Shown here: positions 1 through 64,000 of the stretch, piece after piece
Layout of the letters: every line of letters starts with the position of its first letter
How positions within the stretch are numbered: position 1 is the first letter of the stretch
DNA from: a virus
DNA length: 64,000 bases
IMG/VR virus record: IMGVR_UViG_3300021141_000001
Strand: one strand, 5' to 3'
Translations under genes and position numbers: made by a program
The notes under the pieces: generated by a model
The model's input: only the letters and a program-made list of their open reading frames with translations
What the model was told of the DNA's origin: nothing
Database searches by the model: none

Positions 1-282
1 TTGTTTTCTTTCTTCACTCATATTAGCTGGCATAATGATTATACATTTATAACCTCTTTCTGCTGCTAAGAAAGCAAAAGCAATTCCTGAGTTTCCAGAT
101 GTTGCCTCAATAATAGTATCACCTTTTTTAATAAGATTATTTGATTCAGCATGATTTATAATATAGGAAGCCATTCTATCTTTTATTGAACCACTTGGAT
201 TTTGACCTTCAAACTTTGCGAAGATTCTTTCTGAGATTTTAATTAATGGTGTTTGACCAACGGTTTTAGATAGATTTGACAT
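1..282 (-). CDS. cysK: Cysteine synthase (PLP-dependent, CysK/CysM family), N-terminal part; runs off the window
   Basis: Manual translation MSNLSKTVGQTPLIK...KFEGQNPSGSIKDRMA...IIEATSGNSGIA; PLP lysine motif SIKDR and TSGN loop. Not in the ORF track. Confidence 0.9.
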   Translation of the reverse strand, partial: MSNLSKTVGQTPLIKISERIFAKFEGQNPSGSIKDRMASYIINHAESNNLIKKGDTIIEATSGNSGIAFAFLAAERGYKCIIIMPANMSEERKQ

Positions 283-365
283 TTAGAATAGTTATTTTTA
301 TGTTTTATATATTAGTAACATGTAAGTTTATTTGAAATAAATCACGATTTTTAAAAAAGATTTCA

Positions 366-373
366 TATATTTG
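366..373 (+). promoter_or_regulatory. Bacteroidota-type -7 promoter element TAnnTTTG (early/host RNAP)
   Basis: TATATTTG 7 nt before the ATG at 381; same element at 4918, 6743, 7614, 14805 and 60188, always just upstream of a gene. Confidence 0.7.
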
Positions 374-380
374 TATAATT

Positions 381-989
381 ATGAGACATGAAAAACAAAA
401 CATATTCTTTATAAGTGACTTACACGTTGGTCATAAAAACGTCCTCAAGTTTGATGGACGACCTTTTGCTGATGTTGATGAGATGCATGTAGAATTAATA
501 AAAAACTGGAACTCAGTAGTAGGTCCAGAAGATACAGTTTATTTCTTAGGTGATTTATCATTTTCTCGTGATGAATTGACAAAGTGGTTTATTTATTCAC
601 TACAAGGTAAGATTCACTTTATTTTGGGTAACCACGATAAAATGAGTCATATTCAGAAGTTTGGTAGATGGGAAAGTGTACACGAATCTTATACTGAGAT
701 TGGTATTTTAGATCCAGAGTCTCTTGAATCAAGAGGTTCACAAGGTTATCAAAAGATAATCTTATCACACTATCCAATTTTAAGTTGGAACAAAGCACAT
801 CACGGTTCTTGGCACTTACACGGTCACTGTCACGGTTCATTGATTAAAAGTCAACAAGAGTATTACAAAAGAAAAGTAATGGATGTTGGTTGTAACGTGA
901 TTGATTATACACCTATCTCCTATGAAAAAGTTAAAGGTATAATGGTTAAAAAAAATATATCTGCCGTAGACCATCATGGAGAAGATTAA
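381..989 (+). CDS. Calcineurin-like metallophosphoesterase
   Basis: SDLHVGH, LGD, GNHD, HYP, HGHCH motifs. Confidence 0.9.
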   Translation: MRHEKQNIFFISDLHVGHKNVLKFDGRPFADVDEMHVELIKNWNSVVGPEDTVYFLGDLSFSRDELTKWFIYSLQGKIHFILGNHDKMSHIQKFGRWESVHESYTEIGILDPESLESRGSQGYQKIILSHYPILSWNKAHHGSWHLHGHCHGSLIKSQQEYYKRKVMDVGCNVIDYTPISYEKVKGIMVKKNISAVDHHGED

Positions 990-1164
990 GATGAAAGAAT
1001 TGGAAACTAAATTAGCTCATTACAAGATGATTGTTAACTCTAATTATGGTGAAAACTCAAGACTAGTAACAGATGTTTACTCTGAAGTTTTTAAGTTGAG
1101 AGATAAGATTCGTACTGTAAAAATTAGAAAAAGTAAAATAAAAAACTTATTCAATGGAAGATAG
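976..1164 (+). CDS. Small protein: DNA polymerase B motif-B-like fragment plus C-terminal RxxKIxxLF tag
   Basis: YKMIVNSNYG matches KxxxNSxYG; ends IRKSKIKNLFNGR. Confidence 0.6.
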   Translation: MEKIKMKELETKLAHYKMIVNSNYGENSRLVTDVYSEVFKLRDKIRTVKIRKSKIKNLFNGR

Positions 1165-1483
1165 ATGGGATTGTATGAAAGTTGTTTGTATTAAAGAATA
1201 CAAAACTATTAAAGTTGGTAGTCATTACTCTATCAAAGGTAGAGGTGATTTATCATGTAATGCTGATCCAGAAGTTGAAGAAAGAAAAGGATATGGTTTC
1301 TGTATTGAAGATGATATTTATGGATCCTACTCTGGTAGAAAAGATTGGTGGAATTTATCACATAATGAAAGAATTAAATGGTATTATTTTACTGAACAAG
1401 AAATGTCAGAATACTTTATCACAGAAGATGAAGATTATAAAGCTTATCGTAGAAACGAAATAATAAAACAAGTATTAAACTAA
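1154..1483 (+). CDS. Hypothetical phage protein (KVVCIK..VG..Y small beta domain) with C-terminal tag
   Basis: Overlap-coupled to neighbours; ends RRNEIIKQVLN. Confidence 0.6.
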   Translation: MEDRWDCMKVVCIKEYKTIKVGSHYSIKGRGDLSCNADPEVEERKGYGFCIEDDIYGSYSGRKDWWNLSHNERIKWYYFTEQEMSEYFITEDEDYKAYRRNEIIKQVLN

Positions 1484-1485
1484 AT

Positions 1486-2355
1486 ATGAAAGACGTAAAA
1501 GGATTTTGTAAATTGATGGATATAAGTGTGCCGGATTACGCACATTTTGATTATTATATTAATCAATTCTCAAAATTAGAAAGATGGAAAAACATCAAAG
1601 ACTTAATTAAACTTTATGAAGAAGCCGAAGAAAAGTATGGTGAACTTTATGAATATAGATTAAAGAAGTCAAATGAAATTATTGATTACTTGAAGAAAAC
1701 AAGAGCTTACAATGAACTTCAAGATGATAATTTATTGCCTGACCTACCGACAACTAAGAATTTTGAATATTCAGAAGATAAGAAATATATCTCAATTGAT
1801 ATTAATAAAGCCAATTGGGTAGTTCTTAAAAATTATGACCCTGAATTTGCGCCTGAACTTGGTGATTCTTATGATGATTTTATTGCTAAGTTTGATGTTC
1901 CTGAAATATTCAATCACTCAAAACAATTGAGACAATATATTTTTGGTAATATCAATCCAAAAAGACAAGGTAAAGCTCAAAGAGTTATAACTGAAAGATT
2001 ATTAAATAGATATAAGCATCTAAATTTAGAAATTGCTTGTGTTAAAAACGATGAGGTTATTTATTCTTTTGATAGTTTTGACCAAATTAACGAAATACTG
2101 ACTACTGTTGATAAAAGTTTATTTAAAACTAAACTTTTCACTGTAAAAAGAATAGAAGATTTCCGAATCAATACATATTTATCTGAGACTGGTAAAGGGC
2201 TATACAAAGAAATGGTAGGGTGTAATGGTAATCTATTTTTCTTATATCTAAAGAAATATGTTTTGAATGAAACACTTGACATAAGAGATTTATATTTCAA
2301 AATGGATGGTAATCTTGCTATCTGGAATGTTGAAGGATTAAAAGTAAGTTTATAA
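1486..2355 (+). CDS. Hypothetical protein, possible minimal polymerase-palm-like fold
   Basis: 289 aa; ISIDINKAN and KNDEVIY resemble palm motifs A and C (weak). Confidence 0.45.
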   Translation: MKDVKGFCKLMDISVPDYAHFDYYINQFSKLERWKNIKDLIKLYEEAEEKYGELYEYRLKKSNEIIDYLKKTRAYNELQDDNLLPDLPTTKNFEYSEDKKYISIDINKANWVVLKNYDPEFAPELGDSYDDFIAKFDVPEIFNHSKQLRQYIFGNINPKRQGKAQRVITERLLNRYKHLNLEIACVKNDEVIYSFDSFDQINEILTTVDKSLFKTKLFTVKRIEDFRINTYLSETGKGLYKEMVGCNGNLFFLYLKKYVLNETLDIRDLYFKMDGNLAIWNVEGLKVSL

Positions 2356-2358
2356 TCT

Positions 2359-2625
2359 ATGTCACAGAGCAGTACATCCGTTAACATTTACTATGGAAAA
2401 GACAAAAAATTAATGGAGTCTTTCCCTATTGAAATTGGAAGAAAAATATCGTCAATAGATGATGCTAGATTTTTGATAATAAATCATTTAGATAGTTTTT
2501 ACGTTGATGTTAAATATAAGATTAATGTCTTTTCTACATTTGATGGTGAAACAACTATCAATTTGTTTTTTGAAGAAGATATTTCTTTGAACAGAGAGCT
2601 TTTATTAAGAAAAATATTAGAATAA
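2359..2625 (+). CDS. Hypothetical protein with C-terminal tag
   Basis: Ends NRELLLRKILE; TAATG coupling to the next gene. Confidence 0.6.
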   Translation: MSQSSTSVNIYYGKDKKLMESFPIEIGRKISSIDDARFLIINHLDSFYVDVKYKINVFSTFDGETTINLFFEEDISLNRELLLRKILE

Positions 2626-3245
2626 TGATAGATATATTTGATAAAAAACCCATTGATTTGACAAAAGTAGTTTGTCACTCTGGTGGCGCACCTGGTGCTG
2701 ATACTGTTTGGGAAAACGATGGTGATCCATATGGTGTCCAAACTAGAGCTTACTCTTATAAAACACCTAAGCACATATCACCTAACAAGGTTGAAATTTC
2801 AGATGATGATTACAAAGAAGGTGTAGTGGAAGTTAACAAGGCTAATAAGTGGCTTAATCGTTACGGAATTCATAAGTATATGAATCTCTTGGCTCGCAAC
2901 TGGGCTCAAGTGAAATACTCTGAACAGATTTTTGCTATTGGAACTATTATTAAACCTGGTGATAAAAGCACTAGGGGTTACTACAATAAAGGTAAGTATG
3001 ATATGGTTGATGGTGGTACAGGATATGCTGTGATGATGGGTATTAATAACAATAGAGAAGTTTTTGTTTTTGATCAAATTAGAGATAAGTGGTTTAGGTG
3101 GTCTTACTCAACACTTCAATTTGTTGAAATGAAAGAAGTTCCTACTATTGATGTTCAAAACTTTGCTGGTATTGGAACAAGAGAAATTCAACCAAATGGT
3201 GTAAAAGCCATTAAAGATGTATATGAAAAAACATTTAAAAAATAA
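2625..3245 (+). CDS. SLOG-superfamily (DprA/YspA-like) nucleotide-binding protein
   Basis: HSGGAPGAD, ARN, GGTGYAV motifs. Confidence 0.65.
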   Translation: MIDIFDKKPIDLTKVVCHSGGAPGADTVWENDGDPYGVQTRAYSYKTPKHISPNKVEISDDDYKEGVVEVNKANKWLNRYGIHKYMNLLARNWAQVKYSEQIFAIGTIIKPGDKSTRGYYNKGKYDMVDGGTGYAVMMGINNNREVFVFDQIRDKWFRWSYSTLQFVEMKEVPTIDVQNFAGIGTREIQPNGVKAIKDVYEKTFKK

Positions 3246-3254
3246 AAACTTAAA

Positions 3255-3722
3255 ATGAAAACTATCTTAACAAAAGAAGGAAAAATAAAACTTCAAGAAG
3301 AATTAAATTTCCTATTGACAGTTGAAAAAAATCGAGTGATAAATGAGCTATCAGAAGCTCGTGAAAGTGGTACATTAGAAGAAAATACACAATACTTAAT
3401 TGCTAAAGAAGAGTATGAGAAGGTTCAAAAGAAAATTGAAAAGCTACAATCTTTCTTAGCAAATTCAACTGTTGTTGATGTGGCTGATATTAAAACTGAC
3501 AAAGTTGCCATTTTTACAACAGTAAAAGTTTTAAATACTACTAATAGTAAAGAAATGATATTTAAGATTGTTCCAGAGAATGAAATTGATATCAAAGTAA
3601 GTAAAATATCAACAAGTAGTCCAATTGGTGCTGGTTTACTTGGAAAATCTCTAAACGAGGTTTGTGAGGTTAAAACACCAGCTGGTACATTCAGTTTTAA
3701 AATTTTAGAAATAAGTATATGA
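3255..3722 (+). CDS. greA: Transcription elongation factor GreA
   Basis: LTKEGKIKLQEEL, ARESGTLEENTQY, ISTSSPIGAGLLGK, VKTPAG. Confidence 0.9.
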   Translation: MKTILTKEGKIKLQEELNFLLTVEKNRVINELSEARESGTLEENTQYLIAKEEYEKVQKKIEKLQSFLANSTVVDVADIKTDKVAIFTTVKVLNTTNSKEMIFKIVPENEIDIKVSKISTSSPIGAGLLGKSLNEVCEVKTPAGTFSFKILEISI

Positions 3723-4120
3723 GAATAAGTTTTGATTTTGATGGAACATTAGTAGACGAGTTTGGTGGTCATCCTTCAAATAGTCAAAAAGACGAAATTC
3801 AAGGACTGGCTAAGAAATATCTTAGTGAAGGACATGAAGTAATTATTATTACTAAACGATTTGGACCTGAGAACTCTGATAAAGGTATTAAGAATGAACA
3901 CTTAGAAGTTCAACATTTGGCTAAAAAATTAGGCATTGAAAAGATTTACTTTACTAATCGTGAAATGAAGTTTTCATATATTATCAATTTAGGTGTTGAT
4001 AGACATTTTGAAAATGACGACTATGAAGTTCAATTGATTAATCAAGTTTGTAAAGAAAAAGGTCATAACTGTTTGGTTGTGCCTGTAGAAGATGCTTACT
4101 GGAGAGATTTAGTTTATTAA
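3719..4120 (+). CDS. HAD-superfamily hydrolase-like protein
   Basis: ISFDFDGTL motif I, IITKR motif II. Confidence 0.75.
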   Translation: MRISFDFDGTLVDEFGGHPSNSQKDEIQGLAKKYLSEGHEVIIITKRFGPENSDKGIKNEHLEVQHLAKKLGIEKIYFTNREMKFSYIINLGVDRHFENDDYEVQLINQVCKEKGHNCLVVPVEDAYWRDLVY

Positions 4121-4131
4121 AGAATATTATT

Positions 4132-4524
4132 ATGATACAATTACCTACTAAAATATATGTTGATAATTCACCTGTTCATGGGTTGGGTGTATTTGCTAAA
4201 GAAAAAATTAACGAAGGTGAGCTAATTGAAGAATGTACAATATTAACTTTACCTATCCAGAAAGGTGAGGATTCTAATCTATTTATAGATTACAGATTTA
4301 ACTTTCCATCTGGTTTGGAATGGGAAGAACAAGTTTTGGTAATGGGTTGTGGTGGTATTTACAATCACTCTAACACACCAAATGCTCATTGGTATTCTAA
4401 TAATGAAAAAAGAACTTTTTGCTTTGTTGCTTTAAGAGATATTGAAGTTGGTGAAGAAATATTTACCTTCTATGGTGATGAGTCCTACTGGAATGATGGT
4501 AGAACATACATTGATGTTAAATGA
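4132..4524 (+). CDS. SET-domain methyltransferase
   Basis: SPVHGLGVFA, YNHSNTPN, RDIEVGEEIFTFYG. Confidence 0.9.
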   Translation: MIQLPTKIYVDNSPVHGLGVFAKEKINEGELIEECTILTLPIQKGEDSNLFIDYRFNFPSGLEWEEQVLVMGCGGIYNHSNTPNAHWYSNNEKRTFCFVALRDIEVGEEIFTFYGDESYWNDGRTYIDVK

Positions 4525-4913
4525 CAAAAGAAGAATTCATACTATTTATTGAAGATTTAGGATTTACTCAGACTTGGATGTCTAAATCAAATGGATATTC
4601 TTTAGCAACTGATTCCGCTGATCCAGCGTATAAAGTTATTGGTAATCCTAATCAAAATTTGATGGCTTTTGCTGACCAATTAAAAATCACATTAGATGAT
4701 GAAAGAGGAATTGCTCAACTTTCATTATCACAAATGAGTACTCATATGATGGCTGGTAAGAATTTTGGAAATTTTCAATTATCAACATTTGGTAATGATG
4801 GTGATTTTCAATTAGAGATATTTATGAGTTTTGTAAAAGGTGCTTTTAAGAAACCACCTAATAATATTATTCAATATATGAGAGATAAAAAAATTAGGGA
4901 TATATTAAAATAA
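4521..4913 (+). CDS. Hypothetical protein with C-terminal tag
   Basis: Ends MRDKKIRDILK. Confidence 0.65.
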   Translation: MTKEEFILFIEDLGFTQTWMSKSNGYSLATDSADPAYKVIGNPNQNLMAFADQLKITLDDERGIAQLSLSQMSTHMMAGKNFGNFQLSTFGNDGDFQLEIFMSFVKGAFKKPPNNIIQYMRDKKIRDILK

Positions 4914-4939
4914 TTTTTATATTTGTAATATATAGATTA

Positions 4940-5422
4940 ATGATTAAATTTAGTGAAATGATTAATGAGGAAGTGAGTAGCGGTGTTTTTAAGCTAGGTT
5001 TAGATATACACGGAGTTGTAGATGCGATGCCTGAGTTCTTTTCATTTCTAACAGATTCATTTGTTAAAAATGGCGGAGAAGTTCATTTAATTACAGGTGG
5101 TCATTGGGATGAGAATTTTGAAAAACAATTAAATGAATTTGGTGTTAAATGGACACACAAGTTTTCTGTTTATGACCACTTAATTGAAACTGGTGCTGGT
5201 ATAACTGGTGAGATTCAGTTTCCAGATGGTACAATTCAAAAGAAATTTGAAGATGGACTTTGGGATCATGTTAAAGCAGACTATTGTAAACAAAATAACA
5301 TTTCATTACATATTGATGATACTTTAATCTACAATGATTTTTTTCAAACACCATTTGCCAGATTGTGGTCACACAACCAAAAACCTAAGGCATCACATAA
5401 AGATGTCAGACACTTAGACTAA
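4940..5422 (+). CDS. HAD-like protein with N-terminal capsid-targeting-like sequence
   Basis: MIKFSEMINEE; LGLDIHGVVD, LITG, HIDD; TAATATATA at 4926-4934. Confidence 0.65.
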   Translation: MIKFSEMINEEVSSGVFKLGLDIHGVVDAMPEFFSFLTDSFVKNGGEVHLITGGHWDENFEKQLNEFGVKWTHKFSVYDHLIETGAGITGEIQFPDGTIQKKFEDGLWDHVKADYCKQNNISLHIDDTLIYNDFFQTPFARLWSHNQKPKASHKDVRHLD

Positions 5423-5904
5423 TGATAAACAAGATTAATAAATTTTTTGAATTTGAACCCTTTGAAAGTAAGATGAAAAAGTCGGCTGGTGTTATTATTA
5501 TTTTAAATAATGAAAAAATATTACTTTGTCATCCATCAAATAATGATAAATGGTTTGGTTCTTACTCTTTTCCAAAAGGCGGTATTGATGAAGGTGAAAC
5601 TATTAAACAAGCTGCTTTAAGAGAGTTGTTTGAAGAGACATCTGTGAAAATTAATGATAGTATGCTTTCTGGAGAGCCACTAGTTCTTGATTATATGAAC
5701 TATAAAAAGAAAGGTGTTGTTTATAAAAGAATATATTTATTTACTTTATACATTACTGACATTTCTGAAATTGGATTAGACTCAGAAGTTATTCCAAGTG
5801 ATAAACTTCCTTTTGGTGAAATAGATTGGGCTGGCTTTATACCTAAAGAAGAAGCCAAGTTAAGATTGTTTCACAGAAGTGTTCCTATGTTAGATAAGAT
5901 ATAA
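5422..5904 (+). CDS. NUDIX hydrolase
   Basis: PKGGIDEGETIKQAALRELFEETS Nudix box. Confidence 0.9.
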   Translation: MINKINKFFEFEPFESKMKKSAGVIIILNNEKILLCHPSNNDKWFGSYSFPKGGIDEGETIKQAALRELFEETSVKINDSMLSGEPLVLDYMNYKKKGVVYKRIYLFTLYITDISEIGLDSEVIPSDKLPFGEIDWAGFIPKEEAKLRLFHRSVPMLDKI

Positions 5905-5930
5905 ACAAATCTTGTCTTTTTGGTATAAAT
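5903..5930 (+). promoter_or_regulatory. Putative phage middle-type promoter AAAC-N17/18-TATAA
   Basis: AAAC-17nt-TATAAAT; same spacing at 9038, 37044, 37950, 38624, 51457 and, on the minus strand, about 26852-26878, 56859-56885 and 58030-58058. Confidence 0.55.
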
Positions 5931-5948
5931 AAAAAATAAACTTTATTT

Positions 5949-6380
5949 ATGCCTTTACCGTTTTTTACTAATCCAAATAATAGTCCACTATCATCAGCTC
6001 TTAATAGTAATATTCCTATTGCTATGAATTATCAACTTGAAGAAAAGATTGAGTTGGATTTGAATAATCCTATATTTGTGGCTTATGTTAATACAAGTAA
6101 TCTAACAAGACAAGCCGCAGAAGAACATCTTTATAGAACTAAAAAAATATTTGATGTTTATAAAAATATCACTATTTGGGTAATTGCTTCGAATGAAACT
6201 AAAATAGAGTGTGTTTATGATGGTCAATGTAGAACTCGTGATATAGAAATAAGTGACTTAATAAAGGAGATAAATACAAGGATAGATATAATGGCTAACT
6301 CACATTCTTTTGATGATTTCAAAATTAACATCAGAGATTGGAGATTAAGCGAAATAATAAATGGCACTGAGGAAAAATAA
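5949..6380 (+). CDS. Small protein: portal (T4 gp20-like) fragment plus C-terminal tag
   Basis: AYVNTSNLTRQAAEEHL resembles gp20 WYVDTGNMPARKAAEHM; ends IRDWRLSEIING. Confidence 0.6.
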   Translation: MPLPFFTNPNNSPLSSALNSNIPIAMNYQLEEKIELDLNNPIFVAYVNTSNLTRQAAEEHLYRTKKIFDVYKNITIWVIASNETKIECVYDGQCRTRDIEISDLIKEINTRIDIMANSHSFDDFKINIRDWRLSEIINGTEEK

Positions 6381-6738
6381 AATAGAAATACTTGATAGAA
6401 TAATTACTAAGGCTGAACTTGGTGATGATTACTATTGGAGTTATTGGTATGATGATGAGTGGGATGATTATCACGATGGTTACTGTGATTGTTATATGTG
6501 TATGCCTGTTGATTATGATTATCTACCAGAAGAATTTCAACCTAAAGCAGTAACACATATAAGCAAAAGAGGTATAAGAATAACACAACATACTCATTCT
6601 CCTGGTAAATTAATAGATATGACTTCTATTTACTCTAAAGAAGTTCTTAGACAAAAAAGAATCAACCATATTTTAGGGATAGAGTCAATAGAACATTCTC
6701 GTCCAACTTTAGGAGATATTTTGAATATTAAAAAATAA
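6361..6738 (+). CDS. Hypothetical protein, Asp/Trp/Tyr/Cys-rich N-terminus, tag near C-terminus
   Basis: DDYYWSYWYDDEWDDYHDGYCDCYMC; LRQKRINHILG. Confidence 0.6.
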   Translation: MALRKNKIEILDRIITKAELGDDYYWSYWYDDEWDDYHDGYCDCYMCMPVDYDYLPEEFQPKAVTHISKRGIRITQHTHSPGKLIDMTSIYSKEVLRQKRINHILGIESIEHSRPTLGDILNIKK

Positions 6739-6768
6739 TCCTTATCTTTGTATAACAAATTAAAAAAT

Positions 6769-6909
6769 ATGGATATAACAGCAGTAGTTTCAGATGTTCT
6801 TGATAACCAAGATTTAAATGTTAGTAATGTTAGTGACTTTCTTCAGATGGCTGAGGAATATAAGTATCAACTTTTAATGGAAGAGTTGAATCAAGAGTTA
6901 AACTCTTAA
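6769..6909 (+). CDS. Small acidic protein (46 aa)
   Basis: Manual ORF MDITAVVSDVLDNQDL...EELNQELNS behind TATCTTTG at 6743-6750. Confidence 0.55.
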   Translation: MDITAVVSDVLDNQDLNVSNVSDFLQMAEEYKYQLLMEELNQELNS

Positions 6910-6915
6910 AAATAA

Positions 6916-6986
6916 GGTCGGGTGACCGAGTGTTTAGGTGAAGGTTCGCAAAACCTTTTACGGTGGTTAAAATCCATCCCCGACCT
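6916..6986 (+). tRNA. tRNA-Cys (GCA), no encoded CCA, non-canonical C33 and T-loop
   Basis: Acceptor GGTCGGG/CCCGACC, D-arm ACC..GGT, anticodon arm AAGGT-TCGCAAA-ACCTT, T-arm GGTGG-TTAAAAT-CCATC, discriminator U. Confidence 0.85.
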
Positions 6987-7006
6987 CTAAAAATTAAAAA
7001 TGTATA

Positions 7007-7606
7007 ATGGCAAATAAATTTGTATCCAGTACTCTATCCTTAGATGATTTAAGGATGGAGTTTAGAAATTTTAAATTAAAATCAATCAATAATGAAATTG
7101 AGTTCAAGATTTCAGACTCAATGATTGATGAAAATAAAGAGTTGTTAACTTTTATAACTGATACTTTTCCAAATGATATCATTACAGGTTCACTTGCTCT
7201 TAAACTATTTGGTTTAATTAGTAGAAAAAGTAACGATGTTGATATCTTAATTAAAGATAAAAATCGTTATGATAAATATATTCTTGATGGTTATGATGAT
7301 GAATTTACAACTCCTAATCGTTTAGGTTACAAACCATTTAAATATAAAAAAGGAATTTTTTCAAAAGAAGTAGAATATAATGTTGATTTCTTTGAGGATA
7401 AAAATGTTTCTTTTCTTGAGTTTACTATTGATATTAGTACAACATTTCATTCTAATATTAAAAAAATTAAAATTCATAACCCTTTAGAGATTATGGATTA
7501 TAAATTAGGTATTTTTGCTAATCCTAAAGTTGGTAGAACAACAGGTAGAAAACACAACGAAGATTTGACTCAAATTTTTAGTCAAGCTCCTTGGCAAGTT
7601 AAATAG
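7007..7606 (+). CDS. Pol-beta-superfamily nucleotidyltransferase-like protein
   Basis: ITGSLAL...NDVDIL and VDFF (GS-DxD-D pattern); N-terminal FRNFKLKSI tag-like segment. Confidence 0.65.
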   Translation: MANKFVSSTLSLDDLRMEFRNFKLKSINNEIEFKISDSMIDENKELLTFITDTFPNDIITGSLALKLFGLISRKSNDVDILIKDKNRYDKYILDGYDDEFTTPNRLGYKPFKYKKGIFSKEVEYNVDFFEDKNVSFLEFTIDISTTFHSNIKKIKIHNPLEIMDYKLGIFANPKVGRTTGRKHNEDLTQIFSQAPWQVK

Positions 7607-7625
7607 TTTTCCTTATCTTTGTGTT

Positions 7626-8261
7626 ATGGCAAAGTACCTCAATTATCGTTATATCTTTCCTCCACGTCCAAAGAATGCTATTCCTGATACGGAATTAGAA
7701 TTCTGGGATAATGGTTCTTTAATTGCTCAGCCAAAACTCAATGGTTCAAATTGCGTTATCTTTACAAATGGTGTTAAGACCATTGTAATGAATCGTCATA
7801 ATCAAAGACTTACTAACTTTAATATCTCTGATAATGAAATCAAAGATATTTATCGTGGTGAAGGTTGGATGATTTTGAATGGTGAGTATATGAATAAGTC
7901 TAAATCAGACGAAAACAATCAAGTATTTAATCATAAGTTTGTAATCTTTGATATTCTTGGATATAATGGTGATTATCTTGTTGGTAAAACATTTGAAGAA
8001 AGAATTATATTACTTGATGAATTATATGGTCAGATTGATTCTGATAAAGAATATCTTTTCAAAGTAACAGAAAATGTTTATCGAGTGAAATCTTATTTAG
8101 TAGATTTCAAAGGTATTTTTGATAAATTGAGTCCAATTGATATGATTGAGGGTTTAGTGATGAAACGTAAGAATGCTCGCTTAGAATTGGGTACTTCTGA
8201 GAATAATAATACCAAGAGTCAATTGAAATGTCGAAAAGCAACAAAAAATTATAAATATTAA
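7626..8261 (+). CDS. ATP-dependent DNA/RNA ligase adenylation domain (no OB fold)
   Basis: QPKLNG (motif I), LNGEY, FVIFDIL, EGLVMK, QLKCR. Confidence 0.8.
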   Translation: MAKYLNYRYIFPPRPKNAIPDTELEFWDNGSLIAQPKLNGSNCVIFTNGVKTIVMNRHNQRLTNFNISDNEIKDIYRGEGWMILNGEYMNKSKSDENNQVFNHKFVIFDILGYNGDYLVGKTFEERIILLDELYGQIDSDKEYLFKVTENVYRVKSYLVDFKGIFDKLSPIDMIEGLVMKRKNARLELGTSENNNTKSQLKCRKATKNYKY

Positions 8262-8299
8262 TTTTTTGATAATATTAGCTAAAACCTTACTGGGTAAAG

Positions 8300-8336
8300 A
8301 AACCCTCTAAATTTTAATAAATTTAGAGGGTTTTTT
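8300..8336 (+). terminator. Rho-independent terminator
   Basis: AACCCTCTAAATTT-loop-AAATTTAGAGGGTT followed by a T run. Confidence 0.85.
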
Positions 8337-8379
8337 CATTTTTTTATACTGATATATAATAAAAAACAAACTACAAAAT

Positions 8380-8982
8380 ATGGCAAATGACATCGCATCA
8401 CAATTCTCTGGTTTACCGATTGAAGACTTAATTGTCTCTCCTTTGGTTGGTATGGCTAAGGGTCAAGCACAATTAAATGACGTAACTTGGAGATATATCT
8501 CTGAAGTAGCGTTCACTAAAGATAAAAATGGTAATACTACCGCAAGATCTTTGGATGTTGAAATGAACAGAGTTGTAACAGACGGAGCAACTGGTGAGCA
8601 AACTTTACAAAAGCTTTACTCAAAAGTACCTATGTTACCATTAGTTCCAATTCCATCACTTGCTATCACATCTGCTGATATCGAGTTTACAATGGAAATT
8701 AAAACTTCAGAAGTTGATAAATCAAGTACTGATACTGAAGCTTCTTTTCAAGCTTCTGCTTCTGGTGGATTCTGGGGTATGAAATACTCAGTTTCTATGG
8801 CTGGTAAAGTTGCTACTCACAAAGAAAACACTCGTAGCACTGATAACTCAGCTAAATACAATGTAAAAGTACACGCTGAACAATTACCTCCAACTGAAGG
8901 TATGTTGAAATTATCTGATTATCTAACACAAATGTTAGAACCATCTTTAATTCCACTTACTGAAGATCCTCAAAGTAAATAA
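8380..8982 (+). CDS. DUF2589-family protein
   Basis: FSGLPIEDLIVSPL...AKGQAQL, VPMLPLVPIPSLAI..ADIEFTMEI, RSTDNSAKYNVKVHA..PTEGM. Confidence 0.8.
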   Translation: MANDIASQFSGLPIEDLIVSPLVGMAKGQAQLNDVTWRYISEVAFTKDKNGNTTARSLDVEMNRVVTDGATGEQTLQKLYSKVPMLPLVPIPSLAITSADIEFTMEIKTSEVDKSSTDTEASFQASASGGFWGMKYSVSMAGKVATHKENTRSTDNSAKYNVKVHAEQLPPTEGMLKLSDYLTQMLEPSLIPLTEDPQSK

Positions 8983-9003
8983 TCAGCAAAGGATAAAAAT
9001 TAG

Positions 9004-9034
9004 AAAAGAGACTAAGAAATTGGTCTCTTTTTTT
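9004..9034 (+). terminator. Rho-independent terminator
   Basis: AAAAGAGACTAA-gaaa-TTGGTCTCTTTT followed by a T run. Confidence 0.75.
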
Positions 9035-9085
9035 ATTAAACTTTATTTATTTATTTCATTATAAGATAAAACACACATTTAAATA

Positions 9086-9577
9086 ATGGCAAGATTAAAC
9101 ATCGAAGAGTTGGTAAGTGGCTTACTTGAAGCAGGTATGGTTGCGCAAAGTATTACCGAAAAACAACACATAAGTAATCTTGTGAATTATTTTAATGCTG
9201 ATGGTTCACCTAAAGTTCAAAAGTTCAAAATTGGTGAAAAAGAAATGGAGGTACCTCTTTATATTTTAGCCGATCACTCATCTATTGGTTTAGATGAATT
9301 AGATGTTGAGTTTGAAGCAAGATTAGTTATTGGTGATAATCAAGCATCGGATCTTAAAAGAAGCCTATTAGGTATTTTTAAAAATAAAAAAGACGGAAAA
9401 ATTAGTCAAGATGCTAATCATAATATTAAATCAATTGAAGTTGATTCTGGTAAAAATGAAGACGGTTCTGGTATGGCTAAAATTAAAGTTAAATTTAAGT
9501 CTGATACTAAGCCTGAAATGATATCAAGACTAATTGATGCTTATATTCAAAAAATGGACGATTCGGGAACAAAATAA
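9086..9577 (+). CDS. DUF2589-family protein (second type)
   Basis: YFNADGSP, VPLYILADHSSIGLDELDVEFEARL, AKIKVKFK..PEMISRL. Confidence 0.75.
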   Translation: MARLNIEELVSGLLEAGMVAQSITEKQHISNLVNYFNADGSPKVQKFKIGEKEMEVPLYILADHSSIGLDELDVEFEARLVIGDNQASDLKRSLLGIFKNKKDGKISQDANHNIKSIEVDSGKNEDGSGMAKIKVKFKSDTKPEMISRLIDAYIQKMDDSGTK

Positions 9578-9594
9578 AATTACTATATAGAATC

Positions 9595-9876
9595 ATGGAA
9601 AAGAAAGATTCAAATAGTAGTGGATTTGCCGAAATATTTTTTAGTAAACTAAAAGAACAATCATTTACAATTATTTTAATGGTTGGTATGTTAATATACC
9701 AAAACAAAGTATTTAATGAACAAGTCATAAGATATGAAAAACTTGTTAATGAAAAACAACAATACATTGATAAGTTAATTGAAGACCAAAGACAGAGAGC
9801 TATTTTAAGAGAACAGTATTTGTTACAACAAAGAGATTCCTATGTTGATGATTTAATAAAAAATAATCATAAGTAA
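9595..9876 (+). CDS. Small membrane protein with coiled coil (holin-like)
   Basis: Single TM segment FTIILMVGMLIY followed by a helical region. Confidence 0.5.
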   Translation: MEKKDSNSSGFAEIFFSKLKEQSFTIILMVGMLIYQNKVFNEQVIRYEKLVNEKQQYIDKLIEDQRQRAILREQYLLQQRDSYVDDLIKNNHK

Positions 9877-10082
9877 TGGCTTTACCTTGTCCAGCTTGTA
9901 AAACACCTCTTAGTATTGATTTACATTTTATAATTGTAAATCCTGTTTCTGTTTGCCCAGGTTGTGGTATAATATTAGACTTTAGTGTTAATGAAGAAAT
10001 TAAAGGCAAATTCAAAGAAGCTATGGGTCAAATAGAAAGCATTAAAAGTCAATATAAAAATATTGCCAAATTTGGAAAATAA
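9876..10082 (+). CDS. Zinc-ribbon protein
   Basis: CPAC...CPGC. Confidence 0.7.
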   Translation: MALPCPACKTPLSIDLHFIIVNPVSVCPGCGIILDFSVNEEIKGKFKEAMGQIESIKSQYKNIAKFGK

Positions 10083-10108
10083 TATATACTACAAATATTA
10101 ATCTATTG

Positions 10109-10672
10109 ATGGAAAAGTTCTCAAAATTAAAACCAAAAAACGAATTTGAAGATAAAGATAAAGTTCTTTATCAAGATAATCATTTTCAAGTAGTTCAATT
10201 TGAAGATTGGTCTATTCTAAAAGAAAGAGACTGTGTTGTTTGTATTCCTTTCTTAATTGAAACAAATCAAATAGTTTTAAGATATGAATATATTCCCACA
10301 TTCAAATATGTTGATGGTCAAGAATATCATGTTACCCTAGTATGTGGTGGTATTGAAAACGGTGAAACTGTTGAAAAAGCTTTAAGAAGAGAACTTGAAG
10401 AAGAGGCTGGTATTGTTATCAGAGACGATTTTCAATTTGAAGATATGAAACCTCTTTACATTAGTAAAGCAATATCTAATAGATATCATCCTTTCTTAAT
10501 TCCTTTGAATGAAAAAGATTATCACGAGGTAGTCGCTAAAGGAGACGGATCTAAAGAAGAAGAAATGAGTAAATCAGTAAAAGTGGATGTTAAGTATATT
10601 AACTCTCTAAATCCATCTGATTTAATTACTGACTATATGTTAATGAAAATTAAAGATTATCTTAAACCATAA
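10109..10672 (+). CDS. NUDIX hydrolase (ADP-ribose pyrophosphatase-like)
   Basis: GGIENGETVEKALRRELEEEAG. Confidence 0.85.
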   Translation: MEKFSKLKPKNEFEDKDKVLYQDNHFQVVQFEDWSILKERDCVVCIPFLIETNQIVLRYEYIPTFKYVDGQEYHVTLVCGGIENGETVEKALRRELEEEAGIVIRDDFQFEDMKPLYISKAISNRYHPFLIPLNEKDYHEVVAKGDGSKEEEMSKSVKVDVKYINSLNPSDLITDYMLMKIKDYLKP

Positions 10673-10678
10673 TTTAGT

Positions 10679-10873
10679 ATGAAAGAACTTAATCTTTCTG
10701 ATGATATAAGTAAATTAGAGTTAATTAAAAAAGTTCGTAGATTTATTTATAATAATCAACATTCACTGCCAGTTTCTATAAATAGTAATAATCACACGGG
10801 TGTTATTATGGTTTTAGAAGAAGGTGATTTTAAATTTGTAATTAAAGATAATTTGATTTTAGTTACAGAGTAA
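10679..10873 (+). CDS. Hypothetical protein
   Basis: 64 aa ORF filling the gap. Confidence 0.5.
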   Translation: MKELNLSDDISKLELIKKVRRFIYNNQHSLPVSINSNNHTGVIMVLEEGDFKFVIKDNLILVTE

Positions 10874-10874
10874 A

Positions 10875-12230
10875 TTACTTATTTAAGTATCTTTCTAAAT
10901 CTGATTTCAAATCATTATTGAGAGATTTTGAATCAACATGACCGTAGTCAGAGAAATTTGGTTTCATTTCATAAGTGAAATATTGTTCACCACACCAGTC
11001 TTTGAATATGTCAAATAAACTATTACCTTTTAATCTATCAGCATCTTCGTTATCTATCCAATCATTACTATAGGGAATAGTATAAAATGTATCAAGCTCT
11101 TGATATTCTCTTCTTGTTTGATTTCCTTCAGCGTCTTTTGATGTATAGTATTTAGTAACCTCTCTTTTTTCTTTTGTAAATGTAAATTCACTTTCAACTA
11201 CTTCATCAAATTCATCAAGAATTGATTGATAGTTTGAATCAACGTGAGCATTCATTTCCCAGTCTCCTATTGTACTTCTAATTTCTTGACAGATTTCAGA
11301 ATTTTTACATAATTGTTTTAGAGTTTCATAGAATCTTTCTTTTAGTAAGAATTGAATAACTTCTTCTTCTGATTTTCCTTTAACACTTTCATATGCTTCA
11401 TCAGAACATTCATCACCAATATGATTAATCATATCTTCTAATCCACCAACTTCTTTAATCATAGCTTTAATCAATAATTGATTATTTTCTTTAGTTAATG
11501 TATATTGAAACATTGAAGGTATATCCGGTTGATAATCTGAACCATAGTAATTATCATACATATCTTCTTCGCCTTTTACTAAAATGTCTTTATAGCTAGA
11601 ACTTCTAGACAACATAATATCAGACATATCTTCTAAATTAACCTCAACATAAATATTACCATCTTTAATAATGGCATCTGACCAGTCATAATATTTTACA
11701 AGGTCTTCTTCTGTGAATTCAACAGTATCTTTTGACTTAACAAAAATAGCAATATAATCATTAGCTTCTAATGACTCAGGTTCACCTGAATTCCAGTTAT
11801 CTGTAAAGAATAATCCACCTTTAATTTCTACACCATCTATATCACCAATATTGCCATCTTTATCGTGTATTGATATTTCAGCATTTGCTTCTTCTTCTAT
11901 AATTGAACAAGTAAATTGAAATGTAGAAGTAACATCATCATTTTTAAGTCTTTGTCCTTTTATTATTTGAATCCAATAAGCAGGTCTAACTTTATCACCT
12001 GATTTTACCTTATCAGTATAAACATCTTTATCTTTTACCTCTTTAGTAGACCAATTTTTTTCTTGTATAGTTTCACAAAATCCAAAATCTACACTAACTA
12101 TATAACCAGCATCTGTTATTTCTAACATATAATCAGTGATATCATCTTCGGTTAGTTTCCAAAGAGTTTTCTCTTCTATTTGTTCTTTAATAGATTCGGA
12201 AATAAAGTGAATATATCTTTTAAGTTTCAT
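10875..12230 (-). CDS. Hypothetical acidic protein with capsid-targeting-like N-terminus
   Basis: MKLKRYIHFISES; 451 aa. Confidence 0.7.
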   Translation of the reverse strand: MKLKRYIHFISESIKEQIEEKTLWKLTEDDITDYMLEITDAGYIVSVDFGFCETIQEKNWSTKEVKDKDVYTDKVKSGDKVRPAYWIQIIKGQRLKNDDVTSTFQFTCSIIEEEANAEISIHDKDGNIGDIDGVEIKGGLFFTDNWNSGEPESLEANDYIAIFVKSKDTVEFTEEDLVKYYDWSDAIIKDGNIYVEVNLEDMSDIMLSRSSSYKDILVKGEEDMYDNYYGSDYQPDIPSMFQYTLTKENNQLLIKAMIKEVGGLEDMINHIGDECSDEAYESVKGKSEEEVIQFLLKERFYETLKQLCKNSEICQEIRSTIGDWEMNAHVDSNYQSILDEFDEVVESEFTFTKEKREVTKYYTSKDAEGNQTRREYQELDTFYTIPYSNDWIDNEDADRLKGNSLFDIFKDWCGEQYFTYEMKPNFSDYGHVDSKSLNNDLKSDLERYLNK

Positions 12231-12232
12231 TA

Positions 12233-12248
12233 TTTAATATATATTAAA
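12233..12248. promoter_or_regulatory. Palindromic bidirectional late-type promoter
   Basis: TTTAATATATATTAAA between divergent genes; reads TAATATATA on both strands. Confidence 0.6.
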
Positions 12249-12264
12249 AATTTCATTACATTTT

Positions 12265-13104
12265 ATGAGATACATAAAGTTATACGAACAATTTAGAATA
12301 TTTGAGGCAGAAGATATTAAAGATATTCCAGCACCATCAAAACAAGTACTTTTAGATGGAACATCTAGTTCTGGTAAAAGTGCCGCACTTAAAGGCTTAT
12401 CAGATGATTGGTGTGTTTTAGCGGTAGATTCATTTTATAATTTAATGTATGAAGAGGCAGGAAATGAAGATTTTGGAAATAAAGATAAACCAAAAATATC
12501 TGAAGTATATCCTGATTGTCCTTATAAAACAAGTCGTGGTACCGAGGATTTTGAAAAAGCTGCTAGATGGTTTATGACACAAGAAGCAAAATATGGAAAA
12601 ATATCAAAATTAGGATTAAAGGATAAAAATGGTACATTTGGAAGATCTGAACAAAGTAAAAATGTAATATATGATGATGTTCAAGGAACCATATTAGAGT
12701 CTGCTGTTAAATCTGGTCTTTCTAAGCCAAAATGGATTTTAGTTCATGCTCCAATCGACCATTTAATTTTGAATATAGAAAGAAGAAAAGGAACTGACGG
12801 TAGAGACCCCAAAAATGTTTTTATTGGTGCTTATTGTTTTAAGTATGAGGCAAAATCTGAAAAGGGCGGTGTTGATCCTGAAAAATCTTGGACTAAATCT
12901 TCTGTGAAAGAGTTATTTAAAAATCAATCTTGGGTTGATGAATTCTTAAATAAACTAGGTATCAAAGAAGATGAAAAAGAATATTGGATATACACTAAAA
13001 GTATGCCAGAAGGAAAATATGATGTAATTGTTAATACAAGAAATAAATCTGGTAATCAGATGACAATTGATGAGGTTTCATCAGAAGTTAAGAAAAATTT
13101 CTAA
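12265..13104 (+). CDS. P-loop kinase (chloramphenicol-phosphotransferase-like) with capsid-targeting-like N-terminus
   Basis: MRYIKLYEQFRIFE; LLDGTSSSGKS, AVDSF, VIYDDV. Confidence 0.65.
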   Translation: MRYIKLYEQFRIFEAEDIKDIPAPSKQVLLDGTSSSGKSAALKGLSDDWCVLAVDSFYNLMYEEAGNEDFGNKDKPKISEVYPDCPYKTSRGTEDFEKAARWFMTQEAKYGKISKLGLKDKNGTFGRSEQSKNVIYDDVQGTILESAVKSGLSKPKWILVHAPIDHLILNIERRKGTDGRDPKNVFIGAYCFKYEAKSEKGGVDPEKSWTKSSVKELFKNQSWVDEFLNKLGIKEDEKEYWIYTKSMPEGKYDVIVNTRNKSGNQMTIDEVSSEVKKNF

Positions 13105-13105
13105 T

Positions 13106-13134
13106 AAAAAAGAGAGACTTAAAGTCTCTCTTTT
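13106..13134. terminator. Bidirectional terminator
   Basis: AAAAAAGAGAGACTT-a-AAGTCTCTCTTTT between convergent genes. Confidence 0.8.
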
Positions 13135-13160
13135 CATTTATAGCTGTTCGTTTATTTGTT

Positions 13161-14090
13161 TTAGATTTTACTTAGTAATTCTGATTTCTTTTCAGAGAAC
13201 TCTTCATCTGTTAAGATTCCGGCTGAGTGTAAATCGGCTAATTTTTTGATTAGTTCAATTACTTCATCAGATTCTTTTTTCACATTTATTTCTCCTGTTT
13301 TCTTATTAAAAATATCCTTTGTTTCAACTGGCTTTCTACTTTCTGGTAAGATTTGAATAATAGTTGAAGAAATATAATGTTTCTCAAAGTCCATATCTAC
13401 CTCAGTGAATTTTTGTTTAGACTTTTCACCTTTTTCAACTCTACCGGTTTCTAAACTATTAGTGAATAGATTATTAACTGTAGTTCCACCATATGGTACA
13501 TTAACATCAGATGTATAACTACAATTTATCATATTATTACTTGAGTAAGTATTTGTAGTTGTTGTTCCTATAATACCATTAGATAGATTTGTAGTTACAC
13601 AAGTACCATTAATAGTAGGACTTGTACCATACCAAACTGTATATGGATTACGCCAAGGATAAGGATTGTATGGATAATACTTTTCAACAATGATTCTATC
13701 AAACTTTCTTTGCCAGTTATCTAAAGTGATAACATCTTCTTTATAGAAAAAAACTTCTAAAAGACCATTGTTCTGAGTTGCGTCTAATGCTTCTCCAGAA
13801 TTTTCAATTTCATAAGTTGAAAATTTGAATTTCTTTTTATCGTCAATAAAACAATCGAGATAAACCCTTTGTCCTGGTTTTACTACTAATCCTGTTTTTG
13901 ATATTGATTGACCGTTTAATTTAATATCAGCGAGAACTGAAACGGTTAGTGGGTTGAATAATTCAATTTCGAATTCTTCTTTATCTTCTAAGAAAACTTT
14001 TCCACTTTTAATTGATTTTCTCCCTTTGTCGTTAGGAGTTACGATCCAAGCACTTGGTTTCGTGCTGGTTTGAGCAATTTGTTTTGCCAT
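13161..14090 (-). CDS. Hypothetical protein with C-terminal SHOCT domain
   Basis: IKKLADLHSAGILTDEEFSEKKSELL; N-terminal beta-rich domain. Confidence 0.7.
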   Translation of the reverse strand: MAKQIAQTSTKPSAWIVTPNDKGRKSIKSGKVFLEDKEEFEIELFNPLTVSVLADIKLNGQSISKTGLVVKPGQRVYLDCFIDDKKKFKFSTYEIENSGEALDATQNNGLLEVFFYKEDVITLDNWQRKFDRIIVEKYYPYNPYPWRNPYTVWYGTSPTINGTCVTTNLSNGIIGTTTTNTYSSNNMINCSYTSDVNVPYGGTTVNNLFTNSLETGRVEKGEKSKQKFTEVDMDFEKHYISSTIIQILPESRKPVETKDIFNKKTGEINVKKESDEVIELIKKLADLHSAGILTDEEFSEKKSELLSKI

Positions 14091-14203
14091 AGTTATTCTT
14101 TTTTATTTTATCCTATATCTTTGATTCATTTCTAAATCTCAAAGGCATCCTTTTGATACCTGACATAAGTGTAGCGAACAGCTAAATTATATATTGAAAA
14201 AGT

Positions 14204-14761
14204 TTATGCTTGTTGTAAATTTGTACCACAACCTGGACAAAATTTATAATTATTGTTTTCTAAGCCACAGTTGTAGCAAAATTTAATATTTGATACATTT
14301 ATTGGTGTTTTATTAGTTTCTATAGATTTTACTTGTTCTATAACATTTGTTTTTTTAATGTGTATAAAATTTGTATTTGGATAAATTTGGTCTCTTTTAC
14401 CTGTTATTATTATTTCAGGATTTGACTCTATGTTAAATATCCAAGGACTTTTTATCCATCTAGTGAATATTTTTGTTTTTTGGTCAATTTCTTCTCTACT
14501 TTTACCATCTATAAAAACAACAATTTCATTTACATTATTTCTTTCTATTAATCCTCCAGGTTCTAATAAAACATCTTGTAACACACTCATTGTTTTAAAA
14601 ACTTCTTTTTGATCCGGAACTCCTTCAATTAGTTTAAAATTAAAAGTCCAGAGTTTTGAACCGGGTGCTGTTTCTAATAATTGAACACCATATTTAGTTC
14701 CGTTATCAGAACTAAAAACTATAGTGTTATTCCAAGAAATGGATCTATCTATTGTGTACAT
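14204..14761 (-). CDS. Hypothetical protein with C-terminal double zinc ribbon
   Basis: FCYNCG...KFCPGCGTNL; start moved to the ATG after the ATATATA motif. Confidence 0.65.
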   Translation of the reverse strand: MYTIDRSISWNNTIVFSSDNGTKYGVQLLETAPGSKLWTFNFKLIEGVPDQKEVFKTMSVLQDVLLEPGGLIERNNVNEIVVFIDGKSREEIDQKTKIFTRWIKSPWIFNIESNPEIIITGKRDQIYPNTNFIHIKKTNVIEQVKSIETNKTPINVSNIKFCYNCGLENNNYKFCPGCGTNLQQA

Positions 14762-14835
14762 AAAATTATATATCAAAAAACTTGTTTTTTCTTAACTAAT
14801 GTTGTATATTTGTATAATTAATAAATTAGCTCGAC

Positions 14836-16059
14836 GTGAATAAAAACAACTTAATTTTAGAAACATTCCTACGGTTGACGAGCCGCACTTATCCACATGG
14901 TACTGAAGATGAATTGGTAGAATCAATGATTGAACAAGGTATATTTCCAGTGGATTTACAAAAAGACGTACATGGTAACTACTTCTATAAAATAGGAGAG
15001 TCACGAACTATATTTGCTTCTCACTTAGATACTGTTAGTAAAGAATCTACCACCGTAACACATACATTTGATGATTATATGATTGGTACTGATGGTAAGA
15101 CTACTTTAGGTGCTGATGATAAAGCAGGTGTGACTGTTATGTTACATTTAATGAAAAATAACATTCCTGGTCTTTACTACTTCTTCATCGGTGAAGAAGT
15201 TGGTTGTATTGGTTCAGGATTGGCATCATCAATGTCTATAAAAGACTTCAAAGGTAAATACGATAGAATTATCTCTTTTGATAGAAGAGGCACTGACTCT
15301 GTTATTACCTATCAATCTTCTACAAGATGTTGTTCAGATGATTTTGCCGATGCTTTGGCAAGACAATTGAACTTATCTGGTATGAAATATAAAAAAGACG
15401 AAGGTGGAGTTTATACTGACTCGGCTGAGTTTACTGATATCATCCCAGAGTGTACAAATATATCTGTTGGTTATTACAAAGAACATACTGTTAATGAGAC
15501 TCAAGATATTCAACACCTTGAAGATTTATCAATGGCTTGTTTATTAGTTGATTGGGAGAATCTTCCAACTCAACGAGATATGACTAAGAAAGAGTACAAA
15601 TCTTATGGTTATACTAACTATGGCACTGGTTATAAATCAACTACTTATAAACCCAAATCTAACGATTGGAGAAGAAGAGATTATGGTTATCACGATGATT
15701 GGTATGACCAAAGTCCTCAAGATGATGCGCCTATTGATAATAGTGTTGATGATGTTGATTGGGAAATCGAATATGGTAAATTTAAGAAAAGCCGTAGAAG
15801 TAATAAAAAAGGAAAATCTTACATTGATAATGGATCCGGTTTAGAACCATATAGCGATAGAACTAATATTTCATATAAAAGTTCTACATTATCAAATGTA
15901 GGGAATGATAGAAATTACTATGATAATTTGATTGATAAAATTGTTAAAGATGATTTATCAAAAGAAGATTTAGAAGTTATTAAAGACCAATATCTTGATA
16001 TGACTACTGAAAATGATAGAACTTTTTATCAATATCTTTTAGGAAACATTATCGACTAA
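14836..16059 (+). CDS. M20/M28-family metallopeptidase with low-complexity C-terminal tail
   Basis: SHLDTV, LGADDKAG, GEEVG, FDR, YTDS, EH. Confidence 0.85.
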   Translation: MNKNNLILETFLRLTSRTYPHGTEDELVESMIEQGIFPVDLQKDVHGNYFYKIGESRTIFASHLDTVSKESTTVTHTFDDYMIGTDGKTTLGADDKAGVTVMLHLMKNNIPGLYYFFIGEEVGCIGSGLASSMSIKDFKGKYDRIISFDRRGTDSVITYQSSTRCCSDDFADALARQLNLSGMKYKKDEGGVYTDSAEFTDIIPECTNISVGYYKEHTVNETQDIQHLEDLSMACLLVDWENLPTQRDMTKKEYKSYGYTNYGTGYKSTTYKPKSNDWRRRDYGYHDDWYDQSPQDDAPIDNSVDDVDWEIEYGKFKKSRRSNKKGKSYIDNGSGLEPYSDRTNISYKSSTLSNVGNDRNYYDNLIDKIVKDDLSKEDLEVIKDQYLDMTTENDRTFYQYLLGNIID

Positions 16060-16261
16060 AATCAATAATATCAGAAGACTTAATAATTTCATCAGGAGCA
16101 TTAGGAATTTTAGAATTAGGAACATTATGACTAACTTTATAAGAAACTTTAGACAATTTCTCAAGTATTTTAACAGGAGTAACCATGTCATTATACCAAT
16201 ATTCTATAAGAACATTGTCACCCTCTTTTAAAAACGATTTAAACTCTAACAAAAACTTCAT
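16049..16261 (-). CDS. Small protein with capsid-targeting-like N-terminus
   Basis: MKFLLEFKSFLKE; TATATATTA at 16266-16274. Confidence 0.6.
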   Translation of the reverse strand: MKFLLEFKSFLKEGDNVLIEYWYNDMVTPVKILEKLSKVSYKVSHNVPNSKIPNAPDEIIKSSDIIDFSR

Positions 16262-16276
16262 ATACTATATATTAAT

Positions 16277-17242
16277 ATGTCAATGCTTATTTTTAACGAC
16301 GAAATGTACAGCTTTCTACAATTTGCCCAGAGAGAGTCTATTATTGCGGCATTATTTTTACAAGGTGATTCATCACATATCAATGATGAAGGTAATTATG
16401 TCAAAAGAGTTGAAGATGAAATAGATGTTGTTTCATTTTTACCAAAATCTAAATATGAAAAAGTTGAAAATGAATGGGAAAGTGGTCGTATTAAAATTAA
16501 AATTGGAAGATTTATTAGAAAATTTCTAACAGATTTTTCAATTCAAAATTTTAACATTAATGACCAAATGATTGAAAAATTTGTAAATCTCTATAAATCT
16601 TATTTCTCTAGAGATATATCTAAATTAAAGATTGTAGAGGGTGAGGAAATTCTAAAATATTATTTAGAAGATAATTATCATAGTCTTAATGGAAATAGAG
16701 CTGGTTCTCTTTGGAATTCTTGTATGAGACAAAGAGAACGAAATAAGTTTATGAAACTTTATGCTAAAAACTCTGATAAAGTCAAAATGTTAGTTTTCTT
16801 TTCAGATGATGATAAGGTAAGAGCTAGAGCATTGATATGGGAAGGTGTTAAAGACCATAAAGATTCTACCAAAGAGTATAAGTTTATGGATAGAATTTAC
16901 TATTACTACGACCATGATATTAATTTTTTCAAGGATTGGGCAAAAGAAAGCGGATATCTTTGTAAATGGGAACAAAGTGCTAAAACTGAAATGTTATTTG
17001 ATGATGGTACTGGTTCTCCAGTTATAAAACAATTATATGTTATGTTAGACGAATATAATTTGCCTTACTATCCTTACTTAGACACTTTTAAGTTCTTTAA
17101 TTTTGATAAAGGTAGATTCTCTAACTCTGACTCATATAACTTTGATTATATTTTAGTCCAAAGTTCTGGTGCTATGGAACGCGAAGAGCGTGAGCCAGAT
17201 GAAGATGAAATGTTATACTTTGATGAAGATGATAATAATTAA
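16277..17242 (+). CDS. Conserved phage protein (SCM / RALxW / DRIY / PYLDT motifs), paralog of 40746-42284
   Basis: GSLWNSCMR, RARALIW, MDRIY, YPYLDTF. Confidence 0.7.
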   Translation: MSMLIFNDEMYSFLQFAQRESIIAALFLQGDSSHINDEGNYVKRVEDEIDVVSFLPKSKYEKVENEWESGRIKIKIGRFIRKFLTDFSIQNFNINDQMIEKFVNLYKSYFSRDISKLKIVEGEEILKYYLEDNYHSLNGNRAGSLWNSCMRQRERNKFMKLYAKNSDKVKMLVFFSDDDKVRARALIWEGVKDHKDSTKEYKFMDRIYYYYDHDINFFKDWAKESGYLCKWEQSAKTEMLFDDGTGSPVIKQLYVMLDEYNLPYYPYLDTFKFFNFDKGRFSNSDSYNFDYILVQSSGAMEREEREPDEDEMLYFDEDDNN

Positions 17243-17244
17243 AC

Positions 17245-17273
17245 AAAAAACCCACCAATTAGGTGGGTTTTTT
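17245..17273. terminator. Bidirectional terminator
   Basis: AAAAAACCCACC-aatta-GGTGGGTTTTTT. Confidence 0.85.
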
Positions 17274-17274
17274 G

Positions 17275-18030
17275 TTAAAACTCTTTTTGTTCTGAACGAT
17301 ACTTATCATATCTATCAGCAATTTGTATTAAGAATTTATTTCTAACGATATCTGTGTTATTGAACTCAAACATACAAAGCTCTTCCATTCCATTCACCAT
17401 TCCAATAAAGTCATTATAACCTGAGTCTTTTTTTCTAACATCATACTGTGATGTATCTCCCATCATAACAGCTTTTGAGTCTTTACCTAAACGAGTAACC
17501 CATAACATTAGTTGTTTAATAGAAGCGTTCTGACACTCATCTAATAACATAATACAGTTATCATAAGTAGAACCTCTCATATAAGCTAATGGCTCAAATA
17601 CGATTTCTTCTGTAGCAAATAACATATCAACTGTTGCTCTGCCTAAAATCTTACAGAATGTTGTGTAATAAGATTGTTTATATGGATGTAATTTATCTTC
17701 CATACTTCCTGGTAAGAAGCCTAAGTTTTCGCCTGATTCTTGAATAGGTTTTGTAATAATTATTCTTTCAATTTTTTTATCAGCTAAAAGTGCTAATGCG
17801 GCATAACAAGTAGTATATGTTTTAGATGTACCGGCTGGACCGTGTACAACTGTAAGTGTGTTATTTCTTATACCTTTATACAAATCTTGTTGTTTTTCAC
17901 TAAGATGAACATTTGATTTTTGAAACTCTTCTTTAGTAAGTGAGTTCTTTTTTCGAAGGTTCTTTTTATATTCAAAGTCTTGAATTCCTTCTTGAATCTG
18001 GCTGTTTACTTCACTTCTGTTTTTACTCAT
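17275..18030 (-). CDS. phoH: PhoH-family ATPase
   Basis: GPAGTSKT, GENLGFLPG, PLAYMRGST, LDECQN, GDTSQYD, DIVRN. Confidence 0.95.
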   Translation of the reverse strand: MSKNRSEVNSQIQEGIQDFEYKKNLRKKNSLTKEEFQKSNVHLSEKQQDLYKGIRNNTLTVVHGPAGTSKTYTTCYAALALLADKKIERIIITKPIQESGENLGFLPGSMEDKLHPYKQSYYTTFCKILGRATVDMLFATEEIVFEPLAYMRGSTYDNCIMLLDECQNASIKQLMLWVTRLGKDSKAVMMGDTSQYDVRKKDSGYNDFIGMVNGMEELCMFEFNNTDIVRNKFLIQIADRYDKYRSEQKEF

Positions 18031-18135
18031 TTAGAATGATTTATTTTCTTTATATATTGATATTTTTTATTTACCCTTCTCTTTATAAGAGATATCAACT
18101 TTTAATATATAATACAAACATTACTCTCAGAGAAA

Positions 18136-18351
18136 GTGAAAAAAGAGGATGACTTAATATATGACTTGATTTTTTCGGAAAAAGAATCTTTTAAAATTGA
18201 TATATCCGAGTATATTTCAGATATATATCAGTATGAAGATTTTATTGATAAAATTAAAAAGATTTTAAAAAAATCTAAAGTTAAAATAATTATAAGTGAA
18301 ACTCTGATGAGTAGTAAAACAGTAATCTGGGAATTAAAAGTTAAAAAATAA
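18136..18351 (+). CDS. Hypothetical protein
   Basis: 71 aa, GTG start, TAATATATA at 18103-18111. Confidence 0.55.
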   Translation: MKKEDDLIYDLIFSEKESFKIDISEYISDIYQYEDFIDKIKKILKKSKVKIIISETLMSSKTVIWELKVKK

Positions 18352-18353
18352 AT

Positions 18354-21300
18354 ATGTGGACATACAATACTGATTATAGCAAATGGTACGCTAATGATGA
18401 CTCAATCTCAAAGAATGATTTTGATTTTTTAAAACAAGAGTTAAAATCTACTAGGTTTTATTCAAGATGTTTAAGTGGTGCTACATATTTACCTGTAAAT
18501 AGTCTTACTAATATTTATGATATACTAGGAAGTTATCAACAAAGAACATGGTATATTAGTACATTGGGTTCACAATATAGTGTTACATCTATTCCTTCTC
18601 AACATGCTTCACCTATAGATTCAAATACTTCAAATGATTATTATACAAAGTATTTATCTGAATATGGCTTAACATTAAAAAACTTATTTACGCCTTATAG
18701 ATTAATAAAAGACGCTTCAAAGAACTTTTACTATGTTGATGTTGCTACAACTGAACAGATTGATTTAACAACAGTAACAAAAGACTATTATATAGATGGT
18801 GTTAAATTATTAAATGGTCATAGAGTTTTAATTAAGGATCAAAAATTAAGTATTGTTTTACTAAACACTGCTGATCCTAATACTTATTTTACAGGACAAT
18901 ATAGCATTATACAAGATTTAGGTGGAACAATTGAGTACCAATATTACAGTGAGGAAAATGGTATTTATATTTATAATGATGGTATTTTAGTTAGAGATTC
19001 TGATTTAGATGATTATAGTAGATGTGTGAGATATAGTGTCTCTGTTAAACTGGGTAATACTAATACTGATAAACAATTTCATTTATCTAGACTACTAAGC
19101 GGTTATTTTCCTACAGTTTCATTAGCACAGCCTATTGAGTTTAAAGAAAAACATAACTGGATTTTAAGAAATCGAGTTGATTATAATAATTTATTTGAGA
19201 TAAACTACTATGATATAATTAAACATGGTACACAATCATATAATTATGAAGGTATTACTTATAGTGTTCCTGAAAGAACTTTATCTGTTGGTGAATTTGG
19301 TATTATTTTAAATACACAAGAAACTAAATCAAATATTATTAAAAATAAATATAAAGTTAATCTAAGAAGTATTACAGAGACCTCAAATTTTTATTGGATA
19401 TGTGGTGATGAAAATACACTTTTAAGAGTTAGAAAACATGATTTTTACATTGATAGAATTTTACTTGAAAATATTCCAACAACTTTACCAAATTTAATAA
19501 AAACTAATCTTTCTTCTGTTTCATTTTTTAATGATTTAGTAGGTGTTGTTGTTGGTGAATTGAATACTATACTTTACACCAAAAATGGTGGTTACAAATG
19601 GGAAAGAATTGAAGTTGCTGATTTTAGTGAATATAACTATAATAAAGCTTTGTATTCTACAGGTTCTAGTTTTTTTGTAGCTGGTGATAATGGTGTTTTA
19701 TTAGAATTTATTAATAGTATCGCCGGTTGGACAGCTTATAAAAGAAGAGTTTCTCAAATTGAAGATTCGGTTGATGAGTACATATTAGTTGAAAATATTA
19801 ATGATTTATACAAAACTACAATTTCTAGTTGGAATGTTAGTTATAACTATTATACACAATCTATACCAACAAGTAAAGAATTACTTTTCTTAGTTACGAA
19901 TAATAGTAAAATTATAGCTTATGATGTTAATAACTCATTCTCTCAAATAGGTACAGATTTTATTTACTTTGACTTTGGAAAAGAGTATAGTGATATTAGA
20001 AATATTACACAAAGACAAGGTACTAATAAATTTTATTTTACAGGTACTGATCCAGTTAGTGGTGATGATGGTATATTCTCATTTGATATAAGTAGTTTTA
20101 GTACATTAGGTACTGGTAGTTCTTATTCAAATACAACAGTTGGTGTTAATGCTACTTATGAATATGCTGCTTATCCAAATGAAATATTTGATTATAATGG
20201 TACAAATTTATTAATATGTGGTAATACTTCATTATTAGGAACTTCCACATATTCAGTGTTAAATTTTAACTCATTAGATTCTACATTTGAAGATAATTTA
20301 AAATCTAAGTTATTAGTTATTGATTATGATATTGCTTCTAAACTAAATTTCTTTACAGATGCTGGTGAATATAGATTACCAAATTCAGTTACTTTTAGCA
20401 ATACTACTTTGAATACTATAAATTCAAAAATTGGATTTAAGCCAATTCAACATCCATTAACGTCTACTAATAATGGTACTTATTCAGAAACAAACTGGAT
20501 TACATATTGGACAGATGCTGAAAAAACATTTGAGTATTATAATTTTACTCCAATGGATGAGTCAACTAAAGTTTTAATATCAACAACTTTTTCATATGAT
20601 ACTAATTCTACCTCTATATCATATAACAATACTCAAATTACAGCTTCTGCTTCATTAGTTTCTTTGTTAGCACCGGCTATTACAATGTTCAATTTAGTAA
20701 AAAGTGTATCAATTAAAAGTGCTGGTACTGGTTATTCAACCGCTTCAAATGTTGCCACAACTGGTGGTTCTGGCACAGGATTAAAATTAAATATAACAGC
20801 TTCTGGTGGTTTGATAACATCAGTTAAAGTAGCTGTTAAAGGTGAGGGCTATAACGTTGGTGATGTTGTTACTGTTACTGGTGGTACACTTGGTAAAATA
20901 AAAATTGACTCAATTGAGAATCATTCTCAAAGTAGATTTAATGGATATGGAATGCCTTCTATAACTGCTGTTCCTACTACTGGTGTTGCTGGTGCTTATA
21001 GAATATTTATTTATGATTATTTAATGATTTATAAAGTTGGATTAAGTTATCCAATTTCTGTTGGTGATATAATGAAATTTGAAAGTGGTATTGTTGATAC
21101 ACAATTTATTGTAAATAAAGTTATAACAATCGGTTCTTGGAAATTTATTTATATGTACACTGAATTTAATCAAAATATGATAACTGATTTATTGAATACA
21201 TTAAGTAATGTTACACTTACGAATTTAAATAAATACACAAATGTTGCTGAGTTAAAAGGTAGATTTAATGAACACCCTATTTCAAATGCTTATAAATTAG

Positions 21301-24300
21301 ATTATTTAGATTCCTATGGTGATGTAACAACTGCTACATCAAGTGTTTTTCAATTAAGTGCTAGATTTAATAATCTAACTTCTTATTATAATTTACAAAC
21401 ATCAGTTAATGTTGGTACTAATACTCAAATAGTGCCTTATGTTTCAAACTATCAGTTTTCAGGTGGTGTTTCTTACTCAATCTCAACTACTGGTACAACT
21501 TACAGTTTTGCTAATGGTGTTTCTGCTAGTAATACTCTTACGCCGGTTGCTGGTCTCCTTGGACTTCCTGGTTTTGGAGGTGATGGTTCACCTGCTATCT
21601 CTGCTAAATTACAACTTCCAATTGGTATAAATTATGATAATGTTGGAAATTTATATATTGCGGACAGTTCAAATAGAAGAATCAGAAAGGTTAGTGCTGG
21701 TGTTGGTGGAATAATAACTACAATTGCTGGTATTAATAATCCATTAGGTAATTATAGTGGTGATACTTCTCCGGCTATTGCTGCTGAACTTGAATCGGTT
21801 ATTGATGTTGTTGTAGATAATATGTACAATGTTTATATAGTTGGTAATGCTGCGTCTAGTATTCATAATGTTATTCGTAAAATTGATTTTGGAACAGGTA
21901 AAATAGATGTTTTTTCCGGAGGAGGAGGTGCTGGATATAACGGTGATGGTGGTCCTTGTTCTGACCCAAGTGTTCAGTTTAATAATCCAAAAGGATTACA
22001 TATCTCAAATTTTGGATTTGGAACCGCTAATCCAGTTTTATATGTTGCTGATTATGATAATCATGCTATAAGACAAATAGATTTAGTTACCAATATAATT
22101 ACAACAGTTGCTGGTGATGGAACTTCAGGTTGGAGTGGTGATGGTGGCTTAGCAACTTCTGCTCAATTAAAAAAACCTACTTCAATAACAACTGATTCTT
22201 TTGGTAATCTATATATAGCCGATACTGAAAATTATAGAGTTAGAAAAGTAGATATAGTAACAGGTGAGATATCAACTTTTGCTGGTAATGGTACTAGTGG
22301 TAATACAGGTGATGGTGGTTTAGCAAATATTGCTAGATTAGGTAGTGTTTCTGGAGTTACTGTTGATAATCTTAATAATCTTTATATAACATCTAATTCC
22401 GGTTCATCATATAGAATTCGTAGAGTTGATACAGCCGGTATAATATCAACATTTACAATAGGAACATCTGCTATATCTAAAGTAGTAGTATCTCCATTGG
22501 GTGATATTGTATTTTCGGTTCCAGGTAGTAGTATTGTTCAAAAACAAGCACCACCAGAAACCAAAGCAATTGTTTCTAGTATTCTAACATTTTTACCTAA
22601 TGAAAATGATACGGTTTTATTAAAACTAAATGGTATTTCTACTACATTTACATTTAAAACGAGTCCTTCGGCAGGAACAGATGTACTAATCGGTTCGAGT
22701 ATAAATGATTGTTTGAATAATCTTAAAACTAAGATACAGTCAATTGTCATATATTCAACATATCTTTCTGATGTTAGTGTTACTAGTAGTAATATAACTT
22801 TAACAATGGCAGATAATTATGGTTCTATACCTAATAATAATTCTAATTGGAATATATCTTTCTTTGACACTATAATAACTAATGAAGTTAATGCTATTTT
22901 ATCTGGATCAATGTCTGTTCCACCAATTAATGGCAATACTGCTGTAATATCTATTAATTCTATTAATACAACATATACATTTAAAAATATTGTTATTAAT
23001 CCAACAACTGATATTCAAATAGCTGGTACATTAACCGGCACATTAACAAATCTATTACTTGGTATAACTTCTTCATATCCAACTTATATATCACCAACTT
23101 CTTCTATTATTGGTGGTGATACAATTAATCTTGTGGTTAAACCAAATTATGGTTCTATTCCAAATATAAATTCTAATTGGGGATTAACTTATAGCCTAAC
23201 AGGTGGTGGTAACTATCAAACTAACTCATATAATATGGTTTACACCAATAGTTTCTTAAAATTTGGTTACTCTCCTACATATAATTTGTTAGATTATCTA
23301 ACAAACATAAATAATATCAATGATGTTAATCCTAAATTTTATGCTACTAAAGAGTATTTAGCTATGCCTCATTATGAAGGATTGCCTTTAGGTAGTTTAA
23401 CATTCTCTACTGTTTATATTGATTATAATGGCATGACTGCTTCACTCGACTTAAATTCACAAGGTAATAAAATTACATTTGGTTCAGATTTAAAATTAGA
23501 ATGGGAGAGTATATTTATTAATACTTTTGTTGATGTTATTATTCATGGTACATCTGATTATACAACTGAAAGACTGCTTGTAATGGACAAGTATTATGAC
23601 TCATTAAATGATTTTTATATAATTGAGTTTCATAAAAGATTAAACTTTAATTTGGGTGACTCTGTAATTGGCAATGGTGGTACTTTAGATATTATTTCCA
23701 GAAGACATTTATTTCAAATAAGCGATGATTTACAAGAATTAAATAATATACAAAGAACTAAAGGTAAATCAAACTCTTGGAAAGACCAAGGTCAGTATAC
23801 ATATGATACATATGAAAATGAATTGAATTTTAAAATTCCTACAGATTCGTATGCTAAGATATTACTTTCAGACACAGACACAATTCAGTCTTTATCTTCA
23901 ATAATTTATATTGATTATAAAAATGAATTGGCTATGAATATAACAAAATTGGCTAAAGAATATAATATAGCTATAACAAATACCTTAAATTATACAAACA
24001 AACTTTATATCTCATGTGCTGAAAAACATGACTTAATAACTGGCGAAGGTGTTGTTTTGGAATTTACAGGTGGTGTTGGATCGTCACAGGAATTAAATCC
24101 TCAATACTCTGGTTATCATGTTATTACAAAAATAAATGAATATGATTTTATTACTGATATTGATTATGGTCAATATCCAACTGTTGGTATTGATAGTGGT
24201 TATGTTAAATATACTAAACAAGATCCATTCTTAAATTATGAACCAGTTGATTTAATTGATTTAGGTGTTGATGGTAAAGGTAAAATGGCTTTAGAGTTAT

Positions 24301-25556
24301 CAACTGAAAGCGTAAAGATATCAAATAGTGTTTATAGTTTAATTGATGTTGATTTTGAAAAATATAGATTTAGATTAATTGATGGTTTGAATATAGAAAC
24401 TGTTAATTTACAATATTCTTGGTTATTAGAAGCTGAGTTATCTGGTGCTCTTATAGGATTAGACACAAATGGATTAGTTTGGTACAAAGGTACTTGGATA
24501 TTTGGTAGATGGTTTGGTGGTACTTGGCAGTCAGGTGTTTGGATGTCAGGTGACTGGTATGATGGTACTTGGAACTCTAATATAGTTACTGATAAAAAAT
24601 TAACAGCAGAGGTTGATACCAAAAGTGTTGATTTTGAACAATCATTCTGGTATACTGGTAGATGGTATGATGGTACTTGGAATGCGGGTATTTGGAATGG
24701 TGGTAGATGGTATGGCGGTACTTGGAATAATGGTATGTGGCATAAAGGTACTTGGAATGATGGTACTTGGAACAATGGTAATTTCGAGGGTGGTATTTGG
24801 GTATTAGGTACTTGGAATAGAGGAGTATTTAATTGTGATAATGAGCCAGCTTATTGGTTAGATGGTAAATGGTATGGTGGTGACTTTGAAAATGGTATGT
24901 GGTATAACGGATATTGGGAACAAAAAAATACATCATCTAGATTTGGTACAAAGTCATTTAACAGTAGAACAGCCAACTGGCAGGCAGGTACTTGGGTGAG
25001 TGGTTCTTTCTTCTCATTTATAAATACTAATGATCAAGGAGTATTAGATGTAAGTGATGTACATAAATATTCTATTTGGAAAACAGGTCAGTGGTTATCA
25101 GGTGAATGGTATGGTGGTATTGCTTATAACATGGACTTTAAAATAGGTACCTGGTATGGTGGTATATTAGAAGATATTGAAGTTATTGCTATTGATATAA
25201 TTAAAAATACATTTACATTAAATGGTATATTTAAATTTAATATTGGTGATACTATAAATATCATTGATAATCAAATTGATAATGCTAATTCAGTTTATGG
25301 TTCTAATTTGAATCCAGGTGTTTATAGAGTTTTATATCAAACAGAAGACACTACAAATAAGAGAACTATTCTTTATGTAGATTCTAATCTAAATGGACCA
25401 GCAGTCACATCAGTAACCGATACAGGACTAAGAGTCGTTTCTAAATTTAAGAACTTAAATTGGAAGTCGGGTATTTGGACTAATGGTATTTATGAAACAG
25501 GTCTTTGGGAAGGTGGTATTTGGTATAATGGTGTGTTCAGTGGAACATGGTCATAA
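18354..25556 (+). CDS. Giant virion structural protein (baseplate/fibre-like) with NHL repeats and C-terminal GxW repeats
   Basis: 2400 aa; IDGVKLLNGHRVLIKDQ..ENGIY fibre/baseplate motif; GDGGxATxAxL NHL repeats; GTWxxGxW arrays. Confidence 0.75.
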   Translation: MWTYNTDYSKWYANDDSISKNDFDFLKQELKSTRFYSRCLSGATYLPVNSLTNIYDILGSYQQRTWYISTLGSQYSVTSIPSQHASPIDSNTSNDYYTKYLSEYGLTLKNLFTPYRLIKDASKNFYYVDVATTEQIDLTTVTKDYYIDGVKLLNGHRVLIKDQKLSIVLLNTADPNTYFTGQYSIIQDLGGTIEYQYYSEENGIYIYNDGILVRDSDLDDYSRCVRYSVSVKLGNTNTDKQFHLSRLLSGYFPTVSLAQPIEFKEKHNWILRNRVDYNNLFEINYYDIIKHGTQSYNYEGITYSVPERTLSVGEFGIILNTQETKSNIIKNKYKVNLRSITETSNFYWICGDENTLLRVRKHDFYIDRILLENIPTTLPNLIKTNLSSVSFFNDLVGVVVGELNTILYTKNGGYKWERIEVADFSEYNYNKALYSTGSSFFVAGDNGVLLEFINSIAGWTAYKRRVSQIEDSVDEYILVENINDLYKTTISSWNVSYNYYTQSIPTSKELLFLVTNNSKIIAYDVNNSFSQIGTDFIYFDFGKEYSDIRNITQRQGTNKFYFTGTDPVSGDDGIFSFDISSFSTLGTGSSYSNTTVGVNATYEYAAYPNEIFDYNGTNLLICGNTSLLGTSTYSVLNFNSLDSTFEDNLKSKLLVIDYDIASKLNFFTDAGEYRLPNSVTFSNTTLNTINSKIGFKPIQHPLTSTNNGTYSETNWITYWTDAEKTFEYYNFTPMDESTKVLISTTFSYDTNSTSISYNNTQITASASLVSLLAPAITMFNLVKSVSIKSAGTGYSTASNVATTGGSGTGLKLNITASGGLITSVKVAVKGEGYNVGDVVTVTGGTLGKIKIDSIENHSQSRFNGYGMPSITAVPTTGVAGAYRIFIYDYLMIYKVGLSYPISVGDIMKFESGIVDTQFIVNKVITIGSWKFIYMYTEFNQNMITDLLNTLSNVTLTNLNKYTNVAELKGRFNEHPISNAYKLDYLDSYGDVTTATSSVFQLSARFNNLTSYYNLQTSVNVGTNTQIVPYVSNYQFSGGVSYSISTTGTTYSFANGVSASNTLTPVAGLLGLPGFGGDGSPAISAKLQLPIGINYDNVGNLYIADSSNRRIRKVSAGVGGIITTIAGINNPLGNYSGDTSPAIAAELESVIDVVVDNMYNVYIVGNAASSIHNVIRKIDFGTGKIDVFSGGGGAGYNGDGGPCSDPSVQFNNPKGLHISNFGFGTANPVLYVADYDNHAIRQIDLVTNIITTVAGDGTSGWSGDGGLATSAQLKKPTSITTDSFGNLYIADTENYRVRKVDIVTGEISTFAGNGTSGNTGDGGLANIARLGSVSGVTVDNLNNLYITSNSGSSYRIRRVDTAGIISTFTIGTSAISKVVVSPLGDIVFSVPGSSIVQKQAPPETKAIVSSILTFLPNENDTVLLKLNGISTTFTFKTSPSAGTDVLIGSSINDCLNNLKTKIQSIVIYSTYLSDVSVTSSNITLTMADNYGSIPNNNSNWNISFFDTIITNEVNAILSGSMSVPPINGNTAVISINSINTTYTFKNIVINPTTDIQIAGTLTGTLTNLLLGITSSYPTYISPTSSIIGGDTINLVVKPNYGSIPNINSNWGLTYSLTGGGNYQTNSYNMVYTNSFLKFGYSPTYNLLDYLTNINNINDVNPKFYATKEYLAMPHYEGLPLGSLTFSTVYIDYNGMTASLDLNSQGNKITFGSDLKLEWESIFINTFVDVIIHGTSDYTTERLLVMDKYYDSLNDFYIIEFHKRLNFNLGDSVIGNGGTLDIISRRHLFQISDDLQELNNIQRTKGKSNSWKDQGQYTYDTYENELNFKIPTDSYAKILLSDTDTIQSLSSIIYIDYKNELAMNITKLAKEYNIAITNTLNYTNKLYISCAEKHDLITGEGVVLEFTGGVGSSQELNPQYSGYHVITKINEYDFITDIDYGQYPTVGIDSGYVKYTKQDPFLNYEPVDLIDLGVDGKGKMALELSTESVKISNSVYSLIDVDFEKYRFRLIDGLNIETVNLQYSWLLEAELSGALIGLDTNGLVWYKGTWIFGRWFGGTWQSGVWMSGDWYDGTWNSNIVTDKKLTAEVDTKSVDFEQSFWYTGRWYDGTWNAGIWNGGRWYGGTWNNGMWHKGTWNDGTWNNGNFEGGIWVLGTWNRGVFNCDNEPAYWLDGKWYGGDFENGMWYNGYWEQKNTSSRFGTKSFNSRTANWQAGTWVSGSFFSFINTNDQGVLDVSDVHKYSIWKTGQWLSGEWYGGIAYNMDFKIGTWYGGILEDIEVIAIDIIKNTFTLNGIFKFNIGDTINIIDNQIDNANSVYGSNLNPGVYRVLYQTEDTTNKRTILYVDSNLNGPAVTSVTDTGLRVVSKFKNLNWKSGIWTNGIYETGLWEGGIWYNGVFSGTWS
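24478..25161 (+). repeat. Degenerate 15-bp coding repeat (GxW pentapeptide)
   Basis: Recurring GGTACTTGG/TGGTATGGT encoding W-x-x-G-x. Confidence 0.7.
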
Positions 25557-25584
25557 ATTATAAATTAAATTTAATATATACACT

Positions 25585-25974
25585 ATGATTAAGAAATATC
25601 TACAATTTATAAATGAAGCTGACGAAACAACTACTGAATCACCAGTTGAAAAATCACAAGATAGTGGTAAATATACTGAGTTGAAAGATGAAGTTAAATC
25701 AATGATTGAAAAAACTATCGAAAAAAGTGGTGGTGAATTCAAATCATTTGTAGATAAATTTATCAAATCTCCTGAAGATGTTAAAATTGAAGGATTTATA
25801 AATGATTCGGATATCTATGAATTTTATTTAAAATTCAGAAATGATATTGATGAATTATTAAATAATATTAAATATTTTAATGAGGTACCAAGTGAATCTA
25901 ACACTTTTGGTTTATATGATTATATTATAAATGGTACTGAAAAAGCAGTCTCTGAGATAGTTAAAGAGTTATAA
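25585..25974 (+). CDS. Hypothetical protein with capsid-targeting-like N-terminus
   Basis: MIKKYLQFINE; TAATATATA at 25572-25580. Confidence 0.7.
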   Translation: MIKKYLQFINEADETTTESPVEKSQDSGKYTELKDEVKSMIEKTIEKSGGEFKSFVDKFIKSPEDVKIEGFINDSDIYEFYLKFRNDIDELLNNIKYFNEVPSESNTFGLYDYIINGTEKAVSEIVKEL

Positions 25975-26410
25975 CCTTTTTCTTTTTTGACTCTATAAAT
26001 TTAATTCTAGGTAGTTTTTTAATTTTATCACTCATCTCAAAATGATGAAGAGTATTAACTACTACAATTAATTCAAATTTATTATATTCTTTTTCAAGTC
26101 TTATTAAATCTATTAATAATTCAGCTAAACCTTTTTTATTATTATCAACTAAAAAGTTTATTGGATCAATAACAACATAAGATAGTTTATTACCATAAAG
26201 ACCTCCGTGATTTAATATTTCAAATTCTAAATCTATTAAAAATGAACTTCTATGATAAGCTGTTACTTGAATATTCTTATTTAATAATTCTAATTTTTTT
26301 ATATTCTTATCAAAATCTAAAGCAAAGTACAACGACTTCTTAGATGGGTCTAAGAGTTTAATTGCTTTTGTTGACTTACCTGAGTTAGATTCACCGTAGA
26401 TAACTACCAT
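25961..26410 (-). CDS. Short RecA/AAA-like P-loop NTPase
   Basis: IYGESNSGKST Walker A, YVVID Walker B; only 149 aa. Confidence 0.6.
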   Translation of the reverse strand: MVVIYGESNSGKSTKAIKLLDPSKKSLYFALDFDKNIKKLELLNKNIQVTAYHRSSFLIDLEFEILNHGGLYGNKLSYVVIDPINFLVDNNKKGLAELLIDLIRLEKEYNKFELIVVVNTLHHFEMSDKIKKLPRIKFIESKKKKVITL

Positions 26411-26847
26411 TTGATATAATGTTTAACGATACTATAAGTATTTTGATGTAAATAAAAGTGATTTACTATCAAATACAAATATAAACATAATCTTGTTAAT
26501 AAGAAAGTAATTGAGGTTAATTTATGTAATATTGTAAATTTTATAGGTTTTAAAATAATATTTAGAATATAGGATAGTAGTAAAATTATTCCAAATATGT
26601 ACCAACTTGAAGTAAAGAATCCGCCTATTATCCAAATAAGTTCAAAAACGCCTAATATGTTTGATGATTCAGAAAGAGAATATTCTTTTTTACTTCTAAA
26701 ATCTCTTTTACTTGGTTTTCTACCAACTATTTTCTCATACTTTTCTTTCCATTCTTTAAGTGAGTAAAGCTTTCCAAATTTTAGAATAGTTGATATAGTA
26801 GATAAGACTACTAAAACACCAATTAAATAATATATATTACCTATCAT
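26404..26847 (-). CDS. Membrane protein (about 4 TM segments)
   Basis: Several hydrophobic helices. Confidence 0.65.
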   Translation of the reverse strand: MIGNIYYLIGVLVVLSTISTILKFGKLYSLKEWKEKYEKIVGRKPSKRDFRSKKEYSLSESSNILGVFELIWIIGGFFTSSWYIFGIILLLSYILNIILKPIKFTILHKLTSITFLLTRLCLYLYLIVNHFYLHQNTYSIVKHYIKW

Positions 26848-26944
26848 GATTATTATATTTATTAAATACTCTTAGTTTCCTATTTTCAAACAAACAGAAG
26901 ATGTAAATAATTATATATAGATAATAAAATTAATTGACAATTAA

Positions 26945-29656
26945 ATGGCATCTACACCTCTTTATAAGTTTTTAAAATCGAATGGAACTTCATTTTATGC
27001 TTTCCCAGGTGCGGCTGAAGACATATCAGCGGCTTACCAGAATTCAAACTACAAGATGTATTTCTCTAAGTTTGTATTATTAAATTTCCCTAAACAAAAT
27101 TTAACAGCTGGTACAATGTCAAATCCTATTGTATTTGATTTTGATAATTCATTTCAAAAGTCAGTTAATGCTACTCCTCCTAGTAACTTCAACGACCAAT
27201 TAATTGAATCTTTAAGAAACTATATAGCTAACCAAGAAGTTGTTATCAGAGAGTCTAGGTTAAACAATACTAAATATTATTATGATACAAATGCTTTGGA
27301 GACTCCAACAGAAAAAGTATTTTTCAAATGGGCTAAAAAATTAAATCTTATTGACTTTGAACCGGCTATTCCAGATGATGAATATTTTAGTAATTTAAAT
27401 GAATTTCAAAGAAATAATATTAATGATGATCAATATTTTCCTGAATATTTATGGAAAGAAAGAGAAGTTCTTTCTTGGGATGCTATTTCATTCTATGAAA
27501 GTGGTGTTTCTGGATTTGGTGGTAAATTAGAAGTTGAATTTGCTGGTACTACTAATTTTAGAGTTGGTGATAAAGTAAAAATTTATGATGTTAGTAACTC
27601 TACAATATATAACGATGCTAATTTAATTGGTTCTGATACTTTTGATGGTGTTAAAACAGATATTATTTATATAACACCAGCTGGTGCCACACAAGGTCAA
27701 AAAATTATTATGGACATTGATACAACAATGTCACAAGAATTCGAAACAACTGGACAAGTTGAATTAGTTTATAATAGATTTGTACAATATATTGGTGAGG
27801 TTAGTGGTATTTCTAATGTTCAAGAAGCAAATAGAAATTATACTGAGGTTTATGCTCATATTCCTGATCATACTGGACAAACTCCAGATATTTTATTTAG
27901 AACTACATATGATGTTAATTACAAACCAAATTTAACATTCCCTATTTTACCAAGTCAGTATCAACCAGAAGTTTTAGGAGCTGAGTTATTTAACTCGCCT
28001 ATTGTTAGTTATCCTCAAAATTATCCAGGTTCATATTTTGCTCAATTTGATACACCTGATTTTACTTATGAAACAGCTACGGGTGATACTTTAAGAAGAA
28101 GTGGTTCATATTTTGGTGTTTCTGGTGATATTAATAATCCTATTGTTAATGGTAAATCTATTGATGGTGTTGGAGTTGATTTTAATACTAGTCACTATGT
28201 TAAAATGAATATTTTTAATAAAGTTTTGACTAATTTTGATCAGTTTAATGCTTTAGAAGTTAATAATACACCACCTGAAGATTTTGAATTTAATTCTATT
28301 TTATGGTATTATACAGTTCAAAAAGTAGATTTAACTGGTGTTATTACAACTAAGACAAATTTATATGGTATTTCATTCTTAGATAATCCGGATAATAATC
28401 CTGTTCAGGAAGAAATTGGAGTTAGATTTCCAATCTTCAAAAAAATGGTTTCAAATGGTAAACATGATGGTACTTCATATGCTTTTAGTTTGAATTTAAA
28501 TTTTAATATCTTAAATGATAATCCACAACAATCTTATAATCCTGAAGCTATTAACTCATTATTTAGTATGAATTTATTTAATCAAGCTATGTCTAGATTA
28601 TCTTCTACTAATGATAGTTTCTTAAATGTTTTATCAGAACAAGGTTTATTGAGAGATCAAATTGATGCTTTAAAACAATTACTTTATACACAAACTGATA
28701 TCTCTACTATTAATACTAAAATATCAAATCTTGAAAATCTTTTAAGATTATACTCAACTAATCAGATAATTAATAGTGATAGTATTACAGCCGTTACAAA
28801 TCCTGGAACACCAGCCTCTATATCTTTATATAATAAAGAAACATCATATACTTCAATTAATAATATTAAAACTACTGATTTATATACTGCTACAGGTATA
28901 ATTCCATTAAATTTAACAGTACCTGAAAATAAAAATTTCTTATTAAATATTGTAAATAATGATGAGGTGAATTTAACACTACCTAATAATGATAGATTAA
29001 CTATTATTTTAGATAGAGATTTATCTTATAAACAAAGTGTTGATATTATTATAACTGGTAGCCAAATGGCATCTCAAAATAAAAAATTAGATATTTATAT
29101 TAATACAACAATTCCTTCTACAACATCCGGACTAACAACAACTGAAGCACTTTTAATTGGTGATATTGATTTACCAGTTTATTTTAATACAATAAATTCA
29201 CTTCCTAATTCTTCTTATTTATGGTCAGATTTTAATTTTAATATTGACTTTAGTCAAACTATTCAATATACATTGGGTAATATTCTTGAAGTTCCTTTAT
29301 CAGGTAATCAATTAATTATTAACAATTCTATTAAAGCTGGTGACACCTTCAAATTAAATAATTTCTTTGTTGGTACTGCCTCTATATTTGACTTCTCTGG
29401 TCAATATACTGTTGATTCTGTTGGTGGTGCTACAAGTTCTTATATTTATTTAAATGCTGATAGTAATCCTGATTTAGTTGCTTATGGTGCTTCTGCTTCA
29501 TTACCTCTATATTTTCATGGTACTGCTTCTACACTTTTATCAAATAGTCCTTATTTCATATTAAATAAAGGTAAAAAGATAAAATTAACTAGAGTAGATT
29601 CATCTGATGTTTCTATTTCTGAAAAATATCAAATAGATATACAAGATATAAAATAA
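26945..29656 (+). CDS. Putative virion structural protein
   Basis: 903 aa, N/S/T-rich beta content with a central coiled coil; in a structural gene cluster. Confidence 0.6.
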   Translation: MASTPLYKFLKSNGTSFYAFPGAAEDISAAYQNSNYKMYFSKFVLLNFPKQNLTAGTMSNPIVFDFDNSFQKSVNATPPSNFNDQLIESLRNYIANQEVVIRESRLNNTKYYYDTNALETPTEKVFFKWAKKLNLIDFEPAIPDDEYFSNLNEFQRNNINDDQYFPEYLWKEREVLSWDAISFYESGVSGFGGKLEVEFAGTTNFRVGDKVKIYDVSNSTIYNDANLIGSDTFDGVKTDIIYITPAGATQGQKIIMDIDTTMSQEFETTGQVELVYNRFVQYIGEVSGISNVQEANRNYTEVYAHIPDHTGQTPDILFRTTYDVNYKPNLTFPILPSQYQPEVLGAELFNSPIVSYPQNYPGSYFAQFDTPDFTYETATGDTLRRSGSYFGVSGDINNPIVNGKSIDGVGVDFNTSHYVKMNIFNKVLTNFDQFNALEVNNTPPEDFEFNSILWYYTVQKVDLTGVITTKTNLYGISFLDNPDNNPVQEEIGVRFPIFKKMVSNGKHDGTSYAFSLNLNFNILNDNPQQSYNPEAINSLFSMNLFNQAMSRLSSTNDSFLNVLSEQGLLRDQIDALKQLLYTQTDISTINTKISNLENLLRLYSTNQIINSDSITAVTNPGTPASISLYNKETSYTSINNIKTTDLYTATGIIPLNLTVPENKNFLLNIVNNDEVNLTLPNNDRLTIILDRDLSYKQSVDIIITGSQMASQNKKLDIYINTTIPSTTSGLTTTEALLIGDIDLPVYFNTINSLPNSSYLWSDFNFNIDFSQTIQYTLGNILEVPLSGNQLIINNSIKAGDTFKLNNFFVGTASIFDFSGQYTVDSVGGATSSYIYLNADSNPDLVAYGASASLPLYFHGTASTLLSNSPYFILNKGKKIKLTRVDSSDVSISEKYQIDIQDIK

Positions 29657-29703
29657 AGTGTCTTTCAATTTTAATATATATGTTAAAATAAAAAAGATAC
29701 ATT

Positions 29704-30852
29704 ATGTCAGTTGGATGTTCAGGCAATTTATTTGGTAACAGAAGTCAGTTTATTAAAACCAATGGTGGTGATTTCATAGCTGTTGAAGCTTCAAATACTA
29801 GAGAAAGACTTATTCTATCGGATTTAAGAATACCTTATAAGCAAATACTTAAAAGTAGAGTTATACTTAAAACCGGTCAAACAAATTATTTACTTAATCA
29901 CCTAGGTCTTGGTGATAATGCTACATTCCTTTGTATAAAAGCTGTATATGATAGTAAAGCTGTTATAGAGGCTGATAGATATGTTAATTGGAGTTATTAT
30001 GATGATTTAACTAGAATTAATTCTTTTGCTGATATGATGGTTTTAACTGGCAATTCAACTAATAGAGTACCTCAACTATATCTTACAAATCCAAGTACAA
30101 AATATCCTGTTTATTTAGATGTGATGGTTGGTATTATTGATGATAATTATTCAATATTTAATGACGTATTTAATCAAAGTGGTACATCATTTACAGGATT
30201 AGAATACACAGATATTCATAGTCATATTATTGGTGAGTCATTAGTTATAAATGATAAGAGTTTACCAGTAGCAAAACCTTTAATTTATTTTATATTAAAT
30301 AATATAAACTCAATTGAAATAAGTGGTCAAATTTTAATTATTGATGACTCTGGTAGAGGAACTATATTTTTACAGTTTTTAACTGAAGGCGATGCTTTTC
30401 AAGCACATTCTTTAATTAATTATGTTCTTGAAAATCCAAACATTGATATTGATGCTTTAAATCCTGTATCTGATAGTTTAGACCCTATTCTTTATTTCTA
30501 TGATACTGCTGGTAATAGTGGAGATTATATAGCATTTAATGGTGCTACATATGGTGTTCCTTATGATACAACTGATGGATTTACTTTCTCTACATCAATA
30601 TCTTTAAGCTCTTTTGGTACAGCTAGTGGTTATATTGACAAATCACAACTTATTTACTTATTAGTTGATTATATTGAAGATAATAGAGATGGATATATGT
30701 ATATGATGCCTTCTAACCTAATAATATCTGCTACATCTGGAACAGTTGATAAAATACTTACAACAGGTACTTATTCATTAACATTTGACTTCTCTGATAT
30801 AGCTCATAACTACTTAGATGGTGTTATAGTAAATTTAGACATAACAGCTTAA
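29704..30852 (+). CDS. Putative virion structural protein
   Basis: 382 aa; TAATATATA at 29672-29680; upstream of fibre genes. Confidence 0.55.
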   Translation: MSVGCSGNLFGNRSQFIKTNGGDFIAVEASNTRERLILSDLRIPYKQILKSRVILKTGQTNYLLNHLGLGDNATFLCIKAVYDSKAVIEADRYVNWSYYDDLTRINSFADMMVLTGNSTNRVPQLYLTNPSTKYPVYLDVMVGIIDDNYSIFNDVFNQSGTSFTGLEYTDIHSHIIGESLVINDKSLPVAKPLIYFILNNINSIEISGQILIIDDSGRGTIFLQFLTEGDAFQAHSLINYVLENPNIDIDALNPVSDSLDPILYFYDTAGNSGDYIAFNGATYGVPYDTTDGFTFSTSISLSSFGTASGYIDKSQLIYLLVDYIEDNRDGYMYMMPSNLIISATSGTVDKILTTGTYSLTFDFSDIAHNYLDGVIVNLDITA

Positions 30853-30868
30853 AAAATTAAAATTAAAA

Positions 30869-32914
30869 ATGAGTTTCAGTTACAATAAATTTTTAAGACC
30901 TTTAACAACAACAGATACAAATGTTAAAATTTTAGATGACAATGGTGTTATCAAATTTACTATTAATCCATTTTCAGTTGTTAATGTTATGGTGTCAAAT
31001 AATCTTTTGAAAATTAATTCAAAAGGTGGTAAAGTTATCACTATATCTTTTTCAACTATAAATGAGGCTAAATTGGCTTTAGAAAAAATACAAATTCAAT
31101 TTGATATTCTTAAAGAAAAAGTTCCTGGTTTAATTGATAAACAAATTGAAAATTATGTAAATTATATATTAGGTCCAAATGGTACTTCTGGATCAAGTGG
31201 TACATCCGGGACATCCGGATCAAGTGGGACATCCGGATCAAGTGGGACATCCGGATCAAGTGGGACATCAGGATCAAGTGGGACATCAGGATCAAGTGGA
31301 TCATCAGGATCTAGTGGATCATCAGGATCTAGTGGATCATCAGGATCTAGTGGATCATCAGGATCTAGTGGATCATCAGGATCTAGTGGATCATCAGGAT
31401 CAAGTGGGACATCAGGATCAAGTGGAACAAGTGGATCATCAGGATCAAGTGGAATAAATGGAGTTTCTGGTGGTGCTATTTATTATTTAAATACAAGTCA
31501 GTCACAGTCACCTTATTATGAGTTGGGGAATTTTGGCACTAATTTACCTCAAATATCTACATCATCTGTTGTCGCTGTTAACTCTACAGTAACGATGGCA
31601 TCTTATTTAATGCCTTCAGGTTATCCTAATACTACTACAATTCCTGCTGGTATTTGGTCAACATATTTACATATGTATAGATTGAATTCAAATCCTAATA
31701 CTCTTGAGGCTTTTGCTGATTTTTATTCGAGAGATACATCAGGAAATGAAACTTTCTTATTTGGAACTGATCCTGTATCTATTTCAAATATCACAACACC
31801 AATAATGATTAATACAGATACTTATCAACCAGGTACTTACTCTCTTAGTACAACTGATAGAATATTAATGAAAGTAAAAGTTAGAAATCTTAGTTTTTCG
31901 CTACCAAATACTGCTTATTTATTATCTGAGGGAACAGAACATTATTCATTTGTTCAAACTACATTAGGTATTTTAAGCTCATCGTCTGGTACAAGTGGTG
32001 TTTCTGGTTCAAGTGGATCAACAGGATCATCTGGTACATCCGGATCAAGTGGTTCTTCCGGTGTTAATGGTATATCATCAAATGGTCCTCAAAATTATAT
32101 TCAAGTTTTAGGTAGTCAAATTGGTAGTATTTCTACTATTGGTTCTACTATTATTAGTGGAACTATATCTACTACTGGCGGGCCGGTTAAGATAATGGCT
32201 ACTGGAGATGCAAACCCACAATCTGTGACGGGTTGGGTGAGACTTCAAATTTATAGAGATAATACTCCAATAGGAAATATAATTCAAGCAGAAACTTCGG
32301 GAAATAATGTTAATGTTCCATATTGTTTAGATTATATAGATAATCCATCTACAGGAACATATGTTTACAGTATGAGAACTGTTAGTGGTATATCAGGAAC
32401 CTTCCAATTTGGAGAGGTTAATGGACCAACTTTAACAATTGTTGAATTAACTGGGTCGGGTACTTCCGGTACATCAGGTATAGCTCCTACAAGTTTATCT
32501 TTATCAGAAACACTTACTGTTTCTGGCACATCTTCATTTAGTGGATTAACAGTTTTACAAGAAGTGACTGAAGTTATTAACTCAACACCGGGTGCTACGG
32601 CATCAACTGTTGTTTATGATTTTACAACGGGTTCTAATTGGTATCATTCATCTATTAATACTAATTATACTGCTAATTTCACAAATATTCCAACAACAAA
32701 TAATAGAGCTATAACAGCTACAATTGTTATGAGTCAAAGTTCAACGGCTTATATGCCAACTGCTGTTCAAATAAATGGATCTGGTCAACAAATTAGATGG
32801 GCTGGTGGTACTGCTTCTGGAACACCAAATCAAGTTGATATAGTTGGATTTACATTTATTAGAAGTGGTAATGTCTGGGCTCAAGTCTTAGGACAAATAA
32901 ACACTTTTGATTAA
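30869..32914 (+). CDS. Tail-fibre-like protein with (Ser-Gly-Thr/Ser) triplet repeats
   Basis: About 30 G-x-S triplets; C-terminal WAGGTAS..VDIVGF fibre-tip-like domain. Confidence 0.7.
   Translation: MSFSYNKFLRPLTTTDTNVKILDDNGVIKFTINPFSVVNVMVSNNLLKINSKGGKVITISFSTINEAKLALEKIQIQFDILKEKVPGLIDKQIENYVNYILGPNGTSGSSGTSGTSGSSGTSGSSGTSGSSGTSGSSGTSGSSGSSGSSGSSGSSGSSGSSGSSGSSGSSGSSGSSGSSGTSGSSGTSGSSGSSGINGVSGGAIYYLNTSQSQSPYYELGNFGTNLPQISTSSVVAVNSTVTMASYLMPSGYPNTTTIPAGIWSTYLHMYRLNSNPNTLEAFADFYSRDTSGNETFLFGTDPVSISNITTPIMINTDTYQPGTYSLSTTDRILMKVKVRNLSFSLPNTAYLLSEGTEHYSFVQTTLGILSSSSGTSGVSGSSGSTGSSGTSGSSGSSGVNGISSNGPQNYIQVLGSQIGSISTIGSTIISGTISTTGGPVKIMATGDANPQSVTGWVRLQIYRDNTPIGNIIQAETSGNNVNVPYCLDYIDNPSTGTYVYSMRTVSGISGTFQFGEVNGPTLTIVELTGSGTSGTSGIAPTSLSLSETLTVSGTSSFSGLTVLQEVTEVINSTPGATASTVVYDFTTGSNWYHSSINTNYTANFTNIPTTNNRAITATIVMSQSSTAYMPTAVQINGSGQQIRWAGGTASGTPNQVDIVGFTFIRSGNVWAQVLGQINTFD
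31181..31453 (+). repeat. 9/18-bp tandem coding repeat
   Basis: Units GGATCAAGT, GGGACATCC/A, GGATCATCA, GGATCTAGT. Confidence 0.9.
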
Positions 32915-32915
32915 T

Positions 32916-34994
32916 ATGCTAAGTAGATTATCATCATTCTCAGGGCCTTTATCACCATTATTTAGAATACCAGTTGGTGGATTTACAGCAGATGGTTTAA
33001 TTTTAAGATATGAAATATCTGATAGAGATTCATATTCAGGCACATCTTCAGTTATTGACTTAGTATCTAATAGTAATTCTACATTATATAATGGACCAAC
33101 ATATTCTATAAATGGTTACATAAATTTTGATGGTATTAATGACTATCTATCAACAAATACATCACTTAATTCTAAATTATCACCAGTTAATACATCAACT
33201 ATTATTTCACATTTTACTTGGGCGTATCCAACAGATAATGGTGTTATTGTTTCTGAGATTGGTCAGACTACACCAAATATATTGTGGCATGACTCACAGA
33301 TTGAAATAGTTAGTGGAAATTTAAAATTTGGTTTATGGACTGGAATTGGTGGTGTATCAAGTTTAAATTCTTCAATTTCAACACCTTTTTATAATTGGTA
33401 CTATGTTGGTCTTACTTATGATGGTACTACAATGAGAGGTTATGTTAATGGTCAATTAGCAGGTACTAAAAATCTTATAAGAGATACTCCTTATAATCTA
33501 GGTAGCACCGGATTACACTATGCTATAGGAGCGTCTGATTCAACAAGTTTAGGTGATGGTAGTCCAGCTAAAATGAAGTTAGGTGCTTTTCATGTTTATA
33601 ATACAGCTCTTAGTCAACAACAAATATTAAATAATTATGATTTTACTAAATCTGATTATATTTATACGGGTAGTATGTCTATTTGGATTGATGCTAATGA
33701 TCCAGCAAGTTTCTCAGGTGGTTCAGTTAATGATTTAAGTGGTAATAATTATACACATACTTTAACAGCAGGTGCTACTTCATCTACTATATTTGGTTTT
33801 AAATCTTTTGATTGTTCGACTGGTAATGAAAGAGTTGAAGTTAATGGTACAGGTCCTACATTACCAACAACTGGATATACATATGTTTCTTGGGCAAGAC
33901 TTATCAGTGCTACCTCATCATATAGAACTTTACTTTATACAAATATATCAGGTGATAAATATACACCAATTACTATTCCCAATGGAACAAATACATTAGG
34001 ATGGTGGGATAGAAATCCTCCTGCTCAGTTCAGAACTTCTGGCTATGGTCTAACATCTTCTGTTGATGTTTGGGTTCAATATGCTGTTGTTGGAGATAAT
34101 TCATCACATACATACTATATAAATGATGCTCAAGTAGGAAACTCAGTTCCTTACGGTATTAGTGGAACAACTACACATTGGGGATTGGGTAATAATGCTC
34201 TAGCTGGTCAACCTTTTGGTTATGTTGGGAATATGATGTTCTATAATAAAAAATTAACACTAGCTGAAATTAAACAAAACTATGATGCTCTAAAACATGT
34301 ATATGCTAATGGAAATTTTGTAATTGATAATATAAAAACATCTTTACTGCCTTATAATGCTAATAATAATACTACTTGGTCTACATCAACCGGTACTTTT
34401 AGTGCTACAATGACAGGTTCACCATCATACAATTCTCTTGGATATACATTTAACGGTACTAGTCAATATGGTAGAATTCCTAGTTCTGCTGGTATTACAG
34501 ATTTTACAAACGCTGATACTTATACAATAGAAGTTTGGTTCAATCCATCTTCAAGTCAGCCAACTCCAGTAACAACTGTTTTAGAAAAATGGAATCTGGG
34601 TAATATATCAAGATATCCTTATACATTAAGATTTAATGAGGGTATAAGTAATGCTTATTTTGCTTGTTATGATGGAACTAATTTCCCTTCAGCTAGCTTA
34701 ACAGGAATTTCAGTAGGTAACTGGTGTCAAGTGGTTGGCGTTTTTAATTTTACAACAGATGTTTTAAGTGTTTATAAGAATGGTGTAATTAGTGGTAGCG
34801 CAAGTTTAGTTGGAGTCGGACAAGTAAGTAACACAAGTCCTGTGGGAATTGCTCATAGAATTAGTGTTGATGGACTATCCGCTGAATTTATGTTCAAGGG
34901 TTCAATAGGTATAATAAGAATGTATAGTTCTGCTTTAAGTGCTTCTGATGTTTCTAAAAACTTTGAAGCTAACAGAGGTATTTATGAAATTTAA
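32916..34994 (+). CDS. LamG/concanavalin-A-like triple-domain virion protein
   Basis: Three units ending YNTALSQQQILNNY, YNKKLTLAEIKQNY, YSSALSASDVSKNF; WYYVGLTYDG..YVNG. Confidence 0.8.
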   Translation: MLSRLSSFSGPLSPLFRIPVGGFTADGLILRYEISDRDSYSGTSSVIDLVSNSNSTLYNGPTYSINGYINFDGINDYLSTNTSLNSKLSPVNTSTIISHFTWAYPTDNGVIVSEIGQTTPNILWHDSQIEIVSGNLKFGLWTGIGGVSSLNSSISTPFYNWYYVGLTYDGTTMRGYVNGQLAGTKNLIRDTPYNLGSTGLHYAIGASDSTSLGDGSPAKMKLGAFHVYNTALSQQQILNNYDFTKSDYIYTGSMSIWIDANDPASFSGGSVNDLSGNNYTHTLTAGATSSTIFGFKSFDCSTGNERVEVNGTGPTLPTTGYTYVSWARLISATSSYRTLLYTNISGDKYTPITIPNGTNTLGWWDRNPPAQFRTSGYGLTSSVDVWVQYAVVGDNSSHTYYINDAQVGNSVPYGISGTTTHWGLGNNALAGQPFGYVGNMMFYNKKLTLAEIKQNYDALKHVYANGNFVIDNIKTSLLPYNANNNTTWSTSTGTFSATMTGSPSYNSLGYTFNGTSQYGRIPSSAGITDFTNADTYTIEVWFNPSSSQPTPVTTVLEKWNLGNISRYPYTLRFNEGISNAYFACYDGTNFPSASLTGISVGNWCQVVGVFNFTTDVLSVYKNGVISGSASLVGVGQVSNTSPVGIAHRISVDGLSAEFMFKGSIGIIRMYSSALSASDVSKNFEANRGIYEI

Positions 34995-35012
34995 TAATTT
35001 AATATATAACAT

Positions 35013-35972
35013 ATGATTAAAAGATATTTAGAGTTTATAAAAGAAAGTCAAATTAATGGATTCAATTCACTAGGTGAGTGGGTTGAATCTTTAATATCTG
35101 ATGATTATGTTAGAAACATAGTAGCTCGTTATACAAAAGATTCTGATGCTTCTATTGATTTATCAAATGCTATTAATATCTTAGATGATAATACTAAAGA
35201 TGAAATTAAATATCAAATTGATAATTATTTACAAAATGGTATTGAAGAAAAAGAACCTGAGTTCTTAGTTTCAACTGATTTAGAAGAATTAACTGAATCT
35301 GAGATTACAGTTGCTGGTAAAGGTATATTTATTTCTTTCTTAAAATCTTTAACCAGTTTAGGTCAAAAAGAAGTGGGTCCAAATTGGTCTAAATCTTCAG
35401 ATGACTTTTTATTATACTATTACTATCCTAATTTACAATCAGAACATGTAAAACAAGTATTTTCAAGATTCAAATCTTTAAGTAGATACTTAGACCATGT
35501 TGATTATCAAAAAAATGAAGTTGATTTATACTTTGGTATCAAATGTGATGGTAATTTTGAATATGGTTTACATTATGATGTACCAACACCAATTGGTCAA
35601 TTTAAGTTGAATCAATCTGTTATTAAATGGATTTGTCAAATTGAATCTAAGTCTGCTCATTCATTAAAGAAAGAATTAGTTAATTTAACTTTAGCAGATG
35701 TAATTACATTAGGTAAAATTAAATTAGATATGAAAGAATTCAATCCGGGATATCACGAATCAAAAGATGTTGTGAAAATTCAAGATAAGATTATTTCATT
35801 TGGATATAAAGGTTTAGGTAAATGGGACAACGGTAAATTTGATGAAGGTGAGTTTATGAATATTAAAAATAACTTCACTACTTGGGTAATGACTAAGAGA
35901 TGGGGTGGTAAAGTTTTAATAAGTGTTAAACCAACATCATATTATGTTTACATACATATAAAATTAAAGTAA
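35013..35972 (+). CDS. Hypothetical protein with capsid-targeting-like N-terminus
   Basis: MIKRYLEFIKES; TAATATATA at 35000-35008. Confidence 0.7.
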   Translation: MIKRYLEFIKESQINGFNSLGEWVESLISDDYVRNIVARYTKDSDASIDLSNAINILDDNTKDEIKYQIDNYLQNGIEEKEPEFLVSTDLEELTESEITVAGKGIFISFLKSLTSLGQKEVGPNWSKSSDDFLLYYYYPNLQSEHVKQVFSRFKSLSRYLDHVDYQKNEVDLYFGIKCDGNFEYGLHYDVPTPIGQFKLNQSVIKWICQIESKSAHSLKKELVNLTLADVITLGKIKLDMKEFNPGYHESKDVVKIQDKIISFGYKGLGKWDNGKFDEGEFMNIKNNFTTWVMTKRWGGKVLISVKPTSYYVYIHIKLK

Positions 35973-35974
35973 TC

Positions 35975-36718
35975 ATGAAAATTAAAAACTATAAACTATT
36001 TTTAGAGTCAAATAATTTTGACTTTGATTTTTTAGCAAACATTGGTAAAATGAAACAAGCTATTATTAAAATAGTTCAACTTCATGAGAAAAAGTGTTAT
36101 GGTGATATTAAACTATCATCTTATGAAAGATTTAAAGCTTCATTAAATGATTTAATTGATAGTGCTGTTAAAGGTGAATATACAATTACTGAAGATTACT
36201 TATCTGTAATTAATTTATTTGAAAAAGAAGTTTATGGAAAAGATTTACTTTCTTCTTATGAAGAATCTATTTTTAGTCATTTAGATGATTTGATATCTTG
36301 TTTTAATAGTTTATTAGATAATGAGGAAAAAGACGAAGAAGATATTATGAGATTAGGAAAAGATGCTGACCATATCTTAAATAAGATGGATGAGACTTGG
36401 ATTTATACTTCTGATGAATCTAATGTTAGTATTTCTGATATTGATATAAGTGATATTGATGATGCTATTGCTGGTTTAGACGATAGATTGTCAAAAGAAA
36501 CAGATGACATGTGGACTTCTGAAGAAGAATTTGAAAAGGATATTGAATCATATATTGGAAAGAAAATGGATGATTTTGATTACTCGGATAAACTACAAGC
36601 TTATCAATATATTGAGAACAAAGAATGGGTGAAAAATATACTTGAAGGTGGTTCAGAAAAAGATAAAGACTTTGTTACTAACTTTCTTTCTCAAATGAAA
36701 GATATGTTTGGCATATAA
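35975..36718 (+). CDS. Acidic hypothetical protein with capsid-targeting-like N-terminus
   Basis: MKIKNYKLFLES. Confidence 0.7.
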   Translation: MKIKNYKLFLESNNFDFDFLANIGKMKQAIIKIVQLHEKKCYGDIKLSSYERFKASLNDLIDSAVKGEYTITEDYLSVINLFEKEVYGKDLLSSYEESIFSHLDDLISCFNSLLDNEEKDEEDIMRLGKDADHILNKMDETWIYTSDESNVSISDIDISDIDDAIAGLDDRLSKETDDMWTSEEEFEKDIESYIGKKMDDFDYSDKLQAYQYIENKEWVKNILEGGSEKDKDFVTNFLSQMKDMFGI

Positions 36719-36733
36719 ATTAATATATACATT

Positions 36734-37045
36734 ATGAAATACTTAAAGAAATATAACGAAAATCAAGAACAACAAGATCCTGAGTTTGCTATTGCTAAAA
36801 TTAAGGGAAGATATCCTGAGGATATGGTTCAAGATATGTTAAATGATGAGATTAATCAGTGGAAGCCAGATGAAGAAGATCCAGAATTCTATTCAAGAAC
36901 TGGAAACGGAGAAGCAGAAGATGTTATCATCAATCAAATGATTGGTTGGTTTGATAAAAAGTATTATGCTTTATCTGATGAAAACTTTGAGAAAGTTAAA
37001 CAATTAATACTAAAAGAGTATGAGTTCTTAAACTTTAACTACTAA
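36734..37045 (+). CDS. Small protein with capsid-targeting-like N-terminus
   Basis: MKYLKKYNE; TAATATATA at 36721-36729. Confidence 0.65.
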   Translation: MKYLKKYNENQEQQDPEFAIAKIKGRYPEDMVQDMLNDEINQWKPDEEDPEFYSRTGNGEAEDVIINQMIGWFDKKYYALSDENFEKVKQLILKEYEFLNFNY

Positions 37046-37090
37046 ACAAAAAATGAAAACTTTTCTATAACAAGAAAAGTTTTTTGTTTT

Positions 37091-37423
37091 ATGAAAACAC
37101 CAAATTTATTTCCCGTAGCTATGAAAATTGCTGCTCAAACTATTGGACAAGATTTAGTCAGTGTTCAACCAATGGCTGGACCAGGTGGAATGACTAAAGA
37201 AGAAAGAGAAAGAATTGAAGCCGAGATTAAACAAAAGAATCGTGATGGTAAAATCGATTCATTAATTGAAGGATCAGAATATAAAGAAGAAAAATTAGAA
37301 GAACATCCTGATTATAAACCAGGTAGTGGTTGTCAATTATTTTATATGGATTATACTTACAATTCTCCAACTCACAAAAAAACAAGAAGAAGTAAAAAGA
37401 AAAAGAAAGATGGGAGTATTTAA
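37091..37423 (+). CDS. Small protein: major capsid protein (gp23 Gol-region) fragment interrupted by the tag
   Basis: LFPVAMKIAAQTIGQDLVSVQPMAGPGG ... NRDGKIDSLIEG ... QLFYMDYTY. Confidence 0.7.
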   Translation: MKTPNLFPVAMKIAAQTIGQDLVSVQPMAGPGGMTKEERERIEAEIKQKNRDGKIDSLIEGSEYKEEKLEEHPDYKPGSGCQLFYMDYTYNSPTHKKTRRSKKKKKDGSI

Positions 37424-37595
37424 GAGTCCAGGAGTTTTTGTTAAAGAAGTAGATATATCTATTGTTAGACCAACTTTTTCCAAAAGATATTCAAGAAGAA
37501 TAAAAATAGGTAAAATATTTGATATAGATGTTCCTAATATTATTATAACTTCTACTCCAAAAGGAGGACCCTCAAACTTTCCACAAATCTGGTGA
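37410..37595 (+). CDS. Small protein: tail sheath N-terminal fragment plus tag
   Basis: MGVFKSPGVFVKEVDIS ... SRRIKIGKIFD; likely start is the ATG at 37410. Confidence 0.65.
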   Translation: MGVFKSPGVFVKEVDISIVRPTFSKRYSRRIKIGKIFDIDVPNIIITSTPKGGPSNFPQIW

Positions 37596-37625
37596 TGAAA
37601 ACATGTTAGAGTAATATATACTCTA

Positions 37626-37961
37626 ATGATAAATGTTTATTTGATATGTGCCGAATTTGAAGGAAGAAGATTGTATAAGATTGGTTATACAAGAAGAGAT
37701 GTCTCTAAAAGAATTAAAGAGTTGAAGACTGGTAACGGTTCTGAAATGTATGTTATAGATTCTTTTAAGTCAAAATGGGGAACTAAAATTGAATCACAGT
37801 TACACAGAACATTTAAAAGTAAAAAGATAAATGGTGAGTGGTTTGATTTAACTGATGAAGAAGTAAAATCATTTATGGAAAAATGTAAATCTTCACATGA
37901 TGTGATGGAACTAATTACCACCAACAATACTTACTACTTAGAAACTGGTAAACTATATTAA
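37626..37961 (+). CDS. GIY-YIG family nuclease (T5orf172/MUG113-like)
   Basis: VYLI..YKIGYT..RIKELKTGN, IESQLH, NGEWFDL. Confidence 0.85.
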   Translation: MINVYLICAEFEGRRLYKIGYTRRDVSKRIKELKTGNGSEMYVIDSFKSKWGTKIESQLHRTFKSKKINGEWFDLTDEEVKSFMEKCKSSHDVMELITTNNTYYLETGKLY

Positions 37962-37996
37962 TAAATATAATATAAATAAAAAATAAACTTTCGAAT

Positions 37997-38263
37997 ATGA
38001 GCTCAATGAAAGAAATAGCAATTAGAGATTATGTCTCTAAGATTGATTTTAAAAATGATGATTGGAAACTACCAAAAATCAAAGAAGACATGCGTAAATT
38101 TTTAGGTGAAGAACCTGGAATTGAAGTTGTTTACAAAAAAGATGTAATGGTAAATGAATTTACTGGTGAGTCTAAAGAATTTGTAGATGTTGATAAAATT
38201 CAAATCATTTTTACTGATACAGATGATAGATTTAAAAAATTAGAATTCACTTTAGGTGTTTAA
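37997..38263 (+). CDS. Hypothetical protein
   Basis: 88 aa ORF with an upstream promoter motif. Confidence 0.6.
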   Translation: MSSMKEIAIRDYVSKIDFKNDDWKLPKIKEDMRKFLGEEPGIEVVYKKDVMVNEFTGESKEFVDVDKIQIIFTDTDDRFKKLEFTLGV

Positions 38264-38265
38264 TA

Positions 38266-38625
38266 ATGGATAATGAAATTAAAATAACAGCAGATATAGT
38301 AGACTATCTTGGTAAATACGAAGATGGTGTGATAGTTCTGTTGTCTATTGGATATAAAGAAGAGTACACAGAAGGCACTCTTTATTATTCTGATAAAATG
38401 TTAGCTTTAACAGTTGACGAATCTATAGAAAATGACTTAGGTAGTCCTATAGAACTTTGGTCTGGTTATAAAGACCTTCTTATTTCAATTCTTAAAAGAG
38501 TTGTTCCTTATACTGAGATTATCAATAGATTAGATGATGTCAATTTTACACAATATTTTGGCGATGTTAAAATAGAATCAACAGAAGCTGAAGATATAGA
38601 TGAAGATGATATAACAACTGAGTAA
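38266..38625 (+). CDS. Hypothetical acidic protein
   Basis: 119 aa ORF. Confidence 0.6.
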   Translation: MDNEIKITADIVDYLGKYEDGVIVLLSIGYKEEYTEGTLYYSDKMLALTVDESIENDLGSPIELWSGYKDLLISILKRVVPYTEIINRLDDVNFTQYFGDVKIESTEAEDIDEDDITTE

Positions 38626-38673
38626 ACTAATTTTGATTATTTTGATATAAATAAAAAATAGTCAAAAGTATTA

Positions 38674-40422
38674 ATGCTTATTAGTGAATTAGGAATTAGA
38701 GGATTCAAAAGTTATGGTAATAACGAACAAGTCTTAAAATTAAATACGGAAAAAGGAGAATTGATTCTTCTTGTTGGAAATAACGGAGCAGGTAAATCAT
38801 CTTTGTTAGATTCCTTCGATTACACACTTTATGGTAAAGTTAGAGGTCGTAAAAAGAAATGGGCCACTTTATCCACACTCCCAAACAGAATTAACGGTGA
38901 ACTACTTAATAGAATTAAATTTAATTCTTTAGGTACTGACGTTGAAATAAAACGAGGTATATCACCTGGTGTGTTAGAACTTACAGAAAACGGTGTTGTC
39001 AATGAAAGAGCCGGTAAAGGTAATGTTGATGAAAAGATTGAAAAGTATATCGGTATGGATATTGAAACTTTCAAATCATTTATCTCAATGTCTATTAATG
39101 ATTTCAAAAACTTTATCTCTTTATCAAATGAAGAAAAACAACTTCTTTTAGATAAGTTGTTCAACTTAGAAGTTATCAATATCTTAAATGGTATCTTAAA
39201 AGATATCGCTAAGAATAATAAAGTCAGAGCCGCTTCTTTTGATGGTGAAATTAGAACTTTAGATGACTCAATTTCATCTATTCAAAAGTCTATTGATAAA
39301 GCTATTGAAAGGCAAAAAGAAGAAGCTAGACTAGCTTTAGAAAGAGAGAAAGAAGATATTCAAGCCGAGATTGATAGAATCACAGGTGAGATGAATTCTA
39401 GAAAAGATGATTATAAATCTTTGAAAGAAAAGATGGATAAAATCAAAGAAAAGGATTCAGAATTATCTGATGAGATGGACAAAGAAAAAAGACAACTTAT
39501 CAATTGTCAAAATGATATTAAGAATGTTCAAAGAGAATTAGACTTATATGATTCTGGTAAATGTCCTACTTGTAAAACAGATTTTGATTCGGTTCACTTT
39601 GCTAATTTAAGAACGGCTTTAGAAGAAAAGAAATTAGGTTTTGAAAATATCAAATCTGAAATTGAAGCTAATGTTACTAAGATAAGAGAAAGACAAGTTA
39701 AGTTAAAAGGTTTATCTGAAACAACTACAACAACTTTTAATGATTTAAGTTATCTATTGAAAAACTATAAATCAGAGATTGATAAATTAGTTCAAAAGAA
39801 AGCTTCTCAAACTGTTCCGGTTAATACTACTCCTTCTATTAATATTCAAGAGTTTCAAAATACAATTGAAGAACTTGAAGAAAAGAAAGTAGTTAGTTCT
39901 GATAACATCACAGTTTGTAAAGAGAAAGACCTTTATTATAAAGAGTTGAATCGTATCTTTGGTGAAGATGGTGTTAAGAAGTCTATAATCTCTGGCATTA
40001 TTAAACCAATCAATCACTTTATTGCTGAGAATATTAAAAAGATGAGTTTGCCATTTGAAGTAAGATTAGATGAAACTTTTACAGCTGAGATTAAACAATT
40101 AGGTTCTCAAATTGAACACGATTCTTTATCAACTGGTGAAACTAAAAAAGTTAATATTAGTATCTTAATTGCTTACTTGAAGTTAATTAGAACTAAGCGT
40201 CATATCAATATACTCTTCTTGGATGAGGTCTTCTCTTCTATTGATATCGAAGGTATAGATTCTATTTTGGCTCTCTTAAAATCGTTCGCAAACGATTATA
40301 ACATCAATATCTTTGTTGTCCATCATGCTATTTTGAACCAAGAGATGTTTGATAGAATACTGAAGATTAATAAAGAAGTGTTTTCTTCGATAGAAGAGGT
40401 TGATCTGAGTTATGGAAGTTGA
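38674..40422 (+). CDS. SbcC/Rad50/T4 gp46-like recombination ATPase
   Basis: GFKSYGN, GNNGAGKS, CPTC zinc hook in a coiled coil, LSTGE signature, LFLDEVF, VVHH. Confidence 0.95.
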   Translation: MLISELGIRGFKSYGNNEQVLKLNTEKGELILLVGNNGAGKSSLLDSFDYTLYGKVRGRKKKWATLSTLPNRINGELLNRIKFNSLGTDVEIKRGISPGVLELTENGVVNERAGKGNVDEKIEKYIGMDIETFKSFISMSINDFKNFISLSNEEKQLLLDKLFNLEVINILNGILKDIAKNNKVRAASFDGEIRTLDDSISSIQKSIDKAIERQKEEARLALEREKEDIQAEIDRITGEMNSRKDDYKSLKEKMDKIKEKDSELSDEMDKEKRQLINCQNDIKNVQRELDLYDSGKCPTCKTDFDSVHFANLRTALEEKKLGFENIKSEIEANVTKIRERQVKLKGLSETTTTTFNDLSYLLKNYKSEIDKLVQKKASQTVPVNTTPSINIQEFQNTIEELEEKKVVSSDNITVCKEKDLYYKELNRIFGEDGVKKSIISGIIKPINHFIAENIKKMSLPFEVRLDETFTAEIKQLGSQIEHDSLSTGETKKVNISILIAYLKLIRTKRHINILFLDEVFSSIDIEGIDSILALLKSFANDYNINIFVVHHAILNQEMFDRILKINKEVFSSIEEVDLSYGS

Positions 40423-40702
40423 TAATTTGTTAGAATTATATCTTAACGCTAAGAAAGATAAGAAAGAAGCTATTAGTCTTCAAAAATATGAGAAAGCGGC
40501 TATGGCTAGAGATACAGAACGCAAACATTCAGTTGATTTGTATGAGTTATTGAGTGGTGATAAAGTTGAAGCTTTTGATTATAATAAATTTGATAAACTT
40601 ATTGATGATTACTGTATGAGTAAGTATGAAGTAAGTATTTATGATACACACTCATTAAAACAAATTATTAGACAGAAAAGACTAAAAGATTTAGGAATAT
40701 AA
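40412..40702 (+). CDS. Small protein: UVR (UvrB/C, ClpC M-domain) coil plus C-terminal tag
   Basis: KKEAISLQKYEKAAMARDTER; ends IIRQKRLKDLGI. Confidence 0.7.
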   Translation: MEVDNLLELYLNAKKDKKEAISLQKYEKAAMARDTERKHSVDLYELLSGDKVEAFDYNKFDKLIDDYCMSKYEVSIYDTHSLKQIIRQKRLKDLGI

Positions 40703-40736
40703 AAAAAGCCTCTGATTTCTCAGAGGCTTTTTTTTA
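40701..40736. terminator. Bidirectional terminator
   Basis: AAAAAAAGCCTCTGA-tttc-TCAGAGGCTTTTTTTT. Confidence 0.85.
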
Positions 40737-40745
40737 AATATATTT

Positions 40746-42284
40746 TTAACAATCGTAACAATCTACTTGTCCTCGACCATAACAATTACCACATTCTACT
40801 GTTTCATCTCCATCACATTCACGACATGTTCTTTTACCATCTCCATCACAATCTGAACAATTCACTTTACCAGATCCATCACAATCTGAACATTCTTCCT
40901 CTTCGCCATCAGAGCCTTCAACATTACCAGATCCATCACAATTTGAACAATCTTCTTTACCATCACCATCACAACTATTACACTCAATAGTTCCTTCACC
41001 ATCACAATTACCACAAGAAACTGTACCTTCACCGTCACAGTCATAACATTCAGTTCTACCAGAACCATTACAAGTATCACAAGGTCTAACATAGTCACCA
41101 CCTGTATCTTCTAAGAAGTAACAACCACCAGTATCCTCATTTGAAATAGTTTTTGTTCTTGAGTTAAAATATTTAAGTGTATCTAAATAAGGAAAATTAT
41201 CCATACTAGCATCAGTTAAATTAACAGTTAAATCTAAATTAACTCTACTTCCATCTGGAGCTATAGCTTGACCACTATCTGAACTATTATTATGTTCTTT
41301 ATAGTACCAACCATTTTCTTTAGCATAATCTCTGAATAGTTCAACATCAGAAGGATTTACTGTATAGATTCTATCTAAATATTCTTTACCATCTTTTAAT
41401 TTCCAAAGTAATGCTCTACCGATAATTTTTTCAGTATCATCCATTGATTTGTAAATAACTAAACCAACTTCTGGATTAGCAGTATAAACTTCTAACCAAC
41501 TATCTGGAGCACCAGCCATACAAGACGAACCTAAAGTACCATTTCTTTCAAAGTAGTTTTCATTATGATACCAATGAGCAATATCGGAACCTCTAGCAAC
41601 TTCAATATAAGAGAATTTATCATTCATCTTATCAATAGTAGCTTTATATAAATTCACAAATTGTTCAAAATCTTTATCAGTAAATTCAGCACCAGCCGCT
41701 TTTAAAAGCGCTCTCATTGCTCTACCTACTTTAATCTCTTGTCTACTTGATGACCAAACTTTTTTAAGTTTTTCATCAACAGATCTTAATTTCTCAACAT
41801 TATAAACGCCTTGACCAGCATCATTTCCAGATAAATCTTTAAATTTAACCCAAGCATAAGATTTACCACTTGTTTCAGATGTTACTTTAGCAACAACTTC
41901 ACCTAAATCTCTTGAATTAGGTTTATAAGGTTCAGAACCTTCTTCAAATGTATAACCTAGTTTTTCAAATAAGCCATTATTAGACTCTTTGTGTTTTAAC
42001 CAACCTCCACCAGAACCTGTAAATCTAACCACTTCTTTAGTATCACCTAAAATCTCTTGTGCTTTTCTATCAGGAGTAAAAGAAATTGTATCATTTTTAG
42101 AAAATTCTATATCAAGATAATTAGCTTGAACAGTTAAGTCATTATTTTCAACACCTAAAATGGCTTTAGCCATTGGATGGTCAATTTTAGCCATTGCCTT
42201 TCTGAAGTTATCAGAGAAAACGACATTTGATTCTAGTATAAACTCTAGATTTTCTTTTATAAAGTCTGAATATTTTTTAATCAT
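40746..42284 (-). CDS. SCM/RALLW/DRIY-motif protein with capsid-targeting-like N-terminus and tandem CxxCxGxG zinc fingers
   Basis: MIKKYSDFIKE; GTLGSSCM, GRALLW, LDRIY, FPYLDT; about 9 DnaJ-type zinc-finger repeats. Confidence 0.75.
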   Translation of the reverse strand: MIKKYSDFIKENLEFILESNVVFSDNFRKAMAKIDHPMAKAILGVENNDLTVQANYLDIEFSKNDTISFTPDRKAQEILGDTKEVVRFTGSGGGWLKHKESNNGLFEKLGYTFEEGSEPYKPNSRDLGEVVAKVTSETSGKSYAWVKFKDLSGNDAGQGVYNVEKLRSVDEKLKKVWSSSRQEIKVGRAMRALLKAAGAEFTDKDFEQFVNLYKATIDKMNDKFSYIEVARGSDIAHWYHNENYFERNGTLGSSCMAGAPDSWLEVYTANPEVGLVIYKSMDDTEKIIGRALLWKLKDGKEYLDRIYTVNPSDVELFRDYAKENGWYYKEHNNSSDSGQAIAPDGSRVNLDLTVNLTDASMDNFPYLDTLKYFNSRTKTISNEDTGGCYFLEDTGGDYVRPCDTCNGSGRTECYDCDGEGTVSCGNCDGEGTIECNSCDGDGKEDCSNCDGSGNVEGSDGEEEECSDCDGSGKVNCSDCDGDGKRTCRECDGDETVECGNCYGRGQVDCYDC

Positions 42285-42357
42285 TTTCAACTATGTTATG
42301 TTTTATAGATATAAGTATATATTAAATATATAATGTACAAAAATTAATTTATTACAT

Positions 42358-42549
42358 ATGTTGATCGTAGAGGTTGAAGGAAAACTAACAATTGAAAAAG
42401 CTCTTAAAATTCTTAAAAGAAAATGGGACAAAACTAAAGCTATGAAAGAGCTTAGAGGAAGAAAAGAATTTACTAAAAAGTCTGTAAAAAGAAGAGCTGA
42501 AGTAACAAGAGCCGCTTATATTCAGAAGAAATACAGAAGTAATGATTAA
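42358..42549 (+). CDS. rpsU: Ribosomal protein bS21
   Basis: IEKALKILKRK..KTKAMKELRGRKEFTKKSVKRR..RAAY. Confidence 0.9.
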   Translation: MLIVEVEGKLTIEKALKILKRKWDKTKAMKELRGRKEFTKKSVKRRAEVTRAAYIQKKYRSND

Positions 42550-42841
42550 GAAGTTACTTAGTTTATTTCCCAATCAAAATAATAAAACTTATGATTTAGG
42601 AAAATTACAAAAGTCTGGATTTATATCATCTTTACCTGATATGTCTGGTTGTCCTAATTGTAAAAGTAAAAATATATCTTGGAAGTTCTTTATACCAACA
42701 GATGGTTCTAAACCAACTATTCCATCACAAAGTGTTTGTAATGATTGTGGATATAAAGATGAAAAAGGTCAGTTTGAAATGACAAATAAATCGTTACTTA
42801 GAGAGAAAAAAATTAATCAAATATTAGATGAGTTTCAATAA
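42542..42841 (+). CDS. Zinc-ribbon protein with C-terminal tag
   Basis: CPNC..CNDCGY; ends LREKKINQILDEFQ. Confidence 0.65.
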   Translation: MIKKLLSLFPNQNNKTYDLGKLQKSGFISSLPDMSGCPNCKSKNISWKFFIPTDGSKPTIPSQSVCNDCGYKDEKGQFEMTNKSLLREKKINQILDEFQ

Positions 42842-43043
42842 AAGATTTATCAGTAAAAATAGTTTATTATCAGCCGCTTCTAATGGCTTAGATTACTTAA
42901 TAGGTTATGTAACAAAACCAGATGCTCTTATTATAGAGTCGGATGGTATATCTCACCAAGTTTGTGATATTGTTGGCTTAACAAAAGATAAACAAGAGAT
43001 GAAACAAAAATTAAAAGAAATAGGATTCTATGAATTTGAATAA
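42828..43043 (+). CDS. Hypothetical protein
   Basis: 71 aa, overlap-coupled. Confidence 0.55.
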   Translation: MSFNKRFISKNSLLSAASNGLDYLIGYVTKPDALIIESDGISHQVCDIVGLTKDKQEMKQKLKEIGFYEFE

Positions 43044-43737
43044 AAACTATTACTCAATTCTTGGAGTTGATAATAACTCTGATGAAAAGGTAATAAAAAA
43101 AACTTATTATAAATTATCATTTACGCATCACCCTGATAAAGGCGGTAATCCTATTATCTTTGGTGAAATGACTGAGGCATATGATGTTCTTTGTAGTGAA
43201 CAAAGAAAAGATTATGATGTTAAAAGTAAATTTGGTAATAATTATAATGAGTATTTTGAGCTATTTGATATTAATTTAGAATTTGATTATAATAAAGAAA
43301 AATCAAATTATGAAAAATTCAAAAAGAATGAAGTTTTAGATATCTATATGAATATAGATGAAACATTTAATGGTACGTTAGAATATGAAAGATGGGTTAA
43401 GTGTAAAACTTGTGATGGTACAGGTAAAGACCTTTCAGCTAAAATTGTTATTAAAGACAATGATGGTAATATTTTAAGAACATTTGATGCTGATGATGGA
43501 TGCGATTTCTGTGAAGGATCTGGTAAAGACTACAAAGGAGATGCTTGTAACTTTTGTAATGGTAAAGGTAAAGTAGGTTTAACACCTTGTAAAAAGTGTA
43601 ATGGTGAAAAACGAATTTTAGGAAAACAAAAACTATCAGGTATTAAATTAACCGGTGATGAAACTAAAATTGAATCAATGGGTAATTGCTCTAAAGATGT
43701 TGCTGGAATGGTTGGTTATCTTTTATTAAAAAAATAA
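43030..43737 (+). CDS. dnaJ: DnaJ-like co-chaperone (J domain plus zinc fingers, shortened)
   Basis: YYSILGV, HPDKGG, four CxxCxGxG. Confidence 0.85.
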   Translation: MNLNKNYYSILGVDNNSDEKVIKKTYYKLSFTHHPDKGGNPIIFGEMTEAYDVLCSEQRKDYDVKSKFGNNYNEYFELFDINLEFDYNKEKSNYEKFKKNEVLDIYMNIDETFNGTLEYERWVKCKTCDGTGKDLSAKIVIKDNDGNILRTFDADDGCDFCEGSGKDYKGDACNFCNGKGKVGLTPCKKCNGEKRILGKQKLSGIKLTGDETKIESMGNCSKDVAGMVGYLLLKK

Positions 43738-43738
43738 A

Positions 43739-46700
43739 TTATCCTAAAGCAGTACCAACTTTACCAGCTGTTGCCATTTCAACAAATATAACACCACCCG
43801 AAGATTGACCAACACCAGCACCAACACCACTAACAACTGTATTAGAGTTTTGAGTTTGAATACTATCTAAACCAACTGATATATTATCTATAAAGCTAAA
43901 GTTAGAATTAGTATAATCAATAAAAGGTGATATTCCTTGATATGGAATTTGAATACCTTTATTAATATTATCTTCTGTAAAATATTGAAAGAATGGAATC
44001 ATATCCACTTCATAAAAATGTAAATTATCAATTAAATATTCTACAGTTGTTAAAAATAAAGGACTATATCCATAAAAATGCATGGCTAGATTTCTTTTAT
44101 TATAAAAATATTCTGATTTTTTAGTTTTTGATGTTAGTAAATGATTTACATTATCATATACAGGTAAATATGTTGCGGTTGTTAATATTGATGATTCAAT
44201 TCCACCACTAATAGTAAGTTTTCTATTAACAAAATTTAAGTTATTAAAGTGTATAGGTGGAACCTGTACATTATTATTAGGTCCAAAATATTTATATGTA
44301 TAAGGTGCGTGAGTAACTTTAGAACTTCCTTTCCAACTAAATTCGGTATAATCTGATATAATATTAGAAAATGTTACTAAATCAAACTCAACTTTTGTAT
44401 ATCTGAATCTTTGAATCTCCTCATATGTTTTGTTTAAAATATCGTTTTCACTAAATGACGTTACATCTAATATACCACCACTAGCAATTGCTTTTACTAA
44501 CAATTCTTCTCCTGTTATTGAGTCAATACCTGTATATGTTGGTCTAGAAAATGTTAAAGATGAAACATCCCATCTAGAAAATGTCCAACCATCTTTTATA
44601 AATTCATTTTCTCCAGGTATATTGATATATACTTCAGCACTTGCTGCTTGTGATGCCGTAGATGAAAGAAAAGATCCGCCAAATTCTGTTTCAAATTTAC
44701 CAGCATCTCCTATAAAATCACTAAATATTTTATATTTTGTTCCTAGTTTATAACTTCTTATTGTTGTTGAAAAACTATCTCTAAAAGTTGAATCACTTTC
44801 TAATATATCATTTGTTGTATAACCATATAAGTTATTTTCTGAATAAGTTTTTCTTGATAAGGAATTTAATAAAGCTTGAGGTTTTCCTATGTTACTAGCA
44901 TATGAATTATCAAATAATACATCCATCCATGAGTTATAAACAAATACCGCATCAGATTCTAATGAGTTATTTGATGTTATTTTAGATATATTGTTTGACT
45001 TGAATTTAACTTTTTGTAAAACACCTCTAGACATTTCAATTGTTACTGAACCACCTTCTAAAACAGAATCAGATCCCCAATCAATGTCGGTTTTTATTTG
45101 GTAATTATTTACAACTTCCGTAACATAATGTTCACCATCATATTGAGGATTTATTGTTTTATCTGTTTTATCTATTGTTATTAAATCACCAACAGTAAGA
45201 CCGTGTGGTTGTGAGAAAGTTAATCCAACACTACCAGCCTGAAATATCGTATCAACAAAATTAGGTATAGTGTATTCAGATGAACTAAAATGACCACCAT
45301 CAAAAACACCATCAATCCAGTTTGTATCATACATTTCAGTAATCAATGGATATCCTTTAAATAAACCATAATTCCAAATTCCCTTAAAATATCCATTTAA
45401 GAAACCACCAGATAACCAAACATTTTTTGTTACATAAATTCTGTGATGATCTGAGTCTTTTTTAACTCTTCTTATTGGGAAGTTATTATCAAATTCAACA
45501 ATTATACTATTATCAGTTTTATTTATGATTGTATAATAACTTTTAAGTACTTTTCTATCCTCATTTATATCAATTGCGATGATATTTCCAATTGAAACAT
45601 TATCACCAATATTAAAATTAGAAACTGATGAAGTTGGACCTGTAATCTGTACTCTCCATCTTTTATTTCTATTATATCCAAAGAACTGATTAACATTATG
45701 AAACTCATACATTCCTTCATCAACTCTCCAACCACTATTCCAAACTCCATTTTCCCAAATACCTGCTTTGAATTTACCATTACCAATTTTTGAATAAATT
45801 TGACTAATTCCGGGATTTATAAGAGATGCCGTTGCGTTTACACTATTACCATTTCCAACAAGGGCCGTATATGTTGCTCCTGTTAAACCAATAATAGGTG
45901 ATGAGTATGTTAGACCAGTACTCATTATATATTGTCTATTGTTACCAGAGTAGTAACCACCATCAACTGTTATATTTGATAAATATATAGATGAGTATGT
46001 TGTACCTGATGCTGATGCTCCAGCAAATCCACCAACAAAAATCAAATATTGATTTCCTCTAACTCCATAAAATTGTTGAGAAATAGAAGATGTCAGTGAT
46101 GTTGATCCAGATGGAGAAACACTTTGAGTTAATGTTGCTAGTAATACAGATCCACTCGGTGGTGTATAACTATTAGACACTAAATTGGTCCAATCAGCAG
46201 GAGATTGAGATGGTGGAGAATATGATGTATATATCTTTAATGGAAAATCACTTTGATTTTGATAAGAAAATGAAAAGTTAAAATATGAATAAGGTACAAA
46301 TTTAACTAAAGCATTATTTAATCTAAATCCAATATTTGATGTCTTACTGCCATTTGGACCACCAACTGGAAAATATCCAGTATTTAACTGTGTTGCGTTA
46401 GATGCGGAACCTGTTACTCTATCATACCAATGATATTGATCAGAACTTTTATTATAATACCAACCAAGTGAATTTGATACAATTGGTTGATTCTCACTAG
46501 CTGTTAGTCTATAATAAGAAAATCCTTGAATTTTAAAATCTATCTCATTTACGACAAAATCAGTTATGCCCTCATTTGCCACACCTTGACTACTAAATGT
46601 ACCATTTGCTTTATAAACAACATGACTGGTTGATGTTATAGTTGATGTTGGTGTTGAGTAGTGAAAAAAACTTTGAGTAGCATTAAGTGTTGGTGCTACA

Positions 46701-47041
46701 TTTGAAGCACTCATTCCACTATAGTATTTTAACTCATCTGATTGATTTGTCGGCCAAGGTGGAGATACTGAAAAAGATCCGTGTACCGCATATAAATTAA
46801 CAGTGTGTGTTATAAATTGATAAGTTTTTTTAGATTCAAAAGTATATGGTGTTCCAACATGATTAAGTGTATAAATATTATTAACAGCAGAAGATCCAAT
46901 ACCCACCACATTAATTTGTAGTCTACCAGGTGATGGTGCCGCATTATATATCCAATGTACAGTTGTACTAGGAGCAGTTGCTAGTGATACTGCGAGTGAC
47001 ATACCACTTGTCATTGATGAACCAAATTTACCTGATGGCAT
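43739..47041 (-). CDS. Large virion structural protein with GxW/GxF repeats
   Basis: 1100 aa, S/T/N-rich; GIWENGVWNSGW; ends AGKVGTALG. Confidence 0.65.
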   Translation of the reverse strand: MPSGKFGSSMTSGMSLAVSLATAPSTTVHWIYNAAPSPGRLQINVVGIGSSAVNNIYTLNHVGTPYTFESKKTYQFITHTVNLYAVHGSFSVSPPWPTNQSDELKYYSGMSASNVAPTLNATQSFFHYSTPTSTITSTSHVVYKANGTFSSQGVANEGITDFVVNEIDFKIQGFSYYRLTASENQPIVSNSLGWYYNKSSDQYHWYDRVTGSASNATQLNTGYFPVGGPNGSKTSNIGFRLNNALVKFVPYSYFNFSFSYQNQSDFPLKIYTSYSPPSQSPADWTNLVSNSYTPPSGSVLLATLTQSVSPSGSTSLTSSISQQFYGVRGNQYLIFVGGFAGASASGTTYSSIYLSNITVDGGYYSGNNRQYIMSTGLTYSSPIIGLTGATYTALVGNGNSVNATASLINPGISQIYSKIGNGKFKAGIWENGVWNSGWRVDEGMYEFHNVNQFFGYNRNKRWRVQITGPTSSVSNFNIGDNVSIGNIIAIDINEDRKVLKSYYTIINKTDNSIIVEFDNNFPIRRVKKDSDHHRIYVTKNVWLSGGFLNGYFKGIWNYGLFKGYPLITEMYDTNWIDGVFDGGHFSSSEYTIPNFVDTIFQAGSVGLTFSQPHGLTVGDLITIDKTDKTINPQYDGEHYVTEVVNNYQIKTDIDWGSDSVLEGGSVTIEMSRGVLQKVKFKSNNISKITSNNSLESDAVFVYNSWMDVLFDNSYASNIGKPQALLNSLSRKTYSENNLYGYTTNDILESDSTFRDSFSTTIRSYKLGTKYKIFSDFIGDAGKFETEFGGSFLSSTASQAASAEVYINIPGENEFIKDGWTFSRWDVSSLTFSRPTYTGIDSITGEELLVKAIASGGILDVTSFSENDILNKTYEEIQRFRYTKVEFDLVTFSNIISDYTEFSWKGSSKVTHAPYTYKYFGPNNNVQVPPIHFNNLNFVNRKLTISGGIESSILTTATYLPVYDNVNHLLTSKTKKSEYFYNKRNLAMHFYGYSPLFLTTVEYLIDNLHFYEVDMIPFFQYFTEDNINKGIQIPYQGISPFIDYTNSNFSFIDNISVGLDSIQTQNSNTVVSGVGAGVGQSSGGVIFVEMATAGKVGTALG

Positions 47042-47090
47042 TTTTTATTTTATTTTATTTTTATATATTTATTTTAATCATTTATGTATA

Positions 47091-50000
47091 TTATGGTGTA
47101 AGAACAATCCCGACCTTGCCAGCAACAGCAAATGGATCAGTTACACTTGAATACCAACCGTTTGTTGATATTGTAGATGCTGTTGCTGACACAATAGTTC
47201 TTTCTTGGTCGGTATTTTGTAAAAATATATTCCATATGTGACAAGAAGATGTTCCGCTCCAAGACATACCTCTGTTTAATATTTGTAAAGTATAATCATC
47301 TGTCACATAACCATTAAATTCAAATGATGAACCATACCAGTTACCATTTCTCCAAAGACCATTTTCCCAGAAAACATTAAAAGCATTCATATATTGAGAT
47401 GTTCCATTTTCCCATATCATACCAGTAGCTGTTCCTATAATAAAGTTTCCATTTTTCCAGTGTGAGATATAAAAATCACTTCCATCTAAATCACCATTTT
47501 CCCAATAACAAGTATTATCATTAAAATTAAAAGATGCTGTTGCTGATCCATTTCTTTTTACATAAGGATTGAATGAACTATTTTTAAATTTACCTCTCTC
47601 AAATACTCCGTTTAACCAAACAGAACTACTCATCTCGCCGCTAGAATGACTAAAAGTTCCGGATACCCAAAGACCATTTTTAAATTTAGCACTTCTAGGT
47701 GGTTTATTTACACCTTCTAAACTCATAGCCATTACTTGTTTTGTGAAAAACTTTTGGTCTTTAACAAATTTATCTTTAATATTTGTAAAAATACCATCTC
47801 TCCATTTACCCCAATATGATTGACTATAAGAATCAACAAATATATTAGCGTTTCCACTTGTTAATCCTGAAACTGGATTTCCACCACTTCCTTGAAACTC
47901 ACCATATAAAAATACACCATTATTCCATACTCTACCTTTAAATACACCACCATTAAATTCACCTGTGTACCAAGTTGAATTCGTTAAACCATTAGCATTT
48001 CCAAATTCACCACCATTAAATGTTCCTTTTTCCCAACCATAATCTAATTGTGATGTACTTTCACTTTGTGTCCAGCCATAAGCTGATGTAAACTTACCAC
48101 CATTAAATGTTCCGTTTTTCCATTTACCATTAGTTATGAATTGACCACCATTAAATATACCTTTTTGCCATGTTGCTGAGTGTGTAGCGTTTTGTAATAT
48201 ATCAGAGCCAAAAACACCATTAACAAAAATACCATTTAACCAGTTTAAGTTTTGATTTAAATTTTGATAATAACTTGTATCAATAGAATATAATGTAGCA
48301 TTTTCAACAATAGCATAACTCACAGTACCATTATATAAATGTGTATCTAAAGTAGAAACTTGATTACTACCGATAATACCTTTGTTAAAGACACCATCAT
48401 ACCATTTTGAGTAGTTAAAATTACCATTAGAGAATGTACCAGACTCCCAATCACTCTTATAAAAATCACCATCAATGAAATTACCACTTTGCCAAGAGTT
48501 TCTATTATTTGGCAAAGTTCCTTTTCTATAATAGGAATTTATATTTTCAGAATAATAATAAGGACTCACAACACTTGATGTTCCATTAAATGTTCTTGAG
48601 TTATAAAACCAACCATTTAAGAAATCTCCTTCAATCCATCTTGAGTCTCTGACAACACCATTACTAAATGTACCACCATTCCATATTGAGTTTTGTATAA
48701 TTCCTGAATTCCATACATCATCACCTTGAACAAAGAATGAGTTAATATATGTAGCATTTGATAAAATATTTGAGTTGTTAGAAAATATAGCGTCGGAAAT
48801 AACTAAATTTCTAGCTTTTGCTAAATTTGTAAGATCTTTATCTAAATAGTTATATTCTAAATTTTGAATTAATGAACCAGATAAATAAGTTCTTCTCATT
48901 AATCCTGATTTAATATTTGATTTACTTATTTTAAGTTTTTTTAAATGACCATATCTATTCTCCGCCTTATTAGTGTAGTAATAACCATTTGATGCTGATA
49001 AACTAATTATTTGACTAGCAGTTCCAATTTCTCGTAGTTTATAAACACCATTTGTATTTGAAATAACTTTATAAGCATCAGGAATTCTAGAAACAGTTCC
49101 CCAGTTAAAATCCACAGAGTCTAAAAATACAACATCTCCAACATTTATTAATTTAGATTCGGGGTAATTAGAATCATAAGATGTAGTTGCTGTAATATAA
49201 TTTGAAGAATCAATTGATAAGTTATAATTTTCACCTAATAATGTTTGTACAGTTATATTATTATCATTATTTGATTCAATATGAGAGCCACTATTCCAAT
49301 CAGAGTTTTCAATTAAACCACTATCAAAATCAGCATCTACTATATAAGCACTTGATACATCTATAATATTATTTAATGGAGTAAGACTTGAAGAGTTATA
49401 GTTAAAATCTAAATTTTCTGTTGTTAAAGATCCTGTTTTATCATATCTACTTGACCATATATCAATAGAATAATATTTACTATTAGGATTTGTACCAGCA
49501 ATCTCGGTATAATATTTTGGTCCAGTGTATGGAGGAAATATAGCAGTAGATGTGTAATACTTATAAGAGTTATCAGCAGGTGTTGATAAGAAAGCAGAAT
49601 ATTCATATCCTTTTTTACCAACTGTTGTTACTCCAAAGTTTTCTTCTGTGTATTCTGTCCAAGAACCTATCTTGAATTTTTTATCAAAAAAGTTTATAAT
49701 ATCTTTAGATAGATTATTAATACCTAAACCTTTAATATAAAATTTATCACCTGTTCTTAATCTATCATATCCACTTTTATCAATATAAAACTTATAAACT
49801 TTCTGAACAACGTCATTAATAGAACTGAATGTAACAGAAGTTATAGCAGAAAACTCAGATGCTGCTAATTCATCATAGGCATATATTTTAATAATATTAT
49901 CACTATTATAAAATGAATCTTTCAATACTGAATTATTAAAATATGAGTTTATAGATTTACTTTTTTCAAACTTTGAATTATTTGCCTTTGTGTTTTTTAA

Positions 50001-51401
50001 TTCAGAATTTTCTAAATATGAATTATTGAACTCACAATCATTAAAAAATGCTTGTTTAATTTCATTTGTATAAGGTGATTCAATTCCTAATATCTCATCT
50101 TCGACTATTGAATAAGTAGCACTTGATTGAGTACCAAATGTAGTTGTATAAAATGAACCATTTGTTATAGTTGATGTTTCTATTATAGAGTTAGCAACAA
50201 AATTATAACCTCTACCTGCGTTATTAGGTGAGTTAATTTTTTGATAAGGCAATCCATAATTATCAAATGAAGAAAAATAACTTTCACTTGAAGTGTATAA
50301 TGAATTCATTGTTCCTTTTTTCCAAATAGTATTAATTAAGGTTCCAACATTCCAAACTGACTTATCACCATGCCATTTAATTCTTTTATCATATTGACCA
50401 TATAGACCACAGTTCCATTCACCTCTGAAGTTACCATCTCTAAAGTTATTTTTAGTTAAATATGGTTTAAAGTAAGTAACATCAACTTCCCAAGAAGATT
50501 GTGTTGGACCAACTACCCATTTATAAACATATCCTTCTTTGAATTCTCTTCCATTATAAGTGAAATCAGCATTCATTATTTTTACTCTATTTACATTTGA
50601 ATATGTAGGAGAAAGAGCATATGAATAAGAACCACTATTAATAAAGTTTGTTGTTATATTAGTCCAACTAGCTGTAGAACTTCTTACATAAAATCCAGGC
50701 GCACCTGAAACACCATTATTCAATCCCCAGTTTTGAGTAGTTGAATAATTACTATCAATAAATGCTATATTATTTTGATACCATTCAAATTTATGATTTA
50801 TTTTACCTTCTCTTGTAGTAATCGCTCTATTGGCATGTAAAAATTCAGACGTATCTCTAATGTAATAAACTTTTATTAATTGGTCATCTGTAGCTGTTGA
50901 ATATGGTGTAACTCCTGTATAGTCTATATCTAAAACAACTTGGCATTTATCTATGTGTAGAATTTTATAACCGTCTCTACCTTTTTTATATTTATTTTTT
51001 TCAATTAATAAATCACTATCATAAGCACCATTTATTATAAATACTCTATCTCCAGCTTTTAATTCAGAATTAACTTCAGTATAAAAAAGAGTTTTTATAG
51101 AACCTTTTATTTCATATGGCTCTACCCAATTTAATAACTTAGAACTAAATGTTTTATTTGAATTTGAAACAAGACCTATTAGTGGATCATATCCAACTAG
51201 TTTTATATCCTTTCCTAAGTTTTGTAACTCAGCTCTTGTTATAAGTTGAGGTTTTGTTGATATCGTATTAGCAACCGCCGAAATACTTGCGTTTGTTAAA
51301 TTTGGCACACTACTAACCGGTTCTTTGTATTGAACCTCCATAATACTAGGAATCTTAAAGATTTTTTTTCTAATATTTATATCAACTGAAAATGTCGCCA
51401 T
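47091..51401 (-). CDS. Large virion structural protein with GxF/GxW pentapeptide repeats
   Basis: 1436 aa; WxxGTFNGG arrays; ends AGKVGIVLTP; TATATATTA at 51424-51432. Confidence 0.7.
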   Translation of the reverse strand: MATFSVDINIRKKIFKIPSIMEVQYKEPVSSVPNLTNASISAVANTISTKPQLITRAELQNLGKDIKLVGYDPLIGLVSNSNKTFSSKLLNWVEPYEIKGSIKTLFYTEVNSELKAGDRVFIINGAYDSDLLIEKNKYKKGRDGYKILHIDKCQVVLDIDYTGVTPYSTATDDQLIKVYYIRDTSEFLHANRAITTREGKINHKFEWYQNNIAFIDSNYSTTQNWGLNNGVSGAPGFYVRSSTASWTNITTNFINSGSYSYALSPTYSNVNRVKIMNADFTYNGREFKEGYVYKWVVGPTQSSWEVDVTYFKPYLTKNNFRDGNFRGEWNCGLYGQYDKRIKWHGDKSVWNVGTLINTIWKKGTMNSLYTSSESYFSSFDNYGLPYQKINSPNNAGRGYNFVANSIIETSTITNGSFYTTTFGTQSSATYSIVEDEILGIESPYTNEIKQAFFNDCEFNNSYLENSELKNTKANNSKFEKSKSINSYFNNSVLKDSFYNSDNIIKIYAYDELAASEFSAITSVTFSSINDVVQKVYKFYIDKSGYDRLRTGDKFYIKGLGINNLSKDIINFFDKKFKIGSWTEYTEENFGVTTVGKKGYEYSAFLSTPADNSYKYYTSTAIFPPYTGPKYYTEIAGTNPNSKYYSIDIWSSRYDKTGSLTTENLDFNYNSSSLTPLNNIIDVSSAYIVDADFDSGLIENSDWNSGSHIESNNDNNITVQTLLGENYNLSIDSSNYITATTSYDSNYPESKLINVGDVVFLDSVDFNWGTVSRIPDAYKVISNTNGVYKLREIGTASQIISLSASNGYYYTNKAENRYGHLKKLKISKSNIKSGLMRRTYLSGSLIQNLEYNYLDKDLTNLAKARNLVISDAIFSNNSNILSNATYINSFFVQGDDVWNSGIIQNSIWNGGTFSNGVVRDSRWIEGDFLNGWFYNSRTFNGTSSVVSPYYYSENINSYYRKGTLPNNRNSWQSGNFIDGDFYKSDWESGTFSNGNFNYSKWYDGVFNKGIIGSNQVSTLDTHLYNGTVSYAIVENATLYSIDTSYYQNLNQNLNWLNGIFVNGVFGSDILQNATHSATWQKGIFNGGQFITNGKWKNGTFNGGKFTSAYGWTQSESTSQLDYGWEKGTFNGGEFGNANGLTNSTWYTGEFNGGVFKGRVWNNGVFLYGEFQGSGGNPVSGLTSGNANIFVDSYSQSYWGKWRDGIFTNIKDKFVKDQKFFTKQVMAMSLEGVNKPPRSAKFKNGLWVSGTFSHSSGEMSSSVWLNGVFERGKFKNSSFNPYVKRNGSATASFNFNDNTCYWENGDLDGSDFYISHWKNGNFIIGTATGMIWENGTSQYMNAFNVFWENGLWRNGNWYGSSFEFNGYVTDDYTLQILNRGMSWSGTSSCHIWNIFLQNTDQERTIVSATASTISTNGWYSSVTDPFAVAGKVGIVLTP

Positions 51402-51487
51402 CTATTACCAAAAGGATTTTATGTATATATTATTTATTAAGACTTTCTTTGTAATTAAACTTTATTTAATTAACTTTGTAAAATAGT

Positions 51488-52222
51488 ATGAATAAGAAAA
51501 AAGTATTGATTTTTACTGGAGCAGGAGTTTCAGCTGAAAGTGGCGTTGCTACTTTTAGAACTGGTGATGATGGGCTTTGGTATAATCATAAAGTAGAAGA
51601 TGTTGCCACACCTAGTGGGTGGCGTAGAGATAGAGAAAAAGTTCTTAATTTCTACAATATGCGTCGTGCTCAAATGAAAGATGTTGAGCCAAATTTGGCG
51701 CATAAAATAATTGCTGAATTAGAAAATGATTATGATGTTACTGTTGTAACTCAAAATGTTGATGATTTACACGAAAGAGCAGGCTCAACTAATATTATTC
51801 ATCTACATGGTGAGTTAACAAAAGCTAGAGGCTGTATGTATGATCATAAAACATCACCATTAGACACAGTTGTTGATGTGGGATATAATCCAATTAATAT
51901 TGGAGATAAATGTCCAACAACTGGCTCTCAATTAAGACCTCATATTGTTTGGTTTGGTGAAGATTTAGATCCTGATTTTGTTGATATGGCTACTAAAGCG
52001 GCTAAAGAATGTGATGTATGTATTGTTGTTGGAACTTCAATGAAAGTTTCACCTGCTAATACAATTCCATTTTTGACTAGAGAAACTACTAAGATTTACT
52101 ATGTAGATTTATCAGACCTTGATTTCTATGTACCAGAATACAGAAATGACTTATTTACTCATTACCAAGAATTGGCATCAACTGGTATGGAAAAAGTTAA
52201 AAACGATTTAAAAAATATTTAA
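51488..52222 (+). CDS. cobB: NAD-dependent deacylase, Sir2/CobB family
   Basis: TGAGVSAESG..TFR, TQNVDDLHERAG, HLHG, RPHIVWFGE, VGTS..V.PA. Confidence 0.95.
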   Translation: MNKKKVLIFTGAGVSAESGVATFRTGDDGLWYNHKVEDVATPSGWRRDREKVLNFYNMRRAQMKDVEPNLAHKIIAELENDYDVTVVTQNVDDLHERAGSTNIIHLHGELTKARGCMYDHKTSPLDTVVDVGYNPINIGDKCPTTGSQLRPHIVWFGEDLDPDFVDMATKAAKECDVCIVVGTSMKVSPANTIPFLTRETTKIYYVDLSDLDFYVPEYRNDLFTHYQELASTGMEKVKNDLKNI

Positions 52223-52223
52223 T

Positions 52224-52454
52224 ATGAAAGAAGAATATTACAAAGACATATTTGGTGGTAAAAAATATGGCGACTATATGGTTTATGGTTTAGATAAATC
52301 TAAAGAATCTACATATAGTGATTACACTGATTTACTTGACCAAATGAACGCAACATCCTTCACTGAAGAATCTGAAGAACAAAAAGCTATTCGTGAAGCA
52401 AAAGAAAAGGCTGAGAAAAGAAATAATAAGATTGACCAACTTTTAGGAGAATAA
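52224..52454 (+). CDS. Hypothetical protein with C-terminal tag
   Basis: Ends KRNNKIDQLLGE. Confidence 0.65.
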   Translation: MKEEYYKDIFGGKKYGDYMVYGLDKSKESTYSDYTDLLDQMNATSFTEESEEQKAIREAKEKAEKRNNKIDQLLGE

Positions 52455-52455
52455 T

Positions 52456-53019
52456 ATGTCACAAATATCAATTGTTGATTGGATTACGGCTTTATTAATA
52501 GTCGTGCCTTTATTTGCTTTACTTATATCAATTCCAAGTTTTATCTCTATGTATAAACTTGGATTCAAAGCTTATGTAGAACAATTGATACTTTTGAAAA
52601 CAATGTTGAAAAAGATATCATCTGGATATAAAATTACTCAAAATCAAGTTTATAATTACAGCGGTGTTAGTTATAATGGACCAAAATCAGTAACACAAGT
52701 TGAAACTAATCATTTCTTTCCAATAGTTATTAATAAAGATAATCTCTTAGTTCTTAATAAGAAAGAAGGTCCATTTAATACTTTACATATTCAGTATTGT
52801 AAACATGAAAATGATAACTGGGATAATAATATGGTTGAGATAAAAACCAGCAATTGTTTATTTACTCAAATTCTAAATGACAGATTTCAAAAAAAAGTTG
52901 ATAATCTTATGAAAGAGTCTGTTCAACTTGATGGAGTTGAAAATCTAAATGAACTATTAAATAGTGAAATAACTTCTATTAAAAGAGAAGATAAACTTAA
53001 TGCTTTATTAAATGATTAA
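52456..53019 (+). CDS. Membrane-anchored protein with C-terminal tag
   Basis: N-terminal TM helix; ends KREDKLNALLND. Confidence 0.65.
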   Translation: MSQISIVDWITALLIVVPLFALLISIPSFISMYKLGFKAYVEQLILLKTMLKKISSGYKITQNQVYNYSGVSYNGPKSVTQVETNHFFPIVINKDNLLVLNKKEGPFNTLHIQYCKHENDNWDNNMVEIKTSNCLFTQILNDRFQKKVDNLMKESVQLDGVENLNELLNSEITSIKREDKLNALLND

Positions 53020-53176
53020 AAGAGACATTGTAATAGTTGACCATATCAGTATGATAAGTGCTACTACGGTAGACCCATCCATATTGGAAAAACTTAATAT
53101 TCGTGTTAAGAATATTCGTAAGTATAGAGGTCGTATTGAAAAACGAAAAGAAAAAATAAAAAGAATTTATGAATAA
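53012..53176 (+). CDS. Small protein (54 aa): DnaB/T7 gp4 helicase Walker-B-like fragment plus tag
   Basis: Manual ORF MIKRDIVIVDHISMIS...KRKEKIKRIYE, overlapping both neighbours by 8 nt. Confidence 0.55.
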   Translation: MIKRDIVIVDHISMISATTVDPSILEKLNIRVKNIRKYRGRIEKRKEKIKRIYE

Positions 53177-53357
53177 AGAAACTCTTGATATATTTGGTCA
53201 ATATCTAAATGGTAATAAACAAATTATGATGTTGAAGGCTAGGCAAACTGGTAAGTCAAGTGCCACCGCTTCTTTAATGGCTTGGAAACATCTTCATAGT
53301 AAATATGAAAGAGCAAGAACGAGAAAAGAAACCATAAAACGGCTTTTTAATATATAA
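53169..53357 (+). CDS. Small protein: terminase large subunit Walker A fragment plus tag
   Basis: IMMLKARQTGKSSATA; ends TRKETIKRLFNI. Confidence 0.7.
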   Translation: MNKETLDIFGQYLNGNKQIMMLKARQTGKSSATASLMAWKHLHSKYERARTRKETIKRLFNI

Positions 53358-53381
53358 CTCAACAAAAAGAAATAAAATTTT

Positions 53382-53939
53382 ATGAATTTACAAGAATTAC
53401 TTAATAAATGGAATATCAAATGTGATGTTAATACATTACTTTCAATGTGGAATGAATCTCATAGATCTTATCATACCTTAAATCACTTAAATGATGTGAT
53501 TGACCAAATCAACGAAAGTAAGTCAAAATACTCTGATAAAGAATATGAGAAGTTGATGTTAACAGCTCTTTTTCACGATTGTGTTTATGACCCAATGAAA
53601 AGTGATAATGAAGAAAAGTCAGCTGACTTCTTTATGGAATGCTGTTCAGATAAATCTAATTCAGACGTTTTAGAAGTAAAACAAATGATTTTAGATACAA
53701 AGACTCACCAAGCTACAACAAACCTTTCAGAGTCTTTTAATTACTATGATATGAGTATTGTAGAAAGAGATTTCGATCAATTATTAGAATGGGAAAACGG
53801 AATTCACGAAGAGTTCAAAGCTTATGGTGAAGCTTACAAAGAAGGTAGATTGAAATTCTTAGAATCAATCTTAGATAAATATCCTCATAACACAGAAAAC
53901 TTACTTAAACTAGTTGAGTGGGTTAAAACTAACTACTAA
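53382..53939 (+). CDS. HD-superfamily phosphohydrolase
   Basis: RSYHTLNHL, ALFHDCVYDP, NEEKSA, D..I. Confidence 0.85.
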   Translation: MNLQELLNKWNIKCDVNTLLSMWNESHRSYHTLNHLNDVIDQINESKSKYSDKEYEKLMLTALFHDCVYDPMKSDNEEKSADFFMECCSDKSNSDVLEVKQMILDTKTHQATTNLSESFNYYDMSIVERDFDQLLEWENGIHEEFKAYGEAYKEGRLKFLESILDKYPHNTENLLKLVEWVKTNY

Positions 53940-53940
53940 A

Positions 53941-54390
53941 ATGAATATAAAAGTAAAGGACTGGGGTAATTTTATAAAAGAATCTAAAATGGAGAAGAAA
54001 GTCATAATGAACATGTTTATTTGTAGACATGAGTCTCCTATAGGCTCATCAAATACAAACCCAAATTGGTCAAAATGTGTTGAAGTTTTACATTCTATAA
54101 AATTTCCAACAACTGTTGAAATATCAGGTGCTCATCATAGAGGGTTAGCAGTTCAGGTACTCTTAGATACAAATCTTGAAGAGTCAATTTCTTTTTGTAG
54201 AGGTTTATTAGATAAATTTCTACCTGAGGTTCCATTAATAGTAATATCAGAAGTCAATGTTGAGATTAGAAACACCCCAATAGGTCACTGGTTTGATGAT
54301 GATTTAGTTCAACCAGGTAGATATTTTGATAAGTTAGTAAGTGAGGGAAAAACTGGTTTAGTAATTCATGATGAAAACACACCTAAATAA
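53941..54390 (+). CDS. Hypothetical protein with capsid-targeting-like N-terminus
   Basis: MNIKVKDWGNFIKES from the ATG at 53941. Confidence 0.55.
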   Translation: MNIKVKDWGNFIKESKMEKKVIMNMFICRHESPIGSSNTNPNWSKCVEVLHSIKFPTTVEISGAHHRGLAVQVLLDTNLEESISFCRGLLDKFLPEVPLIVISEVNVEIRNTPIGHWFDDDLVQPGRYFDKLVSEGKTGLVIHDENTPK

Positions 54391-54420
54391 TTAAAAAACA
54401 GACAGGAATTTATAAGATAT

Positions 54421-54448
54421 AAAAAAACCCACTCTAGAGTGGGTTTTT
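54421..54448. terminator. Bidirectional terminator
   Basis: AAAAAAACCCACTC-ta-GAGTGGGTTTTT. Confidence 0.8.
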
Positions 54449-54454
54449 AATTTA

Positions 54455-55123
54455 TTAAATATTTGGATTAGGTTTGTTAGGTCTTTGATTAGGATTTACT
54501 ACAGCACCTTTATTTGTCTTAGGTTCAGCAAAATATAAAGCAAAATTTGTTTCTTTATCTTCAGTACTTAATAACATATTAGGATATTTTGATTTGATAG
54601 TATCAATTAATTTATTTCCTAACTTATTTACAAATTTTACTACTTCTGGGTTTTTCTGCATATCGTATAAGTTAGCAATTTTACCAGATTCTCCAAAAAT
54701 AGCATCTTTTATATGTGACCAATTTTTAGAAATATCCTGTTGATAAGTTCCAGGGTATTTTTCATAATCACCAGGTTTCTTTTCATCCATCATCTTTTTA
54801 ATTATCTCTTTATTTTCAGGTGCTGTTATAAATTGATAAGCAACAGCATAAACAGGCAGAAACAAGCCAATTTGTTCAACATCTGAAAATTGATGAATTT
54901 CTACAGTACCACCTTTACCATTCAAATATTTTGAATCTTTTGTACCAACTAAAGAATCACCACCTCTATATTTTGATTTTTCGCTATTTTCTTTTATTTC
55001 AACTTCATACCCTTCACTTTTTACAAGAGAGTATAATTGTTTAGCTATAGATTTTAATTCCAGAAAATCTTCATTAATAGATTCTGAGTCTGAGAAGTTT
55101 TCAAATAATTTAAGATGTTTCAT
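54455..55123 (-). CDS. Hypothetical protein with capsid-targeting-like N-terminus
   Basis: MKHLKLFENF; TATATATTA at 55145-55153. Confidence 0.7.
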   Translation of the reverse strand: MKHLKLFENFSDSESINEDFLELKSIAKQLYSLVKSEGYEVEIKENSEKSKYRGGDSLVGTKDSKYLNGKGGTVEIHQFSDVEQIGLFLPVYAVAYQFITAPENKEIIKKMMDEKKPGDYEKYPGTYQQDISKNWSHIKDAIFGESGKIANLYDMQKNPEVVKFVNKLGNKLIDTIKSKYPNMLLSTEDKETNFALYFAEPKTNKGAVVNPNQRPNKPNPNI

Positions 55124-55172
55124 AATTATGATTTTTTATTAATGTATATATTAAATTTAATATTCGATTTTT

Positions 55173-55835
55173 TCATTTTATATACATTGAGTTACAGAAG
55201 TCATTCCAATCCAATCTATATCCTAACTGTGATGTGAGTTCTTTACAAACATCTAAACCAATATGTTCATGCTCAATAAATAAATGAGTAGGTAAGACAT
55301 CACAGTCTTTCATACTTTCTAATATCAATGCTTCAACACCTTCAACATCTAATATAAACAAATCAACATGTTTAATATCATATTCTTCTATAAGTTGTTT
55401 AAATGTAATTACTTCAACTATAAATTCTTGTAGTTGAACTCCCATCTTATGGAGTTGATAAAGGTGTTTTTCTACATGTTGAAATGAACCATTACTCCAT
55501 CCTGGCGCTTTTGCTATATCTTCAACATTGTCGTCTCTGAATACAAATGAACCGGTTTTATTAAGTAAACCTTTATTTAGGTTAAGGAATGAATTAGGTC
55601 TGTTTTCTACTAATTTCTTAAATTTAACCGGACTCGCTTCTATATTAACGCCTTACCAACCCATAGTTTCTTCAAAAAATTTACAACATGATAAGTTAAG
55701 ACCATCAGCTGCTCCGCACTCGATAAAAAAACCATCTCTTTTGTCTTTAAAGTAATTGTCGTGTAAGAACTTATCTACCGGTACTCCTCTATAGAGATAA
55801 CCAGCATTTGGAACCTGTCCGTAATATTTATTCAT
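55173..55835 (-). pseudogene. FkbM-family methyltransferase interrupted by one in-frame TAA
   Basis: FFIECGAADG..MGW*GVNIEASP continues in frame to LDVEGVE..FIEH; stop at 55653-55655. Confidence 0.8.
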
Positions 55836-55845
55836 GTATTATATA

Positions 55846-56568
55846 TTAATAATTCATAATTATCAACTCTGTACCCATTATAGTTATCTTAGAATCAAAT
55901 TTACAAGTAGGATAAAGTTCTTCTATACCGTCGAAATAGTAGTAACTTAATAAGAACTTTCCTTTAATATTATTAAGAGTTTCCGCCAGCTCTTTATGAG
56001 TATCTTTATTAAAATCGTGATTGATATAGTACTCTTCTTTACCCATATAAGGCGGATCTACATAAAAGAATGTTGATTCTGAATCATACATTTCAATTAC
56101 TTTTTTATAATCGTAGTTGTGTATATTATTTATTTTACTTAAATGATGTTCATAAGCACGGTGCTTCATTTTAAGTATATTGAATTCACTATTATCTCTC
56201 CAAGAATCTTTACCAATTTCATAAGGAGATGAGCAAGTTAAAACAACTAACCAATAAAGAGAAAGTAACATCTCATCTTTTTCAGTTATTATTTTTTTCA
56301 AACAACTTCGATAGTAATCTTCATCTATCTCTGTGTTCTTAAATAATTCAACAAAATTAGAATTTCGTAAATTTTTGAATAATAAATAATTTAGATTATT
56401 CTTATCATTATAGATAAAATTAACATCCTTAAACTTAGTGAAGTCTAAGGCAAAAAAAATACCAAACATTCCGGCAAATGGTTCTACATAAGTAGAAATA
56501 TTATTGGGAATATTTGGTACTATAAAGTTCGCAAATTTAGATTTCTCGCCTAAATAAGGTATCAGCAT
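55846..56568 (-). CDS. DNA adenine methyltransferase (Dam/D12 class)
   Basis: PYLGEKS, YVEPFAG, YND, FYVDPPY, LSY. Confidence 0.85.
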   Translation of the reverse strand: MLIPYLGEKSKFANFIVPNIPNNISTYVEPFAGMFGIFFALDFTKFKDVNFIYNDKNNLNYLLFKNLRNSNFVELFKNTEIDEDYYRSCLKKIITEKDEMLLSLYWLVVLTCSSPYEIGKDSWRDNSEFNILKMKHRAYEHHLSKINNIHNYDYKKVIEMYDSESTFFYVDPPYMGKEEYYINHDFNKDTHKELAETLNNIKGKFLLSYYYFDGIEELYPTCKFDSKITIMGTELIIMNY

Positions 56569-56576
56569 CCAAAAAA

Positions 56577-56834
56577 TTAATTTTTTGACTTCGCAGATTT
56601 CTTAATCTCTTTGTGAAGTTGTTTGAAGATAGATTTAACTTCTCCAAATTTCATTTCGCCGCTAATTGCCGCCATATAGGCAGTTTCTAATTTGCTCATT
56701 TTTTCACTAACTGGAGAAACAGTTGTAATAGCAGTAGCTACTGTATCAGTAGTTGCTGTAACTTTTGTTTTCCTAGTCGCACCTGTAGAAGCCTTAGATT
56801 TCATAGTAGGTGCTTTTGTTGCTTTTGTTTTCAT
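56577..56834 (-). CDS. Small basic Lys/Thr/Ala-rich protein (histone-H1-like N-terminus)
   Basis: MKTKATKAPTMKSKASTGATRKTK. Confidence 0.55.
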   Translation of the reverse strand: MKTKATKAPTMKSKASTGATRKTKVTATTDTVATAITTVSPVSEKMSKLETAYMAAISGEMKFGEVKSIFKQLHKEIKKSAKSKN

Positions 56835-56894
56835 ATTTTTGTGTTATGTTTCTTAAATATTATAGTATAATAATTTAAAAAGTTTAAGTCCAGA

Positions 56895-58010
56895 TTATCT
56901 GGACTTTTTAAATTCTTTTTTATCATTAGAAATATAGAATTTATCAAAATTATAGTATTTCTTATACACTTCTTTGATTTTCTTCATATTAACTTTATCT
57001 AAAATATCATAAACTGACCAACCCTCTGGATTGATATATTGATTAACATTCTTATATCTAAGAATCTCATCTTTAGCCATTCTTACTTTGTAGTAATCTT
57101 TAACTAAGTCAAATCTTTCTTTTGTTAAATATTTATCAGGGTTTGTAATCACCTCTTTAACAGCGTCAACTACACCATTGTAATTTTTATTAGATGTTTG
57201 AGTTGAGATAGTATTAATACCTTGATTGTTAACTCTTGACTGATAACAATGTACATAATAAACTAATCCTTTTTTCTCTCTAATTTCTTGATAAAGTGGA
57301 GATTTTAATCCTAATGACAACATAGCATTGATAAAGTGAACATAAGCAAAATCTTCCTCAATTATTGGAGAAAGAATAGCAATAGATGTTTTGTCTTTGA
57401 ACTCATTACTTAATTCTAAATCAACATCATTTTCACCAAACTCAATAGTTTTTGTAATATCTCTCTTAGCAAAATCAATAGTATTGTTTTTGTAAGGTTT
57501 GTTTTTAGATACGTTAATAATCTTAGTAGGCTTAGCATATTGAAGTTCAAAGAAATTCAAACAATCCATATACTTTAGTTTTTCTAAATCTTCTTTTAAT
57601 CCAATTGGATCATAATCACCAAATAATTTACGAGAAAGATTTAACATATGTGTTTGAGTTTGGTCATTGAAACAATCCATGTATTCTTCAAGTACAATGT
57701 TTCTTTCATTTTCAAATTGTTCTTTAGTAACATTGAATTCACCAAGTAAGTCCATAAACTCACCTTTCCACTTATTTACTTTTTCATCTAAGCCAGTTAG
57801 ATAAAAAACAATTTCATTTGAACTTGTGTAAGCATTCCAATCAATGCCGTCTTTGTCAAAATCTTCTTGAAGATGATCAAAGTTTTTACACATTAAATGT
57901 TCCATTAAGTGAGAGATACCAAACCAACCTTTTTTCTCAAGATTAGTTGAACCTTCATATACAACGTAGAAACCAGATAATTCAGTTTCAGATTTAAGAT
58001 TTATTATCAT
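56895..58010 (-). CDS. M16-family zinc peptidase (insulinase/pitrilysin)
   Basis: GISHLMEH (HxxEH), NAYTS, ERNIVLEE, LYQEIREKKGLVY. Confidence 0.92.
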   Translation of the reverse strand: MIINLKSETELSGFYVVYEGSTNLEKKGWFGISHLMEHLMCKNFDHLQEDFDKDGIDWNAYTSSNEIVFYLTGLDEKVNKWKGEFMDLLGEFNVTKEQFENERNIVLEEYMDCFNDQTQTHMLNLSRKLFGDYDPIGLKEDLEKLKYMDCLNFFELQYAKPTKIINVSKNKPYKNNTIDFAKRDITKTIEFGENDVDLELSNEFKDKTSIAILSPIIEEDFAYVHFINAMLSLGLKSPLYQEIREKKGLVYYVHCYQSRVNNQGINTISTQTSNKNYNGVVDAVKEVITNPDKYLTKERFDLVKDYYKVRMAKDEILRYKNVNQYINPEGWSVYDILDKVNMKKIKEVYKKYYNFDKFYISNDKKEFKKSR

Positions 58011-58056
58011 TTAAATTAATTTAATTTGTATTTATACAGTTTATTGAAAGATAAGT

Positions 58057-59022
58057 TTATAAGTCAACTTTGAATTTGCCCCAAATGACAACATCACCAT
58101 CAATAACTTCAATATCAGTTCCAGCCCATTCTAAATATTTAACTATACCAGATGATACATCTTCTGATGTTGTTGTATCTGGAAAAGCTTTATTAATAGT
58201 ATCAGCCATTTCATTTGTGTATATAATCATTCTATCATCTTCAACTAAAGTAAAATCTTCAATTTGAATTGATGATCTTAAAAAAGAAGTTAAATTTTTT
58301 ATCAGATTATCACCTAAATCGGATCTTCTAACTGGAACTTTATTAATTACACCATTACGCATAACACTTGATGATATCATCTCACTCCAGTTATCTTTAA
58401 TATCTTGTTGTAAATAAACTAAAGCTTCTTCTCTAAATTGTTCAACTGTATAACCTATTTGATCTAACATTAATTGACCATATTTAGTTTGATGATAACC
58501 ATATTTATATCTGATGTACATCTCATCACCTTCAGCATAAGAGGCCCATCCATCTCCACCTAATGAAATAATATCATTAGCATTTAATCCTAATTTTTTA
58601 GCAGTAAAATAAAGATAAACATCACAGTGACCATTTTGACTTCCTATTTGTCCATAACTATTAAACCAACCATCAAAATCTTTATCAACTAATTTATTAG
58701 CTTCTTCGCTGAATAAGTTTTTAATTGATTCAAAGTCCCAACCTTTTTTATTAAGCAAATTTTGCATTTCTTGATAATCAGCTTCAGGGTTAGCATCTTT
58801 CCTTTTACACATATCAGAAAACCAACCAGGATAAAAATCAGACATAGCAATTACTGACTCTTCAAAATCATCTCTTAACTCTTGTATAGTTTCTTTACCA
58901 GTACCTGGTACTTTTAAAATAACTCTACTTATAATAGTGTCTAATTCTTGCTTAGTTAATTTTGGCTTAGCAACTAGAGACTCATTAATAAAATCATTAT
59001 ACTTTTTTAAGTTCTTCTTCAT
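58057..59022 (-). CDS. Hypothetical protein with capsid-targeting-like N-terminus
   Basis: MKKNLKKYNDFINES. Confidence 0.7.
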   Translation of the reverse strand: MKKNLKKYNDFINESLVAKPKLTKQELDTIISRVILKVPGTGKETIQELRDDFEESVIAMSDFYPGWFSDMCKRKDANPEADYQEMQNLLNKKGWDFESIKNLFSEEANKLVDKDFDGWFNSYGQIGSQNGHCDVYLYFTAKKLGLNANDIISLGGDGWASYAEGDEMYIRYKYGYHQTKYGQLMLDQIGYTVEQFREEALVYLQQDIKDNWSEMISSSVMRNGVINKVPVRRSDLGDNLIKNLTSFLRSSIQIEDFTLVEDDRMIIYTNEMADTINKAFPDTTTSEDVSSGIVKYLEWAGTDIEVIDGDVVIWGKFKVDL

Positions 59023-59134
59023 CTTCTTCTTCTTCTTGTTCTTCTATTTCAACTTCATTAATTAACTCATCTGCGCACCATTCGTGGTCATATCCAACAT
59101 CACTGTCGTTGTAAAAATGTAATTTAGTAGTCAT
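58997..59134 (-). CDS. Small very acidic protein (45 aa)
   Basis: Manual ORF MTTKLHFYNDSDVGYDHEWCADELINEVEIEEQEEEEDEEELKKV; TATATATTA at 59161-59169. Confidence 0.5.
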   Translation of the reverse strand: MTTKLHFYNDSDVGYDHEWCADELINEVEIEEQEEEEDEEELKKV

Positions 59135-59170
59135 AAAATATTAGAATTTTTTTTGTAAAGTATATATTAA

Positions 59171-60133
59171 TTAATACTTTCTATTTTTCATATGTCTGAG
59201 AAAATTAAAAACATCATCTTTATGTTCTTCAATCATATCAAGAGTTACATCAATTTCCATAAGATTGTCTAAATTTTGATTTTTTTGAAAATAATGTTCA
59301 GCAGGATCTTTAGCTATTTTACTAATAACTATTCGTGTTGGAATATAATTCATTGTAAAGAATTCTTTCAAAATAGCAGATGTTCTTAAACCAACAGAAT
59401 CATTATCAGCAAATACCACAATTGAACTTGGTTCTTTTTCTAGAACTTGATAAAGCTGTAAACCAGACCACATACCAGATGAACAACTAACAGACTTTTT
59501 ACCTAAATTAAAAAGAGCTATTGTATCAAATATACCTTCAGCAATCCAAATTTCTTTACCTTTTTCAAACTTATCTAATCCCCAAACTGGAATATCAGGA
59601 CAAGCCAATGAATATTTTAATGATTTAGAAGAATTTATCTTTCTAATAGCACAATTAACTAAAATACCATCTTTAAAAAGTGGAATTAGTATACCACCAT
59701 TTTCAATACCATCACTCATTATTTTTTTAAGAACTGGGTGACAAGTTGAACCTAATATCTCATGGTGTTTTAAACTTGTAATATTAGATAATCCTAATAT
59801 ATCCCAGTCTAAGATTGTTTTCTCTCCAAATCCTCTTTTCTCTAAATATTCAAATTCATTAGTATTCAATAATCCTATATTTTCTGTAATTAAATCAGTA
59901 AGTGATGCCAATTCATCAGGTGTTACAATAATGTCATTAGCTTCAATATCTAATTCATCAATGTTGATTTCAACCATTCTGTTGTCATTATTAAACATTT
60001 CTTTACACTTATTGAATTGATTTTCAATTTTCATAAGTTTCATAGGGTTTAATTTTGGTAAGAAATTAGAAACAACGCCTTTTACTGAGCGATTGTTGTA
60101 AAGGATAAAACCAAGTTCTTCGTTAGTGTACAT
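59171..60133 (-). CDS. TOPRIM-domain primase-like protein
   Basis: YLEKRG, IWIAEGIFD, FADND..G, KDP. Confidence 0.75.
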   Translation of the reverse strand: MYTNEELGFILYNNRSVKGVVSNFLPKLNPMKLMKIENQFNKCKEMFNNDNRMVEINIDELDIEANDIIVTPDELASLTDLITENIGLLNTNEFEYLEKRGFGEKTILDWDILGLSNITSLKHHEILGSTCHPVLKKIMSDGIENGGILIPLFKDGILVNCAIRKINSSKSLKYSLACPDIPVWGLDKFEKGKEIWIAEGIFDTIALFNLGKKSVSCSSGMWSGLQLYQVLEKEPSSIVVFADNDSVGLRTSAILKEFFTMNYIPTRIVISKIAKDPAEHYFQKNQNLDNLMEIDVTLDMIEEHKDDVFNFLRHMKNRKY

Positions 60134-60218
60134 AAGATTACTTTTATATAATTTTGAAATAAAGTTGTTTTTTCTAAGAATGTTTTATATATTTGTAGTT
60201 ATAAATATATTTAATACA

Positions 60219-60827
60219 ATGATAAAAGTTGGACTTTCGGGTAATAGATATTCAGGTAAAAATGAAGTCTGTAATATTTTCAGAAAACTCACCATACCTG
60301 TTTTTGAAGCAGATACTGTTTTGAAATTTATTATAAATCATGACGCTTCTGTTAATAGCCAAATAATGGCAAAGTTAAAACCCTTACACGGTAAATCTGT
60401 TTATGTAGATCCACAATTTGTAAAAACTAAAACAGAATTTGATATAGTTGTAGATTGTGCTCAGCATGAACTAATGAGAGCTTATGAAGCTTTCTCTGAA
60501 AAACACAAATCTTCTATTTACACAATATTTCATTCTTCAATTTTATTTGAAAGAAACTGGCATAAACTAATGAACCACAATATTGCTATTTTTTGTCCAA
60601 AAATTACACGAATGGAAAGATGTAAAGAATTGACAAATATGAAAGTTTCTGATGTTGCTATGTCAATGAGAAATGAAATAGACGACTTAGATAAAAATAA
60701 AATGGCTAACTTTGTAGTTCATAATTATAATGGTAGAAAAGTTTTAGACCAAGTTCATCAAATCGACCAGTTTGTTATTGACTCTTATTTAAGATTAGAA
60801 CAAACTATCGTATCAAAACACTATTAA
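60219..60827 (+). CDS. coaE: Dephospho-CoA kinase-like protein (divergent)
   Basis: MIKVGLSGNRYSGK, IPVFEAD, ILFE, ANFVVHN; start behind TATATTTG at 60188. Confidence 0.7.
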   Translation: MIKVGLSGNRYSGKNEVCNIFRKLTIPVFEADTVLKFIINHDASVNSQIMAKLKPLHGKSVYVDPQFVKTKTEFDIVVDCAQHELMRAYEAFSEKHKSSIYTIFHSSILFERNWHKLMNHNIAIFCPKITRMERCKELTNMKVSDVAMSMRNEIDDLDKNKMANFVVHNYNGRKVLDQVHQIDQFVIDSYLRLEQTIVSKHY

Positions 60828-61291
60828 TGAAAACTATTAAAATAAAATTAATCGAACCAACAACTCAAAAATTGGCTTTTGTTAAGCTAATAAAAGAGTG
60901 TAGTGGACTTGGTCTAAAAGAAGCTAAAGATTTGTGTGATAATATACATAGTTATTCAGAAAGAGTTCATGAAATGCCTATTCGTGACTGGGAAACTTAT
61001 GATTATAACACAGGAGTAACTACACCAGCCACAACAGACTACCGTAGAAAATTTACTACTGAAATTAAAAATATTGAGGGTAAATTTGTTGTTAACGGTG
61101 GGGTTCAATGGGATAGAAATGTAAAAATGTTACAACTTGGAATAGCTGATAAATCTGACTATACCGAATTTATGAAAGATTATATCTTAAATAAATTTGA
61201 CAATTCAGAAGATTTACTTACCTTTGTACTCAATAAGTTTTCTAAAGAAGATTTACAAGAAGCATTCAATAAAATTAATATAGAATTATAA
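60827..61291 (+). CDS. Ribosomal protein bL12 C-terminal-domain-like fragment fused to the tag and a helical tail
   Basis: KLAFVKLIKECSGLGLKEAKDLCD; WDRNVKMLQLGI. Confidence 0.7.
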   Translation: MKTIKIKLIEPTTQKLAFVKLIKECSGLGLKEAKDLCDNIHSYSERVHEMPIRDWETYDYNTGVTTPATTDYRRKFTTEIKNIEGKFVVNGGVQWDRNVKMLQLGIADKSDYTEFMKDYILNKFDNSEDLLTFVLNKFSKEDLQEAFNKINIEL

Positions 61292-61687
61292 ATGGCTAAC
61301 GCTTATATTCATTCAAAGTCCTCTGCTCGAAAATTTGGAGGTGAACCAGAAGATTATCTTCATATCCATATGAAAATGGATTGTTCTAAAGCATATGTAT
61401 CTGATAATAGACACAGGGTACTCACTCACACAAGTTTTTGGATTCATGAAGTAATGATACCTATTTTTGGTTACACTATGAAAAATTCGGCTGGTAAAGA
61501 ATTCTCTGTTAAAGATGTTTGTGAGCAACACATCTTAGAAGACTTTGGAATGAGATTTATACCAACTCCTCAAGATTATCTTGAAAATATGGAGTTCATG
61601 GACTGGATGCAAAATGGCATCAAAGGTCACCCATCATCTTTTGAAAAACTTTCACAAAAAGGAAATATTAAAGTAAATTTAGATTAA
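61292..61687 (+). CDS. Conserved phage His-rich protein (DUF6915-like)
   Basis: HSKSSARKFGG.PEDY..IH..MD.SK..D.RHR..H, EQHILED. Confidence 0.7.
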   Translation: MANAYIHSKSSARKFGGEPEDYLHIHMKMDCSKAYVSDNRHRVLTHTSFWIHEVMIPIFGYTMKNSAGKEFSVKDVCEQHILEDFGMRFIPTPQDYLENMEFMDWMQNGIKGHPSSFEKLSQKGNIKVNLD

Positions 61688-61689
61688 AT

Positions 61690-62415
61690 ATGATAGTAAT
61701 TTGTAAAAGACCAACTAAGAGATTAGTTAAAGGTGTTAGATATGAAACTGGCAGTCTTTATAACAGTGGTAATAACCAACGTTGGCAAGAAGGTACTGTA
61801 GAAATTCTTGGTATTGGAAGATTTGTTGTTGATAATTTTACTACAACAGATGGCAATCCACTACCTAAGACGGATATTATTGTACAACCAACTCCTTTAG
61901 AACAACCTACTTTTGAACAACTTTCAAAAGGTGATATTCTTATTTGTACATCAGATAGTTACAAAACCCTTGGTAAGGGTTGTATGTATCAAATTGAAGA
62001 ACTAAAATCAGTTTCTTCTCAAAAAGTAGGTTGGAATAAACAAACTTATACACACGTTGAAAAAAGTATTAAGTTTGTTGGTATTCCTCGAACATTAAAA
62101 TTCTCTCCTTGGAGATTTAGAAAATTAACAGCTCAAGAAGCTCGTGAGATTTCTTTAAACTCTGTATTACATGGTGAAGAACCAGTAATTGTAAAATCAA
62201 AAGACATAAGAAAGATTGAATTAGTGGCTAATAAAGAATTAGAACTAATGTCTATGTTATCTAAATCAATTATTGATACAAACAGACATCATCTTTCTAT
62301 TATTGATTGGGCTTGTCAAAAGTCTGGAACTAATTTAGGAATAACATCAGATGATTACGCAACTATTTTGAATATGTCTTTGAAAGATATCCTTGAGAAA
62401 ATTGAAACAAAATAA
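61690..62415 (+). CDS. Hypothetical protein, two small beta domains plus internal tag-like segment
   Basis: VICKR..LVKGVRYE and LICTS..LGKGCMYQ; AREISLNSVLHG. Confidence 0.6.
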   Translation: MIVICKRPTKRLVKGVRYETGSLYNSGNNQRWQEGTVEILGIGRFVVDNFTTTDGNPLPKTDIIVQPTPLEQPTFEQLSKGDILICTSDSYKTLGKGCMYQIEELKSVSSQKVGWNKQTYTHVEKSIKFVGIPRTLKFSPWRFRKLTAQEAREISLNSVLHGEEPVIVKSKDIRKIELVANKELELMSMLSKSIIDTNRHHLSIIDWACQKSGTNLGITSDDYATILNMSLKDILEKIETK

Positions 62416-62437
62416 AAAATCTTAGTAAAACACAAAT

Positions 62438-62926
62438 ATGAATAACGACAAGTTCGCAATTCTTCGCGAAAAACAAGAAGAAATTAAAAAATTGAAAGAA
62501 GAAATGTTAGAAGCTTCTAACAAAATCTTTACAGATTTGACAAAAACAATTTTTGAAGACCATCCTAAGTTAGAGTCTTTTGGTTGGAGTCAGTACACAC
62601 CTTACTTCAATGATGGTGAGACTTGTACTTTTTCAGCTAATACCGATTACATCTACATCAACGGTCATCCAGCTGATGAAGCAGATTGGATTAACGAGAC
62701 TAAGATTACAAATTATGGTACTTGGAATCGTGAGAAAAGACAGTATGAAGGTCGTACTGAAGTAGCAAATTTAGATTATGATCCAGAATTAGCAAAAATA
62801 ACTGATGAAGTTAAAGATTTTTTAAGTAACTTTGACGAGGATTTCTTCCTATCTCAATTTGGAGACCATGCTGAAATCACAATAACAGCTGAAGGTGTGA
62901 GTGTTGACGAATGCGAACACGATTAA
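62438..62926 (+). CDS. Conserved phage hypothetical protein
   Basis: WSQYTPYFNDGETCTF and FGDHAEIT motifs. Confidence 0.65.
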   Translation: MNNDKFAILREKQEEIKKLKEEMLEASNKIFTDLTKTIFEDHPKLESFGWSQYTPYFNDGETCTFSANTDYIYINGHPADEADWINETKITNYGTWNREKRQYEGRTEVANLDYDPELAKITDEVKDFLSNFDEDFFLSQFGDHAEITITAEGVSVDECEHD

Positions 62927-62969
62927 TAAGTAATTAAACAATTAATATAAACAAAAACAAAAAAAACAA

Positions 62970-64000
62970 ATGAGTAACATTTTAAATTTTATGTCAAACT
63001 ATTGGTGGATTGGAGCAATTGTACTTTGCTTAGTAATGTACAAGTTCATCCTTCGAGTATTTTTCGGACTAGTTATTGTTCCTGAGGACAAGATTGGTTT
63101 AGTAACAAAAAAGTTCGTTCTTTTTGGAGAACACAAAGAACTTACAGGTGACCGTATTATTGCGGTAAATGGTGAAGCAGGTTATCAAGCAGAAATGCTT
63201 TCTCCGGGTCTTCATTGGTGGATGTGGCCTTGGCAGTATAACATCGATATGCATGGATTCGTTGTTATCCCAGAAGGTCATATTGGGTTAGTATCCTCTA
63301 AAGACGGTACTGTTCCACAAACAGGTCGTATCTTAGGACGTAGAGTAGAATGTGAGAACTTCCAAGATGCTGTTACATTCTTATCGAATGGTGGTCAGAA
63401 AGGTCGTCAGTCTGCTTTTATTCCAAATGGTGTTTATAAAATCAATACTTACTTATTTGAAGTATCTATTGTTAAACAAGCTACTATTCAAGAGAATATG
63501 GTGGGTGTTGTAACTACATTAGATGGTGAGCCATTAGAGAATGGTCAGATTGCGGGTAAAAATGTTGAAGGACATAATAACTTCCAAGATTTTGATAAAT
63601 TTCTTGAGTTAGGTGGTAATCGTGGTTTACAACAACAAACTATCTTAGCTGGTACTTACAACTTAAACCCTTGGGCTGTTCAAGTAGAAGAAGTACAAAT
63701 GACTGAGATTCCAATTGGACACGTTGGTGTTGTTATCTCTTTCGTTGGAGAAGATGGTGTTGACGTAACTGGTGTTAACTTCAAACACGGTAACTTAGTT
63801 GGTAAAGGACAAAAAGGTGTTTGGGCTGAGCCATTCGGACCTGGTAAATATCCTATCAATAAGTACACTAATAAGATTGAGTTAGTGCCTACAACAAACT
63901 TAGTTCTTAACTGGGCCAACGCTCGTACTGAGTCTCACAACTTAGATAAAGGACTTAACACAATTACTGTTCGTTCTAAAGATGGTTTCCCATTCAACTT
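62970..64000 (+). CDS. SPFH/band-7/flotillin-family membrane protein, partial
   Basis: Manual translation MSNILNF..TM..VPEDKIGLVTKKF..GEAGYQAEML.PGLH..GQKGRQ..ITVRSKDGFPFN; open to the window end. Confidence 0.85.
   Translation, partial: MSNILNFMSNYWWIGAIVLCLVMYKFILRVFFGLVIVPEDKIGLVTKKFVLFGEHKELTGDRIIAVNGEAGYQAEMLSPGLHWWMWPWQYNIDMHGFVVIPEGHIGLVSSKDGTVPQTGRILGRRVECENFQDAVTFLSNGGQKGRQSAFIPNGVYKINTYLFEVSIVKQATIQENMVGVVTTLDGEPLENGQIAGKNVEGHNNFQDFDKFLELGGNRGLQQQTILAGTYNLNPWAVQVEEVQMTEIPIGHVGVVISFVGEDGVDVTGVNFKHGNLVGKGQKGVWAEPFGPGKYPINKYTNKIELVPTTNLVLNWANARTESHNLDKGLNTITVRSKDGFPFN

Follow-up and report, generated by a model that had tools for sequence, protein, structure and literature searches.

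Results

Tag copies in the window

The window analysed here is a stretch of 64,000 nucleotides of viral DNA (IMG/VR record IMGVR_UViG_3300021141_000001), in which 11 unrelated ORFs carry the C-terminal pattern R-[DENKQ]-x-[KR]-[IL]-x-x-[ILV]-[LIFY] at 0–6 residues from the stop codon, compared with an expectation of about 0.03–0.5. This tag is approximately 13 residues in length, with the consensus K-x-x-h-R-[DEN]-x-K-[IL]-x-x-[IL]-[LIF], and 0–7 variable residues separate it from the stop codon; the carriers in the window show no mutual blastp similarity outside the tag. The first-pass annotation had listed 17 such peptides, most of them near the stop codon, under coordinates that are the start codons of the host ORFs, not motif positions. 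All 17 are present on the plus strand, to which every position given below refers, but the C-terminal placement held for only part of them: 11 lie 1–6 residues from the stop codon, one lies at 20 residues and five are not C-terminal.

RKSKIKNLF (1126..1152) is followed by three residues in ORF 976–1164 (62 aa), and the tag is kept in the orthologue from the related genome G001. One residue separates RNEIIKQVL (1451..1477) from the stop codon of ORF 1154–1483 (109 aa), the LR745206 orthologue of which has a body that is about 70% identical and terminates with LRDRKINSIIND; RELLLRKIL (2593..2619) is placed in the same way in ORF 2359–2625 (88 aa), and NRELLIRKILE forms the end of its G001 orthologue. 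The consensus-like RDKKIRDIL (4881..4907), again one residue from the stop codon, closes ORF 4521–4913 (130 aa), where the tag is identical to that of the LR745206 orthologue at eight of 13 positions and the body is just 27% identical. Six residues follow RDWRLSEII (6333..6359) in ORF 5949–6380 (143 aa) and 20 follow the tag-like RQKRINHIL (6649..6675) in ORF 6361–6738 (125 aa); the LR745206 orthologue of the latter has LRERKIDQIL at the equivalent position, so that the helix evidently tolerates a C-terminal extension. A possible degenerate copy, RDSYVDDLI (9832..9858), lies five residues from the stop codon of ORF 9595–9876 (93 aa); it was absent from the earlier list, fits the loose core pattern only, and a search for homologues of the ORF found none.

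In the second half of the window, RQKRLKDLG(I) (40670..40696) ends ORF 40412–40702 (96 aa), which has a weak UVR-like match, as an '...LGI-stop' variant that is frequent in LR756502; the LR745206 orthologue terminates with IREIKLKQLGIK. REKKINQIL (42800..42826) lies four residues from the end of the zinc-ribbon-like ORF 42542–42841 (99 aa). RNNKIDQLL (52419..52445), two residues from the stop codon of ORF 52224–52454 (76 aa), is retained as a tag by orthologues in IMG/VR loci L015, L016, L018 and L025. ORF 52456–53019 (187 aa) has a hydrophobic anchor at its N-terminus and carries REDKLNALL (52984..53010) two residues from the stop codon, and in an alignment of five sequences its terminal S-I-x-R-E...L is invariant. 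RKEKIKRIY (53144..53170), with one residue following, is found in ORF 53012–53176 (54 aa), and RKETIKRLF (53322..53348), with two, in ORF 53169–53357 (62 aa), which has eight orthologues among the IMG/VR loci.

The five remaining peptides are situated elsewhere. RNFKLKSI (7064..7087) belongs to the N-terminal region of ORF 7007–7606 and is partially conserved in the orthologue, as is the remainder of the protein. RDGKIDSLI (37241..37267) lies in the middle of ORF 37091–37423, a small protein resembling the N-terminus of Gp23, the LR745206 orthologue of which has the same end point, and RRIKIGKIF (37494..37520) falls in the overlapping ORF 37326–37595 in an alternative frame, which is probably not a gene. 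RNVKMLQLG (61115..61141) and REISLNSVL (62143..62169) are also mid-protein, in ORF 60827–61291, with an N-terminus like the C-terminal domain (CTD) of bL12, and ORF 61690–62415, respectively. ORFs 7007, 37091, 60827 and 61690 have no C-terminal tag.

Enrichment and conservation

The C-terminal tag in the window is real and far above chance expectation. With the regular expression of the first-pass annotation, eight C-terminal matches were obtained against 0.03 expected, and with a looser core expression 11 against 0.47, the observed count being equalled in none of 2000 residue shuffles; the ORF sets used throughout come from greedy longest-ORF calling rather than from curated gene models. The source genome has a G+C content of 29%, and K, I, L and N are consequently abundant. 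As an independent test, the same unchanged expression was applied to the related phage LR745206.1 (634,780 bp) and gave 135 matches, 108 of which lie at most six residues from the stop codon, whereas about 1.0 would be expected from the internal rate, a 109-fold enrichment. About 146–156 of the 971 ORFs of this genome are carriers, and 146 of them fall into 145 clusters at E ≤ 1e-3 once the tag is removed, so that the common C-terminal amphipathic helix originally proposed as a handle on many unrelated ORFs is confirmed in both sequences. Carriers number 111 of 661 ORFs in G001 (17%) and 46 of 550 in G004 (8%), and the tag also occurs in LR756502, LR756504 and many IMG/VR loci. They make up about one-seventh of the proteins in this virus and its relatives and are nearly all small. 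The tail after the tag comprises 0–7 residues and reaches 20 in ORF 6361 of the window. We found no published description of the tag in the literature.

The tag has a dN/dS ratio of 0.19, compared with 0.34 in the bodies of the carriers and 0.22 in the remaining genes. The tag is retained by orthologues in genomes with a nucleotide identity of 74–88% or less and by orthologues with bodies that are 27–70% identical. Synonymous codon usage at its conserved positions resembles the genome-wide usage, and no nucleotide conservation was detected past the stop codon of the carriers. From codon usage, the orthologue comparison and dN/dS, selection on the tag acts at the level of the peptide, and purifying selection on the carriers together with their conservation in relatives means that they are not decaying debris.

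The carriers are early-class genes, in agreement with the early or middle-type promoters initially assigned to the supposed fragment genes. In LR745206, 33 carriers directly follow the host-type motif TAnnTTTG and two follow TAATATATA, the late motif found upstream of structural genes, compared with 107 and 142, respectively, for the other genes (Fisher p = 2e-9). In the window, eight of the ten carriers with PSSM ≥ 8 belong to operons after TAnnTTTG and one follows TAATATATA. Carriers are mostly soluble, with a transmembrane-like segment present in 6–7% of them. Pfam and PHROGs searches with 145 LR745206 carriers recognized almost nothing; the carriers are mostly small soluble orphan proteins.

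Profile matches, DNA polymerase and clamp loader

Eight of the listed ORFs had been described as carrying signature motifs of larger proteins (PolB, portal, capsid, sheath, helicase, terminase, ClpC and bL12), displayed as bait. A Pfam search of the 17 ORFs returned three matches: ORF 60827 to positions 3–37 of 67 of the Ribosomal_L12 C-terminal domain (E 8e-7, above the curated cut-off), ORF 37091 to positions 5–44 of 376 of Gp23 (E 3e-4, below the cut-off) and ORF 40412 to UVR (E 0.017). None of the 17 matched PolB, portal, sheath, helicase or terminase. The display of fragments therefore finds no backing, as the tagged ORFs have no significant profile match, the two best fragment-like ORFs (60827 and 37091) lack the C-terminal tag, and the sole full-length carrier that is known is a whole DNA polymerase rather than a fragment. 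No link of the tag to sensing by Avs, CapRel or Lit emerged in this analysis.

No carrier other than this family-B DNA polymerase has a known function; in LR745206, LR756502 and G001 it ends in a variable linker and a terminal tag. In T4/RB69 gp43, archaeal PolB and herpesvirus polymerases, it is the C-terminal tail that docks on the processivity factor. A gp44-like clamp loader is encoded (Pfam matches to AAA, DNA_pol3_delta2 and Gp44_lid; 2507 tblastn matches in phages to annotated clamp loaders). Its ending, GKFR[DE]IL, was considered as a tag and rejected because it is a terminal helix common to the whole family and shared with PTm1, PAU and LR756501. A search for a clamp in LR745206 with Pfam PF00712, PF02916 and PF00705 gave zero matches, PHROGs searches with 38 conserved ORFs of 190–290 aa showed no clamp among the 25 families listed, and the predicted fold of an acidic candidate of 231 aa with an internal repeat had no match in the PDB. 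Among the expected clamp clients in the window, the ligase-like ORF 7626, the primase (59171) and SbcC (38674) are untagged. With these clients untagged, no clamp gene identified in these searches and the clamp-loader ending excluded, it is only the polymerase that supports a clamp.

Discussion

The tag is real, under selection as a peptide, conserved while the bodies diverge and placed on early genes. Tentatively, the best explanation as a whole is a portable docking helix that tethers its carriers to one shared partner, with a clamp platform favoured. That the tag is a common handle docking many accessory proteins on one partner is very probable; that the putative partner is the processivity platform of the polymerase, a sliding clamp or its equivalent, is a possibility that we regard as rather doubtful. 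A helical-wheel projection places the invariant Arg inside a hydrophobic stripe (h0, I5, I8, L9), which suggests that a single partner may receive the tag in a groove containing an acidic pocket. Evolution has appended the tag to the C-termini of more than 100 otherwise unrelated proteins in a clade of huge Bacteroidota-type phages, and to their family-B DNA polymerase, and a large set of accessory proteins would in this way be tethered at one site. Under the clamp proposal, the gp44-like clamp loader would load a sliding clamp or its equivalent, which would bind the tag in the manner of a PIP-box or of the clamp-binding tails of T4 gp43, gp33 and gp55, and early accessory proteins would be concentrated on replicating phage DNA. 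Against the clamp stand the basic character of the motif, without the Gln and aromatic pair of PIP boxes and without the acidic-hydrophobic character of the T4 tails, and we know of no precedent for more than 100 clamp clients in a single phage.

The main rival to a clamp, though itself unlikely, is that the tag is read by the ClpC/ClpP machine of the phage, either as a mark for disposal, by which early proteins, PolB included, would undergo timed degradation, or as a tether that would hold small adaptors, together with the host targets that they bind, on the unfoldase, in the way that the C-terminal XB peptide of SspB attaches it to ClpX. C-terminal degrons and adaptor tails (ssrA, MuA RRKKAI and SspB XB) are established recognition elements of Clp unfoldases. 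The phage encodes a ClpC-type unfoldase with D1, a UVR M-domain, D2 and a VGF ClpP-docking loop; the protein, of 709–714 aa, is present in G001–G003 and LR745206, whereas in G004 it is split and the tag is rarer. ClpP follows a host-type promoter, and the carriers are early proteins that would have to be removed; as ClpP and the carriers are co-expressed early, timing alone provides no separation. The unfoldase has no N-terminal Clp_N domain, its nearest homologues being canonical ClpC proteins with about 150 additional N-terminal residues, and the usual docking site for adaptors and phospho-Arg is therefore gone. Destruction of the replicative polymerase would be of no obvious use, and, because the tail is variable, the distance to the free carboxylate is not constant, a property more in keeping with a docking helix than with a degron recognized at its end. 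An address label directing proteins to a place and not to a partner enzyme is improbable. The destination would be a phage-made compartment, the inner membrane, reached through an amphipathic helix like those of MinD and FtsA, or the capsid, with injection to follow, a function comparable to that of encapsulin cargo peptides or of the capsid-targeting sequence of T4. In architecture, one short peptide at the end of more than 100 unrelated proteins does match a targeting signal, the tag is amphipathic and basic as in membrane-targeting helices, and PolB would have to reach the site of replication; however, an invariant Arg and near-invariant Asp/Glu/Asn and Lys would be unusual in such helices, the absence of the tag from other replication proteins speaks against import into a compartment, and early-class carriers that almost never follow TAATATATA argue against packaging into capsids. 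No shell, encapsulin or chimallin-type genes were noticed in an unsystematic look.

The proposal of the first-pass annotation that tagged mini-proteins are fragments of core proteins that bait immune sensors or poison competitors is correct about a common handle on many small early proteins, and three listed ORFs are weakly and partly similar to the bL12 CTD, the Gp23 N-terminus and UVR. It is nevertheless already largely refuted by the profile searches, with almost all of the carriers being orphans, and we consider it very improbable. Least credible is the absence of any function, in which case the tag would result from a composition rich in K, I and L, from unrecognized paralogy, from a DNA element repeated at the ends of genes or from artefacts of ORF calling. 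The low G+C content and the greedy ORF sets would favour this, but it is refuted by the 100-fold C-terminal excess over residue shuffles and the internal rate, the unrelated bodies, the codon choice with no conservation past the stop codon, the dN/dS of the tag and its retention by orthologues.

Comparison with known systems

The docking helix that we favour resembles PIP boxes and phage clamp tails (archaeal PolB and RFC-L; T4/RB69 gp43, gp33 and gp55), which are likewise short C-terminal helical peptides after a flexible linker, occur on a family-B replicative polymerase and on unrelated proteins docking on one platform, and share the hydrophobic spacing h-x-x-h-h; the tag differs from them in its invariant Arg and in its more than 100 carriers, compared with a handful in those systems. 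Clp degrons and tethers are also short, portable and C-terminal and are read by one machine, but the sequences are dissimilar and the tag has a variable register to the free end and unconserved last residues. The T4 capsid-targeting sequence (IPI–III and Alt) is, to our knowledge, the only described phage case of a short peptide shared by unrelated, fast-evolving accessory proteins; it is N-terminal, cleaved by the prohead protease, restricted to few proteins and late with head assembly, whereas the tag is C-terminal, on about 15% of ORFs and in early-class genes. Encapsulin cargo-loading and microcompartment encapsulation peptides are short terminal, often C-terminal, helices that bring unrelated cargo to one shell protein, but the tag is dissimilar in sequence and its carriers are orphan proteins, not enzymes of a single pathway. 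Finally, poxvirus ankyrin/PRANC (F-box-like) proteins and other viral adaptors combine variable target-binding bodies with a constant C-terminal hub-binding module in large, fast-evolving sets of accessory proteins, as the tag carriers do, although PRANC, which binds host Skp1, is a folded domain found on ankyrin proteins that are paralogues of one another, whereas the tag is a 13-residue helix on non-homologous bodies.

A shared C-terminal helix

The first-pass annotation listed 17 copies of a helical motif, R-x-x-[KR]-[IL]-x-x-[IL]-[LIFG], in the window and placed most of them near a stop codon. Each of the 17 peptides is present, but the positions given for them are those of ORF starts and not of the motif; the C-terminal placement holds for 11 of them, which end 1–6 residues before the stop, and one more ends at 20 residues, whereas the other five are internal, N-terminal or within a spurious overlapping frame. 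When compared with 2000 residue shuffles of an 81-ORF set, the original regular expression gave eight C-terminal matches in the window (0.03 expected) and a looser core pattern gave 11 (0.47 expected), counts that were reached in none of the 2000 shuffles. Because the expression was derived from the window itself, it was run unchanged on the whole of LR745206.1, an uncultured phage genome of 634,780 bp that is the closest public record (74% nucleotide identity over part of the window, with its region at 265–314 kb syntenic with the window). In 971 greedy ORFs of this genome 135 matches were found, 108 of which lie no more than six residues from the stop, compared with about one predicted from the internal match rate.

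A position-specific matrix on LR745206 identified 147–169 carriers of the C-terminal tag, with 1–3 expected. The logo built from 146 carriers shows R1, [DEN]2, K4, [IL]5, [ILV]8 and [LIF]9, in which the invariance of Arg1 is built into the search definition, while Asp, Glu or Asn at position 2 and Lys at position 4 are strongly preferred; in its extended form it reads K(−3)-[SQ]-x-[LI]-R-[DEN]-x-K-[IL]-[ND]-x-[IL]-[LIF], mostly followed by 0–3 variable residues. The relatives examined were LR745206 (whole), LR756502, LR756504, LR756501 and the IMG/VR genomes G001 and G004, of which G001 (476 kb) is 75–89% identical over most of the window and has about 380 ORFs in common with LR745206. The tag recurs in G001 (111 of 661 ORFs), G004 (46 of 550), 42 kb of LR756502 (about 25 of 81, often as an ...LGI-stop variant), 41 kb of the more distant LR756504 (four of 54) and most of 27 IMG/VR loci found through their M16 peptidase; no tag was seen in a 41-kb stretch of LR756501.

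Selection on the tag as a peptide

At the conserved tag positions synonymous codons track genome-wide usage (AGA/AGG/CGT for Arg, 72/16/9% in the tag versus 76/12/6% genome-wide), and there is no conservation 3′ of the stop in carrier genes, and on these two grounds an origin at the DNA level, as a repeat, promoter or terminator located where genes end, was rejected. The window carriers have no mutual similarity outside the tag, and the 146 LR745206 carriers, once the tag is removed, fall into 145 blastp clusters. Six window carriers have recognizable orthologues in LR745206, with bodies 27–70% identical and the tag kept in all six; for five others no LR745206 homologue was detected, and tagged ORFs stand at the same positions there. 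It had been considered that these ORFs might be decaying debris with dN/dS near 1, but the values against G001 are 0.19 for tag codons and 0.34 for carrier bodies, compared with 0.22 for other genes. The tag is a peptide-level feature, and the codon usage, the unrelated bodies, the retention in orthologues and the dN/dS values indicate that carriers are genuine genes, quick to evolve but with a tail under constraint, rather than debris.

Carrier proteins and their promoters

The carriers are short (median 111 residues, compared with 144 for all ORFs) and have mildly acidic bodies, and a hydrophobic segment is rare among them (6–7%), ORF 52456 with its N-terminal anchor being an exception. Searches of 145 LR745206 carriers against Pfam and PHROGs recognized almost none. 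A function is known for just one carrier, the family-B DNA polymerase (PolB), which is not encoded in the window; in LR745206, LR756502 and G001 its C-terminus consists of a variable linker followed by a consensus tag. Three other assignments were discarded: ClpP is a false positive in LR745206, its native motif being YGMIDEIL; a histidyl-tRNA-synthetase-like match is probably a false positive of the loose expression; and the capsid-family clusters returned for a 249-residue conserved carrier by an Atlas feature search (score 0.91) were regarded as unreliable, the shared-feature counts being low (98–118).

The first-pass annotation had further read the tagged ORFs as decoys or adaptors, eight of them carrying only the signature motif of a much larger protein (PolB, portal, major capsid, tail sheath, helicase, terminase, ClpC/UVR and bL12). 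This reading is not borne out by Pfam, which gave only three matches in the 17 ORFs: in ORF 60827 a partial Ribosomal_L12 C-terminal domain, in ORF 37091 a similarity below threshold to the first 40 residues of Gp23 and in ORF 40412 a weak UVR match. No match to PolB, portal, sheath, helicase or terminase was found in these ORFs, and in two of the three cases (ORFs 60827 and 37091) the matching ORF has no tag at its C-terminus. The decoy idea is thus without support, since the profile matches are few, weak and mostly on untagged ORFs. In ORF 60827–61291 (+; 154 residues) the first 40 residues match the bL12 C-terminal domain (Pfam positions 3–37 of 67, above the curated cut-off) and the rest has no recognized similarity; the ORF has a conserved counterpart in LR745206 (39% identity). 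ORF 37091–37423 (+), a small ORF with a Lys-rich tail and an N-terminus resembling that of the T4 major capsid protein, lies among other small ORFs in a late-class cluster and might encode a component of the prohead core or scaffold.

The intergenic DNA is dominated by two upstream motifs, TAATATATA and the Bacteroidota-type TAnnTTTG. The former stands at a fixed short distance (12–35 nt) ahead of some 20 window genes, most of them structural or large, for example 5′ of the starts at 4940, 10106, 12265, 18136, 25585, 29704, 35013, 36734 and 37626 and, on the minus strand, 5′ of genes ending at 12230, 42290, 51401 and 55123; in LR745206 it is upstream of 80 of the 345 genes having an intergenic gap. 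From this spacing and the kind of genes that follow, it looks like a late promoter. TAnnTTTG precedes early clusters in the window. In LR745206, 33 carriers lie directly behind TAnnTTTG and two behind TAATATATA, whereas the numbers for other genes are 107 and 142 (p = 2 × 10⁻⁹), and carriers in the window are split between the motifs in the same way. This split marks the carriers as early-class genes, in agreement with the first-pass annotation.

Gene content of the window

The window is densely coding, with a G+C content of 29%, and the standard genetic code fits its stop-codon usage and long intact ORFs. According to Pfam, its gene content is typical of the accessory and core functions of huge phages, including a full GreA-type transcript-cleavage factor (3255–3722, +), a SET-domain, lysine methyltransferase-like protein (4132–4524, +), a NUDIX protein (5422), a ligase-like protein (7626), PhoH (17275, −), an SbcC/Rad50-like ATPase (38674), a Sir2-family protein (51488–52222, +), a Dam methylase (55846, −), an insulinase/MPP-type M16 peptidase (56895–58010, −), a Toprim primase (59171, −), CoaE (60126) and giant NHL- and collagen-like fibre proteins. 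The GreA, SET-domain and Sir2 genes are all within early-class clusters, interleaved with tag carriers. Three DnaJ-related genes are found in these 64 kb (40746–42290, −; 16277–17242, +; and 43030–43737, +, the last encoding a DnaJ-like protein); one encodes a J-domain and zinc-finger protein, and the other two are paralogues that have in common a 250-residue domain of unknown function, one of them with a DnaJ-type Cys-rich finger.

Candidate partners of the tag

The C-terminal tails of polymerases are classical docking sites for processivity factors, and a sliding clamp was therefore sought as the partner of the tag. A gp44-like clamp loader is encoded in the clade. No match to the clamp families PF00712, PF02916 and PF00705 was found in LR745206, and no clamp was found beside PolB, where an HNH endonuclease and a CCA-adding enzyme are encoded, or beside the clamp loader, where there are an amidoligase-like enzyme, a glutamine-synthetase-like protein and gp25- and gp15-like proteins. 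PHROGs searches of 38 conserved ORFs of 190–290 residues gave no clamp among the families listed, and in the annotated relatives PTm1 and PAU no gene next to the loader bears a clamp annotation. A 231-residue acidic protein of G001 (L079:6892–7584, +) shows a clear internal repeat (YK..SIH....KF.FK) and has more than 1600 homologues, the best 120 listed being at least 85% identical; as a clamp candidate it gave no useful Atlas match, and its AlphaFold model (mean pLDDT 70) gave no significant PDB match. A 207-residue candidate syntenic with PolB was dropped as helical by eye, and the tag-like ending of the clamp loader was set aside as a family-wide terminal helix that is also found in phages outside the clade. 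Adjoining the loader in G001 is a conserved 362-residue family without a Pfam domain (L053:6761–7846, −), with more than 140 homologues in huge-phage contigs, the motifs TGLHINIG and NYVEFRYxGG of which resemble those of a glutamine-synthetase-type amidoligase. The processivity platform of PolB is our leading candidate for the partner, albeit a doubtful one.

The main rival is a many-client machine, the phage ClpC/ClpP, as the reader of the tag, which we consider rather improbable. ClpP and a ClpC-type unfoldase are encoded by relatives but not in the window, and the unfoldase (L054:6644–8773, +, in G001, with orthologues in G002, G003 and LR745206) comprises D1, a UVR M-domain, D2 and a D2-small domain with an intact VGF ClpP-docking loop. 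It is without the N-domain of about 150 residues present in its closest homologues; a stretch of about 50 residues, acidic and probably disordered, takes the place of this domain. Complex prediction for the unfoldase with the C-terminal 45 residues of carriers gave no verdict (score 0.00) and counts neither way. The ClpC-like gene of G004 is in two pieces, one for D1 and one for D2, which lie some 50 kb from each other on opposite strands (L063:9694–11181, +, and L061:912–2102, −); each has extra terminal residues, and the arrangement could represent a split intein or a two-piece unfoldase. The M16 peptidase of the window, the gene for which is in a late-class operon, has an intact HLMEH zinc motif, was found in 27 IMG/VR contigs and shares 83% identity with its LR745206 counterpart, much more than the genome average. 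M16 enzymes recognize basic amphipathic peptides containing Arg, and by analogy this peptidase could be a putative tag processor.

Interpretation and comparison with known motifs

The tag is very probably a common docking handle, so that of the first-pass interpretation the part that survives is a handle docking on a shared hub; the helix would be seated in a groove of this partner. The variable length of the tail after the tag, the 20 further residues tolerated in ORF 6361, a helical periodicity and the location of the invariant Arg inside the hydrophobic face favour such a docking helix over a degron recognized at its end or a generic membrane helix. Packaging into the capsid is disfavoured because the carriers are early, and a compartment import signal because the tag is absent from other replication proteins. 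Beyond docking, we regard as possible rather than probable a proteome-wide addressing system, in which a lineage-specific C-terminal helix on 8–17% of the proteins of a huge phage, including its DNA polymerase, would be bound by a dedicated phage-encoded receptor and the early accessory proteome gathered at one site, for instance the phage chromosome during replication or a compartment made by the phage; such a system would have no described counterpart in bacteria or phages. Since the DNA polymerase carries the tag, host-takeover proteins may be physically joined to the replisome through it. If one peptide does steer more than 100 unrelated phage proteins to a common partner, the largest set of huge-phage 'dark matter' genes would become accessible to experiment by a single handle, and no sorting or docking code on the scale of a proteome would have been described before for a bacterial virus. 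The peptide could serve as bait for the partner, a tag–GFP fusion could locate the early accessory proteome, and the tag could be used to recognize accessory genes in metagenomes and as a portable tag for engineering. Full-text literature searches found no published description of a tag of this kind.

Long acidic tails that include aromatic residues (such as ...MLYFDEDDNN and ...DDEDDDF) terminate several proteins of these phages, namely those encoded at 16277–17242 (+) in the window, L098:1807–2082 in G001, L011:19107–19379 in LR745206 and L014:31252–31524 and 25675–27078 in LR756502. The tails are reminiscent of the acidic docking tails of SSB or T7 type and, by this analogy, these phages may have a second class of terminal motif.

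Comparison of the tag with known families placed it in none of them. No Pfam match to shell-like families (encapsulin or microcompartment) was found among the window proteins scanned. The T4 capsid targeting sequence is N-terminal, is cut by the prohead protease and is borne by proteins made with the head proteins, whereas the tag is C-terminal and its carriers favour the early-type over the late-type promoter motif by 33:2. Degrons of the ssrA/MuA type, for which a cognate unfoldase with a VGF loop and ClpP are available in the phage relatives, lie at the very end of the protein in a fixed register to the free carboxylate with conserved last residues; the tag, in contrast, is followed by 0–7 variable residues (20 in ORF 6361) and the last residues are not conserved. 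The membrane targeting sequences of MinD and FtsA are terminal amphipathic helices set by physico-chemistry and not by invariant residues; the tag is amphipathic and basic, yet its residue preferences at positions 2 and 4 are strong. The PIP box has the consensus Q-x-x-[LIM]-x-x-[FY]-[FY], and the T4 clamp tail is acidic-hydrophobic, of LDFL type; the tag, with neither the Gln nor the aromatic pair, does not match these, but like clamp-binding tails it stands at the C-terminus of a replicative family-B polymerase.

Follow-up and report, generated by a model that had tools for sequence, protein, structure and literature searches.

We found that a 143-residue protein encoded in the window (the whole stretch of 64,000 nucleotides analysed here) resembles, over about 25 residues, the tip of the portal clip of T4-type phages and carries near its C-terminus a tag that other proteins of the window also bear. 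In the literature, we found no published description of such portal-tip-like, tagged mini-proteins. We propose, with a likelihood that we put somewhat short of even, that the mini-protein substitutes in soluble form for the tip of the portal clip and binds the docking partner of the clip, most likely the large terminase.

By DNA, the nearest records to the window are the uncultured phages LR745206 and LR756502 (634,780 and 642,428 bp), both of which encode a homologue of the mini-protein with 51-56% identity. The window, which has a G+C content of 29%, also encodes tail-fibre-like and virion genes, an SbcC-like nuclease, GreA/B, and a SET-domain protein. Because of these nearest records and this gene content, we take the window to be part of a huge phage genome. 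The transcript cleavage factor, a full GreA/GreB type, and the SET-domain protein lie at 3255-3722 and 4132-4524, just upstream of the cluster that holds the mini-gene.

The preliminary description had placed a 143-residue protein at these coordinates, and we found that the ORF is real, running from ATG to TAA and having conserved relatives (Table 1). A longer ORF, or an extension under a recoded stop, is ruled out because an in-frame TAA lies 5' of the ORF at 5937-5939. We found relatives of the mini-protein in 262 clusters at 90% identity, none of which has a Pfam domain. A profile search of 1.8 billion representatives returned 143 family clusters at 50% identity, nearly all of them stand-alone proteins of 95 to 125 aa that cover query residues 32-139. 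The family core is about 105 aa, and the relatives range in length from 95 to 145 aa. Distant relatives begin near residue 32, and the AlphaFold2 pLDDT is below 60 over residues 1-31. The mini-protein family is old and self-standing, and its gene is real and conserved. In our searches the family was met only in huge T4-related phages, where it is without annotation. The mini-protein matched no Pfam, PHROGs, NCBIfam, or PADLOC family, and the ESM Atlas returned solely a cluster of its own kind. Neither the protein alone nor the profile matched a sequence in the PDB, and the T4 portal was absent from the results. One source labels one close relative an "antirestriction protein," a label that no model supported.

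Table 1. Features of the mini-protein locus, other tagged genes, and promoter-motif sites in the window
Feature	Position in the window	Strand	Remarks
Promoter-like element	5903..5931	+	AAAC, 17 nt, TGG-TATAAATA; ends 17 nt 5' of the ATG
Mini-protein gene, 143 aa	5949..6380	+	Whole ORF; ATG start, TAA stop
N-terminal extension, residues 1-31	5949..6041	+	Close relatives only; predicted disordered
Portal-clip-like strand, tip loop, and helix, residues 44-68	6078..6152	+	Equivalent to T4 gp20 284-308
Predicted beta-alpha-beta-beta unit, residues 42-90	6072..6218	+	AlphaFold2 with 111 sequences
Two predicted C-terminal helices, residues 94-138	6228..6362	+	AlphaFold2 model
C-terminal tag, residues 125-137	6321..6359	+	KINIRDWRLSEII; K-x3-R-[DNE]-x2-[LI]-x2-[IL]-[LI]
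Partner gene, 125 aa	6361..6738	+	20-nt overlap with the mini-protein gene
Nine further tagged genes, part 1	976-1164, 1154-1483, 2359-2625, 4521-4913, 9595-9876		End R-x3-[IL]-x2-[IL]-[LF]
Nine further tagged genes, part 2	42542-42841, 52224-52454, 52456-53019, 53169-53357		End R-x3-[IL]-x2-[IL]-[LF]
TATAAATA sites	5924, 37971, 38646	+	Genes 5949, 37997, 38674
TATAAATA site	58029	-	Gene 56895 (minus strand)

The preliminary description had compared the mini-protein with a T4 gp20 peptide and had placed the match in the probable clip region. The peptide given there is exact: RVWYVDTGNMPARKAAEHM stands at residues 283-301 of gp20 (NC_000866). This segment lies within the clip domain, and the proposed site of the match was therefore right. 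Residues 42-61 of the mini-protein read IFVAYVNTSNLTRQAAEEHL. BLASTP of the two proteins aligned mini-protein residues 44-85 with gp20 284-322 at 26% identity, with an E value of 0.005 for that single comparison. The family profile reached an HHalign probability of only 8-19% against the single T4 gp20 sequence, and the window's own copy scored 6.0 bits with a portal clip HMM (E 0.054 among the 79 window genes).

We gathered another 80 genes for T4-type portals, which included T4-like, cyanophage-like, and megaphage-like ones. In a profile-profile comparison, the 111-member family alignment matched the portal set with 88% probability (P 2.8e-6) over T4 253-308. When family residues 33-68 were compared with 85 diverse portals, HHalign gave 95% (P 4e-8) on T4 284-308. 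Restricting the set to T4/cyanophage-type portals gave 92% for the same family residues, and restricting it to megaphage portals gave 87%. These two disjoint sets thus pick out the same 25 residues. As a control, a reversed query gave a P value of 0.24. We also built clip HMMs from portals only and searched 1397 six-frame ORFs of 35 related loci, which served as a composition-matched background. We found that the family took ranks 1 to 20 with an HMM of portal residues 250-335 (best E 1.2e-5) and ranks 1 to 12 with a megaphage-only clip HMM (best E 1e-7), scores that, like the other match scores, are significant within phage-sized search spaces only and not at whole-database scale. HMMs of eight other portal segments returned background only from the same 1397 ORFs. 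Relatives at about 50% identity, absent from the material behind the preliminary description, matched the portal far better than the window copy did. A chance match would fade in relatives, and this one sharpens, which argues against chance. As judged from sequence, the resemblance to the portal clip is real at the level of the family and weak in the window's own copy.

The family also follows the portal of its own clade. The portal clip of related huge phages reads FTIPIKGLSRQRAEEQIGQLI / FTIPIKGLSRQRAEEQIGQLIHDY; its counterpart in the mini-protein of the same 634-kb phage, VYVNVGGLSRQRAEETIQHL, is identical to it at 11 of 18 residues. In T4, residues N291, M292, R295, and K296 at the clip tip face or contact gp17 (PMC4493910). 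At the equivalent positions, the family has G/N (85%), L/M/I (74%), Q (53%), and R/K (50%), with the consensus G/N-L/M-S-R-Q-R, and the clade's own portal has the same residues there. In five of seven same-genome pairs, the tip loop had the L/M and S/P residues of the own portal; two of the seven genomes are closely related to each other. We found that synonymous sites differ between the portal and mini-gene DNA in same-genome pairs, and we therefore rejected recent gene conversion from the portal. By these measures (11/18 residues, the seven pairs, and the megaphage clip HMM with E 1e-7), the mini-protein resembles one of the phage's own virion proteins.

The common part comprises the strand, tip loop, and first helix only, about 25 residues. 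Over this part, we found the clip strand, tip loop, and helix alpha6 sequence of a T4-type portal (HHalign 95%; first ranks with the HMM). We did not find the wing-stem-clip-crown chain of about 500 to 600 aa; the mini-protein has 143 aa, and the portals of the clade have 555 to 593 aa. The portal in related huge phages matched Pfam Portal_T4 with an E value of 1e-58, and the same model found nothing at the mini-gene. Neither the window protein nor any of the 111 members matched PF07230 at E values up to 10. Because only the strand, loop, and helix are in common, we concluded that the mini-protein is neither a portal nor a truncated portal. The earlier label "portal-protein fragment" thus holds for a clip resemblance that is not due to chance, but the protein is not a piece of a portal gene and has no Pfam portal match.

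We modelled the mini-protein with AlphaFold2. A first model, from a shallow alignment, had a pLDDT of 47 and was unusable. With a deep alignment of 111 sequences, the mean pLDDT was 78, with values of 92 to 96 over residues 41-90. The modelled elements were a strand (residues 42-48), a helix (54-68), two strands (75-81 and 85-90), and two helices (94-116 and 121-138). The modelled order of strand, helix, and two strands is the order published for the T4 clip, described as "three beta-strands and helix alpha6" (PMC4493910). The sheet of the model closes within one chain. Four fold searches placed no portal among the top matches. In the PDB, the best Foldseek match was DinI (E 0.09), with no portal near the top, and in BFVD portals appeared only at ranks 19 and 48 (E 0.2 to 0.4). 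In the wide VIA search the helical hairpin dominated, and the C-terminal helices gave generic helical-hairpin matches only. A second look with VIA-align again returned DinI (Z 4.2, rmsd 2.5 A, 49 residues aligned, 2% identity). DinI (PDB 1ghh, 7ywa) is the best structural neighbour of residues 41-92, itself a beta-alpha-beta-beta unit, but its Z score is far below kinship level and the mini-protein has no RecA-related context. The monomer model is a poor probe of the clip fold because the clip sheet of solved portals spans two subunits. The fold comparison therefore speaks neither for nor against the objection, raised in the preliminary description, that the predicted fold might be unrelated to the clip domain.

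The preliminary description had also reported a tag at the C-terminus. We found that the tag is a real and widespread C-terminal motif. The mini-protein ends ...INIRDWRLSEIINGTEEK, and its tagged end is KINIRDWRLSEIINGTEEK. The protein does not end at the tag, as had been thought; six more residues follow. We counted genes in which R-x3-[ILVM]-x2-[ILVM]-[ILVFM] ends at most 10 residues from the C-terminus and took the expectation from the internal frequency of the motif. The motif was present in 10 of the 79 window genes, with 0.41 expected (P 1.5e-11). The tag is thus real and common to about 13% of the window's proteins, about one in eight, a sizeable share of the proteome encoded there. The nine further tagged genes mostly encode proteins of 60 to 190 aa. 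Within the mini-protein family, R129 of the tag is kept in 99% of the 111 members. In the model, the tag helix packs on the preceding helix, and the tag may not be a free tail in the mini-protein. A profile of the tag helix also picked other tagged window genes, and its best non-self match (E 6e-4) was the nucleotidyltransferase-like protein encoded at 7007-7606. That protein has a tag-like stretch, LDDLRMEFRNFKLKSI, near its N-terminus.

In most of 35 related loci, a partner gene lies directly 3' of the mini-gene and overlaps it. The partner protein has an acidic middle rich in aromatic residues (with many Tyr, Trp, and Asp) and contains an internal tag, LRQKRINHILG. Its family has a conserved G..IDM.SIYSK..LR.K.ID.LLG block, with the internal tag LRxKxIDxLLG, and a PT[IL]GD end. 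The partner protein matched nothing in Pfam, PHROGs, NCBIfam, PADLOC, or the ESM Atlas.

Upstream of the mini-gene, AAAC (5903-5906) is followed after 17 nt by TATAAAT (5924-5930). The AAAC-N17-TATAAAT promoter proposed in the preliminary description is there as an element, and we consider it promoter-like; an AAAC-N17-TATAAT-like layout is kept 5' of the homologous gene in at least 10 diverged loci. A standard sigma-70 scan did not pick it up. The sequence TATAAATA stands at -25 to -28 from the ATG in only four window genes, two of which have AAAC 17 nt upstream. A T4-style late promoter was considered for TATAAATA and rejected, as the octamer is not conserved in homologous loci; the TATAAT-like -10 with AAAC 17 nt upstream is. 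We claim no expression timing because the exact T4-late octamer is not conserved.

Previous work describes what this stretch does in T4. The T4 clip is exposed outside the capsid and is the attachment site of gp17 and later of the neck (PMC4493910). Alanine pairs at N291, M292, R295, and K296 abolish packaging, M292I is cold-sensitive, and a free 24-residue peptide of gp20 (288-311) binds gp17 and inhibits packaging (PMC4493910). A T4-type large terminase is encoded in the clade of the window. We infer terminase binding, an effect on packaging, and a role for the tag. According to this model, the folded part begins with the strand, tip loop, and helix, which reproduce the exposed portal clip tip, the docking surface of the large terminase and afterwards of the neck. 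The beta hairpin and two helices come next, with the tag borne on the last helix. The gene is preceded by a conserved promoter-like element of its own and is translationally coupled to a second tagged protein. The soluble, monomeric mini-protein would then bind the natural partner of the clip, most likely the T4-type large terminase, and the tag would connect the bound partner to whatever reads the tag. Packaging would be held back, sequestered, or redirected, be it of the phage's own DNA or of that of a co-infecting relative.

Should the look-alike prove to bind the large terminase or a portal sensor, nature would have its own equivalent of the 24-residue peptide that stops T4 packaging, and the mini-protein would also be a concrete, testable case of a wider design in giant phages, in which short virion-protein epitopes are fused to a proteome-wide tag. 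Few packaging motors are understood as well as the T4 type, and a protein pair (mini-protein and partner), the epitope residues 50-59, and the tag residues 125-137 are defined for study. It is possible, if rather doubtful, that huge T4-related phages run "bait plus tag" mini-proteins more generally, in which binding epitopes of virion proteins are joined to a common C-terminal tag and one hub. The bait here would be the clip tip on which terminase and neck dock, possibly with a second, wing-like portal piece. Such proteins would titrate, relocate, or destroy binders of the phage's assembly proteins; the targets might be the phage's own motor before proheads are ready, the motor of a rival phage, or host sensors. 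Even without mimicry, a tag on about 13% of window proteins points to a hitherto unknown sorting or docking system in phage genomes of more than half a megabase.

We compared the mini-protein with known systems. Its strand, tip loop, and first helix match those of the T4 gp20 clip (residues 279-358; PF07230) in sequence and in the order of elements, and where T4 has N291, M292, R295, and K296, it follows the portal of the clade. A T4-type portal has 520 to 580 aa and the family 105 to 145 aa; the mini-protein has no wing, stem, or crown, fails the Pfam model, and is unrelated in sequence over the remainder. Unlike the T4 portal, it carries the tag and has a coupled partner. The gp20 288-311 inhibitory peptide is likewise free-standing, but the mini-protein is encoded by a natural gene and is not a laboratory peptide. 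TerI of the Listeria prophage phi10403S (bioRxiv 10.1101/2025.02.27.640495) is likewise a small phage protein, proposed or shown to act on terminase, and its gene also lies beside small companion genes. This likeness is loose, and we expect no relation in sequence. TerI serves in the defence of a prophage and is paired with dedicated self-immunity proteins, whereas the mini-protein belongs to a huge, apparently lytic T4 relative and its terminase binding is putative.

We weighed four other explanations against the clip stand-in. The strand-loop-helix could be an old relic or a convergent element that mimics nothing. The mini-protein and its coupled partner would then have a function unrelated to the portal, such as regulation of neighbouring nucleotide or RNA-repair functions, and the tag alone would set the place of action. 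We consider this unlikely but far from negligible. Conservation in the family is highest at L-N-L-x-N-P-I-F, Y46, N-I-T-x-W, T-K-I-E-C-x-Y-x-G, and R129, which lie outside the portal-like stretch, and NPIF, NIT.W, and TKIEC.Y.G are without equivalent in the portal. Because the portal-like positions are less conserved than NPIF, NIT.W, TKIEC.Y.G, and R129, the core function of the family may lie outside that stretch. The portal-like motif has decayed in the window's own clade, and the fold is a generic beta-alpha-beta-beta unit. The gene neighbourhood points the same way. In 33 IMG/VR loci, on contigs of up to 436 kb, we found the recurrent order HAD, NUDIX, mini-gene, overlapping partner, nucleotidyltransferase-like gene, and ligase, and a tRNA is also among the conserved neighbours. 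These surroundings are nucleotide-metabolism and repair-type genes and not a head module, which counts against the clip stand-in. In contrast, a relic does not sit well with a stretch whose protein sequence persists, despite differing synonymous sites, in clusters less than 50% identical, nor with the way in which it follows the portal of the clade at the residues through which T4 gp20 contacts the terminase.

The tRNA in the window is a tRNA-Cys (GCA) at 6916-6987 (ARAGORN). It lies directly 3' of the gene pair and 5' of the nucleotidyltransferase-like gene and ligase.

The preliminary description had named the portal as the ligand of Avs4, and the literature agrees (PMC13581612, PMC12642450). 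The look-alike might accordingly be an immune decoy that occupies portal-monomer sensors (Avs4, Avs11) without triggering them, a candidate role that we consider improbable. Avs4 and Avs11 sense the portal, Avs4 recognises portal monomers (PMC13581612, PMC12642450), and the mini-protein presents a conserved surface of the portal in a monomer-sized form. However, Avs sensors are described as recognising whole folds and extended interfaces (PMC13581612), whereas only 25 residues of the mini-protein are portal-like and no portal fold was recovered. The mini-protein also matched no anti-defence family, PADLOC included. The stretch common to portal and mini-protein is better documented as a terminase-docking surface.

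The mini-protein could also be a portal-assembly factor or poison, in which a free clip-like unit pairs with a portal subunit and chaperones, caps, or blocks the ring. In T4, strands of adjacent subunits together form the clip sheet, and the mini-protein has the same order of strand, helix, and two strands. We consider this role quite improbable, as the hairpin strands have no sequence similarity to the other strands of the clip, their weak best match being the wing, and the sheet of the model is closed within one chain. Chance resemblance among AT-rich, Lys/Asn/Ile/Glu-rich proteins is likewise quite improbable: the window's own copy is not significant alone, and weak matches can occur elsewhere (with HMMER, the family profile matched the portal wing at 12 bits), but the controls of matched composition (1397 ORFs of the same phages, eight other portal segments, and the reversed query) and the finding of the same 25 residues by two disjoint portal sets already largely refute it.

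We asked whether residues 69-95, the hairpin, extend the clip in collinear fashion, with W77 matching portal W335. They do not; their best match is the wing (P 0.017). Residues ~60-96 (6126-6236) weakly resemble the wing of the clade's portal, FGFADNITAW...IAIEIIYDDK. When the family profile was run against the complete 634-kb genome, this wing stretch was its best match apart from self (E 0.008), with an HHalign P value of just 0.017. With a megaphage wing HMM, the family took ranks 1 to 6, but with an E value of only 0.04. The wing-like stretch is possibly a second portal-like piece, which these scores do not establish.

Two further ORFs were noted. The window holds a single ORF of 2400 aa at 18354-25556. 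In LR756502, a tagged ORF of 126 aa (L003 2317-2697), ending KRDGKLKSILGE, was the sole match (E 0.006) of a profile of the portal 80-165 segment, and this ORF may hold a portal-like piece as well.

Follow-up and report, generated by a model that had tools for sequence, protein, structure and literature searches.

A tagged 110-residue protein of huge phages built from N-terminal pieces of a Gp23-type major capsid protein: a putative assembly-stage mimic

The window analyzed here is the whole 64,000-nucleotide stretch of the IMG/VR virus record IMGVR_UViG_3300021141_000001, given as one strand. Its G+C content is 29%, and its relatives among deposited phages are only uncultured huge phages of 460-735 kb (LR745206, LR756500, LR756501, LR756502, LR756503, and LR756504). 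Within the window lies a small gene, referred to below as the mini-gene, whose product (the mini-protein) consists of two pieces of the N-terminus of a major capsid protein (MCP) with a tag-bearing cassette between them (Table 1). An identical copy of the mini-gene is present on a short metagenome contig (L094). Near-identical DNA was found in 18 lake and freshwater metagenome runs from many studies, in which 87-97% of the words sampled from positions 36000-39000 of the window were recovered.

Table 1. Features at the mini-gene locus. Positions refer to the window and residue numbers (aa) to the encoded protein.
Feature	Position	Strand	Description
AT-rich hairpin	37055..37084	+	12-bp stem and U-run, a few bases 5' of the start codon; RNA fold -11.6 kcal/mol, z -3.98, 0/200 shuffles as good
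Mini-gene	37091..37423	+	ORF, 110 aa plus stop
MCP piece 1 (aa 5-31)	37103..37183	+	N-arm helix and V-Q-P-M turn; positional equivalent of T4 gp23 93-120 ('Gol' region)
Inserted cassette (aa 32-76)	37184..37318	+	45 aa; charged helix, tag, acidic stretch with H-P-D-Y end
Tag RDGKIDSLI (aa 51-59)	37241..37267	+	Match to the tag pattern (regular expression)
MCP piece 2 (aa 77-98)	37319..37384	+	K-P-G turn repeated, then first beta strand (LFYMDYTY)
Basic tail (aa 95-106)	37373..37408	+	Varies among lineages: basic, acidic or absent (alignments)
Partner mini-gene	37410..37595	+	61 aa; overlaps the stop region of the mini-gene by 14 nt; sheath-N-terminus-like start, internal tag RRIKIGKIF
MUG113/T5orf172 (GIY-YIG-like) gene	37626..37961	+	Pfam PF13455, E 3e-21; conserved downstream neighbor (synteny)

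The mini-protein was compared with the MCPs of relatives, in place of the window phage's own. By BLASTP, aa 5-31 matched the MCP of LR756502 with 21/27 identities (E 2e-11), and in an HMM built from 58 distinct MCP N-termini of related huge phages the same residues corresponded to positions 95-121 (i-E 1e-13). Residues 77-98 corresponded to positions 119-140 of this HMM, a weak match (i-E 0.023); among the other family members tested, nine had the strand piece in the corresponding place with i-E values of 0.0025-0.06, and four gave chance-level scores. A few profile positions are common to the helix and strand pieces, and the protein thus amounts to two MCP pieces that overlap, with the 45-residue cassette in between. 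The sequence-only reading had described an ORF with a Gp23-type segment, a tag inside it and a strand that resumes after an insert of about 50 residues. This architecture was borne out and the insert does carry the tag, although its length is 45 and not about 50. The cassette is missing in every MCP aligned. The family alignment shows almost no variation at L83, Y85, D87, and Y90 of the strand region, the last numbered by alignment column and counted directly as Y88.

Across the family, the MCP HMM matches three collinear pieces: the propeptide start (12-50), the N-arm helix and turn (95-121), and the turn and first strand (117-141). The first of these is absent from the window protein. Relatives of 157 aa align from their own residue 5 to MCP residues 7-115 (E 3e-13). 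The relationship to phage T4 is more distant. Residues 93-122 of T4 gp23 (record L013), which we take to be about the extent of the Gol region, align with residues 5-33 of the mini-protein, and 7/30 are identical; in the strand that follows the Gol region there are 2/8 identities. The proposed line-up with the T4 Gol segment thus held for the positions, which are homologous, while the identity is low and the Pfam Gp23 profile (PF07068) is matched below its cut-off (E 3e-4, 20.7 bits against a gathering threshold of 24.4). This match covers aa 3-42, corresponding to profile positions 5-44 of 376. PHROG 138 (major head protein) was matched at E 5e-3, and when a profile of the small family was run against the PDB, T4 gp23 was the top match (E 0.13), collinear with gp23 residues 1-123. 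Among 120 relatives listed, 3 have a precomputed PF07068 match. The ESM Atlas gave weak leads (score 0.77) to small-protein clusters in which 26-95% of the members have a Gp23 match, and a phmmer search of the MCP against the PDB gave no match. Similarity to the Gp23 profile is therefore present, in the N-terminal part.

A complete HK97 fold, with its P and A domains, was not found in the mini-protein: coverage ends at profile position 44, and the predicted structure consists of helices only. Everything that builds this fold has been lost, in agreement with the earlier statement that the protein cannot be a capsid subunit. The AlphaFold (AF2) models, all of single chains, show two helices and no globular fold for the 110-aa form (pTM 0.33) and four helices for the 157-aa form (pTM 0.26). 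In the short form, one helix (residues 7-18) lies in MCP piece 1; the other (residues 36-60) is the element of highest confidence (pLDDT ~85) and has the tag at its end. The predicted absence of a globular fold would fit a protein that acts by binding.

The tag follows the pattern R-x-x-[KR]-[IL]-x-x-[ILV]-[LIFV], which has 9 matches in the 79 called genes of the window, compared with 0.67 expected from shuffled proteins. Matches at most 12 aa from a C-terminus number 6, against 0.08 expected, and the tag is common to many other small proteins of the phage. In the mini-protein it is internal, 51 aa from the C-terminus; in the homologue of a 675-kb IMG/VR genome (L016) it lies 8 aa from the end. 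The codons of the tag differ between carriers, which identifies it as a motif at the protein level and rules out a DNA repeat. In the window protein the tag is followed by L-I-E-G, in which several relatives have Asp in place of Glu; the T4-type prohead protease site is [LI]-x-E. The tag was sought at the C-terminus of the putative scaffold/protease and of the portal in relatives and was not found there. Pfam and PHROG searches of the other tagged proteins and of the neighboring genes gave no functional clue. An assignment as a polymerase-type clamp-binding tail was considered as well and is unsupported, because the PolB C-termini of related huge phages end in a hydrophobic-acidic tail. In these phages (L185-L190) the family-B DNA polymerase is split into two distant genes, and it is the C-terminal half that has the T4/RB69-like hydrophobic-acidic tail.

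The mini-gene is the upstream member of a pair. Its partner begins with a sequence resembling the N-terminus of a sheath-like protein of LR756502 with 1284 aa (9/19 identities, E 1e-4), and the stretch after the partner's tag looks by eye like the continuation of that N-terminus. The length of the partner is 50-73 aa (58-73 in most) in the window and most relatives, where it usually overlaps the stop region of the mini-gene. The pair is kept in L096-98, L101-103, L014, and L002. In one protein (P0121), the only hit of a search for longer fused forms, the capsid and sheath-like mini-genes are fused and the tag cassette is found at another point of the MCP segment (HMM position 109). The L016 genome has a different arrangement, with five tagged mini-genes in a row (2187-3352). 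In this array the tag is followed by F-P-[DE]-x-K at the ends, except for one which ends in KNI, and the MCP turn/strand piece and the N-arm helix piece are separate mini-genes with a tag each.

The hairpin upstream of the mini-gene was missed by a consensus terminator scan because it has few G-C pairs; it may terminate transcription of the preceding gene or mask the start of translation. No promoter of either the T4-late-like or the local consensus type was recognized upstream of the mini-gene, and the motif AATATATAC, which precedes many genes of the window, does not precede this one. As a separate observation, the motif AATATATA(C) is found within ~15 nt of the start codons of 20 genes, where 1 would be expected (for example at 35013, 36734, 37626, and, on the minus strand, 40746). 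It is absent before the mini-gene and is likely a phage promoter or initiation element. The product of the gene at 40746-42290 (-) has 514 aa, and its C-terminal third is taken up by a long series of C-x-x-C-x-G-x-G repeats that resemble zinc fingers of the DnaJ type.

The RNA libraries contained one contig of ~92% identity that spans 37176-37360. Other RNA contigs (37102-37158) continue into MCP sequence, and runs X22 and X20 match the mini-gene over 39 nt (37102-37140). Since these contigs run into MCP sequence they represent MCP transcripts of related phages, and such transcripts are therefore plentiful in RNA libraries from lakes; the depth of a metatranscriptome contig in X22 reaches 147. 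For the mini-gene itself, the contigs show presence in RNA libraries only, and stretches that they do not cover are uninformative.

Further searches revealed that the mini-gene belongs to a large family. A word-index search gave 420 clusters at 90% identity, with chief length classes of ~109-110 aa and ~156-157 aa, and an exhaustive profile search gave 664 clusters at 50% identity (E <= 0.001), 257 of these with E <= 1e-10. A unique recent truncation, which the sequence-only reading had allowed for, is not what was found. The best 150 of the 664 clusters are mostly 76-188 aa long; three have 236-326 aa, and two of these read as MCP fragments. Members down to ~37% identity retain an intact frame and the same order of modules: a propeptide start (in most), the N-arm helix and turn, the charged helix with the tag, the acidic stretch to H-P-D-Y, the strand, and a variable tail. 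Across >100 clusters the core has 80-94% identity. By sequence comparison, most relatives carry the MCP propeptide start, and the window clade has lost it by in-frame deletion: the short form retains the first five residues of the long form and continues with the N-arm helix, corresponding to a deletion of ~47 codons, and in a 121-aa form the deletion is smaller. An 84-aa metagenome protein (P0178) has an in-frame deletion of the tag helix alone, which makes it a natural variant but may be an assembly artefact. In LR745206 and LR756502 (L008-L012) and the IMG/VR genomes L177, L179, and L182, further tiny ORFs of 67-113 aa match Gp23 profile positions 135-197 and 302-356 with weak E-values.

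Purifying selection acts on the helix, cassette and strand, where pN/pS is 0.2-0.5 (0.20-0.29 in the cassette). For the window clade, pS is 0.31, pN 0.094, and pN/pS 0.30. The tail is least constrained, with pN/pS ~0.9 among diverse members. In the helix region the mini-gene and the MCP gene have 65-76% nucleotide identity, and identical residues are encoded by identical codons in 5/14 and 10/18 cases; a nucleotide-level comparison of MCP with MCP gave 64/66. These values indicate an old paralogue instead of a recent copy and rule out recent gene conversion with the MCP gene. Judging from these alignments, the mini-protein goes back to an old duplication of the N-terminal ~130 residues of a Gp23-type MCP. 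The mini-gene is genuine and widespread, and as a capsid mimic it is apparently undescribed; literature searches turned up no account of genes of this kind.

The position of the mini-gene relative to the head genes differs between genomes. The head module of relatives is T4-like, with a portal (PF07230) and a weak Peptidase_S77 match in a 699-aa protein before the MCP. In L104 the MCP gene and the mini-gene share a strand, the latter following at a distance of 95 nt. In L015 and L032 (1731-2834), a 367-aa zinc-finger-repeat, endonuclease-like gene, absent in L104, lies between the two. This gene looks like a free-standing homing endonuclease, and its insertion recalls the T4 order gene 23, segD, gene 24. 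In LR745206 and LR756502, by comparison, the complete MCP gene is ~90 kb away from the mini-gene; there, as in the window, the mini-gene is found amid genes without assigned function, adjoining a gp46-like nuclease gene. With endonuclease-like genes next to it (MUG113 in the window, the 367-aa gene in L015 and L032) and an analogous gene order in T4, the mini-gene could be seen as a neutral remnant of a partial gene duplication or of homing-endonuclease traffic that has no function of its own. This explanation is disfavored and appears very improbable, given the selection measured in the window clade at a pS of 0.31, the intact frame in hundreds of clusters down to the most distant members, and a nucleotide identity to the cognate MCP that does not allow for recent copying.

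The activities of the parent segment in T4 offer several candidate functions. The Gol peptide alone is sufficient for Lit activation. The Gol region comprises 29 residues of gp23 and is more conserved than any other part of this protein; it binds domains II and III of EF-Tu and enables EF-Tu cleavage by Lit, and its binding to EF-Tu was proposed as a general property of T4-like MCPs (PMC3014915). The gp23 N-terminus was also described as strongly directing proteins fused to it to GroEL (PMC3012670, citing Snyder and Tarkowski 2005). In the prohead the N-terminal region faces the interior, where contact with the scaffold core was proposed, and Met98 of gp23 joins the portal whisker site; after expansion the same region forms the inter-capsomer N-arm (PMC9546572).

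From the first two of these activities, it could be hypothesized that the MCP-like part binds folding or translation factors of the nascent MCP, either a chaperonin or EF-Tu, and titrates them or recruits them through the tag. The extent of the family, which spans exactly gp23 residues 1-123 minus the middle, would suit such a mimic of MCP biogenesis, as would the chaperonin targeting and the proposed generality of EF-Tu binding. Set against this is the low identity to the T4 Gol region, and biogenesis factors are regarded as an unlikely target.

A second hypothesis concerns defense. The sequence-only reading had linked the segment to Gol, EF-Tu and Lit and proposed an immune decoy. In such a role the fragment would bind and neutralize a host capsid sensor, perhaps handing it to a reader of the tag. 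Capsid proteins are known triggers of defense, as in CapRel (PMC9712102) and in Lit with Gol (PMC3014915), and the retained segment is the most conserved of the family. The Gol region is, however, the most conserved part of Gp23-family proteins in general (PMC3014915), and any N-terminal paralogue would contain it. Moreover, translation of the gol region in T4 makes Lit active on EF-Tu (PMC3014915), so that a faithful copy would trigger the sensor and not shield against it. The mini-proteins also retain a propeptide helix and a beta strand which are outside Gol, and the uniformity of the core across clusters shows no sign of arms-race diversification. Together with the 7/30 identity, these observations leave the proposed Gol/EF-Tu/Lit connection unsupported, and a decoy is considered rather improbable. 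Most relatives keep the propeptide start, which acts inside the prohead in T4; this points instead to assembly or biogenesis partners.

The mini-protein might also be directed at other phages. As a dominant-negative arm fragment it would poison the capsid assembly (and the sheath assembly) of co-infecting relatives, while the MCP of the producer tolerates it. Competition of a small protein for a docking site on a capsid protein has a precedent in CpmB of SaPI elements. Many related huge phages are found in the same lakes, and the turn of the mini-protein is V-Q-P-M, as in T4, whereas it is V-K-P-S/T in the MCPs of the lineage; the mini-protein is therefore not an exact copy of the cognate arm. 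The helix part, however, is almost identical to the MCP of the producer lineage, for which self-poisoning would be expected, and interference between phages is judged quite improbable.

The explanation preferred here, with chances put at somewhat below even, is that the mini-protein is a putative assembly-stage mimic of the N-terminal docking elements of the MCP, coupled by the tag to a putative reader. What is retained, as far as the alignments tell, is the N-arm helix and the first beta strand, with the first propeptide helix in most relatives, and a conserved helix with the lineage-wide tag sits between the two overlapping MCP pieces. In the infected cell, the mini-protein would occupy a site which normally receives the MCP N-terminus. 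Candidate sites are the scaffold/protease core or the portal in the prohead, or the arm-acceptor surface of a neighboring MCP subunit. Such occupancy could cap, time or modulate assembly of the lattice, and the mini-protein might enter the prohead as well. Through the tag helix it would be linked to a putative reader in common with many other small proteins, and the adjacent sheath-derived mini-protein would do likewise for the N-terminal arm of the sheath.

Several lines of evidence led to the assembly-stage interpretation. The mini-proteins are homologous and collinear to MCP N-termini, have no predicted globular fold, and are under selection in helix, cassette and strand; the clusters are numerous and mostly of small proteins, and near-identical DNA of this part of the window recurs in lake and freshwater runs. 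The mini-gene of L104 is close to the MCP gene, the head module of relatives is T4-like, and the T4 N-terminal region has whisker and N-arm roles and a proposed scaffold contact in the prohead (PMC9546572). The apparently sheath-derived partner is of the same design, as illustrated by the fused form P0121, and in L016 the tagged pieces are separate. Against the assembly-stage interpretation stand the ~90 kb which separate the mini-gene from the head module in LR745206 and LR756502, the fact that no late-promoter motif was recognized upstream, and the turn residues, in which the mini-protein departs from the cognate arm. The window clade, moreover, has deleted the propeptide-like part and yet keeps the gene, so that any contact with the scaffold through that helix is dispensable there.

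On a broader scale, the mini-gene may be one element of a wider putative huge-phage system, a proposal that is possible but doubtful at present. Such a system would comprise dozens of mini-proteins which display docking or core elements of essential proteins (here the capsid N-arm and next door the sheath N-arm) together with a common helix tag read by one machine. Their role would be to cap or chaperone assembly in trans, or to serve as baits handing their binders, such as host sensors or subunits of rival phages, to the tag reader. If the mimic interpretation is right, the assembly of very large capsids and sheaths would be regulated or protected by trans-acting copies of subunit arms, a principle not described for tailed phages. 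The family is well suited to experiments because it is large, is simple and modular in design, and offers natural variants in each of which one module is missing, be it the propeptide part, the tag helix or the strand. It would also be a clean starting point from which to seek the putative tag reader, the main question for this class of genes.

The closest known systems include the T4 gp23/Gp23 family itself (PF07068; PDB 6uzc, 7vs5). Over the N-terminal 123 residues, the mini-proteins share with it, in collinear order, the N-arm helix, the first strand and the V-Q-P-M turn between them, and in the long forms also the propeptide start. They differ from gp23 in retaining only about a quarter of the N-terminus, without the HK97 fold, in the deleted middle of the propeptide region, and in the added 45-aa tag cassette. 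The T4 Gol peptide occupies homologous MCP positions, with 7/30 identities; the likeness is explained by descent from the lineage's own MCP. The capsid-targeting sequence (CTS) of T4 loads internal proteins into the scaffold core (PMC3012670). As in the CTS, and in scaffold or CpmB-type C-terminal helices, a short helix on unrelated small proteins could address one partner; the CTS is N-terminal, whereas the huge-phage tag is usually C-terminal, and the putative scaffold/protease does not end in the tag. The clamp-binding C-terminal tails of the T4/RB69 polymerases are likewise short terminal peptides used as a handle, but the PolB of huge phages ends in its hydrophobic-acidic tail and not in the R-x-x-K tag. 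Lastly, microProteins of plants and animals are small dominant-negative paralogues that keep only the interaction element of a larger protein. The mini-protein is similar to these in that it arose from a partial duplication and has docking elements only, with no functional fold. It differs in that it derives from a phage structural protein and bears an additional tag which it shares with other proteins.

Follow-up and report, generated by a model that had tools for sequence, protein, structure and literature searches.

A conserved mini-gene of freshwater giant phages with a sheath-arm-like start and a recurrent helix label

The N-terminal arm of the sheath protein is the strand that holds the sheath together in all contractile tails, tailocins and type VI systems. 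The locus described here raises the question of why a phage would carry a resemblance of that arm at the start of an open reading frame of only 61 codons, joined to a short basic helix, and of what such a product could do. A gene for a lone arm on a common label would be a natural tool with which to cap or probe sheath assembly. The sequence analysed, hereafter the window, is a 64,000-nt stretch of A+T-rich phage DNA. The named sequences nearest to it, with 69-75% DNA identity, belong to two uncultured giant phages, LR745206 (635 kb) and LR756502 (642 kb), which have both been described as freshwater or subsurface megaphages (PMC9723777). Comparisons were made with these two genomes, with IMG/VR contigs (385 and 476 kb) and with 30 loci from metagenomes.

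The 61-codon gene and its neighbourhood

The features of the locus, in window coordinates and with the basis of each assignment in brackets, are as follows.

37056..37090, + strand: A+T-rich hairpin and U-tract abutting the start of the capsid-fragment gene (alignment, folding)
37091..37423, + strand: mini-gene for a capsid N-terminus fragment, 110 aa (Pfam Gp23, phmmer)
37410..37595, + strand: gene for the 61-aa mini-protein (ORF call, homologue clusters, conserved frame)
37410..37469, + strand: module 1, residues 1-20, copy of the tail-sheath N-terminal arm (reciprocal best matches, hhalign)
37482..37520, + strand: module 2, residues 25-37, basic amphipathic helix (sole confident AF2 element)
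37494-37520, + strand: label R29-x-x-K32-I33-x-x-I36-F37 (family conservation)
37533..37592, + strand: module 3, residues 42-61, strand and turn (TerL matches, sheath-colinear position)
37613..37620, + strand: AATATATA motif, 5 nt before the MUG113 gene (recurrent upstream position)
37626..37961, + strand: MUG113/T5orf172 (GIY-YIG-like) gene (Pfam MUG113, E 3e-21)

The mini-gene starts with ATG at 37410 and stops with TGA at 37593-37595, and its 61-aa product begins M-G-V-F-K-S-P-G-V-F-V-K-E-V-D-I-S. A word-indexed search gave at least 141 homologue clusters at 90% identity, with members of about 56-61 aa that are 67-94% identical and conserved over their full length. When 1.8 billion representatives were searched exhaustively with a profile, 48 sequences were recovered at the level of 50%-identity representatives, all of 32-104 aa but for one false match of 220 aa; this sequence, P0284, was rejected as a relative because it is a repeat translation. 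As all true relatives from this search are short, the mini-protein stands alone. The start, stop and frame are kept in 27 distinct DNA versions, among which differences in length are whole codons. Over these 27 DNAs the pooled omega was 0.51 by the Nei-Gojobori method; by segment it was lowest in the C-terminal module (0.44), intermediate in the label (0.48) and highest in the arm (0.57). Selection on the mini-gene is purifying and moderate (omega about 0.5). The reading frame at 37410-37595 is a genuine gene and not a chance ORF, and its conservation within a lineage of freshwater giant phages, as about 60 codons arranged in three modules, is well supported. A search of the ESM Atlas gave nothing above chance, and no description of sheath-arm mini-genes or of an R-x-x-K-I-x-x-I-F label was found in the literature.

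The gene immediately upstream encodes a fragment of a capsid protein. Its product matches positions 5-44 of Pfam Gp23 at E 3e-4, which falls below the cut-off, and phmmer matched it to residues 92-119 of a 562-aa protein, the presumed MCP, in a relative (E 1.4e-6); the matched region is presumably the equivalent of the T4 Gol peptide. The same label pattern is found in this protein within an insert. The capsid-fragment gene encodes 110 aa in the window and 139-165 aa in relatives. The window copy does not have the 30-55 N-terminal residues, with a ...K-W-x-P... start, that are seen in relatives, and starts directly after the hairpin. The hairpin is invariant in five aligned relatives and has a fold energy of -11.9 kcal/mol (z -3.5). 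The original prediction had noted an overlap of the two mini-genes, and the start of the 61-codon gene does overlap the end of the capsid-fragment gene, by 14 nt. An overlap of 1-26 nt is present in 24 of 26 informative loci, 18 of which share the 14-nt form, and the two genes of LR756502 meet in a simple ATGA overlap. The overlapping start and end suggest that the two proteins may be translated jointly.

The gene order of capsid fragment, mini-gene and MUG113/T5orf172 gene is fixed over 32 loci, with the MUG113 gene next downstream in 29 of them and the other three at contig edges. Further downstream lie small ORFs and a gp46-like gene, and no sheath body; a tblastn search of the window with the sheath likewise detected no sheath gene. 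The mini-gene adjoins recombination genes and is distant from tail genes, lying about 130 kb from the sheath gene in a relative. Rfam gave no match at the locus. In one relative (L004, 7196-11106) the gp46/SbcC-like gene is broken right after its Walker A G-A-G-K-S by about 1.9 kb containing a 513-aa ORF and resumes past ...S-H-N; the arrangement resembles an intein that harbours a gene. Several proteins of this neighbourhood begin with leaders like M-x-K-x-Y-x-x-F-x-x-E, for example M-I-K-R-Y-L-E-F-I-K-E (35013-35972, 35975-36718, 36734-37045 and, on the complementary strand, 40746-42290). We take these leaders to resemble the T4 capsid-targeting sequence, and by that analogy the proteins that carry them may be packaged.

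The AATATATA motif follows the mini-gene stop in 31 of 32 loci. There are 30 sites for it in the window, e.g. at 4927, 25573, 35001, 36722, 37613, 42316(-), 47062(-) and 51424(-), and it is located 4-5 or 20-25 nt ahead of many starts, including those of large structural-type genes. It may be a phage promoter element, in which case transcripts from the 4-5 nt class would have almost no leader. The motif precedes the upstream 103-aa gene and the downstream MUG113 gene, but not the pair of mini-genes, and since it is absent directly before the pair, the two are probably read through from upstream.

Sheath-like arm, helix label and terminase-like strand

The sheath proteins of the relatives are 1283-1314 aa in length (PHROG tail sheath, E 3e-96), and their N-termini read ...Y-K-R-P-G-I-F-I-E-E-F-D-x-S. 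For targeted HMM tests the complete 385-kb relative was translated in six frames, giving 6080 frames. An HMM of clade sheath residues 1-27 found the mini-ORF of this genome as its top non-self match (E 7.7e-4), and the N-terminal 20 residues of the mini-protein and the clade sheath arm were reciprocal best hits. In the other direction, the family HMM matched the N-terminus of the 1284-1330-aa sheath in four of four related genomes, with E-values from 8e-4 to 7e-3, and hhalign of the diverse family against the clade sheath gave a probability of 92.6% and an E-value of 4.6e-7, with sheath residues 4-65 aligned. The reciprocal matches and the hhalign result bear out the original prediction that the N-terminus is a sheath N-terminal arm. 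An HMM comparison with sheaths had been proposed as its check, and the outcome was divided: clade-specific profiles of the sheath arm match, whereas the general resources are silent, with no match to the 61-aa protein in Pfam or PHROGs and no full-length sheath at E 1e-3 in the HMM search of 1.8 billion representatives. Two sheath N-termini, 9ezm (E 0.29) and 7adz (E 1.7), were among the top five PDB matches over residues 1-15, both non-significant; by eye, 9 of 15 positions are identical between the mini-arm and 9ezm. A tblastn search against phages likewise returned only non-significant matches to sheath N-termini, those of Vibrio phages being 54% identical over 24 aa.

The positions conserved in the mini-family (S6, P7, G8, V9, E13 and D15) are the conserved positions of the clade sheath arm, and P7, G8 and E13 are kept in at least 90% of sequences even among 50%-identity representatives. 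The arm lies 2-8 residues from Met1 across the family, as it does in genuine sheaths. Many divergent members run on after the label with the sheath stretch K-G-P-x-N-x-P...D-F-x-x-I-F-G, and in sister lineages the sheath sequence goes on to about residue 65. These bridging members, together with the targeted matches, indicate that the family is a partial 5' copy of the sheath gene, and descent of the mini-gene from the first 50-65 codons of the phage's tail-sheath gene is well supported by the sequence comparisons. In some members, L067 and P0271, the arm is almost the same as that of the clade's sheath, suggesting that the family has been re-sampled from the sheath gene repeatedly. Because the codons differ at synonymous sites, recent copying of sheath or TerL DNA was rejected. 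The clade sheath arm is nearly invariant, whereas the mini-arm varies and has its own, differing consensus; in the syntenic orthologue of LR745206 the P-G-V core of the arm is lost and the label is kept. A second, degenerate arm-plus-label ORF is present elsewhere in LR745206; the sites of the orthologue and of this second ORF are L001 3795-4049 and L019 (LR745206 482060-482170). In the 385-kb relative the search turned up no mini-gene with a copy of the sheath's C-terminal arm.

In the AF2 model of the isolated mini-protein, helix 25-37 is the only confident element, with a pLDDT of about 79-86 and an overall mean of 66, and both strand segments are left unstructured. R29, K32, I33 and F37 are invariant and I36 is found in at least 90% of sequences. 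The label accounts for half of the eight positions that do not vary within the close family; R29 is the sole invariant position in the broader alignment. With the search pattern R-x-x-[KRT]-[ILM]-x-x-[IL]-[FLIYG], the label was observed 13 times in the window's 79 crude genes, where 0.95 would be expected. Nine of these occurrences are no more than 8 residues away from a C-terminus (expected, 0.05), and five played no part in deriving the pattern. The corresponding figures for the 385-kb relative were 54 observed and 6.7 expected, and 38 and 0.35 for C-terminal positions. The original prediction had treated the R-R-I-K-I-G-K-I-F segment as a tag, and the excess of the pattern in both genomes upholds this. 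Roughly 8% of the small proteins of the lineage are terminated by the label. It is internal in the 61-aa protein and forms the C-terminus of the shortest family members (36-47 aa), which indicates that arm plus label is the minimal design. A likeness of the label and its flanks (37482-37550) to the conserved beta-alpha-beta unit of ribosomal protein uL23, seen in a PDB profile search at E 0.12, was discounted, since the label's invariant R and K have no counterpart there, and is probably amphipathic-helix likeness only.

Labelled mini-proteins in the window copy a capsid region, the Walker A region of TerL, the sheath arm and a motif III-like strand. The second of these is a 62-aa labelled ORF at 53169-53357 that resembles the Walker A region of the cognate TerL (PHROG terminase, E 0.004); its neighbour at 53012-53176 has a Walker B-like strand, and both end in the label. 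A 96-aa gene at 40412-40702, after the gp46-like gene, also ends in the label (...R-Q-K-R-L-K-D-L-G-I) and keeps its position in three of the four relatives compared (L001 and L005, less clearly L002). Judged by their sequences, these labelled proteins with core-motif bodies point to an undescribed class.

The original prediction had the arm followed only by the tag, and in this respect it was incomplete, for residues 42-61 form a third conserved module after the label, nearly invariant and conserved to the same degree as the remainder of the protein. By position, module 3 is colinear with the first sheath strand and K-G-P loop (sheath residues about 33-50), and an HMM of sheath residues 28-70 did not detect the mini-ORF in the 385-kb relative. 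By spelling it resembles the large terminase: residues 44-52 read I-I-I-T-S-T-P-K-G, as compared with I-I-I-T-S-T-P-N-G in the cognate TerL and I-I-I-T-T-T-P-N-G in T4 gp17. The top non-self match of module 3 in the 385-kb relative was TerL (E 0.005), the reverse search agreed (E 0.0078), and [IV]-I-[IV]-T-[ST]-T-P-x-G has just two occurrences in the six-frame translation of that genome, one belonging to TerL and the other to the mini-ORF. Some family members agree with TerL at as many as 10 of 12 positions. TerL itself was aligned to T4 gp17 at E 3e-47, with its motif III stretch facing T-T-T, a motif known in terminases as the ATPase coupling motif or C-motif. The codons of module 3 and TerL differ at most synonymous sites, which argues that module 3 is not a recent TerL DNA copy. 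We read module 3 as sheath-derived by position and terminase-like in spelling, the latter by either selected mimicry or chance.

Possible roles of a labelled arm

In solved tails the N-arm strand of the sheath joins an inter-subunit 'handshake' sheet, in which the sheath N-terminus pairs with the C-terminus of a neighbour and is added to a C-terminal domain in the ring beneath (PMC10457771). For an unstructured donor strand on a helical handle, strand addition to the sheath-arm acceptor would be the simplest mechanism, and our tentative reading, to which we give somewhat less than an even chance, is that the mini-protein is a labelled strand mimic that docks on this acceptor as a cap or chain terminator. 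It would be unfolded on its own, with the helix as a handle for a common reader. Strands that need a partner are expected to be unstructured alone, and AF2 agrees for both strand segments. The free arm would add as a beta-strand onto the site that normally takes the sheath N-arm, which could be either the handshake platform of a sheath C-terminal domain or the sheath initiator of the baseplate, and once docked would cap or chain-terminate growth of the sheath, either the phage's own or that of a co-infecting rival. A role as a cap is favoured by the reality of the gene, the homology of the arm, the conserved positions that it shares with the sheath arm, its location near Met1, the members whose arms are almost those of the clade's sheath and the short members that consist of arm plus label only. 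Counted against it are the variable mini-arm with its own consensus and the loss of the P-G core in the LR745206 copy, as well as the missing C-arm mini-gene, though the handshake also needs the C-arm. The sister labelled proteins copy ATPase core strands and not inter-subunit arms, and the location beside recombination genes, away from tail genes, and the omega of about 0.5 also weigh against a cap.

The variable arm, the lost core, the lack of a C-arm mimic and the ATPase-copying sisters are better fitted by a bait or decoy, which overall we consider possible but doubtful. Here the arm would be a linear epitope copy that binds a host sensor or rival factor, and the label would pass the captive to a phage reader, by which the captured partner would be sequestered or destroyed. 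Such a role would explain the whole class at once, including the labelled Gol-like capsid, terminase Walker A and motif III-like proteins. By eye, the mini-arm is as close or closer to the sheath N-termini of unrelated phages than to its own sheath, and its evolution is more rapid than that of the sheath arm, the pattern of an arms race. STAND sensors of hosts are known to detect core phage proteins, including the MCP with EF-Tu, and TerL (PMC13581612), but a tail-sheath sensor has merely been suggested (PMC13581612), with none known, and the known Avs sensors read folded cores and not short linear motifs (PMC13581612). Furthermore, binding of the bait might just as well set the sensor off, and the reader of the label is only postulated. 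A speculative extension, held with the same doubt, is that megaphages possess a modular 'bait-and-label' system in which dozens of mini-proteins each present a linear copy of a core phage protein's best-conserved motif (the sheath arm, the Gol-like capsid region, Walker A and the coupling motif of the terminase, Walker B of a helicase) on one helix label for a single reader. Such a system might neutralise host pattern-recognition receptors, or chain-terminate rival phages or contractile weapons. Labelled motif copies make up several percent of the genes of these very abundant freshwater giant phages; the label reader, once found, would give a role to many 'hypothetical' small genes together and could expose a new counter-defence or phage-competition strategy.

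It is rather unlikely that the arm is an unused relic. On this reading the 5' part of the sheath gene was duplicated and taken up to form the body of a small labelled protein, in which only the label, and perhaps the strand following it, would be functional. The share of the invariant positions held by the label, with R29 alone invariant in the broader alignment, is as expected of such filler, as are the LR745206 orthologue that has retained the label without the arm core and the omega of about 0.5. Against this, P7, G8 and E13 remain at 90% or more at the 50%-identity level, the conserved arm positions match those of sheaths, and some members have had their arms renewed from cognate-type sheath arms. 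A split gene, interrupted by an intron or a MUG113 homing-endonuclease insertion, or a frameshift fusion with the capsid fragment is very improbable: despite the GIY-YIG-like gene directly after the mini-gene and A-rich runs within the 14-nt overlap, a split gene or intron was rejected since both a second exon downstream, where only small ORFs and the gp46-like gene lie, and an intron RNA or other Rfam match are absent and a full-length sheath (1283-1314 aa) is intact elsewhere in relatives, and a fusion was judged unlikely from the plain ATGA junction of LR756502 and the conserved stop position.

Comparison with known systems

As in contractile sheaths of the T4 gp18 type (PHROG 23, 34521; PF04984), the labelled strand mimic that we tentatively propose has [FY]-K-x-P-G-[VI]-[FY]-x-x-E-x-D-x-S at an equal distance from Met1. 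It differs from them in being a separate gene of 61 aa, in which the arm is followed by an inserted label helix and the first strand is re-spelled, and Pfam and PHROGs place no sheath body in it (Phage_sheath_1, the C-terminal handshake domain, more than about 350 aa). Non-sheath proteins are already known in the same strand-addition interface, namely the sheath initiators (T4 gp25, TssE, XM1 gp15) and the tail caps (PMC10457771). Whereas these are folded virion proteins that offer an acceptor or cap the tube, the mini-protein would be an unstructured copy of the donor strand with a label; no gp25/TssE- or terminator-like family was matched in Pfam or PHROGs, and the AF2 fold is one helix only. 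With terminase motif III (the C-motif, T285-T287 of T4 gp17) the mini-protein shares its spelling but sits in a sheath-colinear context, and of the large terminase ATPase it has the motif III-like strand only, Walker A, Walker B and the ATPase fold being absent.

A short piece of a core protein serves as a signal when the Gol region of T4 gp23 acts with Lit and EF-Tu, and when Avs7 senses the MCP with EF-Tu (PMC13581612). In those cases the peptide lies within the full protein and triggers host defence, whereas the mini-genes are separate, labelled phage genes; the neighbouring capsid-fragment mini-gene copies the Gol region. The use of one short peptide by many unrelated small phage proteins also recalls the capsid-targeting sequence of T4. 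That sequence is an N-terminal address label on internal proteins and is cleaved by the prohead protease, whereas the label described here is a C-terminal or internal helix of a different sequence.

Follow-up and report, generated by a model that had tools for sequence, protein, structure and literature searches.

A tagged phage mini-protein with a ClpC-type UVR hairpin: a candidate M-domain mimic acting on phage ClpC

The viral sequence analysed here (IMG/VR record IMGVR_UViG_3300021141_000001, 64,000 nucleotides, hereafter the window) contains a small gene whose product combines a UVR coil with a short C-terminal tag that is also found on other small proteins encoded in the window. Such a combination raises the question of what the protein binds, and whether the binding connects the tag to a protease. 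The original prediction was that the coil resembles the UVR coil of the ClpC middle domain (M-domain) and that the protein might link tagged baits to a host protease. We asked what the coil is related to, which parts of the protein are retained among relatives, and which ClpC would be its most probable partner.

The mini-protein gene and its locus

The mini-protein ORF is a real, conserved gene. A word-indexed search recovered homologues in 62 clusters at 90% identity, nearly all of them 96 aa long, and an exhaustive profile search recovered 94 representatives at 50% identity. Nearly all of the latter were 90-110 aa long and aligned from the first to the last residue. Their outer size range was about 70-130 aa, the sole exception being one unrelated repeat protein. 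A tblastn search of the phage collection detected a single match to the mini-protein, in LR745206.1, and a related-locus search of IMG/VR that started from three diverged members found nothing.

The window belongs to a lineage of huge phages. Its nearest database records are LR745206.1 and LR756502.1, uncultured phages of 634-642 kb, and its other nearest relatives are IMG/VR contigs of 385-508 kb that were 95-98% complete according to CheckV.

The mini-gene follows a gene for an SbcC/Rad50-like ATPase and faces a convergent gene (Table 1). Its ATG lies within the 3′ end of sbcC, giving an overlap of 11 nt, and an overlap of the two genes was also found in the related loci L001, L002 and L097-L101. 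The convergent gene is kept downstream in loci L002 and L009. The hairpin between the two convergent genes folded at -20 kcal/mol (z -6.4), a value equalled by none of 200 shuffled sequences, with an A-run 5′ of the stem and a T-run 3′ of it. A consensus terminator scan of the window did not detect this hairpin, though RNA folding confirms it.

Table 1. Features at the mini-protein locus, in window coordinates
Feature	Position	Strand	Basis or remarks
SbcC/Rad50-like (T4 gp46-type) ATPase	38674..40422	+	Pfam SMC_N and SbcC_Walker_B; phrog_77, E 2.3e-74
Mini-protein gene	40412..40702	+	96 aa; predicted ClpC-type UVR hairpin, third helix and C-terminal tag helix
Predicted helical hairpin, residues 2-48, ClpC middle-domain equivalent	40415..40555	+	Profile matches, BLASTP
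Core UVR motif, K17-R37; Y26, R33 and D34 correspond to ClpC F436, R443 and D444	40460..40522	+	Alignment offset
Predicted helix 3, residues 57-72, family-specific	40580..40627	+	AF2; dispensable in shorter variants
Lineage tag RQKRLKDLG, R87-G95	40670..40696	+	Regex enrichment; family conservation
Bidirectional intrinsic terminator hairpin between convergent genes	40701..40734	both	RNA fold
Convergent 514-aa protein with C-terminal CxxCxGxG-type zinc-finger repeats	40746..42290	-	Context; weak BSD2_CRD and DnaJ_CXXCXGXG matches

Coil, fold and tag of the mini-protein

Residues 17-37 of the mini-protein share 11 of 20 positions with B. subtilis ClpC 427-446 at the chosen alignment offset. The window copy matched the Pfam UVR model (PF02151, a 36-position hairpin) below threshold, with E 0.017 and 15.3 bits against a gathering threshold of 21.5 bits. 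Among the homologues, 23 of 24 matched the same model at E up to 0.1 (best 9.6e-6), and a precomputed PF02151 match was present in 9 of the 62 clusters. At the level of the family, we regard the UVR assignment as solid. A regex scan of the window found no second UVR motif.

The relationship of the coil was resolved with A3, a family profile of 59 diverse members that are 25-58% identical to the window copy. When A3 was compared with all PDB sequences, the top 14 rows were all ClpC or ClpC1-like M-domains, with a best match at E 1e-5 and 29 bits. Below these rows were McsA (14 bits), ClpE (10.3 bits) and UvrB (10.2 bits, E 7.3). Positions 10-55 of the profile were covered against B. subtilis ClpC and positions 4-61 against phage ClpC. 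Aligned with hhalign to the ClpC M-domain of the closest near-complete relative, A3 matched with a probability of 97.3% and E 1.8e-11, and BLASTP of the mini-protein against the same M-domain gave 14 identities in 30 positions (47%). Scores of A3 against phage ClpCs had a median of 34 bits and reached 37.9. They were about 30-32 bits against ClpCs of Flavobacteriia and Sphingobacteriia (Bacteroidota) and 26-29 bits against those of Bacillota, so that the advantage of phage over host-type ClpC is just 2-8 bits.

In the five relatives that are 95-98% complete, A3 had two kinds of match at E ≤0.01 and no others, namely the ClpC M-domain and the mini-protein or one of its variants. It matched neither the bifunctional nuclease-UVR protein (~200 aa) nor the ~140-aa UVR protein encoded in these five genomes, which are the two that outscore all others on Pfam UVR. 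The gene for the ~140-aa protein adjoins an S1-domain gene in the relatives.

The residues at the tip of the hairpin are strongly retained. The counterpart of ClpC F436 (the Y26 position) is aromatic in all 59 members of A3, and R33, the counterpart of R443, is present in all 59. D34, the counterpart of D444, is D in 53 members and E in 5. K17 and E36 are also invariant (59/59). Judged by these profile matches, the coil is of the ClpC type and not of the UvrB/UvrC type, which bears out the resemblance originally claimed (29 bits for ClpC against 10 for UvrB). The B. subtilis ClpC peptide that had been quoted agrees with the B. subtilis sequence in the PDB alignment, and the residues credited with head-to-head pairing and MecA binding are indeed retained (59, 59 and 53 of 59 members; roles according to PMC5699869). 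The conserved aromatic, AA and RD positions are generic to UVR hairpins, and their role may be folding rather than pairing. There is no first AAA+ module of the Hsp100 kind around the hairpin, which stands alone in a protein of 96 aa; the mini-protein is therefore an M-domain mimic or paralogue and not a ClpC.

The tail of the mini-protein was examined with the pattern R..[KR][IL]..[IL][LFIG], sought within 12 residues of the C-terminus. Seven of the 81 putative genes of the window matched, the mini-protein included, against a shuffled expectation of 0.045 on average and 1 at most (200 shuffles); reversed sequences gave 0. The tail fits the pattern, so that the tag ascribed to the protein by the original prediction is present there. 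It is followed by a last residue, I96, and directly by the stop codon. Within A3, R87 is found in 59 of 59 members, K/R90 in 45, L/I/F91 in 59, L/I/M94 in 59, G95 in 52 and I/L96 in 56. The ninth position of the tag is G in the mini-protein rather than L or F; most of the UVR-plus-tag variants of relatives are canonical. By pattern and position, then, the tail reproduces the lineage tag. Given the profile matches and the enrichment of the tag, both coil and tag exceed what chance would yield.

An AF2 model of the 96-aa protein, based on a 51-sequence alignment, reached pLDDT 93.4 and pTM 0.82, with helices at residues 2-22, 26-48, 57-72 and 79-93. The fold shown by the model is a confidently predicted helical bundle. 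I64, Y67 and Y72 are the conserved residues of helix 3, which is missing from the 71-aa version in LR756502.1 and replaced by other sequence in further variants. The tail helix (pLDDT 87-91) forms part of a compact four-helix arrangement, and the tag may therefore not be free in the mini-protein, since the model packs it confidently into the bundle. Fold searches with the whole model returned generic helical bundles only (Foldseek against PDB, E ≥1; VIA-align, Z ≤6; BFVD, E ≥0.4). The mini-protein had no match in PHROGs, and the protein atlas gave weak leads only (score 0.76). MecA, ClpS, McsB and similar Clp adaptor families had no Pfam or PHROG match to it and were absent from the fold matches.

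These results could be read as a helical bundle that uses a common UVR folding motif and has no tie to ClpC, its tail being a structural helix whose fit to the tag pattern is fortuitous. The compact arrangement with its well-modelled tail helix, the generic fold matches and the sub-threshold Pfam score of the window copy are all consistent with such a protein. However, A3 is specific for ClpC over other UVR proteins, variants without helix 3 still carry the tag at their very C-terminus, and the enrichment of the tag in the window is far beyond chance. We consider this explanation improbable.

The mini-gene has diverged much faster than its surroundings. Between the window and a 476-kb relative, nucleotide identity is about 90% over sbcC and most of the convergent gene and 56-72% over the mini-gene. 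At the protein level SbcC is 94.5% identical and the mini-protein 37.9%, though motif and tag persist. LR756502.1 carries its 71-aa version directly after sbcC. Among relatives whose SbcC is 58-81% identical, the slot after sbcC is occupied by other genes, often encoding unrelated small tagged proteins. Such relatives carry their UVR-plus-tag mini-proteins, 83-121 aa long and built with unrelated spacers, at other loci. The comparison of sequences shows the strongly conserved parts of the mini-protein to be the tip residues and the tag only. Because they recur with varied spacers and at varied loci, the UVR hairpin and the tag are the modules under selection. An obligatory functional linkage of the mini-gene to sbcC was rejected, as the slot differs in the more distant relatives.

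The position next to sbcC could suggest a role in DNA repair or recombination. UVR motifs mediate the contact between UvrB and UvrC, and as an accessory protein the mini-protein would pair through its hairpin with a UVR nuclease, either UvrC-like or the phage nuclease-UVR protein, and tie that nuclease to the SbcC/gp46-like ATPase. The mini-gene start overlaps the sbcC end in the window and in the seven related loci named above, and relatives do encode a ~200-aa nuclease-UVR protein. As the linkage to sbcC is not obligatory, the repair reading is weakened: UVR-plus-tag mini-proteins lie away from sbcC where SbcC is 58-81% identical. A3, moreover, scores UvrB at 10 bits against 29 for ClpC and misses the nuclease-UVR protein in all five near-complete genomes. 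We regard a repair function as very improbable.

Phage ClpC and the proposed regulation

A search of related genomes for UVR motifs revealed that LR745206.1 encodes a ClpC of 701 aa. It has about 40 residues, including an acidic run, before the first AAA module, and no Clp_N domain, but retains both Walker A motifs, the UVR M-domain and the VGF ClpP-docking loop. The 710-aa ClpC of the closest near-complete relative has the same build. ClpC lacking the N-domain (ΔN-ClpC) was found in all seven related genomes (LR745206.1, LR756502.1 and the five near-complete IMG/VR relatives), and ClpP-family genes in six of them, the exception being the near-complete relative G006. These counts come from related phages, so the 7/7 co-occurrence with the mini-protein is not independent evidence. 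Metagenome matches to the phage ClpC numbered more than 8000; the best 120 were all of the 697-715-aa type, many of them on contigs that measure hundreds of kb. Identity between the phage ClpC and ClpCs of Bacteroidota is 60-73%, which points to Bacteroidota as the host phylum. Related phages, about 90% identical to the window at the nucleotide level here, are the basis on which we infer a ClpC for the phage of the window itself.

Published work on ClpC describes what the M-domain contacts do. F436, R443 and D444 mediate head-to-head contacts of M-domains and control activity, and their mutation makes ClpC active and toxic (PMC5699869). F436 is also required for binding of the adaptor MecA, which contacts this M-domain residue, and MecA binding depends on the ClpC N-domain (PMC5699869). 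ClpC without its N-domain is proteolytically silent unless the M-domain contacts are abrogated; once they are, it is highly active and breaks down a degron-tagged substrate no less well than MecA-activated wild type (PMC12583610). In the full-length protein the N-domain, too, stabilises the resting state (PMC12583610).

Since MecA needs the N-domain, a phage ClpC that lacks it could not use a MecA-type adaptor, and would therefore need another opener of its M-domain contacts. One simple candidate for this role is a free hairpin whose tip is the same. This leads to our main reading, to which we assign a probability of roughly 0.4: the mini-protein would be an M-domain mimic that caps the M-domains of phage ClpC, and possibly also those of host ClpC. 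Its design is that of a free-standing ClpC M-domain hairpin joined to a variable spacer and the lineage tag. The hairpin would dock head-to-head on the M-domain tip of the ΔN-ClpC, and possibly on that of host ClpC, which is nearly identical; with the tips capped, the repressed assembly would turn into active hexamers. The mini-protein would thus activate or redirect ClpC. We infer the direction of the effect, activation versus inhibition: capping of the tips should activate, because ΔN-ClpC is silent until its M-domain contacts are broken. The part played by the tag is more speculative. It may join the activator to a reader of the tag, so that ClpC-ClpP is brought to tagged proteins, or alternatively it may turn the activator into a short-lived client.

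The original prediction had placed the partner in the host. We find a link to ClpC plausible, with the ClpC of the phage itself as the likelier partner, because the lineage encodes it (7/7 genomes) and A3 scores it slightly higher. Host ClpC is possibly a partner as well, the M-domain tips being too alike to decide. Were host ClpC the main target, the mini-protein would recruit or deregulate the ClpCP of the host, for instance through disruption of its resting state, and host or captured proteins would be degraded. Bacteroidota ClpC tips are almost identical to the phage tip (30-32 bits with A3), ClpC freed from M-domain control is hyperactive and toxic (PMC5699869), and SPO1 Gp53 provides a precedent for an adaptor-like phage protein that acts on host ClpC (PMC6873191). 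Yet the lineage's own ClpC, usually accompanied by its own ClpP, is the simpler partner, and capping of the tip may not suffice for full-length ClpC, whose resting state is stabilised by the N-domain (PMC12583610). We consider a host-directed function unlikely. The M16 peptidase put forward as an alternative hub is encoded in the window (56895-58010, minus strand), but nothing ties it to the mini-gene.

The occupants of the slot after sbcC suggest another explanation. The mini-protein may be one of several fragment-plus-tag proteins, comparable to others that may display capsid, sheath, terminase or helicase pieces, and would present a piece of the ClpC M-domain as bait or decoy for a third-party M-domain binder instead of linking the tag to a protease. 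This slot carries other, unrelated tagged mini-proteins in relatives, and the hairpin copies a domain that the phage lineage itself encodes. However, the M-domain pairs homotypically, so that its copy would bind ClpC anyway, and no third-party M-domain binder was identified in these phages. Such a display protein is conceivable, though we would not expect it.

A more far-reaching interpretation concerns the tag itself, which might be an address for proteolysis run by the phage through ΔN-ClpC and ClpP. Tag helices would be recognised at the ClpC M-domain or close to it, much as the tag helix of the mini-protein packs on the protein's own M-domain-like hairpin. The mini-protein would serve as the switch and would either open repressed ClpC or compete with tagged clients. 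In that case a large fraction of the small proteins made by the phage would be destined for controlled unfolding or degradation. We hold it to be quite doubtful.

Returning to the mimic, its components (hairpin, tag, ΔN-ClpC and ClpP) are small and modular, which makes an in vitro test with few purified proteins feasible. The mini-protein is, on this evidence, a testable candidate switch or adaptor of phage-run protein degradation. What is newly seen is that related phages encode their own ΔN-ClpC (7/7) as well as the mini-protein, most of them together with ClpP (6/7). If the capping proposal is right, an AAA+ unfoldase would be governed by a free-standing copy of the very coiled coil that regulates it, a form of control that our literature searches did not find described for Clp/Hsp100 machines. 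It would explain how a viral ClpC deprived of its adaptor-binding N-domain is switched on, and would provide the first concrete, testable partner for the unexplained tag on many small phage proteins.

Comparison with known systems

Our literature searches found no description of M-domain mimicry or of the ClpC of these huge phages, and the comparison is thus with systems that share individual features of the mini-protein. Among these are the UVR domains of UvrC and of the UvrB C-terminus, which belong to the same Pfam motif family (PF02151). Unlike these, the mini-protein lacks an excision-repair context around its gene, and its profile scores UvrB at just 10 bits (E 7.3).

MecA and SPO1 Gp53 (PMC6873191) would resemble the mini-protein in being small binders of ClpC regulatory domains that switch or redirect ClpCP. 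Pfam and fold searches brought out no relationship of the mini-protein to either of them in sequence or fold. Both also act with a ClpC that bears an N-domain (for MecA, PMC5699869), whereas the phage ClpC has none.

Mycobacterial ClpC2 (PMC10030653) is similar in concept, being a free-standing copy of a ClpC regulatory domain that binds the targets of the full-length protein. ClpC2 is bacterial, untagged and a copy of the ClpC1 N-domain, whereas the mini-protein copies the M-domain.

Another counterpart is the ClpC M-domain of Bacillota and Bacteroidota (PDB 3PXG, 3J3S and 6EM8), which has a two-helix hairpin of the same length and the pattern K..x..Q.[YFW]E.AA..RD.E. It is the best and almost the sole PDB match of the mini-protein, and the mini-protein family conserves the positions that correspond to F436, R443 and D444. 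Unlike the M-domain, the mini-protein stands alone and has an additional helix as well as the C-terminal tag; its divergence is also much faster than that of ClpC. Within the lineage, the hairpin is most closely related to the M-domain of the ΔN-ClpC (34-38 bits), and both proteins occur in all seven genomes. The phage ClpC is a double-ring ATPase of about 700 aa with a VGF loop, whereas the mini-protein has no ATPase part.

Small genes downstream of sbcC

In the IMG/VR relatives L103-L114, with SbcC proteins at 58-81% identity, the place directly after the sbcC-like gene, taken here by the 96-aa UVR mini-protein gene, is occupied by different small ORFs. Many of them end in a tail of the R..K[IL]..[IL][LF] type, as in the C-terminal tag of the lineage. 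The site appears to be a hot spot at which tagged mini-genes are inserted. The gene for a ribosomal protein S21 homologue that the window encodes is also found in certain relatives (L106, L115 and L117), where it comes after sbcC.

The products of two genes close to the mini-protein gene, the 514-aa and 235-aa proteins of the table, are chaperone-flavoured. The repeat region of the 514-aa protein formed a second local divergence hot spot, with nucleotide identity of 41-43% vs ~90% in its flanks.

Other genes of the window
Product	Coordinates	Strand	Pfam E-value
110-aa ORF; N-terminus weakly like start of Gp23 major capsid protein	37091-37423	+	3e-4 (sub-cut-off)
T5orf172/MUG113 GIY-YIG-like protein	37626-37961	+	
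514-aa protein, many CxxCxGxG-type zinc-finger repeats at its end	40746-42290	-	
63-aa ribosomal protein S21 homologue, phage-encoded	42358-42549	+	9.3e-10
235-aa protein, J-domain and DnaJ zinc-finger	43030-43737	+	
SIR2-family protein	51488-52222	+	
D12 adenine methyltransferase	55846-56568	-	
M16 peptidase, HLMEH motif present	56895-58010	-	

UVR proteins and ClpC in related genomes

Two additional UVR proteins were found in related genomes (L003:997-1605; L005:1477-1866, minus strand; L007:1210-1620), both with the UVR motif at the end. The first is a bifunctional nuclease (DUF151-like) of ~200 aa, and the second, of 129-136 aa, is encoded directly upstream of a gene for an S1-domain-like protein of ~365 aa. 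The tag was absent from both.

The top "bacterial" matches to the N-domain-less ClpC of related phages (70-73% identity) lie on two short contigs, L017 and L018, of 10 kb and 4 kb, which were binned in Bacteroidota MAGs and may be bacterial or phage. The reading frames of these matches have the length needed to accommodate an N-domain.

The C-terminal ending of the mini-protein

The mini-protein terminates in L94-G95-I96 (window 40691-40699), an ending specific to its family. LGI also follows the tag in the ORF at 6361-6738 of the window. Among the 59 aligned family members, the glycine is present in 52 and the terminal residue is I or L in 56. The likeness of this ending to a known docking element may be a coincidence: L-G-I is similar to the [LIV]-G-[FL] tripeptide that Clp ATPases use for ClpP docking.
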